A stretch of DNA of 64,000 nt from positions 30,122 through 94,121 of the IMG/VR virus record IMGVR_UViG_3300021255_002723. The stretch is one strand, 5' to 3'. The notes beneath the pieces were generated by a model. That model was not told the origin of the DNA. It searched no databases and worked only from the letters and a program-made list of their open reading frames with translations. This DNA is from a virus. Taxonomy: Duplodnaviria > Caudoviricetes. Every line of letters starts with the position of its first letter. The stretch's first letter is position 1. The position numbers and the translations under genes are program-made. Of the stretch, positions 1 through 64,000 are shown in pieces.

Positions 1-1234
1 AGAATCCACCAATATAAACAGTACTCTTGTAAAATCCTTGAATATGGAATTTATCTAGAAATTCTTTAGCGTCATTACTTAATATTTCACGAATTTGGAT
101 TTTACGTCCAGCTATTCGTTGCAAATTATAATCCTTACCAAGTATATGTTTTATTTTCGTCAATACAATATCTTTATGGTTAACGTATTCATCTTCAAAA
201 ATATGAATTAATCCATATCCTTTCTCATTGCATTGTAACGTTTTTTCTAAGTGATATTTATGATTTTTCTTGCCAAAAAATTCGCTATGCCACTTTAAAC
301 CGTCAAATTCAATACCAATTTTAACACTTGGGACTAATATATCAATTTCCCTACCTATTAAAATTTGTCTGTTTGCATCGTGTTCTACCCCAAGTTCTGA
401 AATATAATCATTAATTTCCTTTTCATATGAAGAAATGAATCTATTTTTTGACACAACAAGATTTCCAAGTTTCATATCCCTCTGTGCTTGCTCTAGCATA
501 TCTTTTGACATAACTCTTGCGTCTGGATATTGTTTCTTAAATTCCACCATTCCCATACTATGTGAGTTTCTAAGATGACTATAAGTAATCTTAGGCATTT
601 TTTTTCCGCAAATAGGGCATACCACATAGTTATTAGGGTCTTCGAGTCTTATTTCTTTTTCAATCACCTTAGTTTGCTTTTTGAAATAATTATAATCCTC
701 TGGGTGCCTCTTAAGATGTTCCTTAATAGTCATATGGTGAACTGAAGTTAAGTGATGCGTAAAAGCACCACTCTTATTACCAATATCATTAGTACCCCAA
801 TCGCAGTAAGGGCATTTAATAGAATATTCTACATCTTTTTCTTCCACAATATCAAACCATTGCTCCCACCAATAGTTACCAGTTTCCATATAATATTTTC
901 TTCTGTCATATAAAGTAGGGGCTTTAATATGATATACTTTCTCTATATATGTTGTCAGTAGCCCAGCATTGTTCATATGGTCATTATATTTAGTACCGTT
1001 GTTTTTGTCAACAGCGACATAATGATACCCATTATGTTCTTTGTATTTCTTTATACGATAGTCAGCGACAACAAATGAACTCTTGTCCATTGGCTGTTTA
1101 CCTTTTTTCCTCAATTCAACCCCATTGTCGGAGAGTATTTTCTTCACTTTCAATTTGCCAATATGATATTTCTCACAAACATCATATATTCCCATACCAT
1201 TTTGATAATCATTTATTAATTCTTTTGCGTTCAT
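1..1234 (-). CDS. Hef-like/Vsr-type homing endonuclease with zinc fingers (runs off the window edge)
   Basis: Manual translation from ATG 1234 (MNAKELINDYQNG...) is open to the window edge. It has CPYC..H..H and CPIC..H..H fingers, then EIDILVPSVKIGIEFDGLKWHSE, LIHIFEDE and FLDKFHIQG. A TATCTTTGCA box lies upstream at 1254-1263. Confidence 0.75.
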   Translation of the reverse strand, partial: MNAKELINDYQNGMGIYDVCEKYHIGKLKVKKILSDNGVELRKKGKQPMDKSSFVVADYRIKKYKEHNGYHYVAVDKNNGTKYNDHMNNAGLLTTYIEKVYHIKAPTLYDRRKYYMETGNYWWEQWFDIVEEKDVEYSIKCPYCDWGTNDIGNKSGAFTHHLTSVHHMTIKEHLKRHPEDYNYFKKQTKVIEKEIRLEDPNNYVVCPICGKKMPKITYSHLRNSHSMGMVEFKKQYPDARVMSKDMLEQAQRDMKLGNLVVSKNRFISSYEKEINDYISELGVEHDANRQILIGREIDILVPSVKIGIEFDGLKWHSEFFGKKNHKYHLEKTLQCNEKGYGLIHIFEDEYVNHKDIVLTKIKHILGKDYNLQRIAGRKIQIREILSNDAKEFLDKFHIQGFYKSTVYIGGF

Positions 1235-1348
1235 ATAACTTATATTTTTATAGTGCAAAGATATATATATATTTTCTAATTTCCAAACATTATTAATTAT
1301 TTATAATAAATATCAGAAAAAAATAAAAAGGGTTGAATAAAAACAATA

Positions 1349-1383
1349 AAAAATCTTGAGCGATTTTTCACCCAAGATTTTTT
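1349..1383 (-). terminator. Intrinsic terminator after major capsid gene
   Basis: aaaaatcttgag...cccaagattttt inverted repeat with A/T tails. Confidence 0.6.
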
Positions 1384-1408
1384 ATGTAAGTTGCTGAAGT
1401 TCAGCGAT

Positions 1409-3451
1409 TTATCTAAACTCATTAATTGACCAATGTACAAGTCCATCAACACGAACATGGCCGTAGTACCTATTATTCACCATCTTCTTCGCATAACGTG
1501 TCATAATTCCCTTAACTGGTGCGAAGTTGAATGGGTTGTACATAGTAGGAGTCAACTGCATTGGCACATATGGTGCATAGATGTAACCTGTGTCAAGAAG
1601 TGACTTACCCTTGTGACCGATGATAATTGACCAGTGAGGTGAATATGGGTCACGATATACAGTGTAACGTCCGCTTAATGAACCAATCTTCTCAATACCC
1701 ATGTTGTACTGGTCGCTCTCTGCTGATGCATCTGAAACGTGGAAGTACTCAAGGTTGTCGAACAATGCGCTAATTTCTGAAGATACAACTATGAAGTTTG
1801 CACCACCACGAAGAGTTGACTTGTGAATCTGTGCAGAAATCTGGTTAATCTTAGTCATAAGCTCTTGGTTCCAGTCCTTCTGAGTGTAGTTAGTTGAGAA
1901 TGCTGCCATACGTCTCCAACCGTTAACATCCCAACGAGCTTGCCAAGGTGCACCCTTACGAAGGTCACGAAGAATTTCACGGTCAATTTCTGCTGCAATC
2001 TGCTCTGAAAGGATAGCAGTCAACTCAGCCTCTGCGTCAATGTTGTGGAATGCAGAAACGTCTTGTGCCAACTCTGGTGACCATGTAGCACGAAGCTTTC
2101 TTTCCTCAACTGATACTGTTACTGAATCAAGCTTGAAGCTAACCTCACCGATTTCGGTCTCAAGTTCAAGAGAATCATACTGTGCCCAAGCAATCTTGAA
2201 CAAACTTGCAATATTTTCCTTAGTTGCCTCGTAGTCGATAGAACCACCAGTGGTCTTAACGATTTCTGCGTCTAAAGCAGCAGCGTCAACACCAATGTAA
2301 CCATCGATAGTACCTGCTTGCTGGATAACTGGTTTAGCCAAATCCAACTCAATATACATCTTACCTTCAGCATCGCAAGCTGCACCGTATTCTACGATAC
2401 CCTTACCATACTTCTGAGTAACAACTCTGAAAGGAACAGACTCGAACTTACGGAAAGCTGCGGTCTTAACAGTGTCAGAACCAGGAGCATTAGCTGCTGC
2501 GAATTCCTTCTGAGTGATAACCTTCAAAGAAGCCAAGAAACCTTCGGTATCCATTTCGTTACCATCAGGACCAGTTAACTTTGATGCGTTAAATGATGAG
2601 AAGCCATCAATCTCAAGAATCAAGTTACGGATAGTTCCGTCAAATCCACTCTGGAAGTACATGTTCAAGTTGTCAGCACCAAAAGGACGAACACCACCAG
2701 GGGTTAGGAATACTGGAACAGCACCACCAACCTTGATAGTAACCTTACCCTTTGAGTTGTCATACAAGAAGTCATTGTAGAACAAGTCATACAAACTCTT
2801 CTGGAAATACTGAGTTACTTCTGGACCTGCTTGACGAAGAGCAGTTACACCAAGACCTTCAGCAGCAGCACGCTCTTTAGCTGCATCGAAGTCGGTTGCA
2901 TCCTCAAGAGTCTCGTTCAACTGTGGAACGTACCATGAGTTCTTGTCAAGTTCACTTACAGTCTCGTCTGGAAGATAGTAACGTGGTTCAACACGGCCTT
3001 CCTTGTTACGGTTTACACGGTCATAGCCCATGAGACCCTTGTGACGACCAGTAGTGCCATCGATGATGTCACCAGGAGTTGCGCCAGTTGCATCCTCTGG
3101 AAGTTCCCACTCTCTCTCTGAAGTAACAGGGAGGATGAAGAACAACTTACCAACTGGAAGGTTCATAGCTTGAACTGAAACGATGTCATTAGCAAGCAAC
3201 TTGCTAAATACACGTCTAATGATTGGGAAAACAACGGTCTCAAATGAACCGCTATTGTCTGAAGCAGTAGCCTCGTAAATCAAGTGCTTTGCCTCATTTT
3301 CGTACAATGTAGCAACATTCTCCTTGATACCCTCTGGCAAACCTTCGGTAAAGCCGAGCTGGTCCCAGCGGTTCTGAATGTCCTCACGTATCTGTCTTTG
3401 TGCGTTGTACTCGATATTACCAACTACACCACTTGATAGAAATTCCTTCAT
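1409..3451 (-). CDS. Major capsid protein, T4 gp23-like
   Basis: Motifs IVSVQAM..PVGKLFF, RKLRATWSPELAQD, AEIDREI, YIYAPYVP and PVKGIMTRY. Start refined to MKEFLSSG. Confidence 0.95.
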   Translation of the reverse strand: MKEFLSSGVVGNIEYNAQRQIREDIQNRWDQLGFTEGLPEGIKENVATLYENEAKHLIYEATASDNSGSFETVVFPIIRRVFSKLLANDIVSVQAMNLPVGKLFFILPVTSEREWELPEDATGATPGDIIDGTTGRHKGLMGYDRVNRNKEGRVEPRYYLPDETVSELDKNSWYVPQLNETLEDATDFDAAKERAAAEGLGVTALRQAGPEVTQYFQKSLYDLFYNDFLYDNSKGKVTIKVGGAVPVFLTPGGVRPFGADNLNMYFQSGFDGTIRNLILEIDGFSSFNASKLTGPDGNEMDTEGFLASLKVITQKEFAAANAPGSDTVKTAAFRKFESVPFRVVTQKYGKGIVEYGAACDAEGKMYIELDLAKPVIQQAGTIDGYIGVDAAALDAEIVKTTGGSIDYEATKENIASLFKIAWAQYDSLELETEIGEVSFKLDSVTVSVEERKLRATWSPELAQDVSAFHNIDAEAELTAILSEQIAAEIDREILRDLRKGAPWQARWDVNGWRRMAAFSTNYTQKDWNQELMTKINQISAQIHKSTLRGGANFIVVSSEISALFDNLEYFHVSDASAESDQYNMGIEKIGSLSGRYTVYRDPYSPHWSIIIGHKGKSLLDTGYIYAPYVPMQLTPTMYNPFNFAPVKGIMTRYAKKMVNNRYYGHVRVDGLVHWSINEFR

Positions 3452-3522
3452 ATAATTTAATGAATTATTTTTTAAGTTATTTTTTTTTTTATTATAAATA
3501 CACACAAAAATCAAAAAGTGCT

Positions 3523-5040
3523 TTATTTCATCATTCTGTGCATCAAATCAAGAGAATCTAACATGTCAGGTGACTTGTAGATAGTTGTCTCATTGATTTT
3601 CTTTGAACCTTCAACCGTAAGACTCTTGTCTTCAGTGATGTTCATTTTATTTGATTTCTTTAGGTCACGACTGATGGATTCGTAAAGATTCTTAGATGCC
3701 TCAATTGTCTTAGCCTCCTTTGAGAATCTAGAAATGATTTCTTTCTTCTCATCTTGTGAAGTTGAATTTTCAGAAATCAACTTGATAATCTGTGCAAGAT
3801 TATGGTTGGTTACAGCAGCTTCCTTCAATGACTGCATAACGTCAGTCAAAGTTGTCTTAAGCTCCTTGTTCTCAGAAAGAGCCTTGTTTGCTCTTCTCAT
3901 GAAGCTCTCGTTGGTCTTATCATCACCATTGACAGTAACGGTAACATCTACATCGCCACTGTTGTAACGAGGCGTTGCAGTGCCCTTAACTCTACTGCCA
4001 CCCTTACTCATAGAACGAGCGTTACGTCCGCTTGAGTTAGGAACATGAGACTTAGATGTGCTGTTCTGTTGCACAAAACCGCCAACGTTAGTAGCCTCTT
4101 CTATACTCTCTTCCTCAAGTTGCTTACCTTTGCTGTCGTTGAATGGCTTGTCTGCCTTATTTTTCTTGCCGCCTTTATATCCTGACCAAGGCTTTTCAGT
4201 TCCATGAGGAACACCTGCATCCCAGTCGTTTACATTCTTGCCTGGTTCTGACATACCTGGATTGGTCATTACATCCTTTTTCTGATAATTGTCAGTGTAT
4301 CCTACGTTTGAGTCATACTCTAAAACCAACTCAAACAGTCTTTTTGTTGATTCGTTCATATCGTCATAATCATTATTTTCAAAATCATCTTCTGCACTGT
4401 CATCAGTAATTACTTCATCGTCATTTTCGACTCCAGTTGTTTCACCTTCGTCATCAAGTTTGATTAGGTACTCAGCTCCAGTTTCATTGTCTTGAATGTT
4501 GACATTTCCATTGTCATCTTTATGAACAAGAATCTGGTCATCATTCTTCATTAATTTGTAAACCTTTACGATTTCCTCGTCTTCCGCATTTGTAAAGTCA
4601 TACTCATCGTCTGATATTTTGTACTTGTCAAAATCAGCCCATTCATCGCCATCTTCGCCCTCATCTTCTACACCGTCAATTGCGTCAGCTACTTCACCCT
4701 CATCGCCAGTTTCACCTGCGACTTCATCAGACTCCATATCTTCCTCACCTTCAGTGCTAGCAGAATCAGCGTCCGTACCAGCGTCAGTGTCTTCTACGCC
4801 ATCCGTAGGAGCTTCACTTGATTCGGCATCATCTGTAATATCAGAACTAGTATCTTCCACTTCCTCTTCTTCGTAGTCCTCATCATTGCCCTCAGACAAT
4901 AACTTGGCATATGTATCACGCACAGCCTCATCCAAAAGGGTCTTGACTGCGCTTTCGGTATTTTCCCTCAAAGAGTTTGCGAGTGTGTTGTAATCTAATA
5001 AAGATTCTCTAACTACTTTGCTTCTAATATTTTTGCTCAT
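3523..5040 (-). CDS. Prohead core/scaffolding-like acidic protein
   Basis: Very acidic with a coiled-coil C-terminus and many [LIV]xE sites; directly upstream of the capsid gene. Confidence 0.7.
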   Translation of the reverse strand: MSKNIRSKVVRESLLDYNTLANSLRENTESAVKTLLDEAVRDTYAKLLSEGNDEDYEEEEVEDTSSDITDDAESSEAPTDGVEDTDAGTDADSASTEGEEDMESDEVAGETGDEGEVADAIDGVEDEGEDGDEWADFDKYKISDDEYDFTNAEDEEIVKVYKLMKNDDQILVHKDDNGNVNIQDNETGAEYLIKLDDEGETTGVENDDEVITDDSAEDDFENNDYDDMNESTKRLFELVLEYDSNVGYTDNYQKKDVMTNPGMSEPGKNVNDWDAGVPHGTEKPWSGYKGGKKNKADKPFNDSKGKQLEEESIEEATNVGGFVQQNSTSKSHVPNSSGRNARSMSKGGSRVKGTATPRYNSGDVDVTVTVNGDDKTNESFMRRANKALSENKELKTTLTDVMQSLKEAAVTNHNLAQIIKLISENSTSQDEKKEIISRFSKEAKTIEASKNLYESISRDLKKSNKMNITEDKSLTVEGSKKINETTIYKSPDMLDSLDLMHRMMK

Positions 5041-5212
5041 AGAAAATATTTTAATACATTATTTTAAATATAAATATAGCACAAATGCAAAAAAATTACG
5101 TTAAATCCCTAAAATAATAGCATTTAACTGTTTTTTTCATACCTACATTATATATAAGCTATTATATAAATATTTACATTGTCTCAAATATTTATAATAA
5201 AAAAATACTAAA

Positions 5213-5950
5213 ATGGAAAAAAACGAGATAGATATGCAGTTATTGAAAGCGGGTGTTAGAAGACCTGATTTGGAAATAATTAAAGAAGGAAAAACAGGTC
5301 ATGGCATCCTAATTGAACATGATGGATATATGTACATCAAAGAAAACAGACAAATTAAAGAAAGTCTTGAAAACGGTGAGTGGCATGTTCCATACCCATT
5401 CATTGTTGACGCTGTATTCCAAAAATTTGGAATCAAAAACGCAAACGGAAGAATATATCCTGAAGAAGTTTTGAAAAAACAAGTTGAATTATATCAACAG
5501 AAGATTGATGAAAGAAGAGCAATAGGTGAGTTAAATCACCCAGCAGAGTCAACAATTGACCTTGATAGAATTGCAATCAATATCATAGAGCTTCATTGGG
5601 AAGGTAGGACACTAGTTGGAAAACTCGAAATAAACACTTCACATGGTTTCAGAAAACATGGAATAGTTTCAACTCGTGGAGACCAAATGGCCAATTTGCT
5701 ACTCAATGGAATAAAGATAGGAGTATCTTCTAGAGGTGTTGGTTCTGTAGAGCAGAAATTAGGCCAATACATCGTTGGTGACGATTTTGAACTAATCTGT
5801 TGGGATGTTGTTAGTGACCCTTCAACTCCAGGTGCTTACGTTGGACAACCAGAGGAATTACAACAGTATGTTGAAAATGACACAACAAACAAAGGAAAAT
5901 CAACCATCAATGAAAAAATAAGTAAAATTAAAAGCATACTTAATTCATGA
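5213..5950 (+). CDS. Prohead protease, T4 gp21-like
   Basis: NANGRIYP, GELNHP, GVSSRGVGS and WDVVSDPSTPGA motifs. Confidence 0.93.
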   Translation: MEKNEIDMQLLKAGVRRPDLEIIKEGKTGHGILIEHDGYMYIKENRQIKESLENGEWHVPYPFIVDAVFQKFGIKNANGRIYPEEVLKKQVELYQQKIDERRAIGELNHPAESTIDLDRIAINIIELHWEGRTLVGKLEINTSHGFRKHGIVSTRGDQMANLLLNGIKIGVSSRGVGSVEQKLGQYIVGDDFELICWDVVSDPSTPGAYVGQPEELQQYVENDTTNKGKSTINEKISKIKSILNS

Positions 5951-6291
5951 AAATTATAATCACTGAACAAGCTTTTAGGAAATTATTAAAAGAATCAATT
6001 GAAGACATTCTTTATGGTAAAGGTAAAGGGCATAGAGGATATGCAATACCAAATATACCACAACCTAAAAGAAGAGTGTATGACTTTGGGCAGAAGAGAG
6101 ACCCAAACGATGACATGTTCGATGGTATGCCTCACTCATACACTGTGAGCATATGGGATAACAGCGTTAACACAGAAAGGGAATTCTCTGACACGTTTGA
6201 CAACATAAGAAGCTCTCGTGAGTTAGATGATGCTGTAAGGGCAAAATACCCAAGGTTAAGCCATTGGAGAAATCTTAGAAAATTTAATTAA
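5947..6291 (+). CDS. Hypothetical protein with head-targeting-like leader
   Basis: ORF starting MKIIITEQAFRKLLKES. Confidence 0.6.
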   Translation: MKIIITEQAFRKLLKESIEDILYGKGKGHRGYAIPNIPQPKRRVYDFGQKRDPNDDMFDGMPHSYTVSIWDNSVNTEREFSDTFDNIRSSRELDDAVRAKYPRLSHWRNLRKFN

Positions 6292-6298
6292 ATTTGGC

Positions 6299-7138
6299 AT
6301 GAAAAAAATTCTTATAAACGAAGGGCAATACAAAATATTAAACGAATATCATCATGCATATGACAATGGTTTACAAAATGATGCTGTAGAAATTGCCAAT
6401 GAAGTTTGTGAACTTGTAAAGCAAGGATGGACTAAAGGCATGCAGATGCAATTTGACAGTGACTATAAACTGTCTACCCCTTATACTTACACTTTAAAAT
6501 GTTTTGGTGAAAGCAAAAAGTTGTATGTGTACGCTTGGGACGAGCCAGAAACTTGTGCATACGTTTACCCAAACAAACTTTACATAGGGGCACAGCTAAT
6601 AAATGATTCTTTAGAAAATGGTAACAAAGAATACTTAGTACAATCAATATATCACGAATTAGGCCATCTTACAAACGGTGTGTATGGCGGTTATACTCAA
6701 GGAAACAGAGACTTTAAAAGGCCAACATTTTTTAAGATAAAAAATGACAAATTATATCAAAAAATTACCAAATGTTTATACAAGTTTTTGTCAAGGGAAC
6801 TTAAAGCAAGATGTTTTGAAACAACTATGTTTTTAAAAAACAACATGAACAGAAACATTACCATTCAAGATGTATATGATAACCGTTGTTCCGACATTTC
6901 TATGATGAGAAGATTTGTAAAAAGTCTAAAACACATATCTTCGTTAGGTGAAAGTGGGGATACCATGAATATAATAAACGAATTGTATAAAAACTGTATT
7001 AATGATTATAAAAATCCATCTTGGGATAACAAATGTAAAAAAGTGATTTTATATTTTGAGAACAAACTACAATGGCTTAAAAAAAGAGTTGACAAAATAT
7101 ATTATGACTATAAAACAAATTACGGAAATTTTAGCTAA
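6299..7138 (+). CDS. Leader-bearing protein with HExxH zincin-like motif
   Basis: Leader MKKILINEGQYKILNE; motif SIYHELGHL. Confidence 0.55.
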   Translation: MKKILINEGQYKILNEYHHAYDNGLQNDAVEIANEVCELVKQGWTKGMQMQFDSDYKLSTPYTYTLKCFGESKKLYVYAWDEPETCAYVYPNKLYIGAQLINDSLENGNKEYLVQSIYHELGHLTNGVYGGYTQGNRDFKRPTFFKIKNDKLYQKITKCLYKFLSRELKARCFETTMFLKNNMNRNITIQDVYDNRCSDISMMRRFVKSLKHISSLGESGDTMNIINELYKNCINDYKNPSWDNKCKKVILYFENKLQWLKKRVDKIYYDYKTNYGNFS

Positions 7139-7192
7139 AAAATTTGCTTTTTGAAAAATAATTCTTATATTTTATATATAAGAATTATTTTT

Positions 7193-7627
7193 ATGAAACG
7201 ATTGAACAAAGAATACAAACTAGATGTGTGCAACCACATGATTCTCAAGTATGGGAGTGTAAACAAAGATAACCCACAAGTCGTTTATGTATCTGGACGT
7301 TGTTGGGTTTCGCCACAAACTGACATGGACTATGAGTCAGTTGTCTACGAAATAGAAAAAAAAGTTAGGAATACCATCAAGGCATTCCTGATGGATGGTG
7401 TCAACTTTGACAATAAATTTATTCTAGACTTTGACATCAACACAGACAAAATGAATAAGAATGACAAAAAATTCTTATCATTTGACCTATACCTAAAACA
7501 AAATGAAAACAATAAGAAGACTCTTAAGGAACTGAAGGAACTGCTTATGCATAGAATAAGCACTGTGGCTAATAGCATTGTATATTTTTTTAAGGAAAAC
7601 AATTTCGAAATTAACAAAAAGAAATGA
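7193..7627 (+). CDS. Hypothetical phage protein
   Basis: ORF with start refined to MKRLNKEY. Confidence 0.65.
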   Translation: MKRLNKEYKLDVCNHMILKYGSVNKDNPQVVYVSGRCWVSPQTDMDYESVVYEIEKKVRNTIKAFLMDGVNFDNKFILDFDINTDKMNKNDKKFLSFDLYLKQNENNKKTLKELKELLMHRISTVANSIVYFFKENNFEINKKK

Positions 7628-7650
7628 TATTTATATAAAAACATAATACA

Positions 7651-7977
7651 ATGAAAAAGATAATTAGACTTACAGAATCAGACTTACACAGAATAGTGAA
7701 GAATTCAGTCCAAAGAATTCTTAAGGAAGACAATGTGCTTGGTAATGACTTTATGCAAGATGGGGGAAATGAAATGGATAACAATACTTCAGTAAACAAC
7801 AATTACCAATCATTCAAAGACCAAAAAGATGATTTACCATTTGGCCTAGATGATGATTTTAGCCCATTATTTAAAAACGAACATGATTGGGGTGCTCAAG
7901 GAGAGGAAAACATCGACCCAACGTTTTATGAAGACCCAGATTGGTATCGTGATGACGTGATGGGTGAAGAATGGTAA
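7651..7977 (+). CDS. Leader-bearing acidic protein (putative internal head protein)
   Basis: MKKIIRLTESDLHRIVKNSVQRILKE; ATATTTATA upstream at 7627. Confidence 0.7.
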   Translation: MKKIIRLTESDLHRIVKNSVQRILKEDNVLGNDFMQDGGNEMDNNTSVNNNYQSFKDQKDDLPFGLDDDFSPLFKNEHDWGAQGEENIDPTFYEDPDWYRDDVMGEEW

Positions 7978-7983
7978 TACAAT

Positions 7984-8015
7984 AAAAAGAGCAACTTTAA
8001 TTAGTTGCTCTTTTT
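7984..8015. terminator. Bidirectional intrinsic terminator; target site of element 1
   Basis: aaaaagagcaact-ttaatt-agttgctcttttt. Confidence 0.8.
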
Positions 8016-8019
8016 ATTT

Positions 8020-8667
8020 GGCAATAACATAGAAGTTGACCCAACAAATCCCATCTTACTGATATTTATTATTAAAAATAACTGTATAAACACATTAAAA
8101 CGATATGAAGAAACTTATAAGATTAACAGAATCTGACTTACATAGAATTGTGATAGAGTCAGTGAAAAGAATCATCAAAGAAAATAATCAAAGGCATAAA
8201 AAAATAATAAGAGAATTCGAAGATGATGAAAGAGACTTTGGACAGTTCGGAGATTATCCACCATCTATGGAAGACATAGAAAAAGAATCAATGATAGATT
8301 GCACATTCTTGATTAATCAAAATGAATTAATATTAGAGCCAAGCGGAAACGTAATTAAAAACGATATACCAGATGATGAGTGGTGCTCAATAGAAATAAC
8401 ACCAGTATTCGAGAAAGATATAAATAGCCTATATGTTGATGACCTAAATTGGGAGTATTGCGAAGTGTCAGCCGAAATGGAAAAATCAATGGAATTGAAA
8501 ACAATGATTGATAACGCAATAGAACAACACTTTGACGAAATATGCCAAAAAATATATAATACATCACCATATTCCTAAATAAATATTTTGTATAACTATA
8601 CAAAAATGAGCAACCTAGCTAGGTTGCTCATTTTTTAGATATATGGGTCAACTTCGATGTTATTGCC
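8020..8667 (+). mobile_element. Non-autonomous IS1595-type cassette (element 1) with one passenger gene
   Basis: TIRs ggcaataacatagaagttgaccca (8020-8043) and tgggtcaacttcgatgttattgcc (8644-8667), 1 mismatch in 24. The 8-bp direct repeat ttttattt lies at 8012-8019 and 8668-8675. Confidence 0.9.
8105..8578 (+). CDS. Passenger gene of element 1; leader-bearing acidic protein
   Basis: MKKLIRLTESDLHRIVIESVKRIIKE; own ATATTTAT motif at 8062 and terminator hairpin at about 8602-8636. Confidence 0.75.
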   Translation: MKKLIRLTESDLHRIVIESVKRIIKENNQRHKKIIREFEDDERDFGQFGDYPPSMEDIEKESMIDCTFLINQNELILEPSGNVIKNDIPDDEWCSIEITPVFEKDINSLYVDDLNWEYCEVSAEMEKSMELKTMIDNAIEQHFDEICQKIYNTSPYS

Positions 8668-8674
8668 TTTTATT

Positions 8675-8905
8675 TTACATTGACATCATCTGTTGTAGCT
8701 TTCTAAGCTCCTTGACTATGCCTCCAAGTTTTTCTATGGTAACTTCATGCCTAGATACGCCACCGCCAAGGATTTGGTTGTACAAACCTTCTAATTGGTC
8801 TGCACACACCCTAACCGTTTCACTGTCATTAGGATTCTTATATTCTTTTAGCATTTCCTTACTCCCTATATATTCATTAATTACTTCATTGATAATATCC
8901 TTCAT
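8675..8905 (-). CDS. Small hypothetical protein (IxE/LxE-rich N-terminus)
   Basis: ORF coupled to the upstream gene. Confidence 0.6.
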   Translation of the reverse strand: MKDIINEVINEYIGSKEMLKEYKNPNDSETVRVCADQLEGLYNQILGGGVSRHEVTIEKLGGIVKELRKLQQMMSM

Positions 8906-8910
8906 AACAG

Positions 8911-10551
8911 TTAATCATCCATTAAAATATCCCTTATTTCAAGTAACTTTGCGATGTCCTTTACAATTGATTCTTTGTTGAACTTCTGTTCTTCCAACTG
9001 TGACTTCAATTGCTTCAACTCTGTATTTTCAGCGTCTTCCTTCAACATCTGGTTTATCTTTTCAATGCATTCATTTTTGAACTTGTTGAAAAGCTTTTCC
9101 TTTCTCTTCTCTGCGATTGGACTTCTGAAATCAGTTATCTGCTGAACGAATGACATTTCAGACTCAGTAAGAGTGTCTTTCAACTTGCTTTCAAAGTTCT
9201 TTACAAGCTTGCTAGGGTCTACTGACTCATTTATGGCATCACCCTTGTGCTTGTTCATATATTCACATATGTTGTTGGTGCTCTCAGCCAATGTTGCAAC
9301 GTTAACTACAGAATTCTTCTTGGTGAAGATGTTATGACCAGACTCATATAAGGTTCTCATTTCATCGTTGATGAAATCAGTAGGAATAATATTGTTCTCT
9401 TTAAGTATGTTCCTAAACTTTGCGTTTGACTTCAACAATGTTTCCCTATTGATTGTAGGTACAACTGCTTCATATAGTTTCTGTGCCAACTCTTCTGGCT
9501 TTAATATATCAGCCATCTTACCACGATAGTTTCTTATTGCATTGTAATAGTTAAACTGACTTGACAAATTGCTGTCTTCTTTGATTAGCTTTACAACATC
9601 CCTAACAACTTTCTTGTTGTTTTTGAACAATTCTGGAAGTCTTTCTTCAAATATATGGTTTAAGATACCAAAGTTATTTGTATTAAGTTCAGCAGCAAGT
9701 TCATTTTCATGTCTACTGTCTTCAACTGCTTCGTCTAGCATCTCTTTCACATAATCATAAGCCTTGAAATCGTTTTTTTGAAGAGCTTCGTTCATTATAC
9801 TGATGTAGTTTGAAAACTCTTCTTGGTATTTATTTTTTTTCATATTAACTTTGTTTTCTTTTATCGTTTTTTTAGGTTTTTTCTCTTCTTGTCTAATCAA
9901 TGAATTATACTGGGCAATTGTCATTCCACCCAATTTGCTTGATTTCTTTTCTAGCGCTGAATTTGGTGTATTATACTGTCTAATAAATTCAACTAATTTT
10001 TCACTCATAGACGGTGAATCTTTTATATCATAATTCATCCATGCTTCATTGCTTGGATTACTAGGTTTATTTGAATTAATGTATTCTCTAACCGTAACAT
10101 TCAAACGTCCATTGTTGCCACTTATAACATAAATGAAATCTAAATACTTATCAACACCATCTATTTTATTTAACAAATCAGCCAATTCTTCTGACGAAAC
10201 AGTATACCATGTTGTTACAACTCTAGGCGTTAAAAATATCCTTCCTTTAAATGCTGCTGTGTCATATACTGCATCTTGCACAGCTCTTACAACATTTTCG
10301 TCAACATATTCACTATATAATGCTTTTCCAAGTATATTGTTAGCCAAATTCTTTGAAATATCCCAATGACAAAGTTTGTCATCATACATAAATTCTTTTT
10401 CGCCATCCAAACTTGTCTGGAAATATCCAAATGAAATTATGTTTGGCTGTGTATAATGAAACGATGCTTTACGCTCGTCTGTGCCATCGTCATATAGATT
10501 AAGTGTATCTGGATTTCCACTAAAATATTCTAGTAAATTATGTTTTTTCAT
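8911..10551 (-). CDS. Two-part head-module protein (N-terminal domain plus helical C-terminal domain)
   Basis: 546-aa ORF next to the portal gene; internal linker KKTIKENKVNMKK. Confidence 0.65.
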   Translation of the reverse strand: MKKHNLLEYFSGNPDTLNLYDDGTDERKASFHYTQPNIISFGYFQTSLDGEKEFMYDDKLCHWDISKNLANNILGKALYSEYVDENVVRAVQDAVYDTAAFKGRIFLTPRVVTTWYTVSSEELADLLNKIDGVDKYLDFIYVISGNNGRLNVTVREYINSNKPSNPSNEAWMNYDIKDSPSMSEKLVEFIRQYNTPNSALEKKSSKLGGMTIAQYNSLIRQEEKKPKKTIKENKVNMKKNKYQEEFSNYISIMNEALQKNDFKAYDYVKEMLDEAVEDSRHENELAAELNTNNFGILNHIFEERLPELFKNNKKVVRDVVKLIKEDSNLSSQFNYYNAIRNYRGKMADILKPEELAQKLYEAVVPTINRETLLKSNAKFRNILKENNIIPTDFINDEMRTLYESGHNIFTKKNSVVNVATLAESTNNICEYMNKHKGDAINESVDPSKLVKNFESKLKDTLTESEMSFVQQITDFRSPIAEKRKEKLFNKFKNECIEKINQMLKEDAENTELKQLKSQLEEQKFNKESIVKDIAKLLEIRDILMDD

Positions 10552-10621
10552 TTAAATACTATTTCTTATAAATATAAATAAATAGCAAAAGGTGCAACAT
10601 TTGAGTCACACCTTTATCATC

Positions 10622-12652
10622 TTATTTTTCATCAACGAATTTGCTCAACGCATCTATCATTCTGTCAAACTCTTCATTGATTAGCAATGACTCGCTGTCA
10701 TAAATGTCAGCCCTCTTGTATTCCGTTTCTTTCGGAGTCGTTTTATGTTCAGTCAATACATCCATGTACTGTTTGAAAAAGTTTTCAGTTATTAGTGGTT
10801 TGTTCTTGCTTACAGACTCCATCGGTGCGTTAGGGTCATTTCCCATATCGGCTGTTGGCATTGAGCCTTCTGTGCCAGCGATGTCTCCTGTATCGTCACT
10901 TCCTGGAGAGCCAAGTCCATCGAGTTCACCTCCTGCGTCCATTGGTGGTGGAGCACCGCCTCCTGGCATGCCTCCTGCCATGCCACCTCCGCCCATTCCA
11001 CCGTCAGCACCCATGCCGCCTTGTCCTTGCTGGTCATCCATATACTCAGCTCCAGGCTCTCCATAGATTCTATCAACGGTGTCGAAGATACCAGTCTTCT
11101 TGATAATTTGAGTAGTCTTTTCAAGTTCAGCAGCGATACCCTTCTCAAGACGTATCTCTTCAAGGTTCTCCTTAATTTCTTTCTCAGACCATTTCATAAT
11201 CTGCTTCAATGCACGAGTCTGTGACATAACTGGTAGACCATTACCTGGGTCTGACACAGCGTCTCTAACGGCATCAATCTTCTTCTGCATGTTTTCAATC
11301 TCAAGTTGTTCTGCTTGTGTTGATGGGTTATTCATTGACAACGTGAAGTTGGTCAATTCATCATTGAAGCCTAACAAGAACAAGTGTATTGATGCAACCT
11401 TAGTCAATTCCATCAAGAACGCTTGCTGTATTCTGTTCACCGTTCTAGTGAAACGAATGTCCATAAGTGCTAGGTTTTTACCTTCACCAACACCCTCTTC
11501 AAAGTTCAAGAATGACTTAGGAATTCTAAGCGCTGTTAACACCTTATTCTGTACGAACTTGATGTCATCCAATGCCGTCATGTTCTGAGCAGCAGAAAGC
11601 GTGTCAATAGGTGTTGGCGCATTTTCATCACGAACAGGTATGAAAATATCTTGGTCAACTGATAATATGTTCTTACGAAGGTCAACTTGACCAGTCATTG
11701 GGTCGATAATTGGAGTTCTCTTAAATTCATTTGCTATTCTTTCAACGTATGCCCCCACATCAGCATCGTCAATAGCACCAACAAATATCTTATATACACG
11801 CCTTTCAATAGAACGCTCAAGACGATAAATAAGCATCATGTCTTCCATCAAGGAAAGCATACGCCAGTGTCTACGAGCAGCGTTGAGGTAACTCACTCCA
11901 TAAGGAAGGTATAGTGAATTGGTAAGCAAACGGAAATGAGCAATCTGCCAGTCACGGAATGGGATTTGAGATTGATTATCATCCAACCAAATGAATTGGG
12001 TTGACATATCGGCATCATCTTTTGTTATGCCGTTAACTGCTATTGAAGCACCTGCTCCATAAGGATTTTGTATTCCGTTTTCAATTCTCTCCACATTAAA
12101 CACTGGAAGCTGTTTCCAACTTTTAACACCATTCTTATGGTCAATGTCCAATAACATAAACTGATTACCATACTTACACATCGCACGTATAATCATTTGA
12201 CCAGTAAGCTGAATATTAAGTCTGTTTACAAACAAATCCTCCAATATGTTTTTAATACGGTCTGATTTTGAATAAACATTAACGACCATACCCTTATCGT
12301 TGGTTATGGTACTCTCTTCAGAAACAATATCCAATGCTGCACCTATCTCTGGAAATGCATCCATCAAGTCAGCATCACGATACATAAGTTTAACGTTGTT
12401 CAGACCAGCATATGCAGTAACGGATAGATTAACGTTTGCCTTAATCCATCTGTTTTTTAAAAACTTATCTTGTTGAAGCTCTAGCTTTTTTTCAATGTAA
12501 TCCTCTTTGTCAGTTGTCTTATACAAGACTTCTTTGTCAGTATGGCTCATGTCATATGTATTGACATGAGGAGTGACAATATCTTGCGGATTCCATTGAC
12601 CTCTTATGGCTTTATCTAGGGCTTGAAATACTGTTGTACTTTTCTTTGCCAT
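10622..12652 (-). CDS. Portal protein, T4 gp20-like
   Basis: LMEDMMLIYRLERSIERRVYKI, IFIPVR and ALRIPKSFL motifs; Gly/Met/Pro-rich tail. Confidence 0.93.
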   Translation of the reverse strand: MAKKSTTVFQALDKAIRGQWNPQDIVTPHVNTYDMSHTDKEVLYKTTDKEDYIEKKLELQQDKFLKNRWIKANVNLSVTAYAGLNNVKLMYRDADLMDAFPEIGAALDIVSEESTITNDKGMVVNVYSKSDRIKNILEDLFVNRLNIQLTGQMIIRAMCKYGNQFMLLDIDHKNGVKSWKQLPVFNVERIENGIQNPYGAGASIAVNGITKDDADMSTQFIWLDDNQSQIPFRDWQIAHFRLLTNSLYLPYGVSYLNAARRHWRMLSLMEDMMLIYRLERSIERRVYKIFVGAIDDADVGAYVERIANEFKRTPIIDPMTGQVDLRKNILSVDQDIFIPVRDENAPTPIDTLSAAQNMTALDDIKFVQNKVLTALRIPKSFLNFEEGVGEGKNLALMDIRFTRTVNRIQQAFLMELTKVASIHLFLLGFNDELTNFTLSMNNPSTQAEQLEIENMQKKIDAVRDAVSDPGNGLPVMSQTRALKQIMKWSEKEIKENLEEIRLEKGIAAELEKTTQIIKKTGIFDTVDRIYGEPGAEYMDDQQGQGGMGADGGMGGGGMAGGMPGGGAPPPMDAGGELDGLGSPGSDDTGDIAGTEGSMPTADMGNDPNAPMESVSKNKPLITENFFKQYMDVLTEHKTTPKETEYKRADIYDSESLLINEEFDRMIDALSKFVDEK

Positions 12653-12705
12653 TATAAACCTTTTCTATAAAAAATAATTATTTTTATATAAATATCAAGA
12701 CTATC

Positions 12706-14583
12706 TTATTTAACTCCACCCATAAGCCACATATACGTTCCATTTGGAACATTATCATATTTATGTAGATTTTTTCCTGAATAGAATGGCAAACCAACAG
12801 AAGGTGAAATAGCAGAGCCATAATTGATTCTAGGCTTGTTCATCCTAATTGCATTTGTCATCATATAGGCATTAAGAATTGATTTGTCTTTGTTTACAGT
12901 ATTCTGTATTCTATTGACAGTAAACTGCATTACAAACAATCCCATTGCCAACGCAGTAAGGGTATCGTCATGCGCACCGTCTTGGTGGTCTATTCTAGCA
13001 TTTTCACCCTTGAATATCCATGTCTCCAATTCGTTGATAACCCTAGCAGAACGAATCTTAAACTCATCGTTACGAACAAGTCCTGCAAAGTTAGCCAATA
13101 CTGGATAACGGTTTCCTTGGAAATGGAAACCAGGAAGTTTATCCGTATATCCGTCATAGTTTTTAGTTGACCTCTGTACTGTATATGTCTTTTGATTTGA
13201 ATCTTCATAGTAAAGGTTTTTGTACCCCATTTGAAGCATCGTCAATATACAAGCATCACCTTGACCACCAGTACAGTCAACGACAACAAACGCATCATTG
13301 TACAACGTGCCATACTGATAGCACAGCGCACCGATGTCATCACCTAGCTTTTTACCAACATATTCCGCAACTTGTTCTATGATAGGCATTCCGTTTTCAT
13401 CCCTACCGTCCATATCAATTATCTCTATGGCAGTTCTATCGGCTGATACACCTCTAGATGGGTCGCAAGCTAGAATGTATCTATGCCCTTCAATTGGTTT
13501 CTTCCAAAACCAAGTCTCTTCAACCAATGGGTCAGCGAAATCCTCAAGCGGTTCTCTGTTGTTAAGCTTCTCTTGCATTTCAATAAACTCTGGAGCAACA
13601 ACGTTGTCAGCAGAACCCATGAACGATACGTCTAGCTCTTGGGCTATTTTCATTGAGTCGTTATTGAACGACTTACACATATCTTCATACCAAGGTGCTG
13701 TAGGCTTCCATCCCTTATGCTCTAATTCTGCCCACCTTTCCTCATCATACTTAACGCTACCCTCATCATCTATGATTGGGTCTTGGTCGTACATCCATTC
13801 ACCTGTGTCTTCATTTTTCTTTTTCCACACAAGGAACTTGTTGAATCGTGGGTCTTGATACCAACGGAACTGAACAGCAACAAAGTTGTTTTCACGGCTT
13901 AAGGCTTGTCTGTATGTGTTGTAATACAACTCATCCCTACCATTAGGCGTAGACACCATCACAGTCTTGGAATTTGGGTTTGAGGCCATTGTAGCGGCAG
14001 CAGTGGTAAATACTGCCACACCCTCTTCAATGAACGCAGCCTCGTCCAATATAAGCACAGATACAGCAGAAATACCACGAGCAGCATTAGGACCGCTAGC
14101 ACGTGCAATCACTCTGCAACCGTTGAAAAGTTTTAACTCGCCTTTTGCGTCTTTAACGAATATTGATTTTATGTTTTTTTCTGAATTTGGGTCAGGACTA
14201 AAATACTCACTTCCCCAAATCCATCTTGGAACTTGCTCAAGAAAATCACGGATTTTAATAATAATTTCTTGTGCTTGTTCAAGTTTGTTTGCAATACACA
14301 ACACAGTCTCTGGGGAATCTTTTGATGCAAATGCGCACTGAGCAGTTACCCACGCGCTTGATAATGTTGTGATACCACACTGTCTAGGTTTAATTGCAAC
14401 CACATTTCTGTTTTCAGCCAATGCCCTCAAGAAAGCCCTCTGTCTAGGGAAACAGTGGAATTGGGTCTTCTTACCTTTAATTGCATTGAAAGTAGATAGG
14501 TATTTTTCAATGAACGCTATCCTAGATTTGTCAGCATAGCACATTGCATAGTCTTGCTGGATTTGTTTGTAATCGTATATCAT
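12706..14583 (-). CDS. terL: Terminase large subunit, T4 gp17-like
   Basis: KPRQCGITT Walker A, LILDEAAF Walker B, STPNG, nuclease ACDPSRG and HDD. Confidence 0.95.
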   Translation of the reverse strand: MIYDYKQIQQDYAMCYADKSRIAFIEKYLSTFNAIKGKKTQFHCFPRQRAFLRALAENRNVVAIKPRQCGITTLSSAWVTAQCAFASKDSPETVLCIANKLEQAQEIIIKIRDFLEQVPRWIWGSEYFSPDPNSEKNIKSIFVKDAKGELKLFNGCRVIARASGPNAARGISAVSVLILDEAAFIEEGVAVFTTAAATMASNPNSKTVMVSTPNGRDELYYNTYRQALSRENNFVAVQFRWYQDPRFNKFLVWKKKNEDTGEWMYDQDPIIDDEGSVKYDEERWAELEHKGWKPTAPWYEDMCKSFNNDSMKIAQELDVSFMGSADNVVAPEFIEMQEKLNNREPLEDFADPLVEETWFWKKPIEGHRYILACDPSRGVSADRTAIEIIDMDGRDENGMPIIEQVAEYVGKKLGDDIGALCYQYGTLYNDAFVVVDCTGGQGDACILTMLQMGYKNLYYEDSNQKTYTVQRSTKNYDGYTDKLPGFHFQGNRYPVLANFAGLVRNDEFKIRSARVINELETWIFKGENARIDHQDGAHDDTLTALAMGLFVMQFTVNRIQNTVNKDKSILNAYMMTNAIRMNKPRINYGSAISPSVGLPFYSGKNLHKYDNVPNGTYMWLMGGVK

Positions 14584-14665
14584 AATTGAAACTTTCTAAA
14601 TTTTAATAAATATAGCGTAACTTTCAAAAGTTATTCATTTATAAATATTTACGAATAAAAAAAAG

Positions 14666-14758
14666 AGCGAATCAGAAAGATTCGCCCATATGTTCGACAA
14701 GTCGATTGGACTTGTTCGTAAATGGTCTGAAATTAGGGTAGGTTTGATTGATGTGTAA
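14666..14758 (+). pseudogene. 3' fragment of IS1595-type transposase
   Basis: Encodes SESERFAHMFDKSIGLVRKWSEIRVGLIDV*, nearly identical to the end of ORF 28404-28613. Confidence 0.85.
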
Positions 14759-14762
14759 TGCA

Positions 14763-15086
14763 TTAACCTTCCATTCCCAAAAACTGGCCACCTTCATCAT
14801 ATTTTTCAAAATTGTTAGTGACCTTTGCGACACTTCTAACCGTTACTAATATTCCTTTAAAATTCAAGTCAATTAATCCTTCTCCTTCACTACCATTTAA
14901 AGCACCAAAAGAAAAACGGTTATCCATATATGGTAGTTTTTTAACATCTTCAAAATCCATACCATCTATTATTTGCTTTGCTTCCATATAGTCTTCGTTA
15001 TGGCCTTCTTTCAATACTCTATTTACAGACTCCTTCACAATTCTATGAAGTTCACTTTCTGTTAATCTAATCAATTTTTTATTCAT
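14763..15086 (-). CDS. Leader-bearing protein (putative internal head protein)
   Basis: MNKKLIRLTESELHRIVKESVNRVLKE; late motif at 15102-15110. Confidence 0.75.
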   Translation of the reverse strand: MNKKLIRLTESELHRIVKESVNRVLKEGHNEDYMEAKQIIDGMDFEDVKKLPYMDNRFSFGALNGSEGEGLIDLNFKGILVTVRSVAKVTNNFEKYDEGGQFLGMEG

Positions 15087-15139
15087 TGTTGTATATTTTT
15101 TTATAAATATTAATTAAAAAGCAAAAATTTGATATTTGC

Positions 15140-16666
15140 TTATATGATGTTCAAATCATATTCAATTTCATCAGTTTCCTCTTCTGTCATTGCTTCAATG
15201 TTAACTATTGGGTCTAAATATCGCAAGCCCAAACAATATGCATTGTTAAAACGCTTGCTATGATGTTCAGTACAATTTTCACTGTTCAATTTATTTCTAT
15301 CTATAGTTACCCTATACACGCAAGGCCAATCATTATTAAAGGCATAATCTAACGCCATTGTTTTGGAATCTGTTAGCCAATATGTGCCATACATTTGAGG
15401 GTCTTCGTTTTTATTCCCACCATGATACAGAATTATTGTGCTAGCATCTTCATCTTCTTCAATTACATCACCATCACCTTCCTCTGAATCTAGTTCATAT
15501 CCATTGGTTTCAGCACCAGTGAAATATGAGTCCTTAATTAAAGATTTGTCAACATTTCTAGCATTTATTCTATTTGTAAACTGTTGGTATCCGTTGTCAT
15601 ATTCGGCTTCCTTCATCAGTTCTCCGATTATTTCGTTTCCCTTTTCAGTTGATGCTAGTATTTCCTTAACCACATCGTTGAACTCATCTATGGAAATCCT
15701 GACAAATGACGTGAACATATAAGGAATCATGTTGGTGTCTTCAACCCTTCCGAAAATCATATCCCAAAGGCCAACGCCAAGCCTTAAATCCCAAGGCTCT
15801 GCAAGCACGAAATCAGCTTTCTTTATGACATGCATTGCATTTTTCTTATCCTTTGGAAGTCCATGTGATGAGAACAATTCAAACATACCTCTTATTGCCT
15901 CTTGGAACAACAAAGGAAATATAATACCTTGAACCTTTATTGTTGTTTTTGAATCACCGACACCCAAATGTGTCTCAACGTAAGAACCTTGCATTGGCTT
16001 GTCATCTGTCATTTTTTCCTTTTTAATGAAAAGCAAATAGTCATTGATTATCCTTATTCTTCTGTACAATCTAGGAAGTTCAGGATTTATCCTATCAATG
16101 TCGCTGATATAAAGTCCTTCAACCTTTGCATATGTGTATGAAGCACCTTGTATTAAAGCATCTATAAATCTTCTCTTTTCAATTGCCTTATTTGAAAACT
16201 CTATATCCTTTATGTCCTTAAACGTGTGGTTTAAATCCACATTTGACTCTGGTCTCAATCTAATTGCGCTCTTAAACTTAATTCTGTCAACCAACTTAAA
16301 AATCAAGTTAATACTTTCCTCTGGAATTGCAAACAACTTGTTCAATGCGTTTTCGCATATCTTCTCCAACGAATCCCTAACAGGCATTTCCAATTCTTTT
16401 GCCCTTTTCAGAAGTTCGCTAAGTTCAGTCATAAGCTCATCCTCAGTACAAGACCCCAATCCGATAGCCTCAATTTCATCGCACACCTCATTATACCTTG
16501 TTTTCAACAAAGTATAATCAAACGGATAGTCACCAACATTAGGAAACGCACCATTATCGCCTAATGACGTACAGTGGGTTTTAACCATCTTATACAAAAA
16601 CCTAGGCAATAGTCTTCCGTTTATAACACTAGATACAGAATTTTCGTTTATGTATATTTTTTTCAT
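15140..16666 (-). CDS. Head-module protein with C-terminal ADP-ribosyltransferase-like domain
   Basis: Leader MKKIYINE; after an acidic linker comes ILYHGG...YWLTDSKTMALDYA...VYRVTI. Confidence 0.55.
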   Translation of the reverse strand: MKKIYINENSVSSVINGRLLPRFLYKMVKTHCTSLGDNGAFPNVGDYPFDYTLLKTRYNEVCDEIEAIGLGSCTEDELMTELSELLKRAKELEMPVRDSLEKICENALNKLFAIPEESINLIFKLVDRIKFKSAIRLRPESNVDLNHTFKDIKDIEFSNKAIEKRRFIDALIQGASYTYAKVEGLYISDIDRINPELPRLYRRIRIINDYLLFIKKEKMTDDKPMQGSYVETHLGVGDSKTTIKVQGIIFPLLFQEAIRGMFELFSSHGLPKDKKNAMHVIKKADFVLAEPWDLRLGVGLWDMIFGRVEDTNMIPYMFTSFVRISIDEFNDVVKEILASTEKGNEIIGELMKEAEYDNGYQQFTNRINARNVDKSLIKDSYFTGAETNGYELDSEEGDGDVIEEDEDASTIILYHGGNKNEDPQMYGTYWLTDSKTMALDYAFNNDWPCVYRVTIDRNKLNSENCTEHHSKRFNNAYCLGLRYLDPIVNIEAMTEEETDEIEYDLNII

Positions 16667-17148
16667 TATAAGCTATTTAAAAACTTGCTTAATTCTTTTT
16701 TTGTGAAAGGAATGGAATTCCTTCTCATTTCATCCATAACCTTTCTAGGCGCAACTGAATTTGTTTCCAAAGAACTAGAATCTGAAGAAGTGTTGGACGT
16801 TGCTGGTGTTAAATCTACTGACATGTCATCATTTTCAGGTTTACTAGCCAAATTTTGAACTCTACTTATTTGCGCACCTGTAGCATTAGCTGGTAAGCTA
16901 ACTTTTAAACCTTCACCAGTATTTGAGTCATTTTGATTATCCATTTGACCCAATTGATTTTGAACAAGTTTTGTGTTAGGATTCTGGTTCATTATTTTAG
17001 ACCCTTGAGCAACAAATTGTCTGATATTTTTAGCATTTGGCGCAGTGGCAACAAAACCTTCTTCGTTTAGCCTTAACTGGCTTTTTGAATAAATTCTACC
17101 TTCACCAAGGTTTACCAATTTATTATTTCTTTTAACCAATATTTTCAT
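16666..17148 (-). CDS. Hypothetical late protein
   Basis: 160-aa ORF with late motif at 17163-17172. Confidence 0.65.
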   Translation of the reverse strand: MKILVKRNNKLVNLGEGRIYSKSQLRLNEEGFVATAPNAKNIRQFVAQGSKIMNQNPNTKLVQNQLGQMDNQNDSNTGEGLKVSLPANATGAQISRVQNLASKPENDDMSVDLTPATSNTSSDSSSLETNSVAPRKVMDEMRRNSIPFTKKELSKFLNSL

Positions 17149-17220
17149 ATTACAAATTTTATATATAAATATTTAGACAAAATAAAAAAGGGATACTTCT
17201 AAGTACCCCTTTTGTTTATT

Positions 17221-17759
17221 TTAGAATGGAGATATAAATGGACTCACCATGTCTCTGTATGCCCTAGGCAACTTTTTCTGTGGCCTTGTTGTGCCTACCC
17301 TATCATCTAGCACATCATTTATCGTTTCATCAATAATTGATTTCATATTTACTCTAGATTCCATTGGCATATCACCTTGTGGCATTTCACCACCTTCTGA
17401 ATCATCTGCCATGCTTTTTGCATACTTTGTCACAGCTGCCTTGTCTTCAATTGAAAGTCCGTTGATGATACCCATTAGTTCATCATCTTCACCTCCCATT
17501 GGCTCTTCACCTCCCATTGGAGGTTCTTCACCCATTGCGTCAGGGTCTTCTCCACCCATATCGTCTGGAGCACCACCCATAGGGTCAGCCATTTGGTCTT
17601 CTCCACCCATGTCATCAGCTCCCATTGGTGGCATTGGAGCATTATCTAAATCACCCATGCCATCCACATCGCCACCTAGGGTGCTGTCAGGTATTTCAAG
17701 TTTCGTTGGCCTTTCTTCAAAAAAAGCTTCCGTTAACTTACTTGTTTCTTTTTTTTTTA
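17221..17759 (-). CDS. Frameshifted C-terminal extension of the 17738-19453 acidic protein
   Basis: The +1 frame after the A10 run continues ETSKLTEAFFEE... with the same G/D/E/M/P low-complexity style. Confidence 0.6.
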
Positions 17760-19453
17760 AGACGGTCAAATGCTTCAGCAATTGCATTGTCAATTGAATC
17801 TGGGTCAATTTCGAATGGAGCACCATCACCAATTCTCTCACCGTAAGGCATATCGTTCTTAACAGAATCATCATTCATGTCATAATAATCTGGGAACTCT
17901 TGCAAATCCTTTGGAGGCAATGTCATCACTGTCTTCTGATATGCTGGGTGCTTTCCGAAATCATCCAACTTGTTCATGTTTCCTTGTGGAACACGACCTG
18001 CATCCTTAAATGGAGTCATACCCTCTTCGTTCATTCTTTGCTTGCGCATTGCATTTCTAAATGCTCTCGTCTCGAAAATCTGAACACCATTTCTGCGTCT
18101 GCTTTCCATTGGCATTTCATCATCATCCATTTCATCATCTGGACCGAATCCTTCCTCGTCATCCATTGGCTCTTCATCATCGAACTCACCCTCTTCTTCA
18201 TCACCGAATAGGTCATCATCATCATATTCGGCATCATCAACTGGAGCATCTTCAACACCAAGCTTTGCAGCGATTTGTGTCAAAAGGTCTTCAATTGCCT
18301 CAACACGTGACTCAAGGTCATCTTCATAGATGTCATCATCTTCAACTTCCTCATCACCGAACTCATCATCTGCTGGTTCTTCATCGCCAAGGTCATCACC
18401 CATTGCATCAGCATCAATTGGCTCACCTTCGCCTATGCCATCGCCCATTTCGTCACCTACTGGCTCGCCATCGCCCATGTCATCGCCAAGGTCATCATCT
18501 GCTCCGAAATCATCAATAGCTTCGTCCAATTGCTTGCCCTTCTCAGCATCAAATGGTTTGTTGTTGTCATCAGATGGACCTTCACCTACGCCAACTGCTG
18601 GCTTATTCTGGTCATCAGTATCGTGCATTGAAGTTCCATGATTCTCTACAACACCGTTCTTCATTTCACCAGTCTTGGTTACTTTCTTGTCACCGTCATC
18701 GATGTTTCTTGCGGTTGCATCATCGAAAGGTGCACTGTCACCAATTTCAGTTCCATGAGACTTATCCATATAATCCTTATCGTTACGATTCCAACCAAGA
18801 ACCTTCTCGCTTGTTTCCTTAACAACTGACTCGCCTAGGCCTGAGCCACTTGGAAGAGTTGCATTAGTATAACCAGCATTAGCTGTTTCTGCATTTCCGC
18901 ACTCATCTACTTCACTAGAGATATTAGGTTTTTGTGTATCAGCACATTCTTTATCGACCTTATCGCAGCAAACACCATTTGCACAGTCCTTACCTTTCTT
19001 CTCTGCAATTATCATTGCATTCTTCATAATCTGGCGTTCACGAAGGATTTCTTTCTTCATTTTGTCAGTTGCTTCAATGACAACATTTTCCTTTTTGTCC
19101 AAATCCCAAGAATTGATGTTGAAGTCAGTCTTGCTAGCAGCCTCCTTCAAAGACATCATCTTTAGGTCAAACTGCTTCTGAGCGTTTGCGAAAGAAGTAT
19201 ACTCATTGTCTTTTCTATTTCTGAATCCTCCAATGTAATTGAAGTCTTCCTTTACTAGGTTTTGCTTGTTAGGAGCAGACTTGATGTAGTATTTTGCACC
19301 CTCGCGGATAATGGCATATACTTTTCCATCAGCAGCAAGCTTCTGGTTCTCTACAGAACTGTAAGGAGCTTTTTTGTTTTCAGTCTGAAGACCATAACCC
19401 ATTAAAGTCTTCATTCTTGCCAACTGCTCGTTTGTATTCATTTTATTGTTCAT
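17738..19453 (-). CDS. Acidic prohead core/scaffold-like protein
   Basis: Very acidic; shares the motif KPF.x.KGKQL.E with the 3523-5040 protein. Confidence 0.65.
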   Translation of the reverse strand: MNNKMNTNEQLARMKTLMGYGLQTENKKAPYSSVENQKLAADGKVYAIIREGAKYYIKSAPNKQNLVKEDFNYIGGFRNRKDNEYTSFANAQKQFDLKMMSLKEAASKTDFNINSWDLDKKENVVIEATDKMKKEILRERQIMKNAMIIAEKKGKDCANGVCCDKVDKECADTQKPNISSEVDECGNAETANAGYTNATLPSGSGLGESVVKETSEKVLGWNRNDKDYMDKSHGTEIGDSAPFDDATARNIDDGDKKVTKTGEMKNGVVENHGTSMHDTDDQNKPAVGVGEGPSDDNNKPFDAEKGKQLDEAIDDFGADDDLGDDMGDGEPVGDEMGDGIGEGEPIDADAMGDDLGDEEPADDEFGDEEVEDDDIYEDDLESRVEAIEDLLTQIAAKLGVEDAPVDDAEYDDDDLFGDEEEGEFDDEEPMDDEEGFGPDDEMDDDEMPMESRRRNGVQIFETRAFRNAMRKQRMNEEGMTPFKDAGRVPQGNMNKLDDFGKHPAYQKTVMTLPPKDLQEFPDYYDMNDDSVKNDMPYGERIGDGAPFEIDPDSIDNAIAEAFDRLKKKRNK

Positions 19454-19526
19454 AATTAATATATTAATTTTTTTTCAAACTTATTTTTAATATAAATATT
19501 TCGTACTAATGAAAAATACTTTATAC

Positions 19527-22500
19527 TTAATAATTTCTAACGTCATCATAAGTGCCCCTTACATTATCAAAGCCCCTATTATCGAATTGTATGTTTCTTC
19601 TGATGTTTGGAGTAAACTTGTCTAACGCCCTAATATATACAACACTCTTAGGCTTCATCTCAATTTCATCCCATTGGACGCATAGGCAATAATTATACCC
19701 TATAAGGTTTGATAGCCAAGTGTCCGTAAAGCACTTATAAAGCTTTCCTTGCTTGTTATCTTCCTTCGACTGCATTACTACACCATTGTTACATATAAAG
19801 TCCTTCAGAACCTTTCTTTCGGTTTCCCAACGCTTTTTATATGGGTTTGAATTACTGCTGCCGTCTAATGCAAACTCTTCCTTTAGAACCGTAATATATT
19901 TCTTTACAGATTCATCAACGTGAATGTTTTTTTCCTTAAACCACTCAATGTTTTTTTGCATATATTTCGCAATTAATGCTTCTTTGTCTTTAACAATAGA
20001 ATGATTAAGCAATTCAAAATTAAACAATACGTATTCAGTATCAAACTCAAAACCATCAATACCTAATGATAGGTATAATTTTGACAACTGTTTATCAGGG
20101 TTTCTATCCGAATACCACAACAAAGGTATGTGGTTATTTAAATAGAAATAAGTTAAATCATTTTCATCACTTTCCGAAATAACTTGAATAATGGCATTTA
20201 GTAAATCTTTGTCAACCGTATTATCATATTCTTCAATCATTGAAGAAATTCTGTCATATTCTCTGTTGTTTCTTGCATTATCAAGTTTATTTTGTAACAA
20301 ATAATATTCTTTTTGTTTGTCCAAGAAAATATTATTGTCTTTGTTAATCTTATCCCTTAAATTAATAATATTAAAACCATTTATATTTGCTATTATATAA
20401 TGTCCATCTGTATAAGTGGTATATTTTTCGCATTTATATGCGTGGGCTGTAAAATATATTCCATAGCCGTATGTTCCTCTGCTTCCACCTTTTATCTTTG
20501 TTGGGTCAACAGTATCCCACTCTGTTCCATTTCCATCTTCTCCTGTGCCATGAAAAACATATCCATCTTCTGCCATTTCGCCAATAACCTTATATCTAGC
20601 CATTTGGTTATTCCTGAAAATGTCGTATCTAGCACCTTCCGTTACAGACTCTGTAATTGAATTCGTCTTGTCATAAACAGCATTCGAAAGCTTCCAAAGA
20701 CGGTCAAGATAGCCTGTTCTTCTCAGTATCTTATACACAATGTTTCCGCTTCCGCTTTCGCCATGCTTCTCAAGACTGCTCTTGCGCATTTCCTTTACCT
20801 TTTTCCAAAGATAATCTGCATCATCACCCATCTGTTCTATTTCATAAGAATCATCCGTAGCTGCAAGAGCGTCATACATATCGTCAATGATTGTCATGAT
20901 TTTTGCTGCCTTGTCCTTAATTGAAAACTTGTTCAACCTTATTGGTTTAATATCATTAGGATTTGGCTCTTTTATCCAATCATTTTCCTCCAAGTCATAA
21001 ATGCCATTTGATTCTGGCATTTCACCCAAATTCTGAACATAAAGCTCAACTTGGTATCCCATTATCTGAAGACCTTTATGCTCGTTGTTCCACTCATTCT
21101 TCTTTGCATCTAAATAATCATGGACAAACTCTGTCTTTTCATCAATTTCATTGAAATCAACAATAAGATGTAAATCAATGTCAGAATATTGAGACCAATT
21201 GAAATTACAGATTGAACCTGTTAATATTATACCACTAGGCTCAACCCAAGTCAAGTTTACATATTTCCAAAAATCGTCTGCAATGTCTAATAGTTTAAGC
21301 CTAATTCTTGAATCTAGCTTGCCATCTGGTTTCCATATATTTGGAACTAATTCATGTTTTTTCTTGAATGAAGATAAATCTATTTCAGAACTATCTACCT
21401 CAAAATCAAAATTCTCTTTAATTATTTTTAGTTGGTTTTCAGAAACTACTATTTTCTTATTTTTATTCTTTGACTCAATTAACGATAAATTACCGCTAGT
21501 GTCAAGTTTATATACATTACCATTAAGTTGAACCACAGCAAAACCTTCACGGAAATTACCAACATAATCAAACCATTGGTTGCTCAACAATCTACCTTCT
21601 TGGTTGATGAAATTCCACTTGTTATTAAGACTAACCTTAGCAAAACCTTCACGGAAATTACTGATAAAATCAAACCATTGGTCACTTAAAAGCCTACCTT
21701 CTTGATTGATGAAATTCCATTTGCCATTAAGTTCGACACTAGCAAAACCTTCACGGAAATTACCAACATAATCAAACCATTGGTTGCTCAACAATCTACC
21801 TTCTTGGTTGATGAAATTCCACTTGTTATTAAGACTAACCCTAGTAAAACCTTCGCTGAAATTACCAACAGTATCAAACCATTGGTTACTCAACAATCTA
21901 CCTTCTTGATTGATGAAATTCCATTTGCCATTAAGTTCGACACTAGCAAAACCTTCACTGAAATAACCAACATAGTCAAATACATCGTGTATATCTTCTC
22001 CATTAGCAAGACGTTGCATAACATTGGCTATAAGTTCATTCCACTTATTGTTTGGCTTAAACGCCTCAAAGAAATTCATACCAATTACTTGACTCACTTC
22101 CTTTGCATTCATAATACTGTCATCACCACCATTATCGTGATTCCAACGACAAGTGCAAGTGTTTAACATGCCATTTTCATTAACGCTTACGGCTATCATA
22201 GACAAGCCGTACTCATCCAATGGACAACCTTCAGATGGTGCTTCCTCAACATTCTCAAAACCATTTCTTAAGCAAAAATAAAATTGGTTGATACCGTCAC
22301 TAGTGTATGAATTAAACATATTATTATCGTGCGTTACACACCAAGATACGTAATCACCGTATTCCTCTGCTTGTTCAAAAGAGTCAATTCTAACAATCTC
22401 ATAATCAGAAGGGGTGTTAAACGCCATCTTGCCAATTTCAGCCTTCTCAGCCTCAAGATTGTCACTCATTGCTTTTGCAAACCTTTGAATAAGTTCTTGA

Positions 22501-24998
22501 CAAGACATTCCATTAAGATTCCTATCATACTCATTGATATGAGCATCTGAAGCCACTAACTTAAGTGTTGAATTAAGATTTCCAATGTCATTGGCAGTTC
22601 TTAATTCACCGTCACAGAACATCCTTGTCACGCCAAGGATGAACTTGCTGCCTTGAGGTGTTCTTAACGTTGGAATGTCGTTTCTGAGTTTAATCCTTAT
22701 AAATTTATCAGCTTCTTGTTCATTATAGTTAAGTCTTTGCATTACAAGTTTTTTTGCAGCTGCAATGGACTTTGATTCTTGCGACTCTATAATTAGATGA
22801 GAATTATTCATGTTTTTATTTTCATATTGCACGTTTCCCATTGGTTTTATCCCATCCTCATAATATCTCCTTATATCTGCAACAACAGCTTGAGGTTTAG
22901 CATCTGAGTATGAAACTGAATGCAATGTATTTCCTTTGTCATCGGTAAAATCTATGTCAACGTCAACAGCATTTCTAATAAAATCTCGTATTACATAGAA
23001 CTGTTCATTTGTAGGCTCTTTAGTCATGTCAAGAATTCCAGTGTTAACGTCACATCTTATTGCACCGTGATTCATAAAGTCAACAACATAGTTATAGCGA
23101 TACTCGTCATTCCATATTTTTATCCCATTCTGTTTATAAACAGCTGCTATTTGTCTATGGTCTGTTTCTCTATATCCATCACTTCCAAAATTCAACAATT
23201 TCCCATCTGGAAGAATATATCCAGCTTGGTTCAATCTGCTAGTTAAACCAAACTCATCTATGGCCAAAGAAATAATATCATAATTTTCTTTTGGCTGTTC
23301 TAAATCTTTTCCGTTTTCTTCTTTGTTTTCTTCGTCAGTCCAAAGTTTAGTAATTTTATGGAGTCTATCACTTAATGCTGTATATATCTTAATATCTTTT
23401 GGGTCTACACTTATTTCTGGGTGCGTCTTTTTCATCCAAGAGCTTATATACCAACCATCAAACCCATATTTTTCTTTTCCTTGTTTCAAAAAATATTGTA
23501 GGCCGTAATTTGCCTTGTTAAACAAATCATCATATTTATTTTCTATTATTTGCGCTTTATTTTTTTTACTTTCGTGGAAACGATTTCCTTGAGGTTTTAT
23601 CCCTTCATCAAAATATGCTAATATATCGTTTATAATCCTATTAGGGTTTGCATTTTTGTATTCTGCACCACATATCATTTCTGCATAAAATCTCCCCTCT
23701 TTATATGAGGAAATGTCCAAAAATAGACTTCCATCAAATTCTATGATATGTTTTTTCAATGGTTTTATTTGCTCTTTCGTTGGTTTTTTAGTTAATTCTA
23801 TTCCTCCAAGGTTGCCAATTCTTATATTCCCTAAATTCAAGAATTTACCAACAGTCATGCCATTTATTTTAGATATTTCACTATGGTCTCTGAAAGTTAT
23901 AACATCACCATTTGTTAAAATATATGAACTATTCCCTTTGGTTTGTATTTTTTTGGCAATTGCATTAATATCCATAACTGCGCCAATTTCAGATGAATCG
24001 AAACTAGCAGATTCATTGATATTTAAACCATCTAATAGATTTTTATTCTTTGACTCATAATATTCATTTCCTTGTGGCTTAATTCCTTCTGAATAAAACC
24101 TGTCAATTTCTCCCATGACATATCTCCAATCTGGACGTATATAGTGCGCCCCAATACTACTTTTTCCTTGGTATATGTCCAAGTATAGTTCCTCATCTGC
24201 ATAACAAGCAATCGCTCTTCTTAACACGTCTCTTTGCTCACTTGTTGGCTCGCTACCAATATCAATTGACTGGGGCAATACCCTAATATTACCCATTCTT
24301 ATAAAATCAAATTTATTGTTTATGTTTGGTATCCTACATATTTCATTATGTTCTGATTCAGTGTATACCACAACACCATTTGTCAAGATAAAACCTCTAC
24401 AATCCTTGAAATAGTCACCATGCCTTAATAATTTCATGGCCATATTGTTGATGCTATCTTTGTTGCTCACATCCACGTCATTGTCAGAATACAAGTTAAC
24501 AGTTTCAAATGAACCACTGCCATCATTCATGCAAGTTGTTAAAATCTCGTTTTGCATCTTACTGCCAAACATATCTTCTAACGTATCATAATCCACATAG
24601 TCAGTACCGCAAGTATGATAAGTTTCATTATCTAGATATTCTAATTCAAACTCAACATTATCATTAATGTATTCCATCAATGACTCTTGCGTGTTCTCAT
24701 ACTCAGCATCTTGTAGCCATTCTTGATATTCATCTTCGTCAAAATCCCAAGAATAGTTAACTGCGCCAACTTCAGATGAATCGAAACTAGCAGATTCATT
24801 GATGTGATAACCGTTACCGCCTACTGGGGGATTATCACTTTCAGCACCAATTTCATATTCATCAATTTCTGGTGCCGCTTCGTTCACATTTACAGAAACG
24901 TCATTATGGCTGACACCATCAGTGCCAACCATAACTTCGTTTAATCTATTTTTAATCATTATTAAACTGCCTTCATTAAATCTAACAGTCTTACTCAT
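19527..24998 (-). CDS. Multidomain polyprotein: three copies of a repeated domain, WG repeats, nucleotidyltransferase, ART-like domain
   Basis: Three x(Y/F)ILxxG...H...G.IR...PT.EQ...GIKP.GN units; KWNFINQEG repeats; LTGS..NFNWSQYSDIDLH; FHGT...YGYGIYFT; domains separated by INES/IIES/LIES/ITES linkers. Confidence 0.8.
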   Translation of the reverse strand: MSKTVRFNEGSLIMIKNRLNEVMVGTDGVSHNDVSVNVNEAAPEIDEYEIGAESDNPPVGGNGYHINESASFDSSEVGAVNYSWDFDEDEYQEWLQDAEYENTQESLMEYINDNVEFELEYLDNETYHTCGTDYVDYDTLEDMFGSKMQNEILTTCMNDGSGSFETVNLYSDNDVDVSNKDSINNMAMKLLRHGDYFKDCRGFILTNGVVVYTESEHNEICRIPNINNKFDFIRMGNIRVLPQSIDIGSEPTSEQRDVLRRAIACYADEELYLDIYQGKSSIGAHYIRPDWRYVMGEIDRFYSEGIKPQGNEYYESKNKNLLDGLNINESASFDSSEIGAVMDINAIAKKIQTKGNSSYILTNGDVITFRDHSEISKINGMTVGKFLNLGNIRIGNLGGIELTKKPTKEQIKPLKKHIIEFDGSLFLDISSYKEGRFYAEMICGAEYKNANPNRIINDILAYFDEGIKPQGNRFHESKKNKAQIIENKYDDLFNKANYGLQYFLKQGKEKYGFDGWYISSWMKKTHPEISVDPKDIKIYTALSDRLHKITKLWTDEENKEENGKDLEQPKENYDIISLAIDEFGLTSRLNQAGYILPDGKLLNFGSDGYRETDHRQIAAVYKQNGIKIWNDEYRYNYVVDFMNHGAIRCDVNTGILDMTKEPTNEQFYVIRDFIRNAVDVDIDFTDDKGNTLHSVSYSDAKPQAVVADIRRYYEDGIKPMGNVQYENKNMNNSHLIIESQESKSIAAAKKLVMQRLNYNEQEADKFIRIKLRNDIPTLRTPQGSKFILGVTRMFCDGELRTANDIGNLNSTLKLVASDAHINEYDRNLNGMSCQELIQRFAKAMSDNLEAEKAEIGKMAFNTPSDYEIVRIDSFEQAEEYGDYVSWCVTHDNNMFNSYTSDGINQFYFCLRNGFENVEEAPSEGCPLDEYGLSMIAVSVNENGMLNTCTCRWNHDNGGDDSIMNAKEVSQVIGMNFFEAFKPNNKWNELIANVMQRLANGEDIHDVFDYVGYFSEGFASVELNGKWNFINQEGRLLSNQWFDTVGNFSEGFTRVSLNNKWNFINQEGRLLSNQWFDYVGNFREGFASVELNGKWNFINQEGRLLSDQWFDFISNFREGFAKVSLNNKWNFINQEGRLLSNQWFDYVGNFREGFAVVQLNGNVYKLDTSGNLSLIESKNKNKKIVVSENQLKIIKENFDFEVDSSEIDLSSFKKKHELVPNIWKPDGKLDSRIRLKLLDIADDFWKYVNLTWVEPSGIILTGSICNFNWSQYSDIDLHLIVDFNEIDEKTEFVHDYLDAKKNEWNNEHKGLQIMGYQVELYVQNLGEMPESNGIYDLEENDWIKEPNPNDIKPIRLNKFSIKDKAAKIMTIIDDMYDALAATDDSYEIEQMGDDADYLWKKVKEMRKSSLEKHGESGSGNIVYKILRRTGYLDRLWKLSNAVYDKTNSITESVTEGARYDIFRNNQMARYKVIGEMAEDGYVFHGTGEDGNGTEWDTVDPTKIKGGSRGTYGYGIYFTAHAYKCEKYTTYTDGHYIIANINGFNIINLRDKINKDNNIFLDKQKEYYLLQNKLDNARNNREYDRISSMIEEYDNTVDKDLLNAIIQVISESDENDLTYFYLNNHIPLLWYSDRNPDKQLSKLYLSLGIDGFEFDTEYVLFNFELLNHSIVKDKEALIAKYMQKNIEWFKEKNIHVDESVKKYITVLKEEFALDGSSNSNPYKKRWETERKVLKDFICNNGVVMQSKEDNKQGKLYKCFTDTWLSNLIGYNYCLCVQWDEIEMKPKSVVYIRALDKFTPNIRRNIQFDNRGFDNVRGTYDDVRNY
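21536..21990 (-). repeat. Tandem 102-bp WG-type repeats (about 4.5 copies, alternating A/B)
   Basis: Units encode F.EGFA.V.LN.KWNFINQEGRLLS.QWFD; alternate units are nearly identical at DNA level. Confidence 0.9.
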
Positions 24999-25021
24999 TA
25001 ATAAAATTTAAAACACAAAAA

Positions 25022-25342
25022 TTAGTTTTCACAATCATATGCCCACTCATATGTGCCATTACCGCCACACTTACAAATCTGCTGTCTAAGGTCAGTATAG
25101 GTAGCACCGTTCTCACCAATGAACTGAGGAATTTCCTTATACTTGTTAGCATTTTCAGTTGGAAGAGCTTTTTGGTATCCAGTGATGTTCCAATCATTAG
25201 ATGAGAATGTCTTCATACCATTGTCACTGTAGCCATCCTTATCCAATGCGGTCTTGTATGAGTCTACGTCTGTATAAAGCAATTGGTTATCCATATCATA
25301 ACCATAACCTTCATACATATAATCTAAAATGTTAGTCACCAT
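25022..25342 (-). CDS. Hypothetical late protein
   Basis: ORF with highly-expressed-type codons and a late motif at 25377. Confidence 0.65.
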   Translation of the reverse strand: MVTNILDYMYEGYGYDMDNQLLYTDVDSYKTALDKDGYSDNGMKTFSSNDWNITGYQKALPTENANKYKEIPQFIGENGATYTDLRQQICKCGGNGTYEWAYDCEN

Positions 25343-25405
25343 AATTTAAAATATTTTATATTTAATTATTTTATTCTATAAATATTATTCAATAAAAAAA
25401 AGGTA

Positions 25406-27028
25406 TCAAACATTTGATACCTTTTGTTGTTGTTTAATAAAGTTTTCTATCTCTCTATCATTTTTCCTTGCTAATGCCATATAATCATAATCACCTTCTT
25501 TATTAAGTTTAGCAGTATTCACAGTATTATATCTGACAGCCTCCCAATAATCCAACTCTTTATATTCCATATCAATATCCCAAGATTTCAAATATTCATC
25601 ATCTAAACCAATTTTCTTTAACGTTTCATAAACTTGAGCTATTGTACCTACTCTGAATAACTTATACAGATATTGGAACATCGAATTATAGTTTTTGCTT
25701 CTACTTCTATTATATTTTCCTTCGTTATCGTACATTATCTCCCCAGCAAAAGAGTCTGCATATGATTTGCAATATTCATCATCCCATCCCATTGCATCAG
25801 AAAACTTGTCTTTCTGTGGGTATAAAGATATAACACCTCTTCTTACTATCAAATAGGCGCATTTTTTGTTTGTATCAATTCTATCATAGACATTCCCTCT
25901 CTGAAGGTCGTAATATTCATTTTCCATATTTTTTTTGATTAAATACGCCTCCCTAAATGAATTTGCACCAATGGACAAGCAATAGTCCGTCAGCATTTTT
26001 GATATTTTATATGTATATTCGTTTGGCTCATCAGATAAGTATCTTCTAACAGCATCTAGTTTTTCGGCAATACCTTGTATTCCTCCCCAAGTTTTACTAG
26101 GAGCAGCCATTATAGTTCCTATTTTATTTTTGAATTCGCTAAGTTCATATTTTGTTAAATACTCCATTGTTTTTTTAGGGAAATTTTTGCCATCAAAATC
26201 GTGATTTGCATATGCTATAAAACAAATCACTGCTTCAAGACAATCATACACCTTTCTGTAATATAATCTATCTTCAGAAACATACCCTTCTCCATATTCA
26301 ACTTTATCGTTTGCATCTTTACCATTTGGGTTATTAAATTCTTTTTCTGAATCAAAAATCTTTACATATCTACTGCCTAATAGTGTACGATATAAAAATG
26401 ATTGAGCCAACGCCATTTTATTTGGGTCTTTTTCAAAATCAACAATTAATACATCAACTGATTTAATATATCTATGCGCGTTTGGAATCATTGGTTCATA
26501 TGAAAAAATCCTGTCCTCAGACTCATTAGAGATATGATGTTGTACATCATCATAGAAATTATGGTTTATCCAATTTTGTATTTCTTCTTCTGAAGCATTC
26601 GGATGCTCTTTTTTCCATCTGTTAAGCCAAAATACATGCGCTTTGTCATTTGGTGCTGCGTTTCCATTTAATTCCGCTTGTTTCGTGTAGCCATACTTGT
26701 CGGTAAATGTTCCTCCTCCCCAGTAATTGACTTGTTTTCCCTTATATTTAGTCGCTAGAGCGCTTCCATCAAGAACAATCCTAACCCCTCCTTGACTGAA
26801 TTTTTTGGAATAGCCAAATTGACTATTCCCAATTCTAGTGCAAGAAAGGTAGAATTTTCTCTTTCTATCATAGTTATCAGCATCTTTTGCATATGCGGAT
26901 TGTAAATATATTTTATCATCCTTACATATCTTATAGCCATGATTTAATGACGTAAAATGATATAATATATTACTTAATCCTTCAGTCAATAAATGCTCTT
27001 TAGACTCTTTAATATATATTTTTTTCAT
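25406..27028 (-). CDS. Leader-bearing protein with N-terminal ART-like domain
   Basis: MKKIYIKESKEHLLTE, then LYHFT...YLSCTR...ESEDRI. Confidence 0.55.
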   Translation of the reverse strand: MKKIYIKESKEHLLTEGLSNILYHFTSLNHGYKICKDDKIYLQSAYAKDADNYDRKRKFYLSCTRIGNSQFGYSKKFSQGGVRIVLDGSALATKYKGKQVNYWGGGTFTDKYGYTKQAELNGNAAPNDKAHVFWLNRWKKEHPNASEEEIQNWINHNFYDDVQHHISNESEDRIFSYEPMIPNAHRYIKSVDVLIVDFEKDPNKMALAQSFLYRTLLGSRYVKIFDSEKEFNNPNGKDANDKVEYGEGYVSEDRLYYRKVYDCLEAVICFIAYANHDFDGKNFPKKTMEYLTKYELSEFKNKIGTIMAAPSKTWGGIQGIAEKLDAVRRYLSDEPNEYTYKISKMLTDYCLSIGANSFREAYLIKKNMENEYYDLQRGNVYDRIDTNKKCAYLIVRRGVISLYPQKDKFSDAMGWDDEYCKSYADSFAGEIMYDNEGKYNRSRSKNYNSMFQYLYKLFRVGTIAQVYETLKKIGLDDEYLKSWDIDMEYKELDYWEAVRYNTVNTAKLNKEGDYDYMALARKNDREIENFIKQQQKVSNV

Positions 27029-27102
27029 AACTCATACGCAATATATATACATAAATAGTTAGCAATCAATATTTATTATAAATAAAATACACATAAAACG
27101 CT

Positions 27103-27201
27103 ATGATATATTTAAAGAAATTTGAAAATCACAAACAATATGAAGACTATGTGGCAAGTGGATTTTTACACAATTTTTCTGTTGTTCACATACCAAAATA
27201 A
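27103..27201 (+). CDS. 32-aa late ORF or remnant (MIYLKKFEN...)
   Basis: Late motif at about 27069; terminator directly after. Confidence 0.4.
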   Translation: MIYLKKFENHKQYEDYVASGFLHNFSVVHIPK

Positions 27202-27236
27202 TAAAAGGTACTGCATTTGTTACAGTACCTTTTATT
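27201..27236. terminator. Intrinsic terminator; target site of element 2
   Basis: ataaaaggtactg-catttgtta-cagtaccttttat. Confidence 0.8.
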
Positions 27237-27305
27237 ATGGCAATAACATCGCAGTTGACCCAAATATCTAAAAAATGAGCAGCCTAACCAGGTTGCTCAT
27301 TTCTA

Positions 27306-27887
27306 TTAATGTGGTTTAGAAGGTGTTGAACCATTCGTATTGATATTGGTTTCATAGTCTTCTCTTGCATAGAGATAGTTAGAAACGAAGGTCAGCACTC
27401 TTTTTATCTGTTCTTCATTATGGGGTAGTAAAGTATGCAACTTTCTACTACGTGTGGTTTTGTCAGAGTAAGACACTCTATAAAAGTCTTGTGTATTGAA
27501 GTTATATTCGATTGCTCCGATACCAAATGGCCTTAACGACACCGTTAATTGTCCGTGCAATACTATTCTTTCATTGTCTATGTACTTTACATCAGTGAAA
27601 CGCAAATCGACTGGGTACGACTGATTTGTCTTCTCATTGTGTTCAACAAACTCAAGGGTCAAGTTTGGAAAGTTGTCGTGTATTGCAAGTGACAACGCTT
27701 TCATTGTTAAGTTTTCGCTACCTCCCATCTTTGTTCTTGCATTAGGATTTCTACTATTCATATAATCTTATTGTGCATTGTAGTTCGCACCGTGTGTTAG
27801 TGCAGCGCCACGATAGCCTATTTCTTTGATTACTTGTTTTACTATGTTATGTATATCATTCTCTGTTAATCTGATTATCTGTTTCAT
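27306..27887 (-). pseudogene. Passenger gene with leader, split by an in-frame TAA
   Basis: MKQIIRLTENDIHNIVKQVIKE...NAQ*DYMNSRNP; TAA at 27768-27770; a 151-aa ORF remains downstream. Confidence 0.7.
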
Positions 27888-28004
27888 TCTGATACGATAT
27901 TTACCATAAATATCTTCTCGCTGCAAAATTACATTCAATTTCTGATAAAAACAAATTCTACGTGATATTTATTAGAAAAATAACGAATTAATACGTATTA
28001 TAAT

Positions 28005-28400
28005 ATGAATAAGAAACTTATAAGACTAACAGAATCAGACCTTCATAGAATTGTAAAAGAGTCTGTACAGAGGGTTCTAAATGAAGCTTATGACTATAGT
28101 TTGCGCAATACATTGCCTAGAGATATAAACGGCATACCATTACGTGTCGGAGATAAAGTTACTTACTATAATAGAACTGGAAACTATGATACAATACCTT
28201 ATAGGATTGGTGGTACAATAGAGAATATTGAAAAAACTGATGAGGGGGATGGGTTTGTTGTTACTATACAAACAAAAAAGCGTGGAACAATCTCTACAGA
28301 ATGGGCAAAGCACGATGTTGAAAAGGATAATAGCAGTGGCGTAAGTCATCATACTGATGATTTGACAAGACAAATAACGCATGTCTTATTTCCACATTAA
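28005..28400 (+). CDS. Passenger gene; leader plus small beta-barrel-like domain
   Basis: MNKKLIRLTESDLHRIVKESVQRVLNE then DINGIPLRVGDKVTY. Confidence 0.75.
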   Translation: MNKKLIRLTESDLHRIVKESVQRVLNEAYDYSLRNTLPRDINGIPLRVGDKVTYYNRTGNYDTIPYRIGGTIENIEKTDEGDGFVVTIQTKKRGTISTEWAKHDVEKDNSSGVSHHTDDLTRQITHVLFPH

Positions 28401-28403
28401 ACA

Positions 28404-28613
28404 CTAAGCAGCAACAAGACCAACTCTAATCTCAGACCACTTTCTAACAAGTCCAATTGACTTGTCGAACATATGGGCGAATCTCTCTGATTCGCTCATT
28501 TTTCTTGTGTTCCAACGATACACAGCCTCGTCAATGTACTGCTGCAAATGCTCATCAGAGGTGAAATACGAGGTGAGGGAGATAACGCTGTTGAATTTCT
28601 TGAAATCTATCAT
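28404..28613 (-). pseudogene. Internally deleted IS1595-family transposase
   Basis: N-terminus MIDFKKFNSVISLTSYFTSDE joined in frame to the IS1595 C-terminal motif HLQQYIDEAVYRWNTR; TATATTTGTA box at 28642-28651. Confidence 0.8.
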
Positions 28614-28857
28614 AACACTTGGTTTTTTATTTAAATTCTAATACAAATATAGGATTTTTCAACTCCCAAGTGCTGGCTCTTATACATATAAATTTACGAA
28701 ATTGAATATATTCTGAATAGTCAATTTACAAAGTAAATTGTTAACATCAATAATATGGTAAAAAACGAATACAAAAATAATTCCTCAGAATCACGAGGAT
28801 TCCAAGGAATTATTAAAAAGTTGGGTCAACTTCTATGTTATTGCCTTTATTATTATT

Positions 28858-29382
28858 TTAAAAATCAATGCAGAAATCTGCTAATCTCATCAAATCGTTA
28901 TTCAAAACCTTCAATGATAAATCGTCTCTTCCCCATTTTAATCGTTTGTAAGGCACATAACACTCCATTGGGGTATCATATACCACCTCTTTGTTTTTAA
29001 TTGATTCTAGGGCAAATTTAAGCAGTTTTTCTCTATCCACGAATATGATTCTATCATTAGTTCTGAAAGCTATGTATTTTGCTTCTCCTTTAAGCCATCC
29101 ATCTTTGCCTTGTACATTTTGCAGTTCCAACCAATGTATTGTATCATCATAATTGTTGTCTCCTCTTTTATTTTTGCTTAAACCCTTGACATCTATACCA
29201 ATTCTACCTTTACGAGGGCTGTCCCACCAGAAATCAATATGTTTATTAATGTCATCATATTTGGATGCTCTTTCAACTTCTCCTCCTAATGTTTGTTTCA
29301 CTGCATCCATTACGAAATCTTCATCCAATCTCCCACTAAGATAGAACTGCCTAACCGTTTCATTCAATTTTCTCGTAACCAT
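28858..29382 (-). CDS. PD-(D/E)xK-like nuclease
   Basis: HIDFW...GIDVKG...WLELQNV.G..GWL.G.A. Confidence 0.55.
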   Translation of the reverse strand: MVTRKLNETVRQFYLSGRLDEDFVMDAVKQTLGGEVERASKYDDINKHIDFWWDSPRKGRIGIDVKGLSKNKRGDNNYDDTIHWLELQNVQGKDGWLKGEAKYIAFRTNDRIIFVDREKLLKFALESIKNKEVVYDTPMECYVPYKRLKWGRDDLSLKVLNNDLMRLADFCIDF

Positions 29383-29383
29383 T

Positions 29384-30571
29384 TTATCCAACCAATAATG
29401 GCGCTTTAATAGGTGGGTCTGGACTATACCCAATTATTTCAAAATCTTCGTATTTAAAATCCTCTATAGTTTCTTGAGTTCCGTGGATAATTAATTTTGG
29501 GATGTTTTCAGAGCCTTTCCTAGACAATTGTTCTCTAACTGCATCAAAATGTGCTTCATATATATGGCAATCCCCTAATGATGCTATAAGTTCATCAGGC
29601 ACCATATTGACTAACTTTGCAATCATATATGTTAATATTGAATACTCTAACGTATTGAATGGTTGCCCCAAGAATTCATCATTTGAACGCATCGAGTACA
29701 TACAGCTCAAACCATATATAGGGATATTGTTTTCTTTTAGTTTGCTTTCAATTTCAAATTTAGATTTTGTAGGTATCCAAGGATTAATGGCCATTTCATA
29801 AGTTTCAATATCGTTTGTTTTTTCTTTATAAAGTTCCCACCTTTCATATTTGGTCAATTCCCTTGTATAGAACTGAAACATCGTATGACAAGGCGGTAAA
29901 GCCATATCCCCAATTTGGTCTGGGTTATAAGCAACGCACAACATTCTTCTGTCGTTTGGATTTGTTCTAAGAGTATCTATGATGTTTTGTATTTGGTCAG
30001 TATAACCATTGCCGCCAAAACACCTCCATTGTTTTCCATAAATTGGGCCTAAGTCACCAAATCTATATTTAGACATAAAAGAACCCCAAATTTCAACCCT
30101 CTGCAACGTAAGGTCTATGAATTCTTCCTTGGTGATGTTTTGAAGCCATTCAGCATCATCTTTCCTTAGTTCATTTTCAATCCAATACTCAAACTCACCC
30201 TTGTGCAGCACTGACGTTTCGTCATCGTTGACACAAACCATATATTGTTTTGGCTTAAACTCTTTTGAAATTGTATCCTTAAACCAACGGTAAGCGTCAT
30301 CATCCCAGATATGTACACCATTTCTGATAAGGTATTCAATGTTCATGCTATTGTGGGAATTATATGACCTCTGTAAAAACCACAATAATTCAAGGATAAC
30401 TCCTTTGGTGAACACTTTTTTTGTTGTCAGCAATGGCAACCCTTTTTTTAAATCAAACCTAAGTTGTCTTCCGAAAACGGATTTAACTCGTCCAGACCTA
30501 GTATTTTTTTCAACTCCGTTGGTGAGTATGTCTTGCAGCAGATTTAAATATTGTTTATCATTTTCATTCAT
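29384..30571 (-). CDS. thyA: Thymidylate synthase
   Basis: PLLTTKK, LGPIYGKQWR, ALPPCH, RSND.FLG.PFN and HIY motifs. Confidence 0.95.
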   Translation of the reverse strand: MNENDKQYLNLLQDILTNGVEKNTRSGRVKSVFGRQLRFDLKKGLPLLTTKKVFTKGVILELLWFLQRSYNSHNSMNIEYLIRNGVHIWDDDAYRWFKDTISKEFKPKQYMVCVNDDETSVLHKGEFEYWIENELRKDDAEWLQNITKEEFIDLTLQRVEIWGSFMSKYRFGDLGPIYGKQWRCFGGNGYTDQIQNIIDTLRTNPNDRRMLCVAYNPDQIGDMALPPCHTMFQFYTRELTKYERWELYKEKTNDIETYEMAINPWIPTKSKFEIESKLKENNIPIYGLSCMYSMRSNDEFLGQPFNTLEYSILTYMIAKLVNMVPDELIASLGDCHIYEAHFDAVREQLSRKGSENIPKLIIHGTQETIEDFKYEDFEIIGYSPDPPIKAPLLVG

Positions 30572-31093
30572 TTAATTGTCATTGTTTTCTTCGTTATTAT
30601 TTGGTGTATTTCCTTGATTTTGTTGCTGATTTTTCAAGTTATCAATGTATTGCATTATTATTGGGGAATTGCCAATAAACTCGCCAAAATGAGACAATTT
30701 ATGTTTATAGCAATTTTCAGACTCATCATCGTCTATTTCCTTTACCCACTTGGCAAAATCCTTATCCAAAGCTTGTATGTACTTTGGCTTGACTCTTTTC
30801 CTGACTTGATTTTCAATGAATTCACCCCTTCTTTCTTCCGAAGGATAAAACACATCATAATCTACAGCTTTGGCATTGAAAGCCTCTCTAGTCTTTTTTG
30901 AGGAGTCAATGAAAACGATGTCATTTTCATCAACAACAGACAAAACATTGTTGACATAACCCTCTAATGCGTCATCTGTGACCTCATCCATTGGGATTTC
31001 TTCAACTGCATCAAATATCTTAACCTTATCGCCATAAGAGTTTTTGAGATATTCTCTACCACAACCAATAAAACTACTAATTATTATTCCCAT
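30572..31093 (-). CDS. Degenerate P-loop/kinase-like hypothetical protein
   Basis: IIISSFIGCGREY resembles a decayed Walker A. Confidence 0.45.
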   Translation of the reverse strand: MGIIISSFIGCGREYLKNSYGDKVKIFDAVEEIPMDEVTDDALEGYVNNVLSVVDENDIVFIDSSKKTREAFNAKAVDYDVFYPSEERRGEFIENQVRKRVKPKYIQALDKDFAKWVKEIDDDESENCYKHKLSHFGEFIGNSPIIMQYIDNLKNQQQNQGNTPNNNEENNDN

Positions 31094-31149
31094 GTGTTAT
31101 AATCAAATTCTTTTGGATTATTTTATTGTTTGACTTCACGGTCAACACT

Positions 31150-31431
31150 CTAGACTTTAACTTTTTCTAAACGTTCCTTTAAGCGATTCAGCTTGTATTC
31201 TCTTTCCTTTTCAAAAGCCTCATATCCAAATAACGTTGCCATCTGTTCAACCATTATTGAAACGTCTGCAAGTTCTGTTATCACGTCTTTCTCTTCAACG
31301 CGCATACGGTCAAACTTTCCAATTGCTGAAAACAATTCACCAACTTCTTCCATCAGCATTTTCTGTTGGGCTGGAACTCCCCATTTTTCCAACGCCTTAC
31401 TAAAAAGGCTTATCCTCTCCGTTTTCTCCAT
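31150..31431 (-). CDS. MazG-like nucleotide pyrophosphohydrolase
   Basis: EEVGEL...ELADV motif. Confidence 0.75.
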   Translation of the reverse strand: MEKTERISLFSKALEKWGVPAQQKMLMEEVGELFSAIGKFDRMRVEEKDVITELADVSIMVEQMATLFGYEAFEKEREYKLNRLKERLEKVKV

Positions 31432-31921
31432 CTTCAATGAAATTTTTACCTTCAGTATATAACTGCTTTCCAACAGCTTCCAATGCGGAGCAAATCGTAT
31501 TAAATGCAGCCTCTGTTATTTTTACATCCTTTTCACAAATCACCTTATCTTTATTGTCTTTCATTGTGAATTTACCATCATCGTAATATACGAATATGCC
31601 ATCTTCCATTCGGAATGTCAATTCACCATCTAGAGTTGCAAGGTCAGCGTTTTCTAGCTTCTCATACTCATATCCTTTCGGCTTAATGAATTCATTAAGT
31701 GCCTTTCCTTGAGACGATGCATCGCGGAAAAGCAAATAATCTTGTGAATTTACATTTTTATATTCATATTGAGTGCCATTATTGAATACTACTTTAAGTG
31801 TTTTAAGCCTATTATCATAATCCAAACACTCTGAATACTTTATATTAGATGACTTATACCACGTTCTATCTACATCAATGCCATCTTTATTTTTTGCATA
31901 CAAGTTAAATATCTTGCTCAT
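31400..31921 (-). CDS. KTSC-domain protein
   Basis: SSNIK...L.V.FNNG..YEY..V...A.SQGK..N.FIK. Confidence 0.8.
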   Translation of the reverse strand: MSKIFNLYAKNKDGIDVDRTWYKSSNIKYSECLDYDNRLKTLKVVFNNGTQYEYKNVNSQDYLLFRDASSQGKALNEFIKPKGYEYEKLENADLATLDGELTFRMEDGIFVYYDDGKFTMKDNKDKVICEKDVKITEAAFNTICSALEAVGKQLYTEGKNFIEDGENGEDKPF

Positions 31922-31976
31922 TGTTTATTATTTTTAAAAGTTTATTTTTATCGGTGATTACAAGTTATGTATCCCC

Positions 31977-32138
31977 TCATTTTTTTTCTAATTTTACTGC
32001 TTTACCATACAGTTCTTTTAATTTTTTTTCTACTTCATCAGGAATATCTCTATAGTCATCACAACCATTACCAGGGCCACCAAATACCTCGTGCCTATAA
32101 TTGTAATATTCTTCCCATGCTTTTTCTTTTTTACTCAT
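31977..32138 (-). CDS. Small hypothetical protein (53 aa)
   Basis: Manual translation MSKKEKAWEEYY...; overlaps the ligase stop codon. Confidence 0.5.
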   Translation of the reverse strand: MSKKEKAWEEYYNYRHEVFGGPGNGCDDYRDIPDEVEKKLKELYGKAVKLEKK

Positions 32139-33240
32139 AACTCTGCCTGTCTATAGCTTTTACAACTGGAAATCTAAGTAAACCGTCATTTGTTATACCG
32201 AAATAGCAAACTGTTGCCATTTTACCTATGTATTTTTCCTTATTTTCTAATATTTCTTTACATTTATCGTCTGGAAATGCCAATGTAGCATTGCAAACAG
32301 CACCATTTTTAAGTTTAACGGTTACACTCTCAGCTACCGTTTGATTTTTTCCTATGTTCACATCAAGAATTTCAAACTCTTCGTCAACAAATTCCTTGTA
32401 TTTCAACAAATTGTTGCTCCTTTTATGCTCGTAAGGTGCATCTGTCCTAATTATAGCACCCTCATACCCATCTGAAACGAATTTCCTGAAATATTCATCC
32501 ACTTCATCGGAGCTTCCTATTTTAAATGTAGGAACAATTACAACATTTTCAAGATTAAACAAGAATTGATTTATAATTGAATTTCTGTCTGTGAATGACA
32601 TGTTTGGATTGTCATCTACCCAGAGGTCATAAACGTAATACTTGACAGTTGACTCAATTTCTTGTCTGTCTTTATCTGTTATCTTCTGTTTCTTTACCAA
32701 AGAAACGATTTTGTTGAAATTGTCATGCAGTTTATGGTTATACAATTCCCCATCTAAGTGTATTAGCGGATGCTCCTTGAAAAATTCTTCCAACTCAACT
32801 TCAATGTGCTTGGTTGAATTGAATGGCTTGTTCCTGCGACTGATGGCTTGTATCTTACCATCCTTCAATGACATATTACACCTTATACCATCTAGTTTCG
32901 GTTGTATATATTTCATATTGTCAGCATACAACTTATTATATATCTTAGCTAGCATTGGAGGTTGGAATTCAACGTTATTTACAGTTTCTATGTCAGTAAC
33001 AAAATTCTCCATAGATTGTTTTTTCTTCCATATTGCAGTTGCTTCCAACATGGCTTGTTCATCATCAGATGTCTCATTTGAACGCCCCTTGTTCTTTCCA
33101 ACGCAATATGTTTTTTCAGACTGTTGTATTGCTCCATTTACTTTTCCAAACTCAGTCCAATAACAGTTTCCTTCAATGAAAATTGTCCATTTGTTGATGG
33201 TTTGATTTACAGTTAATTTGTATAATGTTGGTAAATTCAT
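32131..33240 (-). CDS. ATP-dependent DNA ligase
   Basis: QPKLDGIR, LDGELY, YEGAIIR, KYK and LRFP motifs. Confidence 0.93.
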   Translation of the reverse strand: MNLPTLYKLTVNQTINKWTIFIEGNCYWTEFGKVNGAIQQSEKTYCVGKNKGRSNETSDDEQAMLEATAIWKKKQSMENFVTDIETVNNVEFQPPMLAKIYNKLYADNMKYIQPKLDGIRCNMSLKDGKIQAISRRNKPFNSTKHIEVELEEFFKEHPLIHLDGELYNHKLHDNFNKIVSLVKKQKITDKDRQEIESTVKYYVYDLWVDDNPNMSFTDRNSIINQFLFNLENVVIVPTFKIGSSDEVDEYFRKFVSDGYEGAIIRTDAPYEHKRSNNLLKYKEFVDEEFEILDVNIGKNQTVAESVTVKLKNGAVCNATLAFPDDKCKEILENKEKYIGKMATVCYFGITNDGLLRFPVVKAIDRQSYE

Positions 33241-33354
33241 TTTATTTTTGGCAAAGATATATAAAAAAATGTTAAAAACAAAATTTATTATGAACAATTT
33301 TACTTGATTTTTGCCTGACAATGATTATATTTTAAATGTAAAATTGAAAAAATT

Positions 33355-35871
33355 ATGAGTAAATTTAAAGAAAGTGATTATACATTGGAGTTTAACGAAG
33401 TCATGGAATACATGACAGACACGCTTTTCAATGAGTTTCCAACAGATATTCTCACATTGGAATATCTGATTTTGGCAATATTGGACAACAGAAGCTGTCA
33501 CGCAAACATGATTCTTGACAACTGCTTGATGTCGAACAACATAGAAGAACTTAGGAAAATATACTGTTCTGTGCTGGAAAAGCATGTAAAGCCGCAGCTC
33601 AAGACAAATAAGGTGATATTCAGTGAAGATTTGATTAAGGCTTTAGATTGTTCTAAAACTGAAGCAGATAAGTTATCAAATAAGCCAATAGGAACTGAAC
33701 ACATATTGTTGGCAATATTAAACAAAGAAAATAAGTTCAAAGAATTCGAAATATTTGAGAAATTTCGCCTTGAGTATGATTTCATTTTTGGTAAATGCTC
33801 AATGTCCAAACAAACTGAAAACATTGAAACAAAGGAAAAAGCAAGTCCAAAGCTAAAGACCAAAAGAATAAGCAAAACAAATCAAAATAACGAAATACCA
33901 TTGAAAAGTCAAGTTAATACCAAAACAATATCTACCTCAGAATCAAGTAATTTCATCGGACAATACACAACAAGCCTAAACAAGCTTGCTAGAGAAGGTA
34001 AAATCGATGAGATTGTGGGTAGGAAACAAGAGATTGAAGAAATTATCAAAGTCCTTGCTAGAAGAAAGAAAAACAATGCCGTCCTAGTTGGAGAGGGCGG
34101 ATGTGGAAAAACTGCAATCGTATATGGAATCGCAAATATGATTGAAGAGAACAAAGTTCCTGAAGTATTGGAAGGAAAGGAAATAATAATGCTGAATCCT
34201 ATGGCACTTGTCAGCGGAACTCACTTCAGGGGAATGTTTGAGGAAAGAATCAACGGACTTTTCAATGAAATTAAAAAGACTGACAAATACATTCTTTTCA
34301 TAGATGACATTCACACGGTGCTAAAAAGTGGCAGCAAAGAAAAAGATGCAGACATTAGCGGAATGATTGGAGAAGCACTTTCTGAGGGTAGCATCAAAAT
34401 TATAGGTACTACCACTTTCAAAGAATATAGGAATTCAATTGAAAGCAACTCTTCAATTTCTAGAAAGCTTCAAAAGATAGTGATTGAACCAGCTTCAATA
34501 GAAGAGGCAGTTAAGATTCTAACGAACAACAAGAGATATTATGAAGACTATCACAGTGTGGTCTATACTCAGAAATCGATTCTAAAGGCTGTTGAATTGG
34601 CTGACAGATACATTACGGATAGAACACTACCAGACTCAGCATTTGACATTATTGACCTTGCAGGTGCAAACACGTCATTAATTGACAGAGAACCAATGCA
34701 AGTTCAAAACATGAAAAAAAGACTTAGGGAAATAGAAATAGAAAAAGCAAATGCCCTAAACAATGGTGACTTTGAAAAAATAGATTCATTGGATGCTGAA
34801 AGCAACGTTCTCTCTGCTGACCTTGTTGATTACAAGAGAAACAGTAAGAAAACTCCGTTTAAGGCAATAACAATCACTGAAACAGAAATTTCAAATGTTG
34901 TATCTGAAATCACAAAGATACCTGTAAGCAAGCTTTCATCAAGTGAAAAAAATAAAATCGCACACATTGACGAAATATTAAAGAAAAGTATCGTAGGACA
35001 AGATGAAGCAATTGATAGCGTGTGTAGGGTTATTAAGCGCAATAAGGTTGGACTTGGTGATAAGACAAAGACAATGGCAAATATCCTAATGGTAGGCCCA
35101 ACAGGTAGTGGTAAAACCCTAATCGCAAAAAAACTTGCAGAAGAGATTTTTGGTGATGAAAAGGCACTTATCAGAATCGACATGTCTGAATACTCTGAAA
35201 AGAACTCTGTTTCAAAGCTAACAGGTGCAGCACCAGGATATATTGGCTATGAGAATGGTGGACAACTCACAGAAGCCGTCAAGCACAAGCAGCATTGCGT
35301 TCTTCTACTCGATGAGATTGAAAAGGCTGACCAAGAGGTTTATAACGTGTTCCTACAGTTGTTTGATGAAGGTAGACTTACAGATAGTGCAGGACAGATT
35401 GTAAACTTCAAGAATGTGATTGTTCTTATGACATCAAACATTGGCGCTAGAAAGGCAGCAGAACTTGGAAATGGACTAGGTTTCGTAAGCAATGAGGAAA
35501 CAAATAAGAAATCCATAATAGACAAAGAGTTGAAAAAGAAATTTACACCAGAGTTTATCAACAGAATAGACCAAATAGTATATTTTAATTCATTAACAGA
35601 TGATAATTTAAAGAATATAGTTAAATTAGAAATTAATAAATTTAATAATAGACTTAATAATATAGAATATAAAATAGAATATACTGATGATGTAGTAGAA
35701 TATATACACGCTAAGGCAATTAAGAACAAGGAAATGGGAGCAAGACCAATTATCAGACTTATCCAAACTGACATAGAAGACAAGATTACGGAACTTATGT
35801 TGGAAAACGAATATCATCCAAATTATGTATTCCATGCTTCATGCAGTAATAACGAAATTGTAATACAATAA
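33355..35871 (+). CDS. clpC: Clp ATPase (ClpC/ClpB family)
   Basis: Clp N domain; two Walker A motifs (GEGGCGKT, GPTGSGKT); RIDMSEY and GARPI. Confidence 0.9.
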   Translation: MSKFKESDYTLEFNEVMEYMTDTLFNEFPTDILTLEYLILAILDNRSCHANMILDNCLMSNNIEELRKIYCSVLEKHVKPQLKTNKVIFSEDLIKALDCSKTEADKLSNKPIGTEHILLAILNKENKFKEFEIFEKFRLEYDFIFGKCSMSKQTENIETKEKASPKLKTKRISKTNQNNEIPLKSQVNTKTISTSESSNFIGQYTTSLNKLAREGKIDEIVGRKQEIEEIIKVLARRKKNNAVLVGEGGCGKTAIVYGIANMIEENKVPEVLEGKEIIMLNPMALVSGTHFRGMFEERINGLFNEIKKTDKYILFIDDIHTVLKSGSKEKDADISGMIGEALSEGSIKIIGTTTFKEYRNSIESNSSISRKLQKIVIEPASIEEAVKILTNNKRYYEDYHSVVYTQKSILKAVELADRYITDRTLPDSAFDIIDLAGANTSLIDREPMQVQNMKKRLREIEIEKANALNNGDFEKIDSLDAESNVLSADLVDYKRNSKKTPFKAITITETEISNVVSEITKIPVSKLSSSEKNKIAHIDEILKKSIVGQDEAIDSVCRVIKRNKVGLGDKTKTMANILMVGPTGSGKTLIAKKLAEEIFGDEKALIRIDMSEYSEKNSVSKLTGAAPGYIGYENGGQLTEAVKHKQHCVLLLDEIEKADQEVYNVFLQLFDEGRLTDSAGQIVNFKNVIVLMTSNIGARKAAELGNGLGFVSNEETNKKSIIDKELKKKFTPEFINRIDQIVYFNSLTDDNLKNIVKLEINKFNNRLNNIEYKIEYTDDVVEYIHAKAIKNKEMGARPIIRLIQTDIEDKITELMLENEYHPNYVFHASCSNNEIVIQ

Positions 35872-36031
35872 CTCTCATAATTTTTAATATTTTATAGTTA
35901 AACTGAAGGGGGAAGCGATTTATCTAAACAATAACTTCCCCTAATTTTTTTGGAAAATAAGCAAAAATATGTTAAAATCTTTTGTTAATTCAATTTTTTT
36001 TCATATATTTGCACTTATAAATCTATAAAAT

Positions 36032-36604
36032 ATGGGAATAGATTTATGCAACAAGCTCATAGACAACGAATTAACACGTGAAGAGCTATTGAATCGCGTA
36101 GAGATACGCAAAACATCTGAGGATGACTTAATGCAGATTTGTGAGACTTTAGCGAAAGCCTTTAATCTAAATTCGTGCCTTGAAGCCCTCTGGCAACTAG
36201 AGAATTCTAAAGTACAATTAGGCGAATCTGTGAAATTGGTAGACAAGGAGACTAACGAAATATATGGTCTTCTAATCTTCTGTGAATATCCAATAGCTTT
36301 TGGTTCGCCAATACGTTTTTTTGCGGATAATTTGTCTGAATATCTGAATGAATTTAAACAAATAAACGGCCATTCATTTATAATAGATGAACGTCTCAGA
36401 AACAGTGGGCTAGACAAGAAAATGCTGCATTTTAATATGGATTTCCTAGCAGAAAACTATGATTTCATTTGGTGCGGTGTTGAAATTGGGCTGAAAAGCC
36501 ACAGATATTGGGAAAGACTAGGGTTTACGGAAGTGTTTAGAATACCAGAGGCAGTATTTTATCTTATGCCGTTGAGCAAAAAGATGATAAGCGAATATTT
36601 ATAA
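36032..36604 (+). CDS. GNAT acetyltransferase-like protein
   Basis: IIDERLRNSGL and YWERLGF motifs. Confidence 0.7.
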   Translation: MGIDLCNKLIDNELTREELLNRVEIRKTSEDDLMQICETLAKAFNLNSCLEALWQLENSKVQLGESVKLVDKETNEIYGLLIFCEYPIAFGSPIRFFADNLSEYLNEFKQINGHSFIIDERLRNSGLDKKMLHFNMDFLAENYDFIWCGVEIGLKSHRYWERLGFTEVFRIPEAVFYLMPLSKKMISEYL

Positions 36605-36620
36605 TAAATGTACATTTTTT

Positions 36621-36974
36621 ATGAAAAGAATCATAATATCTGAAAACGGATTAAATAAGATAAACAGTATCATATCTGAAGACTCAAAATATGATGCCTA
36701 CATAGCTGACGGTAAAAAATACCTTGATGCCAATTATCATACGTCAATGTTTGATAACAATGGAGATTATGTCACAACGTATGTTAAAATGAGCAATGGA
36801 ATGCCTACTAGCAAAGTGGTGTGGAGGCAAGATGTATTAGACGCTTTAGATAAACATTTTTTTAAAATAATAAAAGATGAAAAGGAAAGAAAGGGCTTTA
36901 TAAACCAATTGCTATCAGATTGGGAAACCAACGGTTTTAGCAAATATGGTAGCCTAAGTAACTATAATTGGTAA
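36621..36974 (+). CDS. Leader-bearing late protein
   Basis: MKRIIISENGLNKINSIISE; ATATTTATA at 36595. Confidence 0.65.
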   Translation: MKRIIISENGLNKINSIISEDSKYDAYIADGKKYLDANYHTSMFDNNGDYVTTYVKMSNGMPTSKVVWRQDVLDALDKHFFKIIKDEKERKGFINQLLSDWETNGFSKYGSLSNYNW

Positions 36975-37073
36975 AAATAAATAAGAGGAGTAGTGTGACG
37001 TAACTCACTCTCACATATCGTCACCAATCGGATTCATAGCAGACTATGGTCTGAGCCTCACGTAAAATTTAAA

Positions 37074-37718
37074 ATGATGAGAAAAAAAGAACAATTAATT
37101 CTAATGTACATCGTAGTGTGTACATGGTTAAGCACTCTTCTTGCTTTGTCAATGCCTAGGATAGTACCTACATATGACATAAATGAAGACAAAACAACCG
37201 TCCTTATTGATTCAATTGAAACGACCCCATCGGTCAATCCAAAGGACAGCATTAAGGACAAACTGATTGAAGAAGTGGAAAACTATATTTATGGTAGATT
37301 CCCAGAAGCACACAAAACAATTCCGACATCTATTGTAGAGAACGGACTAGAGAGTGGGATAGACATTGTGTTTATGATGGCACAAACCCAAATTGAGACA
37401 AGTTTCGGTACTGCTGGAGCAGGACGTGAAACATCTAGACGTTCATTATTCGGAGTGGCAATTAAAAAGTATGCGTCATATGACTTGGCCATCAAAGACT
37501 ACATTGGCATTCTGAAAAAGTGGTATCTGACTAGGGGAAGAACTGAACAGCACCTAATGAATAAGTATACGACAAGCGGAGGCGGCAGATATGCGGAGAA
37601 TCCAAGATATGAAGTAGAACTAAGAGGTGCATACACTGATATTAAAAGACAAACCAATATTAGCAGTCTTCAAACTGAGTACAGAGAGTTATATAAAAAA
37701 GAAGAGAGTGAAACTTAA
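37074..37718 (+). CDS. Membrane-anchored glucosaminidase/lysozyme-like cell-wall hydrolase
   Basis: N-terminal hydrophobic segment; AQTQIETSFG, SLFGV and RYAENPRY. Confidence 0.7.
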   Translation: MMRKKEQLILMYIVVCTWLSTLLALSMPRIVPTYDINEDKTTVLIDSIETTPSVNPKDSIKDKLIEEVENYIYGRFPEAHKTIPTSIVENGLESGIDIVFMMAQTQIETSFGTAGAGRETSRRSLFGVAIKKYASYDLAIKDYIGILKKWYLTRGRTEQHLMNKYTTSGGGRYAENPRYEVELRGAYTDIKRQTNISSLQTEYRELYKKEESET

Positions 37719-37798
37719 AACGTTATGAAATATTAAAAATGGGGGCAAATAACCTCCATTTTTTGTTTTTTATAAAAATAATGTATATATTTGCGCAT

Positions 37799-38122
37799 AT
37801 GAAACAGCTAAAGATACCATTCGAGTTTATAGATGATTTCAAAAAAATCAAGCTATATAGGGCAGAAGATTGGGTTTTAGTAAACAGTAAAGAAAATGAC
37901 CCAATAGCATCACGAAACACTAAAACTACCCATATATTTGTCATTAACCTTAATGATGGCAGAATACATAATAGCTTAACTGTTCAAGCTAGAGTCTTAG
38001 ACTCGGATATTACAAAAGCAAAAAGATTGACAATGAAAGATTACATTGAACTAGGTAATGCGTTGAGATTTAAGAGGTTAGCCCTAAATAAGAAAAAAAT
38101 AGAAATTTCCTCATTTAAGTAG
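37799..38122 (+). CDS. Hypothetical protein
   Basis: ORF after a TATATTTGC box. Confidence 0.55.
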   Translation: MKQLKIPFEFIDDFKKIKLYRAEDWVLVNSKENDPIASRNTKTTHIFVINLNDGRIHNSLTVQARVLDSDITKAKRLTMKDYIELGNALRFKRLALNKKKIEISSFK

Positions 38123-38223
38123 GGAATTTACTATTTATTGGTAGGAAATCCCTATTTCAACGGTTTTGGGTTGTATTTTACAAAAAAAACCAATATCTTT
38201 GCAATAGTTATTTAAAAACACAA

Positions 38224-38784
38224 ATGCGTATGAAAAAGATTATTGGAATTTTGGTGTCATTGATGCTATGTTTCACATTGACATCTTGTGTAACAACTGC
38301 CACAGCGCAGATTGATGATATGTATGATGACGTTGACATCAGCGTTGTTGTAACATATGGAACTCCTTTCTACAACACTGAGGGCTTGATTATCTATTAT
38401 CTGTATCGTGATATGTTCTATTATCCTTATTTCTATCATAACAGATACTATTTGCACAGATACCATAGACCATTGCCTCCAGAGAGGTTGAGAATGTACA
38501 GACCAGTACCTAGAGATTTCTACAGACCTAATCCTCCTAGAGGGCACAGACCTCACGTAAGACCAAACAACCCTACACATAGAGGAGACATGAGGCCAAA
38601 TAACCCACATAGAAGGTATGGTGATGTTAGACCTACACACCCAAGCACTAGACCTAATATTAATAGAGGTATAGGCTCAAGACCAATGACACCTAATATT
38701 AATAGAGGTGGTGGAAATGTAAGACCAACAACTCCAAGGACAACAAATAGTCATGGTGGTTTTGGTGGAGCTAGAAGAAGATAA
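38224..38784 (+). CDS. Lipoprotein with Pro/Arg-rich tail
   Basis: Signal peptide with lipobox LTSC; RP repeats. Confidence 0.7.
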   Translation: MRMKKIIGILVSLMLCFTLTSCVTTATAQIDDMYDDVDISVVVTYGTPFYNTEGLIIYYLYRDMFYYPYFYHNRYYLHRYHRPLPPERLRMYRPVPRDFYRPNPPRGHRPHVRPNNPTHRGDMRPNNPHRRYGDVRPTHPSTRPNINRGIGSRPMTPNINRGGGNVRPTTPRTTNSHGGFGGARRR

Positions 38785-38896
38785 ATTAACATTTATTAAA
38801 AAAAATTGCTGAAAAATTTGGAATTATCAGAAAAAACATATATCTTTGCATTGTTAAACAAAAAAAGATATTAACGTTACAAATTCAATTTAAATT

Positions 38897-39394
38897 ATGG
38901 AAGCAAAAATTTTTGTTATCGCATTCCCAACTATGGAAACAGTTGCGGAAAAAATCGGTTCTCTCCTTGAAGAGACTTTCAAGCCAAAGAGAACAAAGTG
39001 TTGTGATTCACCTAAGAGGGTGAATAAGGACTTGACACCTCCTAAGTTTAGGGTGAACAAGCCTTGTGGTGATGTACAGCCTTGGGGCGTATGCGGAACT
39101 CCAGCCGATGAAAACTTGAGATTTGGCGCTGAATTTGCTGTGGACGAGCCACGTTGTGAGAACTATAACAAGCGTTGGCAGTTTGAAAGCGACCATGCTG
39201 CATTTGACCGCTTCGTAGAAGCAGGTGAAGATTGTGTTGCTCGTGGTTTAGCTAGACCAGAGGGTGTTACGGTACACAGATGCAATGCAATTCGCAAGCC
39301 ACTTGGTTGTCCGCCTCCTATGAGGGATGAATTACCTTCAGAATTAATTGGAGAAACCCACTGGTGGGAAACCTTTGAAGATTTTGATTTTTAA
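38897..39394 (+). CDS. Hypothetical protein
   Basis: Own promoter at 38841 and terminator at about 39402-39437. Confidence 0.65.
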   Translation: MEAKIFVIAFPTMETVAEKIGSLLEETFKPKRTKCCDSPKRVNKDLTPPKFRVNKPCGDVQPWGVCGTPADENLRFGAEFAVDEPRCENYNKRWQFESDHAAFDRFVEAGEDCVARGLARPEGVTVHRCNAIRKPLGCPPPMRDELPSELIGETHWWETFEDFDF

Positions 39395-39456
39395 CCTAAT
39401 TTAACGTGGAGGATTTTGAATCTTCCACGTTTTTTTATATCTTTGCATAAAAAAGT

Positions 39457-39792
39457 ATGAAAGGTACATCATTAGAATTACAAATCAATAGCATTCAAAA
39501 AGAAATTGATGAAAAGCTTGAGCGTTTTCCAAAAAAAGACCGTGAAGAATTTGCAAGATATATTGGGCAATTTTACGTGAAAGAACTCCCCAATAAAGAT
39601 GCCTATATGGGAAGAAATACGTTTTGTGGGAGATTTGAAATGTATAAATTTGATGAAAAAAAATTTGAAATATGTAAAACCATACCATATAAAGAATTAA
39701 ACTGTAAAGAATGCAAATGTTGTGGAGTATGGGATATTGATGGACACTACAAAATACCATGTAGTAACATTGAAAAAATAAGTTATGAGTAA
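39457..39792 (+). CDS. Hypothetical Cys-containing protein
   Basis: ORF after promoter box at 39438. Confidence 0.6.
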   Translation: MKGTSLELQINSIQKEIDEKLERFPKKDREEFARYIGQFYVKELPNKDAYMGRNTFCGRFEMYKFDEKKFEICKTIPYKELNCKECKCCGVWDIDGHYKIPCSNIEKISYE

Positions 39793-40048
39793 AATTATAG
39801 GTAAATACGAGTTTACAGATGTAACAAAAGATTTTGAATCTGACTATAAGTACAGAATATTACATCTGACACCCACTATAACATATAGGCACAAATATTG
39901 GTATATGTGGGAGATAGAGCTTATATTTTGGAAATGGAACAAAAGATATGAAATCTGTAGGACAGATTGGCAAGACCACCCAGAGAGGGATGCAAAATTA
40001 TTTTTTAAAAGATTATTTAAACTATATAAAAAACAACATGGCAAATAA
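39785..40048 (+). CDS. Hypothetical protein
   Basis: Translationally coupled ORF. Confidence 0.55.
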   Translation: MSKIIGKYEFTDVTKDFESDYKYRILHLTPTITYRHKYWYMWEIELIFWKWNKRYEICRTDWQDHPERDAKLFFKRLFKLYKKQHGK

Positions 40049-40835
40049 AAAAGATGGACTTGGTGATAGAATAAAAGAAAACTATGAAAACAGAGCCAAG
40101 ACATATTTGTTGAGAAGAACTCCAGTAATCATAAGATTGGACGGATGTCACTTTCACACTTTTACAAGGGGTTTTGAAAAACCTTTTGATAAGAGACTTA
40201 TAGAAGCTATGCAAGAAACAACCTTGAAACTTTGTCAAAATATACAAGGTTGCGTGTTCGGTTATACACAATCAGATGAAATCACATTAGTTCTAGTTGA
40301 CTACCAAACATTAGAGACAGATGCATGGTTTGACTATAGCGTAGAAAAAATGTGCTCTGTTGCAGCATCTATGTGTACATTATATTTCAATAAGATTTTT
40401 TTTGAAAAAGTTAACGAATTCGCACTAGAACATTCTCTTGAAGAACCTTCAGAAGCATTTAACAAACTAATAGCAAAATATAACAGAGCTGTTGAAATCG
40501 GAGCAACATTCGATGCAAGATGCTTTAACGTGCCAATCTCAGAAGTAGTGAACGCTGTCTTATGGAGGCAACAAGATTGCACAAGAAATTCGATTTCATC
40601 ATTGGCACAAGCATATTTCCCACATAAAAAATTGGAAGGCAAAAACAATAGCCAAAAACAAGATATGCTGATGGAAACGCATGGCATTAATTGGAATAAC
40701 CTATCTACAGTTGAAAAACGTGGTACTGCAATTATTAAAAATAATGAAGGTAAATGGTTCATTGATAATGAAATGCCAATCTTAACTGGCGATGGCCGCG
40801 AATACATTGAATCTAGAATCACATTCGAAGATTAA
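40038..40835 (+). CDS. tRNA-His guanylyltransferase Thg1-like
   Basis: IIRLDGCHFHTFT, YTQSDEITL, FDAR and WRQQDCTRNS. Confidence 0.92.
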   Translation: MANKKDGLGDRIKENYENRAKTYLLRRTPVIIRLDGCHFHTFTRGFEKPFDKRLIEAMQETTLKLCQNIQGCVFGYTQSDEITLVLVDYQTLETDAWFDYSVEKMCSVAASMCTLYFNKIFFEKVNEFALEHSLEEPSEAFNKLIAKYNRAVEIGATFDARCFNVPISEVVNAVLWRQQDCTRNSISSLAQAYFPHKKLEGKNNSQKQDMLMETHGINWNNLSTVEKRGTAIIKNNEGKWFIDNEMPILTGDGREYIESRITFED

Positions 40836-40913
40836 ATAACGTTAAAAAGTTGGGCTGAAATTTTGACAACCCAACTTTTTTTCGTATATTTGCAAAAAAA
40901 AATCAAATTTATT

Positions 40914-42188
40914 ATGCTTAAAGATACATTTGAAACAATTACCAATGATGGAAGACTCCTTTTTGAATATGTAAGAGGAAGTCATCTATACGGACTTAAT
41001 AACGAGGATTCTGACGTAGACACAAGCGGTCTATACATTGCGCCAAAAGAAGCCCTCGTTGGTCTTGGCACGGACTATCAGCCTCAAGTGTCAGACGAAA
41101 GACATGATACAACTTGGTATGAAATAGGCAATTTCTGCAACCTACTGTTGAAGTCAAACCCAACAGTATTGGAGGCGTTGTTTGTTCCAGATTCTAAGAT
41201 TATCACGCCTCCTTCAAACGTAGTAATGCCACTGTTTGAGAATAAAGAGCAGTTTATTACCAAACAGTGCTTCAAGCCATTTGTATCTTATGCAATCGAA
41301 CAGATTCACAAGGCTAGGGGATTGAACAAGAAGATTGTGAATCCTGTTACGGAAAGATTAACTCCATTTGACTTCGCTTATACATTCTATAAGCAAGGTA
41401 GCACGAAAATCAAGAATTGGCTTGATAATCGTGGTCTTAACAAAGACTTCTGCGGACTTGTTCACATTCCAAATATGCACGATGTATATGGCGTATACTA
41501 CGATTGGGGTGCTCATTTCGCACACTATAAGATTTCATACAAAGAATTGGAAACTTGTATATTTGGTAGAAGCATAAAAGATATTATTCTAGGAAATAAA
41601 GTTTATTTTTTTAGTAACATTATAATAAAAAATGCTAAGTTTATTGCTGATTTCTATGAAATCAACAAAAGGTCTGAACTTGAAAAATGGTTTGATAAGA
41701 ATAAAGAAATCATCCATTATCGTGGAATGTGTCTTGACAACGCAACCGATATGAGAGGTTCTTCTGTGTCAAAGGGTGAGAAGCCACTTTGTTGGATGAC
41801 CTATAACGAAAGCGGATTCCAAGCCCATTGCAGAGTTTATAAGGAGTACCAAGAGTGGGTGAGGGAGCGTAACCCCAAACGTTACGAATCAAACCTTAAC
41901 AAGAACTATGACTCAAAAAACATGATGCATTGCGTAAGGCTTATGCACATGGGTCAAGAGATTGCAGAGGGTAAGGGTATCAACCTTGAAAGGACTTGGG
42001 ATAAGGAATTCCTTATGAATATCCGTAACCATAAGTTTGAGTATGATGAGCTTATGGCTAAGATAGACGAAGATAAAGTAAAGCTTGATGAGGCCATTAA
42101 AAACTCTACCATCAAAGAAACTATTGATGTTGACTTTGTAAACGATTTGCTAATTGAAATAAGAAAAAGAGCTTATGGGATGCTTTAA
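40914..42188 (+). CDS. Pol-beta-superfamily nucleotidyltransferase (RlaP/YcgL-like)
   Basis: RGSHLYGLN..DSDVD, KSNPTVLE and YDSKNMMHCVRL. Confidence 0.85.
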   Translation: MLKDTFETITNDGRLLFEYVRGSHLYGLNNEDSDVDTSGLYIAPKEALVGLGTDYQPQVSDERHDTTWYEIGNFCNLLLKSNPTVLEALFVPDSKIITPPSNVVMPLFENKEQFITKQCFKPFVSYAIEQIHKARGLNKKIVNPVTERLTPFDFAYTFYKQGSTKIKNWLDNRGLNKDFCGLVHIPNMHDVYGVYYDWGAHFAHYKISYKELETCIFGRSIKDIILGNKVYFFSNIIIKNAKFIADFYEINKRSELEKWFDKNKEIIHYRGMCLDNATDMRGSSVSKGEKPLCWMTYNESGFQAHCRVYKEYQEWVRERNPKRYESNLNKNYDSKNMMHCVRLMHMGQEIAEGKGINLERTWDKEFLMNIRNHKFEYDELMAKIDEDKVKLDEAIKNSTIKETIDVDFVNDLLIEIRKRAYGML

Positions 42189-43299
42189 TAAAACTGCATT
42201 TTACAGTCATTTACCAATCACTGCTAGTGATGAGATAGTAATGTTTGTGTGCGCTAATTCAATATCAAGCCACACTAGAAGGGATAGTACACCAATAAGT
42301 GTTGTTGGTACTGGTTTATCGCCAATAGCACCCCCATTTTTCGGAAGATACAACGATTACGGTTCAATCGAACTTGTAAAAGATGATGCGAACCATCAAC
42401 TGTTCAATGAGAAATTTGGTATGCATCTTGAAGAATTCTGCGATATTATGCATGACTTAAGCGGCATAACAATTGAAGACCTTATAAAGGGTATTGAAGA
42501 ATATCGTAAAGAGGAAAAGTATGTTAACAAATATCACCATGAAACGCTTGAGGACTTTGAAAAGCTTCTAGCCATCTATGAAAACGTTTTTGGTAAAAAA
42601 CCTGAGCTAAAGAAAATCGCAAGACGTGAAGGTCTTACAAAAGAAGCAGAAGAACAGATTGCTAAATTTGAACAAGAAATGTATGAGTATGACTTGAAAA
42701 AATACATGAATTCTTCTATCATGGTCACTATGGAACATAGGTCAGTCTATGACAAAATGGTTGAGCTTGGCAAAGAACACTATTTTGACCATTGGATTGG
42801 CATTGGCGATGAAAAGAAAGTAACACCAGAAGAAGCGTTTGACAACTCTGTTGAAGTGATTAAAAAACTAACAGAGTTGTCCGAAGAGTATAAAGGCTCT
42901 AATATATTTACGTTTGGCATCAATGGTATTAATATAACTAATTTGATTAAATCAAATATTTCATCAAATGAAGGTTTAGTAGAAGAGTTATTTGAAATAG
43001 CTTTAAACGTTGATAAGAATATGCGCAATTTCTTCGGTATCAAATCTTGTTTGCATGATACTGTATATGCCTCTTTTGAGGACTATGTTCTTTACAATAA
43101 CTTAAAAGGTGATTTGTCCAAATACAAAGAAATTGCTTGCGATTATGCTTATTTCTTGCAGTCGTTTCAGCATACATGCGCAACATTTGACGTTTCTCCA
43201 TATCATAGCCAAACTGTTGATTATGAAAGACTTATCCCAATATATGAGGAGTTTTTGAACACGTTGAAAAAACAGTATGGCAAGTATAATGAGGAATAA
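42175..43299 (+). CDS. Hypothetical phage protein
   Basis: MGCFN...G.YNDYGSIE ORF, 374 aa. Confidence 0.65.
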   Translation: MGCFNKTAFYSHLPITASDEIVMFVCANSISSHTRRDSTPISVVGTGLSPIAPPFFGRYNDYGSIELVKDDANHQLFNEKFGMHLEEFCDIMHDLSGITIEDLIKGIEEYRKEEKYVNKYHHETLEDFEKLLAIYENVFGKKPELKKIARREGLTKEAEEQIAKFEQEMYEYDLKKYMNSSIMVTMEHRSVYDKMVELGKEHYFDHWIGIGDEKKVTPEEAFDNSVEVIKKLTELSEEYKGSNIFTFGINGINITNLIKSNISSNEGLVEELFEIALNVDKNMRNFFGIKSCLHDTVYASFEDYVLYNNLKGDLSKYKEIACDYAYFLQSFQHTCATFDVSPYHSQTVDYERLIPIYEEFLNTLKKQYGKYNEE

Positions 43300-43384
43300 T
43301 GTATAAAAAGTGTTAAAACATTTTGGAATTAAAATTTATTTTTATATCTTTGCATAGAATTTAAAACATTAATCGTATAACAAA

Positions 43385-44290
43385 ATGAACAGACAAAAAT
43401 TACAGACATTAGCAAGCGAGTGGGTTCGCGTAGCTAAAAGTGACATTAGAGGCAAGGTCATGGATTTTATGCGTGAGGTAGATACCACTCCTCGTGAACT
43501 TGCTTATGTTCTAGCAATTTCTGACGAAGAGCTTGAGCAGATTTTGAGAGGTAACTGCGAGATTACTCTTACTACATTTGCAAAGTTGCTCATCGCAACT
43601 GGCAATGCTCTTGAGATTAAGCCAATCGAGGAAACACCTATTGGTGACTATGACAATATTCCTGATGAGCCAATCGAGCAGCCAAACGTATTCTCACGTC
43701 CGACCAACACACAGCAACCAACGCACGGACATTTTGCTCATCCGCAGCCAAACGTGTTTTCGCGTCCTAAAAGCACGCAGCAGCCAACACAAGACCATTT
43801 CAGCCGTCCGTTGCCACCTTTTGATAGGATGCCGCAGAATCCGCAGCAGCCTAATCTAGGACACTTTAAGCGTATGCCTTTCTTCCCACCGAACATTGAG
43901 GATATTCCAGAGGAAATCCGTGAAGAGATTAATGCTCGTGTACAGAGGGAACAGCAGCCTCGTGATGCACATGGACGTTTTGCACCTCGTGTGCCACACA
44001 CTGAACAGCCTAGAGAAGATGCTTCTCCTTTCGCACACATGAGCCGTGAGGAAAAGGTCAACATTATTAAGGAGCGTCTTTGGGATTCTGAAATTGACGT
44101 TGACAATGTATCTGATGAGCAGTTGGTTCGTTTTTTGAACGAAAAGGACAAGCGCATGAAAGAATACAAACGTATGCGCGACATAGAGAGCGACCCAAAG
44201 GTGAATGAGTTTAAGAACAAACTCAAGAACACCGTTAACACCAATCCCCATCTTCGTGAATGGGTGAAGAAATTCGTTGGAGAACTCTGA
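43385..44290 (+). CDS. XRE-like HTH protein with Pro/Gln-rich repeats
   Basis: ELAYVLAIS...QILRG...ITLTTFAKL; repeats of QPNVFSRP. Confidence 0.65.
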   Translation: MNRQKLQTLASEWVRVAKSDIRGKVMDFMREVDTTPRELAYVLAISDEELEQILRGNCEITLTTFAKLLIATGNALEIKPIEETPIGDYDNIPDEPIEQPNVFSRPTNTQQPTHGHFAHPQPNVFSRPKSTQQPTQDHFSRPLPPFDRMPQNPQQPNLGHFKRMPFFPPNIEDIPEEIREEINARVQREQQPRDAHGRFAPRVPHTEQPREDASPFAHMSREEKVNIIKERLWDSEIDVDNVSDEQLVRFLNEKDKRMKEYKRMRDIESDPKVNEFKNKLKNTVNTNPHLREWVKKFVGEL

Positions 44291-44380
44291 TTATCATATT
44301 TAGGGGGTGGGGATGAAAATTTCCTGCCTCTTTTTTTGTTTTTTTGACTTTTTTTTTATATATTTGCAAAAAAAATTAAA

Positions 44381-46168
44381 ATGGGCAAGAAAAAAAAGGA
44401 AGTTACTAAAATAGAATATGATTGGTCTCCATACCAAAAAGCGATTTTTGAATACATTGAAAAAGGAAAAGGACATCTTGTAGTTGAAGCTGCCGCTGGC
44501 AGTGGCAAGACTAGCACCCTTATCAAATGCTTGGATTTGATACCAAGCACCAAAAAAATCCTTCTGTCAGCTTTTAATCAAGACATTGTGAAAGAACTGA
44601 AAAAAAGGACTGTAGGGATGGAAAACGTAAACGTTAAAACGTTACATGGTTTAGGACTTACATTTTTAAAGAAAAACATACTAGACAAAGAACTTGTTCC
44701 GACTCAATTTAAATATGAGTCACACATCAAAAACCATATAAAAGAATACACATCCATCAACACATACACATTAAAGGGAAGAGACTATTTTAAGTTTTTT
44801 GACAACATCAAAAAATATGTTGACTTTGGTAGGTATTATCTATGTCAAACCGTAAAGGATTTGGATTTCATTGAAAATAGATATGGAATAGAGACTATTG
44901 CCGATGAGAAGGAAGTTGCGCTGCAAGTCATGGAATGGGGCAAGACTGCCCTAGACACGATAGACTACACGGATATGATATGGTTGCCTCATGTGCTGTT
45001 TTTAAAGCCTCTAGGACTGCTTTATGACTTTATAATGGTAGATGAATGCCAAGACATGAACAAAGCCGAGAGAGAGCTTATATTGAAGTGTTGCAAGATG
45101 GGCACAAGAATCATCAGTGTCGGTGATTCACAGCAGATGTTATACTCATTCGCTGGTGGAGACCCAAATTCGTTTAACGCCTTAAAGTCAATTCCAAACA
45201 CAGTGTGCCTACCACTTAGCATTTCATACAGATGCGCAAGAAAGATAGTTGAATACGCCAAGAGGATAGTTCCGTCAATAGAACCAAACAATGACGGTAG
45301 GGAAGGACGAATAATGTATAACGTTTCATTGGATGATATATGCGATGGTGATATGATTCTCTGTAGAAACAACGCCCCACTAGTACAAGTATATAACGGA
45401 TTCTTGAAACTAGGCAAGAAAGCGTTTATCAGAGGAAAGGATATAGGAAACAACTTGCAGAACCTTGTGAAAAGCACAAGACAAGAAAAGCTTAATGCAG
45501 ATTGTAAGGAAGATGGTGTGTTTGTAAGACTGTATGACGATTTGTTCGTCACTAGGAATAAACTTATAGACAGATACGGAATAGACGAAAAGACAGCAAT
45601 GAACTCGCCACAAATCCTAGTCAAATTGGATATGATTAAGGCGTTGGAAATACTGTCAGAAGGTCTAACAACATCGGAAGAAATAATTGAAAAGATAAAC
45701 GAAATATTCTCAGACAAGAAAAAGGAAGGTATAGCACTTTCAACAATACATAAGGCAAAAGGACTAGAGGCAGACAACGTATATATTGCTTGCAATTCTC
45801 TAATGCCTAGCAAATCGGCACAAAAGGATTGGGAAATAAGACAAGAATACAACCTTATGTATGTCGCATATACTAGGGCAAAAAATATATTGGGCTTCAT
45901 AGATGACAAGGAGTTTACAGACTTTGACTTTTCTAGCACCAATAACATGAAAATACTTAACAGAATAGAACTATTTGTCAATAAAGCACTTAATAAGTCA
46001 ACAAAGACAATTATAAACGAAAATACGGCTAGAGATATAATAGAGAACGCTAAAAAAATAGATGCTAATATTTATACAAGCGTCACAATTAATTCAAGCA
46101 ATTCTTTGAATAAAAGAAAAGTAAATTCTTTTGCAGATTTGCTTAAAAATAAAAAAACTAAAAAATAA
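44381..46168 (+). CDS. UvrD/Rep-like SF1 helicase
   Basis: AAAGSGKT, VDECQD, VGDSQQ, SYRC, TIHKAKGLE and YVAYTRA. Confidence 0.92.
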   Translation: MGKKKKEVTKIEYDWSPYQKAIFEYIEKGKGHLVVEAAAGSGKTSTLIKCLDLIPSTKKILLSAFNQDIVKELKKRTVGMENVNVKTLHGLGLTFLKKNILDKELVPTQFKYESHIKNHIKEYTSINTYTLKGRDYFKFFDNIKKYVDFGRYYLCQTVKDLDFIENRYGIETIADEKEVALQVMEWGKTALDTIDYTDMIWLPHVLFLKPLGLLYDFIMVDECQDMNKAERELILKCCKMGTRIISVGDSQQMLYSFAGGDPNSFNALKSIPNTVCLPLSISYRCARKIVEYAKRIVPSIEPNNDGREGRIMYNVSLDDICDGDMILCRNNAPLVQVYNGFLKLGKKAFIRGKDIGNNLQNLVKSTRQEKLNADCKEDGVFVRLYDDLFVTRNKLIDRYGIDEKTAMNSPQILVKLDMIKALEILSEGLTTSEEIIEKINEIFSDKKKEGIALSTIHKAKGLEADNVYIACNSLMPSKSAQKDWEIRQEYNLMYVAYTRAKNILGFIDDKEFTDFDFSSTNNMKILNRIELFVNKALNKSTKTIINENTARDIIENAKKIDANIYTSVTINSSNSLNKRKVNSFADLLKNKKTKK

Positions 46169-46173
46169 CAACT

Positions 46174-46473
46174 ATGAACACTAATAAGGTAAAGAAAGTA
46201 ATTAAATTGTCAGCTACCTGGTGCGCGCCTTGTAGAGTATATGCTCCAAAATTCCATAATGTATCAAAGTATGAGGAATATAAAGACTTGGAGTTTAAGG
46301 AGTACGATATAGAAGACGAAGAAGGTGAAAAGATAGCAATTCAGCACAATGTAAGAAGCGTGCCAACAACTCTATTGCTCGATGAAAACGATGAGGTAAT
46401 ATATAAGGTAATGGGAAATATCCCAGAACATGAGTTGGCGAAGATAATAAATGAAGCGTTAAAAGATAGATAA
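46174..46473 (+). CDS. Thioredoxin
   Basis: WCAPC and VRSVPT. Confidence 0.9.
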   Translation: MNTNKVKKVIKLSATWCAPCRVYAPKFHNVSKYEEYKDLEFKEYDIEDEEGEKIAIQHNVRSVPTTLLLDENDEVIYKVMGNIPEHELAKIINEALKDR

Positions 46474-46474
46474 T

Positions 46475-47338
46475 ATGATAATAGGCATTGCTGGAAGAAT
46501 GAAAAGTGGTAAGACAGAGCTAGCTAAAATATGCGAACAAAATGACTATCAAAAACTATATTTCGCTTTGCCATTGAAACAGCTTTGTGCAGATATTCTA
46601 GATATATCAATCGATGAACTTAATAGGGCAAAAAATGATAACACTCCTATTCAACTTACTATTATGGATGATGTTTGTACCATCCTATCTGAAGAAACTG
46701 ATATTCCAATAGAAACAACAAGAGAACTGTGTAATGGAAAATATATACACACAGTGAGGGATATGCTACAGTTTATTGGTACTGACTACATAAGACGTTA
46801 TAATACTGACTGGCACGTTAACAAGGTTAGACAGATGATAAATGAAGATGTTAACTATGTAATTGATGATGTCAGATTCCCAAACGAAAAACAAATGATA
46901 GAAAGTCTAGGAGGTGATGTTTGGTTTATTATCCGTCCAACATTGGATAACATTTCAAATCATGAATCAGAAACATCTATCACTTGGAACCAGTGTTGGA
47001 ATAGAATTATAATAAATGATTCAACATTGGCGAACCTACAATTCAAATGGGAAATATTCATGGATAACTATAAAAGGTCGTTGGAAACAAGAGAAAAAGA
47101 GTTTAATAGAATATTAGAGAATGGCTTGGACACAAACGAAATTTCACCGTTATCAATACTTGATGTGCTAATGCTGTCAAAAGCAATGTTTACATATACA
47201 CCAAAAGAGTTCTTCAAGGGAGATATTAAGAAAGCAACAATGAACGAGGATAAAACAGTATTTATCACTCACAATGACGATTCAATAGAGATTATTGAAA
47301 ATCCATTGAATATAGAAGATTTAAAATTATATTTGTAA
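46475..47338 (+). CDS. Deoxynucleoside monophosphate kinase
   Basis: GRMKSGKT, LQFIGTD, DDVRFPNE and HESE. Confidence 0.85.
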   Translation: MIIGIAGRMKSGKTELAKICEQNDYQKLYFALPLKQLCADILDISIDELNRAKNDNTPIQLTIMDDVCTILSEETDIPIETTRELCNGKYIHTVRDMLQFIGTDYIRRYNTDWHVNKVRQMINEDVNYVIDDVRFPNEKQMIESLGGDVWFIIRPTLDNISNHESETSITWNQCWNRIIINDSTLANLQFKWEIFMDNYKRSLETREKEFNRILENGLDTNEISPLSILDVLMLSKAMFTYTPKEFFKGDIKKATMNEDKTVFITHNDDSIEIIENPLNIEDLKLYL

Positions 47339-47339
47339 G

Positions 47340-47984
47340 ATGGCAAAAAAAGTAGATATTAAATATACAGATGGCTCTAATATTTTCTTTGTGAGTGATA
47401 CTCATTTTGGACATTCAAATATAATCCAATTCTGTGACCGTCCATTTGCAAGCGTAGAAGAAATGGACTACAATTTGATTAAAAATTGGAATGAGAAAGT
47501 ACCACCAGACGGATTGGTATTTCACCTAGGAGATTTCGGATGGGGAGGCTATCAAGAGTATAAGAAAATTAGAGACCAACTTAATGGAAAAATCATACTG
47601 ATTAAAGGGAATCATGATTGGCGTAACGGTTGTCAATCAGAGGCTCAATATAATGAATTGTTTGAGTTCACAACCCAGCAACTATTAATAGAAATTGAAG
47701 GTAGAAAAATCTACCTTAATCATGTACCTTTTCTTTGTTATGGTGGAACATACCGTGACCCCAAAGGTTTAGTATATCAACTTCATGGTCACGTACATCT
47801 TTCTAAAAACAACCCTAAAGGGGAAGATATTGGTAGGGTTTTGAAATATGAGTTCCCAACCCAATATGACGTGGGAGTTGATTTTAATGACTATGCCCCA
47901 ATATCTTGGTTAGATGTAAATTATAAAATACAAACCCAAATAAAAAAAGGCAAAAACATGGAAATATGGATGGGAAAGCGTTGA
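47340..47984 (+). CDS. Metallophosphoesterase
   Basis: SDTHFGH, LGD, GNHD and HGHVH. Confidence 0.9.
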   Translation: MAKKVDIKYTDGSNIFFVSDTHFGHSNIIQFCDRPFASVEEMDYNLIKNWNEKVPPDGLVFHLGDFGWGGYQEYKKIRDQLNGKIILIKGNHDWRNGCQSEAQYNELFEFTTQQLLIEIEGRKIYLNHVPFLCYGGTYRDPKGLVYQLHGHVHLSKNNPKGEDIGRVLKYEFPTQYDVGVDFNDYAPISWLDVNYKIQTQIKKGKNMEIWMGKR

Positions 47985-48064
47985 TAACAATAACTATACA
48001 CCAATATCATGGAAAGAAGTTGATGAAAAAATAGGAAAACAACTTTTAAAAAGCAAATTTAAAA

Positions 48065-48595
48065 ATGGCAAGAATTAATCATAATTATCTCACATACGAA
48101 ATAAATTATCATAAAATGATTGGGTATAAGGATTTGTATATGGAAGATGCTTATAAGCACTTTATACATTTTCTTAAGTATATCAAAGTATATGGTTCTT
48201 TCCGTCTGCAAATGATGAAACTGTTTGGTTCTTTTGCTCAACTATATAAAACATATTTTGAAAAAAGAATATTACACTACCAAGATTTTTGTGATTGCCA
48301 GTATAGAAATGGTGCACGCGCAGTTACTACACTATACCATTGGTATGGAGACCGTATACTACTGTTTCCATTCCTTTACGATTATGATGAAGATTATGAT
48401 GACGAACTAAGACGCGACTTAGACAGAAAAACAATAACCAATTGGTTAACAGTTAAAGACCTTTGGCTAGAATATTGCCACGAAAATAAACTATACAATT
48501 CAACAATTATATTAAGGAAAACAGACTATGAAGATACTTGTGATACCAGACGTACATGGCAGGAAGTTTTGGAAGAATGCGGTTTCATTGTATGA
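48065..48595 (+). CDS. Hypothetical protein
   Basis: 176-aa ORF within the operon. Confidence 0.55.
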   Translation: MARINHNYLTYEINYHKMIGYKDLYMEDAYKHFIHFLKYIKVYGSFRLQMMKLFGSFAQLYKTYFEKRILHYQDFCDCQYRNGARAVTTLYHWYGDRILLFPFLYDYDEDYDDELRRDLDRKTITNWLTVKDLWLEYCHENKLYNSTIILRKTDYEDTCDTRRTWQEVLEECGFIV

Positions 48596-49238
48596 AAACG
48601 ATTGCGATAAAATCATATTCCTAGGAGACTATCTAGACCCATACGAATGGGAAGGAATCACTAGGAAAGAAGCTATAAAAAACTTTGAGGAAATCATAGA
48701 ATATAAACGCAATAATAAAAATAAAGTAATATTGCTGTTGGGAAATCATGACATGTCCTATTGGTCAAAAGAATTCCACACACGCTCAAGATATGATTCA
48801 AGCAATGCATACCACATTTCAGATGACTTCAATAAAAATAGAAACCTATTCCAATTGGCATACGAAGAGAAAATTGGGGATAAAAACTTCCTATTCACTC
48901 ACGCTGGAGTGATGAACTCATGGGTTAAAAGAAATGAAAGGGTCATAGGAAAACCTACAGTAGAAAACCTAAACCATTTGCTACAGACTCCAGATGGAAT
49001 TAAAACATTAACAGATATATCAAGTTATAGAACTTGGTTTGGTGATGAAACTGGTAGCATCGTGTGGTCAGACATGAGGGAAAAACAAGACAATCCAAAA
49101 GATGCTGATGTAGAAGGATATGATTACCAAATATTCGGTCATACACAACAAGACGAAGACGCAGTAATTACAGATAAATGGGCTTGCCTAGATTGTAGAA
49201 AAGCATTCGTATTGAATGAAGATGGCGTACTTACATAA
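48528..49238 (+). CDS. Metallophosphoesterase (calcineurin-like)
   Basis: DVHG, GDYLD, GNHD, HAG and FGHT. Confidence 0.9.
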   Translation: MKILVIPDVHGRKFWKNAVSLYENDCDKIIFLGDYLDPYEWEGITRKEAIKNFEEIIEYKRNNKNKVILLLGNHDMSYWSKEFHTRSRYDSSNAYHISDDFNKNRNLFQLAYEEKIGDKNFLFTHAGVMNSWVKRNERVIGKPTVENLNHLLQTPDGIKTLTDISSYRTWFGDETGSIVWSDMREKQDNPKDADVEGYDYQIFGHTQQDEDAVITDKWACLDCRKAFVLNEDGVLT

Positions 49239-49293
49239 GTGACAGAATAATAAGAGTTGAGAAAAAATCTCAACTCTTTATTTTTTTTTTTAG

Positions 49294-50937
49294 TTATGCA
49301 CGATTTAAACTACCTTTTCTGTGCAATGGTCTTGTATTTGCTTGTCTAGAATATTTTTCAACATCTTGAGTGTCTTTCCATTGTTTATCTAAATCGTGTT
49401 TAAACCTTTCATTAGGCGTTTGCCTTGGAAATGCAACGTCCATATCCATCCTTTTTCTGATACTGTTAAAAGGTGAATTGTTTGTTCTTTCTCTATAATC
49501 AGCATCCAATCTATTCCTCATCTTCATGTCAGCACCATTTGAAACAGCATCAAAATAATCCCAAGATGCATTGTTATCATTTTTTATATTACCATTTCCA
49601 GCATGTCTAACTTGATTAGGCTCTAACCCATCAACAGTATAAGGGTCAACAGTTGACTGACCATATGTCCACATAGAATCTGGATTTTTTCTATACTGCG
49701 ATTCAAGTTCACCATCATCCATGTAATCACTCTCTTTTAAAGGCTTCCAACCCCTTTTTGCCATTTTAGCAAAGTTAGCTCTTTTCCTTGTTAGGGGATT
49801 CTTAGAATGTGTAAGCTCTTCAGTAGACTTACCAGTAGCTTTTTTAGTTGCTGTAAATTTTCCTTTGTTTTTTGGGTCAATATCAATTGACTCTTCAGCA
49901 ACTTTTTCTAGTTCTGGAATTCCTAGTCCTCTTCTTGCTTCAGCTCTTTCCTCTGGAGTTGCTTGCTTTTTATATCCATTTCTATGCCCATGAGTTGACC
50001 TTATAAATCCTTTAGTGTTGGCTTGTTTTTGGGTATACTCGTTAATTAAATTATTCACAGCCTCTTTAACCACTTGTTTAAGTTCTGTTTCAGATAACTT
50101 TATCTGTCTATTTTCATTAATTGACTCGTTTCTCATTTCTTTATCCTCTAGCTCATCATATAATTCCTTCCCAAGATTCGAAAACTTGATGTTAGCCTTA
50201 TACTTACCATCACCAACTTCAATGAAATCTATCATACCTTTATATGCCTTTCCATTGTCAGCATTAAGACTTACAATAATCATATCATCAACAGTATCCT
50301 TATACTCCAAAGAACCAACTTTCTCCAAGTTCCTCTTGAAAAACTTAAAAGCATCTTCCATACTGTCAAATGTCCTTGAATTAAACTGGCCATTCTTACC
50401 ACTAGAAATGGCATCCAAACGCTTCAATATACCACCATCAGAAGATGGCTTGGTGCCAGGAAATATTGTACGAATGTTCTCCTCCTTCCTATAACCCTCG
50501 TTAATCTTTGCCTTAATCCTTTCCTTAAGCTCTTCCTTCAAGGTGAAATTTACAAGATATAACTTTCGCTGCATTGTTCCAATGAATGTCTCACATTCAC
50601 TTTTAATGCCAACATACTTCTCACCCATGCCGTCAAGCTTCTTCAAGAAATCCTGACTTGCTGAAATCACGTCTTCAACAAATGACTTTAAAGATGTAAT
50701 TTTGTAACTCTTTGGCGTAAAACCGTTTAACTTAATTTTTCCACTGATGGATTGCTCAACCTCTGATACCAAATCTTCAAAATCAGAAATTTCACTTGCA
50801 ATGTCATCACATAACTCATGCTGGGACAGATTATCAGCACTCCAGTGCAAGTTCTTTATCCCAACCTTCCAAGCTTCACATTCCTCAATATAGTTAAGAA
50901 TATTCTTGTTCATATTATTTAATTTTTTAATGTTCAT
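49294..50937 (-). CDS. Ferritin/Dps-like N-terminal domain fused to further modules by LxE linkers
   Basis: KNLHW...QHELCD...E..Q; internal leader IKLSETELKQVVKEAVNNLINE; basic module KNKGKFT...KRANFA. Confidence 0.6.
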   Translation of the reverse strand: MNIKKLNNMNKNILNYIEECEAWKVGIKNLHWSADNLSQHELCDDIASEISDFEDLVSEVEQSISGKIKLNGFTPKSYKITSLKSFVEDVISASQDFLKKLDGMGEKYVGIKSECETFIGTMQRKLYLVNFTLKEELKERIKAKINEGYRKEENIRTIFPGTKPSSDGGILKRLDAISSGKNGQFNSRTFDSMEDAFKFFKRNLEKVGSLEYKDTVDDMIIVSLNADNGKAYKGMIDFIEVGDGKYKANIKFSNLGKELYDELEDKEMRNESINENRQIKLSETELKQVVKEAVNNLINEYTQKQANTKGFIRSTHGHRNGYKKQATPEERAEARRGLGIPELEKVAEESIDIDPKNKGKFTATKKATGKSTEELTHSKNPLTRKRANFAKMAKRGWKPLKESDYMDDGELESQYRKNPDSMWTYGQSTVDPYTVDGLEPNQVRHAGNGNIKNDNNASWDYFDAVSNGADMKMRNRLDADYRERTNNSPFNSIRKRMDMDVAFPRQTPNERFKHDLDKQWKDTQDVEKYSRQANTRPLHRKGSLNRA

Positions 50938-51343
50938 CTGTTATATCATCACCACCATCATCAACACTGTCATCCATGTCAACGACTTGGTTCTTTTTTC
51001 TTCTTTTCATTCTTCTTTCACTTCTCAAGTCCTCCAAATCTTCTTCTGCTTCAATCTGCAACTTCTCATTCTCAACCCAAGAACGAGTCTTCATCCTAGA
51101 GTCAACATAAGCCTTTGGAGCACCACTGCCAAGAATGTAAACACCACTAGCCATCAACAACATGGCCATGTCTCCCATATCAGTATCTACCTTGCCATCA
51201 TAGACAACATCAAACACCAACACAAAACACATTACCAAACCAACAATGACACCCATAAGGGCTGATACCAACAACGTTATGCTGTTGACACTCATTGACG
51301 ATTTATCATCAATTGAGGCTTTTATATTCCTAATCACTCCCAT
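50927..51343 (-). CDS. Two-TM membrane protein, holin-like
   Basis: Two hydrophobic helices and a charged tail; late motif upstream. Confidence 0.5.
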   Translation of the reverse strand: MGVIRNIKASIDDKSSMSVNSITLLVSALMGVIVGLVMCFVLVFDVVYDGKVDTDMGDMAMLLMASGVYILGSGAPKAYVDSRMKTRSWVENEKLQIEAEEDLEDLRSERRMKRRKKNQVVDMDDSVDDGGDDITDEH

Positions 51344-51399
51344 ATTACATAAATATTAAATAAAAAACAAAAATGCAGCCATTTCTAGCTGCATTTATT

Positions 51400-52653
51400 T
51401 TATTCTGTGGCGATTATACTTTCGTCATCAGATACCTTCTTAAGAAATGTTCTTTGGCCTGGAATTCCACGAACCTCAACATCGTTTGCTACCATTTCAC
51501 CATTAATTGCCTCTTCAATGGTTTCCCTTATTATTTGCCTGTAATCTTTCATTTTGTTTTCTGTTATGAGTCCGTTATCTTTAACATATTTGTAAACAAT
51601 CTTCGCATATTTTCTATTATTTATGCTCTTATTTACAGCAAATGAGCTGTTTTTAAAGTTCAATGACTTAACACCGTTGAAATTTAAATTAATGTTGTCA
51701 GCTTTACGGTCAACCGTCATTACTATTTTAAGATGAGAATTAGGCTCTGTCAATTCAGTGTGATTACATCCATTATACCTAACCATACTCCAAATTCTTT
51801 CATACATTGCATTTAGAGCCTTGTCGAACCAATTCAAATAATCTTCATCAGTCATTTTCTTAACATCCTCAGTGTCTTCGAAATCTGGATTTATAACAGT
51901 CTTTTCAATAAACTCCATCTGGTGCTCCCTAATTTGTTTGTCCTTTTCGTCAGAAGCAGTCCACCAACCCCTTGATGTCTGGTTCTTCAATCTCATGTCG
52001 TTTTCATCAAAACTCCTATACCAATCAACATAAGCACTCCAATCCCTATAACAGCTATAAGCGGTTATCTCTTGTATGTACTTCCTCATGCCTAATTTGT
52101 TCGTCTTAATTTTAAACCAAGGTTTTACTGCTGTCTTTCCAATTTTCCTTATATATCCAATAATAGCACCTTCACTGTTTTTTTTGTTAATCTTCTCTTG
52201 CTCCTTTTCAGACCACTGCATTTCACTTGACTGCCATTCAGCAACTTTAGTGTGAACTGTGAAACCTAAATTCATCGCATTAATCCTATTACACTCAGAT
52301 TGAAACCAACTGCCATGAGAATCATAACCCCTAACTGCCACATAAGTAAGACCACGATAAGTGTACCTCTTAGTGACATAATGTTGAGGATTAGTACAAT
52401 AATCCAATATATGTATCATTTCATGAACAAGAATACTCTCTTGGGCATTTTCTGGCATATCACGCTTATCAGTCATTTCTATAAGAACTGGAGTTACAGT
52501 GCCATTACGCCATGATATACTACCCCTAGCTCTACCCCAAGCCCTAGTAAGACGGTTATTTATGGCGAATCTTACCATAGGTAACTGGCCGCCAAATAAC
52601 GATTTATTGAACTTGTCATAATTGACACGCATCCATTCTGTAGTAACTATCAT
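51400..52653 (-). CDS. SprT-like zinc metalloprotease
   Basis: FN..LFGG.LP, LVHEMIH and SHGSWF. Confidence 0.8.
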   Translation of the reverse strand: MIVTTEWMRVNYDKFNKSLFGGQLPMVRFAINNRLTRAWGRARGSISWRNGTVTPVLIEMTDKRDMPENAQESILVHEMIHILDYCTNPQHYVTKRYTYRGLTYVAVRGYDSHGSWFQSECNRINAMNLGFTVHTKVAEWQSSEMQWSEKEQEKINKKNSEGAIIGYIRKIGKTAVKPWFKIKTNKLGMRKYIQEITAYSCYRDWSAYVDWYRSFDENDMRLKNQTSRGWWTASDEKDKQIREHQMEFIEKTVINPDFEDTEDVKKMTDEDYLNWFDKALNAMYERIWSMVRYNGCNHTELTEPNSHLKIVMTVDRKADNINLNFNGVKSLNFKNSSFAVNKSINNRKYAKIVYKYVKDNGLITENKMKDYRQIIRETIEEAINGEMVANDVEVRGIPGQRTFLKKVSDDESIIATE

Positions 52654-52736
52654 AATTGTTAAAAAACTTAATTAAATATAATTATATTTTGTTTTTATTT
52701 TGTATTTACAAAATTTATATATATCTTTGCCCTAAT

Positions 52737-53201
52737 ATGAAAGTAATTAGAACAAATCAACCGTATACAAGGAAATTGGTAACAGAAGATAAAACGTCAA
52801 TGTATATCTTCACAGACAATACAGATAGGGATAGTGGAAAGACACTCATCCCATCCGATTCATGGTATGTACGGAAATATGGGGAAGGTAAACACTACCC
52901 AACAATGACAACAGCACTCATCAGAGGACTAGATAATGCATACCCAATCACAACACAACGTTGGTATAATCAACAACATAAAGGAATAACTGGACGTTGG
53001 ACAGACAATGACCTAGAAGAGTTTAAAAAAGTCATAGATGACGATTTCCAAGAAATAATAAAAAATGCAGATAAATTCAAACAAATTGTATTCCCAATAG
53101 GAGGAATATTCAATTCAAAAATATCTGCAATTAATAAACAAAGAACACCAAAATTGTATGAATATCTTATGAATAAGTGTATGACATTACTTGATGTCTA
53201 A
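52737..53201 (+). CDS. Hypothetical phage protein
   Basis: YIFTDN...IRG..NA.PI.T ORF after promoter box at 52722. Confidence 0.6.
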   Translation: MKVIRTNQPYTRKLVTEDKTSMYIFTDNTDRDSGKTLIPSDSWYVRKYGEGKHYPTMTTALIRGLDNAYPITTQRWYNQQHKGITGRWTDNDLEEFKKVIDDDFQEIIKNADKFKQIVFPIGGIFNSKISAINKQRTPKLYEYLMNKCMTLLDV

Positions 53202-53202
53202 C

Positions 53203-53709
53203 TTATTCCCAAACATTGAATTCACAAGTAACCTCAATCTCTTCATCATAGTTGACACTAATACTACATGCATTGTAGTTGCGAGGATTAATGGCATCTT
53301 CCAACATTTCACCAAGCTCCGCAATCTTATTGGTGTACTCTTCATAGCTAGCATCATCATCATATAATGTTCTTGGGTCAATACCCAAACCTAAGACATA
53401 CTTGAAAGTCAAACCTTCGCTTGGGTTGTCACAAAAGTCTTCCAAGTTGTTCTCAATGTCATAGACATTAAGTTCATAGCTTTGAACACACTGAGACAAT
53501 ACATTGAAAAAAGTATTGAACTCTTCAATGAAAAGCCTAATCTCTTGGGCATACCTCTCAAATCTTTCGGCAACCATGCTGATGTCACTAGTAACCTCAC
53601 CAACATTGGCAGAATCCAAGGCAGATGCTTCAGAAAGCACCTTGCCAACAGATGCACCAAATATCTTCTTTAAACTCTCTTCAGTTAACCTTACAATTTT
53701 CTTGCTCAT
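53203..53709 (-). CDS. Leader-bearing acidic late protein
   Basis: MSKKIVRLTEESLKKI...VLSE; late motif at 53732. Confidence 0.65.
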   Translation of the reverse strand: MSKKIVRLTEESLKKIFGASVGKVLSEASALDSANVGEVTSDISMVAERFERYAQEIRLFIEEFNTFFNVLSQCVQSYELNVYDIENNLEDFCDNPSEGLTFKYVLGLGIDPRTLYDDDASYEEYTNKIAELGEMLEDAINPRNYNACSISVNYDEEIEVTCEFNVWE

Positions 53710-53831
53710 AAGTAAATCTGTTTATTTAGACTATAAATAGTTAAAATTATATAAAAAACATACATATATTATATAATTAAAAAACTTTTTTATATATTTG
53801 CACAAAAATCATTTATAAACATACATAGAAT

Positions 53832-54188
53832 ATGAAAATACCACCAAACGCAAACAACATCGCAATGGAACACAGTAAAGAACTTAAACTCAAATTCCTA
53901 CAGTTCCTTAAAACAAACGATGCATTTAAAAAATATAAACAAAACATCATCGCGCAATCAATCGATAAATCAAGATTGGGTGATGCCTTGAGCATACTGT
54001 CTTGCCAAAAGTTTATACTAGCAAACAGCAGACTCGGACAAGACTTTCAGTATTACCAATATTTCACACAACTAATCAACTACGCATTCTGCTGGTCAGA
54101 AACCACACAAGGACATGACTATTGGGAAGATTTGAGCGTAAAGTGGGAAAACGAAGTGGAAGCATTCGTATTAGAAAAGATATTATAA
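53832..54188 (+). CDS. Hypothetical protein (paralog A)
   Basis: Shares ELKLKFLQFLK and YAFCW..T.QGH.YWE with the next gene. Confidence 0.7.
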   Translation: MKIPPNANNIAMEHSKELKLKFLQFLKTNDAFKKYKQNIIAQSIDKSRLGDALSILSCQKFILANSRLGQDFQYYQYFTQLINYAFCWSETTQGHDYWEDLSVKWENEVEAFVLEKIL

Positions 54189-54191
54189 AGT

Positions 54192-54545
54192 ATGAATTAT
54201 ACTAAAATAGCAAAAGAACATAGTGGGGAACTTAAACTCAAATTCCTACAGTTCCTAAAGGAACATGATGCATTCGACAAATATAAGAAAAACATCATGA
54301 AATTCATCAATAAATCAAGATTTGGTGATGTTATAAACATATTGTCATGCCCAAGGATAATAGATTTGTCGGATTATTATAGAGTAAATGGGGAAGTTAA
54401 TTACTATGAATATTTAACACAGCTAGTCAACTACGCATTCTGTTGGAGAGATACCCCACAAGGACATAAGTATTGGGAAAACTTGAATAATCTATGGAAA
54501 GACGAAGTATTAAATTTTATCCGAAATAAAGCACATACAAAATGA
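54192..54545 (+). CDS. Hypothetical protein (paralog B, tandem duplicate)
   Basis: DNA identity gaacttaaactcaaattcctacagttcct with paralog A. Confidence 0.7.
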   Translation: MNYTKIAKEHSGELKLKFLQFLKEHDAFDKYKKNIMKFINKSRFGDVINILSCPRIIDLSDYYRVNGEVNYYEYLTQLVNYAFCWRDTPQGHKYWENLNNLWKDEVLNFIRNKAHTK

Positions 54546-54988
54546 AAAAAATCTACACAATATTAGTTCTACTAAAGAACATAATTTTCAGACATAGAAA
54601 ATATACACTACACTTTGTGGCAGAAAATGACCCGCCAATCAAAAGATGGTACTACGACTTTAAACATTGGGGATTCGACCACGCACACCTAGAAATGGTA
54701 AGCGGAGCAGATACACTATGCGAACTATACGCACAAGGTAAAGACGAAGTAACAATACATATCACAGCTTCAAGAAAACCTAGACTACATTGCCTAAGCC
54801 TCTGCAAGGAATTCGTTGCAGATGAACCGCCAAAAGGAAAACTTAAGGATAAAATTCTCTATGGAAGAGAATATACACACATAAATCAAGATGGTCATAT
54901 AGTGAGGATGTGGATTTGCCCAGTTACACTGTTCGTACTCGGCAGATACCCCAAATATATCTACATTAGACAAGGATTAATGATATGA
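54542..54988 (+). CDS. Hypothetical protein (DUF6717-like)
   Basis: MVSGADTL and WICPVTLFVLG.YP.YIY. Confidence 0.55.
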   Translation: MKKIYTILVLLKNIIFRHRKYTLHFVAENDPPIKRWYYDFKHWGFDHAHLEMVSGADTLCELYAQGKDEVTIHITASRKPRLHCLSLCKEFVADEPPKGKLKDKILYGREYTHINQDGHIVRMWICPVTLFVLGRYPKYIYIRQGLMI

Positions 54989-55386
54989 ACATAAGAGATT
55001 ATCCGTTTAACCATAAAATAAAAACAGTGGGAGAACTAAAACAATATGTAGGACTACCACTCTATTTCTATTATAATGACTACCACGTAGGAGCAAATAC
55101 AAATAAAATACTCTACGCTTGGATAAAAACATTAGCAGATGTGGATGAAACATATGCCACCAATGAACTAGTAAATGGAGTGGGAACATGGGGATATAAT
55201 ACACTGCAAATGATTAAAAACCATAAGAAAAATATACAGTTCGTATCAACAGAAGACTATAAAGCAACAAAACACTCAAATGCACAAGACTACATAAGAA
55301 CACTCACAAGAGAAGAATTCGACCTCTATAAAAAAATGACATTCAAAAGAAGACTTGTACCCAATTGGATTAAAATAGAAGAATAA
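54985..55386 (+). CDS. Hypothetical protein
   Basis: Coupled ORF. Confidence 0.6.
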   Translation: MNIRDYPFNHKIKTVGELKQYVGLPLYFYYNDYHVGANTNKILYAWIKTLADVDETYATNELVNGVGTWGYNTLQMIKNHKKNIQFVSTEDYKATKHSNAQDYIRTLTREEFDLYKKMTFKRRLVPNWIKIEE

Positions 55387-55634
55387 AATTTCCAATAAAT
55401 TAAAATCTACCTTGGATGATGTAGAAAAAAACAATTTTTTTTTTCCAGAATTTTTTTCAAACACCCCTTGATAAAATTGGACCACCCCCTCCTTGGAAAT
55501 AGTGAAAAAATTTTTCCAGAATTTATTTAGCAAACTGTGTGACCCATGTAGCATAAAAAAACCCTCGGTGGGGCCGAGGGTTACATAGGTGGGGGGATGG
55601 GTGGGGAGCATACTCCCCATACTGTGCCGTGCTG

Positions 55635-55799
55635 TTAGTCCTTTTCTATGCTGTACGTCCGTGATGGTGTGACGTAACAGCGTTCTTTCAGATAGGCGTT
55701 GGCCTCGCGCTTCGTGAGACCGCTTACTTCTGTGTAGGTGCTTTGCCTATCACGATAGGACAAATGCACCACGATTTTGTAGGTAGTTTTCTTTGCCAT
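55635..55799 (-). CDS. Small hypothetical protein (54 aa)
   Basis: Manual translation MAKKTTYKIVVHLSY... Confidence 0.5.
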   Translation of the reverse strand: MAKKTTYKIVVHLSYRDRQSTYTEVSGLTKREANAYLKERCYVTPSRTYSIEKD

Positions 55800-55879
55800 A
55801 GAGCGATTTTTTTTTAGTGTTGTGGGTTGTTGTTAAGGTAGTGGGCTGTGGCGTGTTCCACAGCCCTTTGAGAGGATTT

Positions 55880-56569
55880 TTAGGCAAGTTGCCGCATCTT
55901 TTCCAATGCGGCAACTTTGATTTGCCTAATACGTTCTTCTGTCATGCCGTAACGCTGTGCTAACGTGTAGGCTGATTCTTCTGTGCAGCCGATTCCGAAC
56001 AGCTTGCAGATAATGGTCTGTTCGCGTTCTGTGAGACCACCTAACAGCACCTTAATAGTGTGCTGTGCTTCGTCAGCCTCGCTTATGTGGTCGGCTGTGT
56101 CACCGCTTGCCATGCTGTCTAACATTGTGCGCTCGCCGTCCTCATCGCTGCCGCCAATCGGTGCATCAATGCTTGCACAGCCGTAGGTGTCGGTGGCCTT
56201 GTGCTTCGGATAGCGAACAGCCTTGCCTTTGTCCGTGATGGCTTCGGTGATGGCCTTTCTGACGTGCTGTAAGGCGCAAGTGGTGAACTTAATGCCTCGC
56301 GTCACGTCAAACGCCTTTGCAGCGTTGATAAGACCAATGTTGCCCTCGCTAATCAAATCGTCTAACAGCAAGCCCATGCCTTGGTAGTATTTCGCTATAG
56401 AAATTACTATCTTTAAGTTAGCATTAATGACTGCCTCGTAATCGCCTTTGCTGATAGCTTCGGCAATCTGCGTGTCATCCATAAGGCGGTAGCGGTTGCA
56501 ATCGCTCATGTAACGTTCTAAACTCTCACTACGATTAGTGATGGTGGCTGAAAATGTGAAATTCCTCAT
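55880..56569 (-). CDS. Sigma-70 family sigma factor (RpoD/RpoH-like)
   Basis: ANLKIVISIAK, DLISEGNIGL, FD..RGIKFTT and TEERIRQI. Confidence 0.9.
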   Translation of the reverse strand: MRNFTFSATITNRSESLERYMSDCNRYRLMDDTQIAEAISKGDYEAVINANLKIVISIAKYYQGMGLLLDDLISEGNIGLINAAKAFDVTRGIKFTTCALQHVRKAITEAITDKGKAVRYPKHKATDTYGCASIDAPIGGSDEDGERTMLDSMASGDTADHISEADEAQHTIKVLLGGLTEREQTIICKLFGIGCTEESAYTLAQRYGMTEERIRQIKVAALEKMRQLA

Positions 56570-56631
56570 AACTGCTTGAAAATTAAAGGGGTTAGAAAAA
56601 GTGAATTATCTCTTTGCGCTGTTGCGCGTGG

Positions 56632-56673
56632 GTGTGTCAGTATGTCAAAGAGCGTTTTGATGGTGCAAAGGTA
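56632..56673 (-). promoter_or_regulatory. Host-type promoter followed by boxA-like element
   Basis: Minus strand reads TACCTTTGCA then CGCTCTTTGACATACTGACACAC; second copy at 57768-57818. Confidence 0.65.
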
Positions 56674-56855
56674 GGCAGTTTTTTTGATTAAAAATGCGTT
56701 TTTGTCACATTTCAGAGAAAAAGTGCTGTTTTCTTGATATAAATCAATTTGTCAATATTTTTTCCCCTAACCTTTGTTTGCATCTATTTTATTGCTGTTT
56801 TGGTCAAATCTAACAGTCTATGAAACAGCCCTAAAATTGACATACGCACACAATC

Positions 56856-56940
56856 GCCTCAGAATCGCTTTAAACAACCCAAACCCTATAACTATACCAT
56901 CGGATAGGCTAAACGCTGTTGTGTGCCCACACAAATGCGT
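56856..56940. repeat. 85-bp intergenic repeat, copy 1
   Basis: gcctcagaatcgctttaaac..cccaaaccctataactatacca...gttgtgtgcc.acacaaatgcgt. Confidence 0.85.
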
Positions 56941-57064
56941 GTACGTCCATCTGTCCGTGTTGGTGTGGTATTGGCTGTGTATATGCGTGCGTTGATAGGT
57001 TGGAAAGGGGCAAAAAAAAAGGTAGGGTTGTTAGCCCTACCTTTTTGGTGTAGTGTGTTCTCTG

Positions 57065-57679
57065 TTAGACTGCGACTGCTGCTGCGTAGGCTGCAATCTC
57101 ATAGGGGAGGAGGGTGCGCTCGTTCTGCCTAATGCAGAGAATATTTTCGAGCGTGACGAGGATAAAGTGCTGTTCGTGCTCCTTGTCTATGCCTAACTCT
57201 TTTTGCGTGGCAGACTGCTCATTGCAGTCTTTTTTGAGCCATGCCTTAATGGTGGCAAGTTCTTCTGCGGTGGCTTCGTGGCCATCCACAAAGTAGGTTT
57301 TCTCCACCTTAAAGCCAATCTGCTGCTCGTTGCGCTGCAACTTCAAATAGCACTTGGTTTCGGTTCGCTTGTCTGTGCTGAACCACTTGCCGTAATCACC
57401 ATCACAAGGCTTGTGCCATGTTTCGCGTAGGCGAACATCGTCACGGCTGACCTCTTCGCCCATGCGCTGTGCTGTGTTGGCTACGCTGTTGGAGTAGTCC
57501 GTGCCCATGACGAAGCCGCTATATTTGGCCTCTACTTCAACGTGGCCGTAGAGCGGATTGCGGTTGGCTGCGCTGCGGCCTTTGTTCATGTCGCTGTCTG
57601 CGCTTTTACGAGTGATAACTACACTTGCACAGCCCTCATTGAAGGTGCGCATAATCTGATTCATCAAAATGGTGTTCAT
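57065..57679 (-). CDS. Hypothetical early protein
   Basis: 204-aa ORF with promoter at 57809-57818 and terminator at 57015-57046. Confidence 0.75.
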   Translation of the reverse strand: MNTILMNQIMRTFNEGCASVVITRKSADSDMNKGRSAANRNPLYGHVEVEAKYSGFVMGTDYSNSVANTAQRMGEEVSRDDVRLRETWHKPCDGDYGKWFSTDKRTETKCYLKLQRNEQQIGFKVEKTYFVDGHEATAEELATIKAWLKKDCNEQSATQKELGIDKEHEQHFILVTLENILCIRQNERTLLPYEIAAYAAAVAV

Positions 57680-58053
57680 AATGCCTAATTTGATTAAAGG
57701 TGAATAATGTGAGTTATGCGTGTCTTTCCACTGCCGTCAGACAACTTTGCTGTTGTCAGTTATGCGTGTGTGTCAGTATGTCAAAGAGCGTGTTTGTCTG
57801 AAAGACGTTGCAAAGGTACGACAATTTTCTGATATGACCAAACTTTTTTCTCTTTTTTTTTAATAAAAAAGCAAAATAGCCCAAAATTTTCCACTTTTTT
57901 TACAAAAATTGCACATTTTTCCAATTTTGTGCATACGTTTTTGGCTGCAATCTGCTGTGTTATGTGCTGTGCTGTTTGGTGGGCTGTTGGCTGTTGTCAT
58001 TGGGCTGTAATTTCCCATAATTGCACCCATAAAAACTTATGGCTTTCAGAAAT

Positions 58054-58138
58054 GCCTCAGAATCGCTTTAAACAGCCCAAACCCTATAACTATACCACCG
58101 ACACCCTACAATGCCGTTGTGTGCCTACACAAATGCGT
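58054..58138. repeat. 85-bp intergenic repeat, copy 2
   Basis: Same length and orientation as copy 1. Confidence 0.85.
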
Positions 58139-58216
58139 CAGAGGGCTATTGCACTATAAACAACAAACCCACCACCTTTTAGGTGATGGGCTGTTGCGGC
58201 TGTTGGGCTGTACCGT

Positions 58217-59737
58217 TTAGTCGTTTTCGATGTTGGCGGCTATTAAGTTGGCCTCTTCAAGATTGACGAATGTCAGCACCTTTTTGGCGCGCGTGTAGGC
58301 CACATATTGTAGGTTGCGCTCTTGTTGATACTGCCACGCCTTTTGACCTTTCCAAATGAGTGGCAATTTGTGCGGCAACAGCACCACCACATTGTCTGCC
58401 TCTAAACCTTTGCTCTTGTGGACGGTGGAAAACACCACAGCATTCTTTACGTTCTCCTCTGTAAAGAGGCCGTCAATGAACGTTTTCAGTTCGGCCACCG
58501 ATTTCACGCAGCACAGCAGATTTTCAATGCACTTGCACTTGTCGCAGATGGTGACGTAGCGAGGCGATTCTTCGGCCTCTTTCTGTGTCATAGCCCTTTC
58601 GCGCATAACGCTTTTGAGCACCTTTTCTTGCTGCTTTGCAAGATAGTTCATAAGGCTGTCGATTCTGTTGGTTTTGGCAGCGTCTATAAGGCTCTTTAGG
58701 CTTTGGGCTATATCTTTGCCTTTAACTACGGCCGTAATGCCGTTCTGTAGCAACTTGCAGCACATTCCCACCAAAGGAGCAGAGCAACGGCAAACCACCA
58801 TAGTGTTGGGTGTGAAGAGACTGCGTGTCAGCTTGTTAGTCTGCTTTACTTCGCCCTCTATTGCGCCCTTATGTGCCTCAATCTGCGGAACAATCTGCTT
58901 TGCGAGGGCTACGATGTCAGAGCCACAGCGATAATTTACGCTCAAAGGCAGCTCCTTTGTGTTAGGCAGATTGGCGATTTTGTCAAAAGATTCGCAGTCT
59001 GCGCCACAGAATCCGTTGATAGCTTGGTTGCGGTCACCGACAGCCACGAAACGGCCACCTTTTGCGGCCTCTAACATGAGTTCGCGCTGTGCTGTTGAAA
59101 GGTCTTGGCACTCATCCACAAAAACGTACTTATAATGCCAAATGCGGCTGCGATAGGACAACGGCAGCACTATCATATCTGTAAAATCAATCGCCATGTC
59201 AGATGGCATTGTATAAGCGTTGGCCAACAGCTTGTTAGCTACGCTAACTTCATCATAATAGGTTTCAATGCCGTAGCTGTCGGCAATGTTGCTGATGGTG
59301 GCCATATCACCATGCTGAACGAGGTTGATGCGGCACAGATTGAAGATTTTCAGAGTAGTAGCGATGAACGTGTACACGTCAGACGTCTGCGTGTCCACAT
59401 TCACCTCATTAGAGAGGGTGTAGACGTTCTCTTTCAAATAGACATTCCATTTGCGCTCGTCCACCTTAATGCCCTTAAAGATGCGACGAAGCACGGCAAA
59501 GCCGAATTTGTGCAGCGTACCCACGTCTGCAAGACCCCTTAGCTTATAGCTAAGTTCGTCCGCGATGGACTTGTTGAATGCCAAGAACTTCACGTCCTTT
59601 TCGGACAGCTTCAGACGCTTGCACGCCTCAACGATGGTGGTGGTCTTGCCGCTACCCGCTACTGCATTGATAGCGAGGTTGTTGCGGCTGTTTTCGATTG
59701 CGTTGAAAATTGCGATTTGATAATTGCTGTACTGCAT
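58217..59737 (-). CDS. Second UvrD/Rep-like SF1 helicase
   Basis: AVAGSGKT, VDECQD, VGDRNQ, NYRC, TVHKSKGLE and YVAYTRA. Confidence 0.92.
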   Translation of the reverse strand: MQYSNYQIAIFNAIENSRNNLAINAVAGSGKTTTIVEACKRLKLSEKDVKFLAFNKSIADELSYKLRGLADVGTLHKFGFAVLRRIFKGIKVDERKWNVYLKENVYTLSNEVNVDTQTSDVYTFIATTLKIFNLCRINLVQHGDMATISNIADSYGIETYYDEVSVANKLLANAYTMPSDMAIDFTDMIVLPLSYRSRIWHYKYVFVDECQDLSTAQRELMLEAAKGGRFVAVGDRNQAINGFCGADCESFDKIANLPNTKELPLSVNYRCGSDIVALAKQIVPQIEAHKGAIEGEVKQTNKLTRSLFTPNTMVVCRCSAPLVGMCCKLLQNGITAVVKGKDIAQSLKSLIDAAKTNRIDSLMNYLAKQQEKVLKSVMRERAMTQKEAEESPRYVTICDKCKCIENLLCCVKSVAELKTFIDGLFTEENVKNAVVFSTVHKSKGLEADNVVVLLPHKLPLIWKGQKAWQYQQERNLQYVAYTRAKKVLTFVNLEEANLIAANIEND

Positions 59738-60089
59738 AATTGAATTGGGTTTTAAGTGATTAAATTAGAAATATCGGTGCAAAGGTAGGCTATTTTTGGC
59801 AATAAACAAGCGTTTTTGGTCTAATTTTATAATATTTTAAGAGAATTTTAAGAATTTTTAGACGTTTTGCTATCTCCACATAGCAAAATGAAACATAAAA
59901 TTGGGTATCAAATTAGGCGTCAAATAGACATTACAGCCCATAAAATATAATAATGTAAAGATTTTTTACTATGGAAAAATGACTATAAAAAATTATAATA
60001 ATATTATAATAATTTTTTTCTGCCGATTTTCCTTTGCTATTTGTAAAAAATGTCGTATATTTGCAACGTCAAACTAAAACAGCAGCAAC

Positions 60090-60335
60090 ATGACAGACAG
60101 CATGACAGACAAAGAGTTTAAGGCGTTCATGGCAACGCTCGTGCCGATGGCAACGGCCAACGGAGGCAAAGGCTATCAGAAACTTGTCAATGCCAACTAC
60201 AAGAAAGTGCTTGCAATGGGCTTTAGGTACAGCCGAAAGGAGAACTGCTACGCCCATCCAAGTGGAAGGAAAATCGCAACGACATCAAGGGTGCGAAATG
60301 GCAAATACGAATGTATTTGGGCTGAAATAAAGTGA
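60090..60335 (+). CDS. Hypothetical early protein
   Basis: Follows TATATTTGCA at 60056. Confidence 0.6.
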   Translation: MTDSMTDKEFKAFMATLVPMATANGGKGYQKLVNANYKKVLAMGFRYSRKENCYAHPSGRKIATTSRVRNGKYECIWAEIK

Positions 60336-60402
60336 ATAGTGTGAATTGGTTGGGTTGGGGCTTATGCCCCACCCACCTTAAAAAACAACCCATAGCAATA
60401 TC

Positions 60403-60615
60403 ATGGCAAAGAGAATAATTTTCAAGTATCAAGTTAAGAGTGTTCGGCACATGTTTGAACTGAATAGTGTTGAACGTTACGAAGTTCGTGAGTTAACTCA
60501 CGAGTGTGACCCCAACAAGTCAGACAGAGAGAATCTTGATGATGCCTTTGTAAAGGCTTGTGACCTTGGCGCAGACCCCAACAAACAAGTAAGATGGAGG
60601 TTTATTGAAGAATAG
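60403..60615 (+). CDS. Hypothetical protein
   Basis: 70-aa ORF. Confidence 0.6.
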   Translation: MAKRIIFKYQVKSVRHMFELNSVERYEVRELTHECDPNKSDRENLDDAFVKACDLGADPNKQVRWRFIEE

Positions 60616-60650
60616 TCCATAGATGTACTTATTTAAGTCCATAGTTATAT

Positions 60651-60722
60651 CGCGGTGGTGGTAGCAATGGTAGCTCGTCAGCCCCATAAGCTGAAGACGT
60701 GGTTCGAATCCAACGTCCGCAA
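60651..60722 (+). tRNA. tRNA-Met(CAT)-like, degenerate initiator type
   Basis: Anticodon arm TCAGC-CCCATAA-GCTGA, D loop TGGTA, T loop TTCGAAT and a C1:A72-like mismatch; acceptor and T stems are irregular. Confidence 0.6.
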
Positions 60723-60942
60723 CAAATGTTAATACTATTTTCTGTCATGCAATGCTAATTCAGTGGCTTACGTTGTGAAACGTGAGCCATTTTTATTACG
60801 CCCTACGATGTACTTAATCAAGTACAGATATAAGTTTATTATAGTCTGATAATAAATGCTCTCAGAACGTCTTAAAATAAGAATGGGAAACATCTGCTGT
60901 ATGATGCCTCCCACCCCTATGATGTACTTATTTAAGTCCAAA

Positions 60943-61248
60943 TTAGTTTCTGCGTGAACATGTTTCCATCTGTTTCCTCACAGCCTCTTTCCACTCAATG
61001 TACTCCTTACGGCATTGTGCTGCCAACCTATCACGATTCTCCTTCGTATCAGCGTAGAAGCCATCAAGGTCTTTCATGTGTAGGCGAATCTTAATTCCTT
61101 CGCTTTCGATAATAACCTTATCCTCTGTCTCATTGACAGAAAGGATAACACTCTTTGTCACTACATTATGGCACTGCATGTCAAGTCCAATTGACACGGC
61201 CTTGCAAGGTAAGGCGCACTTAACTCCGTTGATGATTGCCGTTTCCAT
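60943..61248 (-). CDS. Hypothetical protein
   Basis: 101-aa ORF. Confidence 0.6.
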   Translation of the reverse strand: METAIINGVKCALPCKAVSIGLDMQCHNVVTKSVILSVNETEDKVIIESEGIKIRLHMKDLDGFYADTKENRDRLAAQCRKEYIEWKEAVRKQMETCSRRN

Positions 61249-61260
61249 ATTGTTTGCTGT

Positions 61261-61539
61261 TTAGAATAGTTCAACTCCGTCTCTTATGCTCAAATGCACG
61301 TCAAACTCTTCCCATACCTCACAGCCATTCTCATCTGTGCGGAAGATGGTTGTGCTGATGTGCTTGTAGGACACGTTAAAGAACTCATTGATGCCGATTA
61401 GCCTTTCCTCTTCCCCAAAGGTGATAGGGTCTGCTGTGAGGTTATAACCGTTCAGCTTCTTAAAAGCCTCTTCGTAGGTCATGTTAGATACGAGGCTGCA
61501 AAGTTCGTTGTACTCTTGTGCGATAATTGCTGTAATCAT
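61261..61539 (-). CDS. Hypothetical protein
   Basis: Start refined to downstream of the promoter at 61566. Confidence 0.6.
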   Translation of the reverse strand: MITAIIAQEYNELCSLVSNMTYEEAFKKLNGYNLTADPITFGEEERLIGINEFFNVSYKHISTTIFRTDENGCEVWEEFDVHLSIRDGVELF

Positions 61540-61639
61540 AATCTCTAATTGTTTAAGTTTCACGTTGCAAATATACGACAAAAAATTGGAATAACCAAAT
61601 GATTACTCCAATTATTTTCAATTTATTTTTAACTGACTT

Positions 61640-61849
61640 TTACTGATTCCATTTAATATCGTCATAGTCATAAGACTTTCCAACCAAACCAACCCCTCTT
61701 AATATTACTTCCGTTTCGTTACAATTACAAAATTCGGTGGTAACAAACAAAAATGTATTAGCAACTTCATTTCTTTCTTCTTTAGAAAGCTGCCAGTAAT
61801 CTCTTAGGTATTGGTTTGCAAGTTTCTTTAATCTTTCATTTACTTTCAT
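61640..61849 (-). CDS. Hypothetical protein
   Basis: 69-aa ORF. Confidence 0.5.
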   Translation of the reverse strand: MKVNERLKKLANQYLRDYWQLSKEERNEVANTFLFVTTEFCNCNETEVILRGVGLVGKSYDYDDIKWNQ

Positions 61850-61861
61850 ACTTTCATTGAT

Positions 61862-62014
61862 TTACATTGGCTCATAGGTTATCTTCTCACCAATTGCCTT
61901 TGCGATGCGCTTATATTCTTTTACGCCCTCCCAAGGAACATTGGACGTGTCCTTGTAGTTATAGCCGCCACTTGTAAACCATCTGACGTAGTACAGCTTC
62001 TTTTCTTTTGCCAT
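61862..62014 (-). CDS. Small hypothetical protein (50 aa)
   Basis: Manual translation MAKEKKLYYVRWF... Confidence 0.5.
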   Translation of the reverse strand: MAKEKKLYYVRWFTSGGYNYKDTSNVPWEGVKEYKRIAKAIGEKITYEPM

Positions 62015-62018
62015 AGCT

Positions 62019-62249
62019 TTAGTCCTCCTCAAATGTTATTTCCTTGATGCTCACACTGAGGTTCTTGCTGTCATAATAGCCATTGTCAAGTGCCTCTTCA
62101 ATCTCTTCCTCGTCTGTCACATCGAACTTTTCTTTCAGTATCTTTGTGAAGTACGCTTCTGCTTTCTCCGTATTGTTGAAAGCCTTTTCCTCTGAGGTGT
62201 TGAGGTTTTCTGCCTCTATGACCTCTACTAAGATAATTTCTCTGTTCAT
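62019..62249 (-). CDS. Acidic hypothetical protein
   Basis: Start refined to downstream of the promoter at 62270. Confidence 0.6.
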   Translation of the reverse strand: MNREIILVEVIEAENLNTSEEKAFNNTEKAEAYFTKILKEKFDVTDEEEIEEALDNGYYDSKNLSVSIKEITFEED

Positions 62250-62342
62250 AGCTTGTTTGATGTTTACGTTGCAAATATACGACATTTCCATAAACTGGCC
62301 AAATTTTTGGATATAAAAAAATATCTTAGAGAAGTGGTAGGG

Positions 62343-62603
62343 CTATTTCAGCCCCACCATTTTTTTCAGTTCTTTCTTGATGGCCTTTGCGGTATCGCCA
62401 CGCCAAGTGGATGCGTTTGACAAGAAGTAGAGGACAATGCTCTTTGCTGAATCCCATCCGTAGTTGTCCTCAATGGAATCGAGCATAGCCATTGCGTCAA
62501 GGTAAGGCTTTGCGCCGAAGTAGGGGTTCTTCCAATCGTTGCGGATGTCGCGTGCAATCGCATGGAGAGGTCTGTTCTGAACGTTCTTTGTTGTCTTTGC
62601 CAT
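62343..62603 (-). CDS. Hypothetical phage protein
   Basis: IARDIRNDW..PYFGA.PYL...YFLSNA..WRG..AK. Confidence 0.7.
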   Translation of the reverse strand: MAKTTKNVQNRPLHAIARDIRNDWKNPYFGAKPYLDAMAMLDSIEDNYGWDSAKSIVLYFLSNASTWRGDTAKAIKKELKKMVGLK

Positions 62604-63087
62604 AATTGTAATGAATTTAGATGTTTAACTGAATTGTGGTGCAAATATACGACAAAAAATTGGAATAACCAAATTTTTAGGCATAAAAAATGGAACTACT
62701 TTCACAAGCAGCTCCATTTCACATCTATGATTAAAAAATAACTGAACAATAAGTTGGTAGAGACAGATTTGCACTGCCGAAGCCACCGAAGTGACACATC
62801 AAGCACGAACTTGATGCCGATTTGTCTACATCTACCCTTGCGGATAGTTCTCCTCTCGTATCTACCAAAAGGTGGTTTTTTAGTAGGTTGTCCACCGCAA
62901 CCAAGTATCTTGTAAGTAAGGTATGGCGTTCTCGTCTTCTTCCAAGCCCTCACATCTTGAACTATTCAGAGGGATTTGTTCTCCATTTATCCTTACCAAA
63001 TATCTATCGTCTCAAAGACAATGCAAAGATATATACTTTTTTTCTAATTACCAAATTAACTTCCTCATTTTAACAATTTTTTAGAAT

Positions 63088-63258
63088 TTAACATTTTGCT
63101 TTCAATTCATAATAGTTTTTCAACTCTTTAGTTACGTGTTCCTCGTAATTTCGTAGTTCTTCTGCCCACACCTTACAATCTTCTGCTGATATTGTCACAC
63201 CTTTCCTATGAGCAATTGGAGAGGTGAGAATTGCTATCATACTTGCTAATGCGTTCAT
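63088..63258 (-). CDS. Small hypothetical protein (56 aa)
   Basis: Manual translation MNALASMIAIL... Confidence 0.4.
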   Translation of the reverse strand: MNALASMIAILTSPIAHRKGVTISAEDCKVWAEELRNYEEHVTKELKNYYELKAKC

Positions 63259-63373
63259 AGTTGTCTATCGTTTTCCACCTCGAAAGATACTTGGTGGGGT
63301 TATTTCACTTTGGTCTTTAATCAACTGACCATAATCCGTGTACTGCGTAAAGAAAAATGCGATTGGTTTCATG

Positions 63374-63661
63374 TTAATATGCACTTAAATTGTTTAACTT
63401 GTTGTTTGTAATGTCACCATCAAGGTGCTTAATACGCTTCGTCCAAACCCTATTCTCATTGAAAACGTTATAAACGATGTATGAAAGTGTGTATTGCTCC
63501 GTAGCGTTCCAATACTCACTATACAACCACACTTGTGGATGCCTGTGTGACTTGGTGGGATTGGTGGCGAGAATTTTGCCACTTTTACGATTGCGAACCC
63601 TACCCAAGTTAGATACCTCATACAAAGGTCTCCAATCTATTGTTCTCCAAATTTCTTCCAT
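63374..63661 (-). CDS. NUMOD4/HNH endonuclease-like, degenerate
   Basis: EIWRTI...YEVSNLGRVR and HLDGDITNNKLNNL. Confidence 0.75.
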   Translation of the reverse strand: MEEIWRTIDWRPLYEVSNLGRVRNRKSGKILATNPTKSHRHPQVWLYSEYWNATEQYTLSYIVYNVFNENRVWTKRIKHLDGDITNNKLNNLSAY

Positions 63662-63710
63662 ATTATAAATCTATTTTTATGGCCAACGTTTCCAATACGC
63701 TTTGAAAGCG

Positions 63711-63950
63711 TTATAAACGATATGTGAGAGAGGGCCAACGTTTCCAATACGCTATTGAATTTGATGTGCTAAAGCCAAAATATTCACACACACGATACTC
63801 TGTTGCACCACAGAATGTGGTTCTGCTATCCCACTCGCCACGCTTTTCAACACCATTATTAAAAACCTCTCCAACAAGGTTTCCCTTTGGCGTTTTCCAA
63901 ATGACGAGCAATGCGCCATTGTCTTTCTTATACATTGCAATCTTTACCAT
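63711..63950 (-). CDS. Hypothetical protein
   Basis: 79-aa ORF after promoter at 63988. Confidence 0.6.
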   Translation of the reverse strand: MVKIAMYKKDNGALLVIWKTPKGNLVGEVFNNGVEKRGEWDSRTTFCGATEYRVCEYFGFSTSNSIAYWKRWPSLTYRL

Positions 63951-64000
63951 ATTCTTTATTATCTCCTTTTTTGTTTAAGTTTTACGTTGCAAATATACGA

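Follow-up and report, generated by a model that had tools for sequence, protein, structure and literature searches.

The sequence under study, referred to here as the window, is a stretch of 64,000 nucleotides from a 94,121-base virus record (Caudoviricetes), the source of which is a large rumen phage. An earlier note on this DNA spoke of a jumbo phage: the record itself is 94 kb long, with a completeness of 30% by CheckV, and the label rests on relatives of approximately 334-413 kb. The phage encodes a Gp23-type capsid protein beside a prohead protease of the T4 gp21 type (Peptidase_S77). One "transporter" insertion sequence (IS) of the IS1595 family has left three traces in the window. Elements 1 and 2 are non-autonomous derivatives of this IS (1.5-2.7 kb): element 1 (8020-8667, 648 bp) has lost the transposase and kept one cargo gene, and element 2 (27239-28845, 1607 bp) retains a transposase with an internal deletion, as well as two cargo genes, of which one is interrupted by a stop. 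The features are the following.

5213-5950, + strand: prohead protease, T4 gp21 type (Peptidase_S77, E 2.7e-24; phrog_207)
7651-7977, + strand: leader gene (108 aa) resident in the phage and not part of any element; element 1 landed in its terminator
8012-8019: left target duplication of element 1, TTTTATTT, which is also the T-run in the hairpin terminator of gene 7651-7977
8020-8043, + strand: inverted end (TIR) of element 1, transposase-side ("L") type (pattern match, 0 mismatches; end types compared across copies)
8063-8069, + strand: promoter-like TATTTAT in front of the cargo gene, as also found before the head genes
8105-8578, + strand: cargo gene of element 1 (ORF reading), 157-aa protein starting MKKLIRLTESDLHRIV
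8602-8635, + strand: subterminal hairpin and T-run, intrinsic-terminator-like, between cargo gene and end (-21.4 kcal/mol, z -7.0)
8644-8667, - strand: inverted end of element 1, "R" type (pattern match)
8668-8675: right target duplication of element 1, TTTTATTT (direct reading)
14648-14749, + strand: relic of a transposase tail, with no end (residues 290-323, 82% identity)
14692-15444: indel of 753 bp in comparison with L116, the closest relative, comprising a C-terminal extension of a 508-aa protein, a leader gene and the tail
14763-15086, - strand: third leader gene, preceded by TATTTAT; product of 107 aa, MNKKLIRLTESELHRIV
27231-27238: left target duplication of element 2, TTTATTAT, within the A/T stretch of a hairpin (27205-27238) that is a terminator in both directions
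27239-27262, + strand: inverted end of element 2, "R" type (pattern match)
27271-27304, - strand: subterminal hairpin and T-run (-15.8 kcal/mol, z -4.0)
27306-27887, - strand: cargo A, leader gene beginning MKQIIRLTENDIHNIV; an in-frame stop (27768-27770) separates a leader piece (39 aa) from the body (151 aa)
27906-27912, - strand: TATTTAT upstream of cargo A (motif search)
28005-28400, + strand: cargo B, which converges on the transposase remnant and encodes 131 aa starting MNKKLIRLTESDLHRIV; its TATTTAT motif is at 27966-27972
28404-28613, - strand: transposase remnant, 69 aa (residues 1-21 fused in frame to approximately 280-325 of 325)
28822-28845, - strand: inverted end of element 2, "L" type (pattern match)
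28846-28853: right target duplication of element 2, TTTATTAT (direct reading)

Ends, cargo and insertion sites

The end sequence GGCAATAACATNGNAGTTGACCCA matches, with 0 mismatches, at 8020-8043 (+), 8644-8667 (-), 27239-27262 (+) and 28822-28845 (-); these are the only four matches in the whole 94,121-base record, and 100 dinucleotide-preserving shuffles gave none. The 24-bp ends that the earlier note had assigned to both elements are therefore where it had placed them, beyond chance, and we also recovered the perfect 8-bp duplications, the subterminal hairpins with T-runs (all hairpins examined fold well) and the leader ORFs 8105-8578, 28005-28400 and 14763-15086 that it had read. The upstream motif that it had noticed on the passenger genes is real, since TATTTAT precedes most head genes, as well as all three leader genes of the elements, by 25-45 nt. 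A further leader ORF (7651-7977) lies just outside element 1.

Element 1 sits against the hairpin that terminates this resident gene (7981-8018, -19.8 kcal/mol, z -8.3). Its site is unoccupied, with a single TTTTATTT, in a close relative phage (L049). Together with the perfect 8-bp duplications seen in 16 of 18 two-ended copies, this empty site shows that real transposition took place; for element 2, no strict empty site was found. Both window elements transposed into phage DNA at terminators, within the A/T tract, and avoided genes, which is in line with the view that phages tolerate few insertion sequences (Leclercq, Gilbert and Cordaux 2012; PMC3429520); against this view, the lineage studied here holds several copies per genome.

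The cargo protein of element 1 has no Pfam, PHROG or usable Atlas match, and its body belongs to no known family. In element 2, the earlier note had counted a third passenger gene with its own leader. The leader is present, but 27306-27887 is one gene with a single stop: the orthologue in L026 is an intact, uninterrupted protein of 193 aa, 98% identical to cargo A in the body, and we rejected a separate 151-aa gene on this basis. The predicted structure of cargo B is unusable (pLDDT 45). The transposase remnant matches residues 1-32 and 275-325 of the transposase (tail 98% identical; end of DDE_Tnp_IS1595, E 0.014), 256 codons having been deleted between two "SDE" stretches. A hairpin with a T-run (28473-28499), encoded in the 3' part of the remnant, looks like the terminator of cargo B. 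The 307 bases inside the "L" end of element 2 are 92.8% identical to a Prevotella chromosomal copy.

The transposase tail that had been noted beside the leader gene 14763-15086 is genuine, and its hairpin (14665-14687) and T-run look like the terminator of that gene. One boundary of the 753-bp indel falls inside this tail-type hairpin, and the indel has neither ends nor duplication, so that 14692-15444 is a recombinational cassette and not a transposed one. No leader gene is found at this position in any of 11 relatives. In L116, whose TerL is 99.7% identical, a tail-type hairpin acts as a terminator although no IS is left there.

The intact insertion sequence in phages and in Prevotella

Intact copies with the same ends encode Zn_ribbon_IS1595 (PF12760, E 1.2e-9) and DDE_Tnp_IS1595 (PF12762, E 1.8e-44), which establishes the membership in the IS1595 family that had been proposed. 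In its autonomous form, the IS carries a 325-aa transposase (Zn-ribbon and DDE) and between one and three passengers within 24-bp inverted ends; its targets are A/T-rich, and 8 bp of them are duplicated. On the opposite strand, the final codons of the transposase gene form a hairpin followed by a T-run.

No intact transposase is present within the 94 kb record; intact forms come from related big rumen phages and from Prevotella chromosomes. Seven full-length matches lie on viral contigs (L095-L101), one of which (L100) also carries a homologue of the 546-aa protein of the window. The smallest intact copy (L095, 1513 bp) consists of the transposase and a 102-aa leader gene only, and one 135.8-kb contig contains an intact IS and two small elements. 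In Prevotella MAGs, four paired copies are flanked by genes for peptidase S46, GH2, GH26 and M19/M28, and the transposase is found at a single locus in each of 4 out of 5 bacterial genomes. Since host chromosomes also contain this element, with parts that are nearly identical, a phage does seem here to shuttle a Prevotella-type IS.

These elements resemble the IS1595 family in the transposase (an N-terminal zinc ribbon and an ISXO2-like DDE domain), in ends that begin with GG, in the 8-bp duplications, and in the occurrence of deletion derivatives and solo ends. IS1595 forms with passenger genes are termed "transporter IS" (Siguier, Gagnevin and Chandler 2009, as cited in PMC3129680), and here too, passengers unrelated to transposition lie inside the ends. 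Unlike in that group, the usual passenger is a phage-type gene with the upstream motif of head genes and a conserved leader, the element resides both in the host chromosome and in big phage genomes of the lytic type, and the 3' end of the transposase gene doubles as a putative passenger terminator. The window elements are also similar to MITEs and other non-autonomous IS, in that they have the ends of an autonomous partner, target duplications and no working transposase, so that they necessarily move in trans; however, classical MITEs are non-coding, whereas these elements keep coding cargo with a promoter-like motif and a terminator, which makes them closer to mobile insertion cassettes.

Leader genes inside and outside the elements

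A leader gene with MNKKLIRLTESDLHRIV occurs in 16 of the 18 two-ended elements, mostly convergent with the transposase, while the record has 7 strict leader ORFs among approximately 99 predicted genes; the passengers are thus strongly enriched for leader genes, as the earlier note had anticipated. The passenger that converges on the transposase nearly always begins with a module of about 27 residues, M(N)KKLIRLTESDLHRIVKESVNRVL(N/K)E, behind which the body is hypervariable and, from copy to copy, unrelated. Only the leader is common to 471 database proteins. In the five bacterial genomes mentioned above, 3 of the 4 leader hits are inside the IS. Three of the seven strict leader ORFs of the record are inside two-ended elements, one more adjoins a tail, and another has a tail-type hairpin and a neighbour with a solo variant end 20 bp upstream.

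Most leader genes of related phages lie outside any transposon, which is why we regard the IS as one vehicle among others for these genes. Leader genes are frequent between the homologues of the 546-aa and 158-aa genes in 47 loci retrieved by way of adjacent phage genes (L048-L094), and have no ends beside them there, apart from one end with 3 mismatches. The downstream tail or hairpin is missing for 56 of the 83 leader genes in viral loci, a count with a bias, the transposase having served as query for part of the loci that have tails. The leader was absent from all 50,697 GenBank phage records searched. The proposal that the phage uses the transposon as a device for swapping effectors is not supported in that form: single intact copies with the same type of cargo are also found in Prevotella chromosomes, the many leader genes in the 47 loci have no ends apart from the one mentioned, and the third cassette of the window moved by recombination.

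Possible function of the leader and exchange of its cargo

The leader contains (L/I)-x-E at residues 8-10 and at about 25-27. The mean column entropy of 77 leader genes is 0.87, 0.54 and 1.49 at codon positions 1, 2 and 3, respectively, which indicates that selection acts on the predicted leader protein. The conserved block ends at L-x-E, and [LI]xE is in exact register in 78 of 107 distinct leaders; the first L-T-E is counted in 104/107, a circular figure since the motif is partly built into the search pattern. Leaders also recur within single ORFs, as in a polyprotein (18 of the 107). Many proteins encoded around the protease and portal genes begin with looser forms of the leader, and [LI]xE ending at residue 6-11 is found in 19 of 99 predicted proteins of the record, against a background of 8.5% (p 6e-4).

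In T4, gp21 cuts after L/I-X-E and 10 N-terminal residues are enough to target IPIII to the head (PMC9026906). The presence of a gp21-type protease, of a Gp23-type capsid protein and of (L/I)-x-E in the leader makes capsid targeting of the cargo plausible by analogy, and the protease encoded at 5213-5950 would be the enzyme that processes the leaders. That the leader is a head-targeting propeptide cut by this protease, the cargo being packaged and perhaps injected, has roughly even odds in our opinion. The parallel with IPI, IPII and IPIII of T4 includes the protease and capsid protein types (PMC9026906 and PMC3012670) and, by description, a short conserved N-terminal leader ending in (L/I)-x-E before highly diverse bodies; the leader genes also appear to be expressed late, as internal-protein genes are. 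The differences are that the leader is about 27 residues long, has two candidate cut sites and can recur in one ORF, and that the T4 genes are not transposon-borne. Several observations speak against targeting: the 16 conserved residues between the putative cut sites exceed what cutting needs, the second L-x-E may just be part of a conserved helix, the leader genes and their upstream motif also occur in bacterial chromosomes, where no prohead exists, and a strictly N-terminal signal would not predict the internal leaders seen in 18/107.

It may be that the leader is a conserved amphipathic helix with another job (binding of a common host or phage partner, oligomerisation or nucleic-acid binding, for example), neither cut nor involved in packaging. 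The conserved 27 residues or so exceed the 10 that suffice in T4 (PMC9026906), a low-confidence model predicts residues 10-27 as helical, and internal copies exist; we nevertheless find this unlikely, considering that two (L/I)-x-E motifs bound the block in a phage that has a gp21-type protease, that leader genes share the upstream motif of head genes, and that the N-terminal pattern is enriched across head-module proteins. That the elements are ordinary selfish IS or MITE insertions, whose leader protein is an accessory or regulator of transposition (a transposase partner, for example) unrelated to phage heads, would account for the frequency of the leader gene (16/18), for its fixed place in intact copies, where it converges on and abuts the transposase gene, for its being the sole companion of the transposase in L095, and for its retention in bacterial chromosomes. 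This explanation is quite improbable: a conserved accessory protein would not have unrelated bodies between copies, two elements without a leader gene (L036_37 and L008) have perfect duplications, related phages are rich in leader genes with no ends nearby, and neither the head-gene motif nor the looser leaders around the protease and portal genes fit such a role.

Another explanation, possible if rather unlikely, is that of a native multigene family driven by recombination, like the hyperplastic internal-protein loci of T-even phages, from which the IS, a parasite with little part in the exchange of cargo, captured a cassette accidentally. The 47 loci with their single 3-mismatch end agree with it, as do the resident gene 7651-7977, only 51% identical to its L049 orthologue inside flanks that are 95-97% identical, the third window cassette, which moved without ends, and chimeric proteins with partial or repeated leaders. 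On the contrary, the strict leader ORFs that lie in two-ended elements (3/7) or have a tail, a hairpin or a nearby solo end, and the tail-type hairpin that serves as terminator in L116, show that the IS left many marks. This explanation differs from the one that we prefer only in the weight given to the IS.

The reading that we prefer, with a probability of about 0.6, is that of an IS1595-family transporter with leader cargo, in which the leader would target the head and the bodies would be exchanged by recombination. Both window elements would owe their movement in trans to an intact IS, carried either by the host or by a co-resident phage genome. The protease would cut the leader after LTE (residue 10 or so) and after L-x-E (about residue 27), and the cargo would be packaged, and perhaps injected, like T4 internal proteins. 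The tail hairpin would terminate the converging passenger, which would account for the persistence of transposase tails next to leader genes. Bodies may be swapped by homologous recombination, with the conserved promoter and leader at one flank and the tail or terminator at the opposite flank, and the IS would add the placement of cassettes at new sites and their crossing between phage and host DNA. In three DNA runs, the leader and the tail each stand out by a 60- to 100-fold rise in summed contig depth, and contigs break at 28063-28067 and 28405-28438, with continuations that are many and different.

Two IS1595-type elements and their intact relatives

The two elements of the window, their inverted ends and the hairpins around them are the following.

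Features of elements 1 and 2 (z, folding z-score)
8020-8667, element 1, with a cargo gene for a 157-aa protein
8020-8043 (+) and 8644-8667 (-), 24-bp terminal inverted repeats of element 1
8012-8019 and 8668-8675, 8-bp duplication TTTTATTT flanking element 1
8602-8635, subterminal hairpin and T-run inside one end of element 1, z -7.0
7981-8018, target-site hairpin of element 1, z -8.3
27239-28845, element 2, with cargo A at 27306-27887 (-) and cargo B at 28005-28400 (+), 131 aa
27239-27262 (+) and 28822-28845 (-), 24-bp terminal inverted repeats of element 2
27231-27238 and 28846-28853, 8-bp duplication TTTATTAT flanking element 2
27271-27304, subterminal hairpin and T-run inside one end of element 2, z -4.0
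27198-27238, target-site hairpin of element 2, z -7.2

The end pattern proposed in the earlier note fits these four ends without mismatch and occurs nowhere else in the 94,121-base record (an IMG/VR virus contig of 30% CheckV completeness, of which the window covers bases 30122-94121); it gives 0 matches in 100 dinucleotide-preserving shuffles, and 0 are expected by chance. The two ends agree at 23 of 24 positions in element 1 and at 22 of 24 in element 2. Direct reading of the sequence confirms that both 8-bp duplications are perfect, and the hairpin with its T-run is indeed present inside one end of each element. Both insertions lie in the A/T tract of a strong hairpin that belongs to the adjacent phage gene.

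An 8-bp target site duplication is a feature of the IS1595 family. Among the 18 two-ended copies that we tabulated, 16 (all except L096 and L098b) have a perfect 8-bp duplication, every one of them A/T-rich. The same ends are found at 11 loci in viral contigs and at 32 loci in bacterial genome assemblies, nearly all from rumen Prevotella or Prevotellaceae. Four bacterial end pairs, spaced by 2.07-2.74 kb, enclose an ORF of 325 aa, which is frameshifted in one pair; these copies are chromosomal, since the flanking genes encode peptidase S46, GH2, GH26, and M19 and M28 peptidases. The 325-aa product of an intact relative with the same ends matches Zn_ribbon_IS1595 (PF12760, E 1.2e-9, 38.4 bits for a cut-off of 25.4) and DDE_Tnp_IS1595 (PF12762, ISXO2-like DDE, E 1.8e-44, 151.9 bits for a cut-off of 27). 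The best match in GenBank phage records is 39% identical. The transposase is present in four of the five bacterial genomes checked, at a single locus in each.

No intact transposase was found within the 94-kb record. Element 1 has no transposase sequence at all. Element 2 retains residues 1-32 and 275-325, fused in frame at "SDE", a tripeptide that is present twice in the intact protein, so that 256 codons have been lost; the zinc-ribbon domain is deleted, and only the last residues of DDE_Tnp_IS1595 are left in the window (E 0.014, below the cut-off). The tail is 98% identical to that of the intact protein, and the 307 bases inside the transposase-side end match a copy from a Prevotella chromosome at 92.8% identity. 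The intact IS1595-type transposase that the earlier note proposed to look for does exist, both in Prevotella chromosomes and in viral contigs: the scan of the latter returned 20 loci, of which seven (L095-L101, some on contigs of 135-335 kb) are full-length and ten have the last 24-72 residues only. The contig of L100 also encodes a homologue, 70% identical, of the 546-aa protein of the window, which shows that intact IS copies occur in this phage lineage. Judged by its sequence, the element shows every IS1595-family feature tested, and it works like a transporter IS or a mobile insertion cassette. The window elements are non-autonomous IS derivatives (MITE or mobile insertion cassette): they have a target duplication and the ends of an autonomous partner, and no working transposase.

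The earlier note held that its proposal would fall if no empty-site allele existed. Locus L049, from a close relative of the phage (identities of 96% for the part compared of the 546-aa protein, 95% for a 76-aa protein and 97% for a 279-aa protein), supplies one for element 1: identical flanks are joined via a single TTTTATTT, with no element, so that this objection does not hold. No strict empty site for element 2 was found in viral contigs, metagenome contigs or four sequencing runs, none of whose contigs joins across the element. Scanning with the 540-aa neighbour of element 2 gave no relative in viral contigs and two in metagenome contigs. We did not retain either as an empty site: in L127 the 191-aa and 540-aa genes are adjacent and the element is absent, but the intergenic DNA differs, and L128 diverges upstream of 27144. 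Six relatives fetched via the 191-aa gene have no element 2 and are uninformative, because the 540-aa gene is missing too. That the elements might be assembly artefacts is ruled out by the empty-site allele of element 1, by a contig (X2) from another sample of the same study, which spans the left junction of element 2 without differences, and by the repetition of the architecture in many independent assemblies.

Cargo genes and a candidate head-targeting leader

Passengers were expected to be enriched in genes that begin with the leader, and this is so: a leader gene is present in 16 of the 18 two-ended elements, the exceptions being L036_37 and L008. Intact copies have their leader gene convergent with the transposase gene, whose stop codon it abuts or overlaps; the smallest such copy (L095, 1513 bp) contains the transposase and the leader gene only. 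The bodies behind the leader are unrelated between copies. The description of the three passengers of the window as leader genes needs one amendment. Cargo A is a single leader gene with one in-frame stop at 27768-27770, and its orthologue in L026 is intact at 193 aa, so that the passengers are three leader genes, one of them broken. Searching the same five bacterial genomes for the leader gave four matches, three of which lie inside the IS. The 94-kb record has seven strict leader ORFs.

Strict leader ORFs of the record
Three ORFs, inside elements 1 and 2
14763-15086 (-), abuts a transposase tail
7651-7977 (+), resident gene whose terminator is the insertion site of element 1
G000:C1:14728-16249 (1728-3250 of locus L115), two adjacent ORFs of 126 aa and 296 aa that lie outside the window

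Downstream of the 126-aa gene is a tail-type hairpin with 17-bp arms that are 100% complementary, and the protein has a second, partial leader inside. A solo variant end (GGTAATAATATAG...GGCAC) lies 20 bp upstream of the 296-aa gene and points away from it.

Profile searches against Pfam and PHROGs assign no family to any cargo. The protein Atlas has no usable feature match, with a TM of only 0.28-0.40 for the 157-aa cargo, and the AlphaFold2 model of cargo B has a mean pLDDT of 45. A 267-base contig of depth 3 over the body of cargo B, from an RNA library (X15), was not counted as expression since DNA carry-over is possible. The database search with cargo B returned 471 proteins (E <= 0.001); among the matches listed, four close homologues aside, mostly little beyond the first 21-31% of the query is aligned. 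None has a Pfam domain and few have a source name, mostly "hypothetical protein". Several of these proteins have the leader, Met included, twice in one ORF. In P0004, P0006, P0007, P0009, P0012, P0015, P0021, P0040 and P0074, a single ORF contains either a pair of leaders or one leader interrupted by an insert, with a Met for each, which suggests cassettes that have fused or a polyprotein; P0074 is, in its second half, a homologue of gene 14763-15086. More than 60 open codons precede 18 of the 107 distinct leaders.

Two loci from bacterial assemblies deserve mention. L036_37, from a Prevotella MAG, is an intact IS copy whose sole passenger (245 aa) has no leader; the start of this protein resembles the 241-aa ORF that opens the phage record (39% identity over 74 residues), and the IS would thus have picked up a further gene of phage type. 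L021, a 6.8-kb contig labelled as an Alphaproteobacteria MAG, encodes a large terminase 52% identical to that of the window and has an end, a tail and a leader gene beside it; the contig probably comes from a phage and was binned with bacterial sequences.

The leader could be conserved as a pure DNA recombination handle or as a peptide. For 77 leader genes, column entropy averages 0.87, 0.54 and 1.49 at codon positions 1, 2 and 3, which points to selection on the leader peptide and not merely on the DNA; third positions vary freely, and this rules out the pure handle. As to what the peptide does, a review (PMC9026906) states that T4 gp21 cuts after L/I-X-E and that the first 10 residues of IPIII are enough for packaging, and, according to PMC3012670, the internal proteins of T-even phages are highly diverse, only the targeting sequence being conserved. 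The opening of the leader, MNKKLIRLTE, has 10 residues and ends in LTE. The conserved block ends in L-x-E, and this second [LI]xE stands in exactly that register in 78 of the 107 leaders, the first motif (L-T-E, residues 8-10) being partly imposed by the leader search pattern. The T4-type arrangement, an N-terminal (L/I)-x-E before diverse bodies, is thus seen here as a sequence pattern. The same genome encodes a Gp23-type capsid protein (E 4.7e-73) and a prohead protease of the T4 gp21 family (Peptidase_S77, E 2.7e-24); a portal and a large terminase are encoded nearby.

In the record, [LI]xE ends at residue 6-11 in 19 of the 99 predicted proteins, against a background of 8.5%, taken from 6-residue windows in the rest of these proteins (binomial p 6e-4). 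A second site at residues 14-32 is present in 16 of the 19, and many are encoded around the protease, portal and terminase genes. The leader genes share with those for the capsid protein, protease, portal and terminase a TATTTAT motif at a distance of 25-45 nt upstream; it precedes 48 of 98 distinct leader genes, including copies on bacterial contigs (L016, L026, L027, L042 and L043). The leader gave 0 matches among 50,697 GenBank phage records, so that no cultured phage among these has it. Taken together, the codon-position entropy, the (L/I)-x-E register, the gp21-type protease, the enrichment in [LI]xE and the TATTTAT motif make a head-targeting propeptide, cut by the prohead protease, the best reading of the leader. 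The cargo would then work like the internal proteins of T4.

A looser leader, MKK-(I/L)-x-(I/L)-x-E with a second (I/L)-x-E 8-17 residues further on, starts several unrelated proteins and is enriched over background (19 of 99 against 8.5%).

Proteins with the looser leader
5947-7138
15140-16666
25406-27028
36621-36974
53203-53709

The head module also encodes an 1823-aa protein, 19527-24998 (-), in which WG_beta_rep repeats (PF14903) occur together with a PHROG-36119 domain. It begins with a leader of the loose type (…RFNE…RLNE) and may be a giant packaged protein.

Retained transposase tails and probable cassette exchange

On the opposite strand, the last codons of the transposase form a hairpin with a 9-11-bp stem, followed by a T-run.

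Tail hairpins and the third cassette
28473-28499, tail hairpin beside cargo B, z -3.7
14665-14687, tail hairpin beside the third leader gene, z -3.8
14692-15444, third cassette, with leader gene 14763-15086 (-) and transposase tail

Both hairpins are immediately downstream of a converging leader gene, of which we infer that they are the terminator. Such a function would explain why tails of about 30 codons outlast the rest of the IS beside leader genes.

The third leader gene does abut a transposase tail, as had been noticed from the sequence. Locus L116, from the same close relative as L049 (TerL 99.7% identical, 508-aa protein 98.5% identical over residues 1-406), has no counterpart of 14692-15444, where the window has the leader gene, the tail and an extension of the 508-aa protein at its C-terminus. 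This cassette has one boundary inside the tail hairpin, and L116 has the same hairpin as the terminator of its shorter gene. None of 11 relatives has a leader gene at this position. The cassette has neither ends nor a duplication, which indicates that it was moved by recombination and not by transposition.

In 47 loci that were fetched via adjacent phage genes, the interval bounded by homologues of the 546-aa and 158-aa genes commonly has leader genes, and the only IS end found in these loci is a single one with 3 mismatches. Neither a tail nor a tail-type hairpin follows 56 of the 83 leader genes of viral loci; a tail is present for 21, a share that is biased upward because the loci were largely fetched with the transposase as the query. 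The L049 orthologue of 7651-7977 is only 51% identical, with conserved flanks that include the terminator. Three DNA runs, each from a different study, have a summed contig depth of about 15 that climbs to about 730-1470 at the leader (27992-28178) and at the tail (28366-28552). At 28063-28067 and 28405-28438 the contigs break off and go on in many different ways, which shows that, in the rumen, this leader and this tail enclose many bodies. Exchange of cassettes through homologous recombination seems to be a commoner process than movement of the IS, whose own contribution would be access to new sites and passage between phage and host DNA.

Possible traffic between phage and host

Phages are thought to tolerate few insertion sequences and to carry them poorly, according to PMC3429520; this lineage of big rumen phages has several copies, in each genome, of an IS that is apparently active. 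Through the near-identical copies in the host, these uncultured phages can also be assigned to Prevotella as their host. The cargo is neither a resistance nor a metabolic gene and belongs to a very large protein family that shares only the leader, which fits the cut rule of the phage's own head protease. Searches of listings and abstracts, largely from outside the subscription journals, turned up no paper on phages with an IS that carries genes of this kind.

The boldest reading, to which we give about one chance in five, is that the IS shuttles in both directions between the big phages of the rumen and Prevotella, their host, and carries head-targeted cargo driven by a late promoter. Single chromosomal copies would then not be dead ends. 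They could serve the community as a reservoir of new injected effectors, which phages would take up again during infection through transposition or through recombination at leaders and tails; another possibility is that they encode "Trojan" proteins of the host, activated by phage late transcription and packaged into the progeny. Either option, if true, would make the transposon a vehicle for diversifying the material that a phage injects along with its DNA. If the leader is a head-targeting signal, it marks a set of candidate packaged or injected proteins in a dark part of the rumen virome, likely counter-defence factors; transposition would be a new route for reshuffling such arsenals, and the leader would be a portable tag for loading proteins into these capsids.

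Last, we note some features of other genes. The promoter-like sequence (A)TATTTAT(A), the reverse complement of TATAAATA-like sequences, precedes most genes of the head module and many of their neighbours.

Examples of upstream regions with TATTTAT
3452-3530
5130-5212
10552-10621
12653-12705
14584-14660

The window has a sigma-factor gene (55880-56569, phrog_351), whose product could read this motif. It lies in a region of high G+C (0.45-0.46 at 56001-60000, against about 0.33-0.37 elsewhere); 58217-59737, in the same region, is a second helicase gene and shares its PHROG with 44381-46168. The genes at 33355-35871, 39948-40835 and 29384-30571 are auxiliary ones of a type that characterises very large phages; their products are an ATP-dependent protease of 838 aa (phrog_4871), a tRNA-His guanylyltransferase and a thymidylate synthase that has a long insert.
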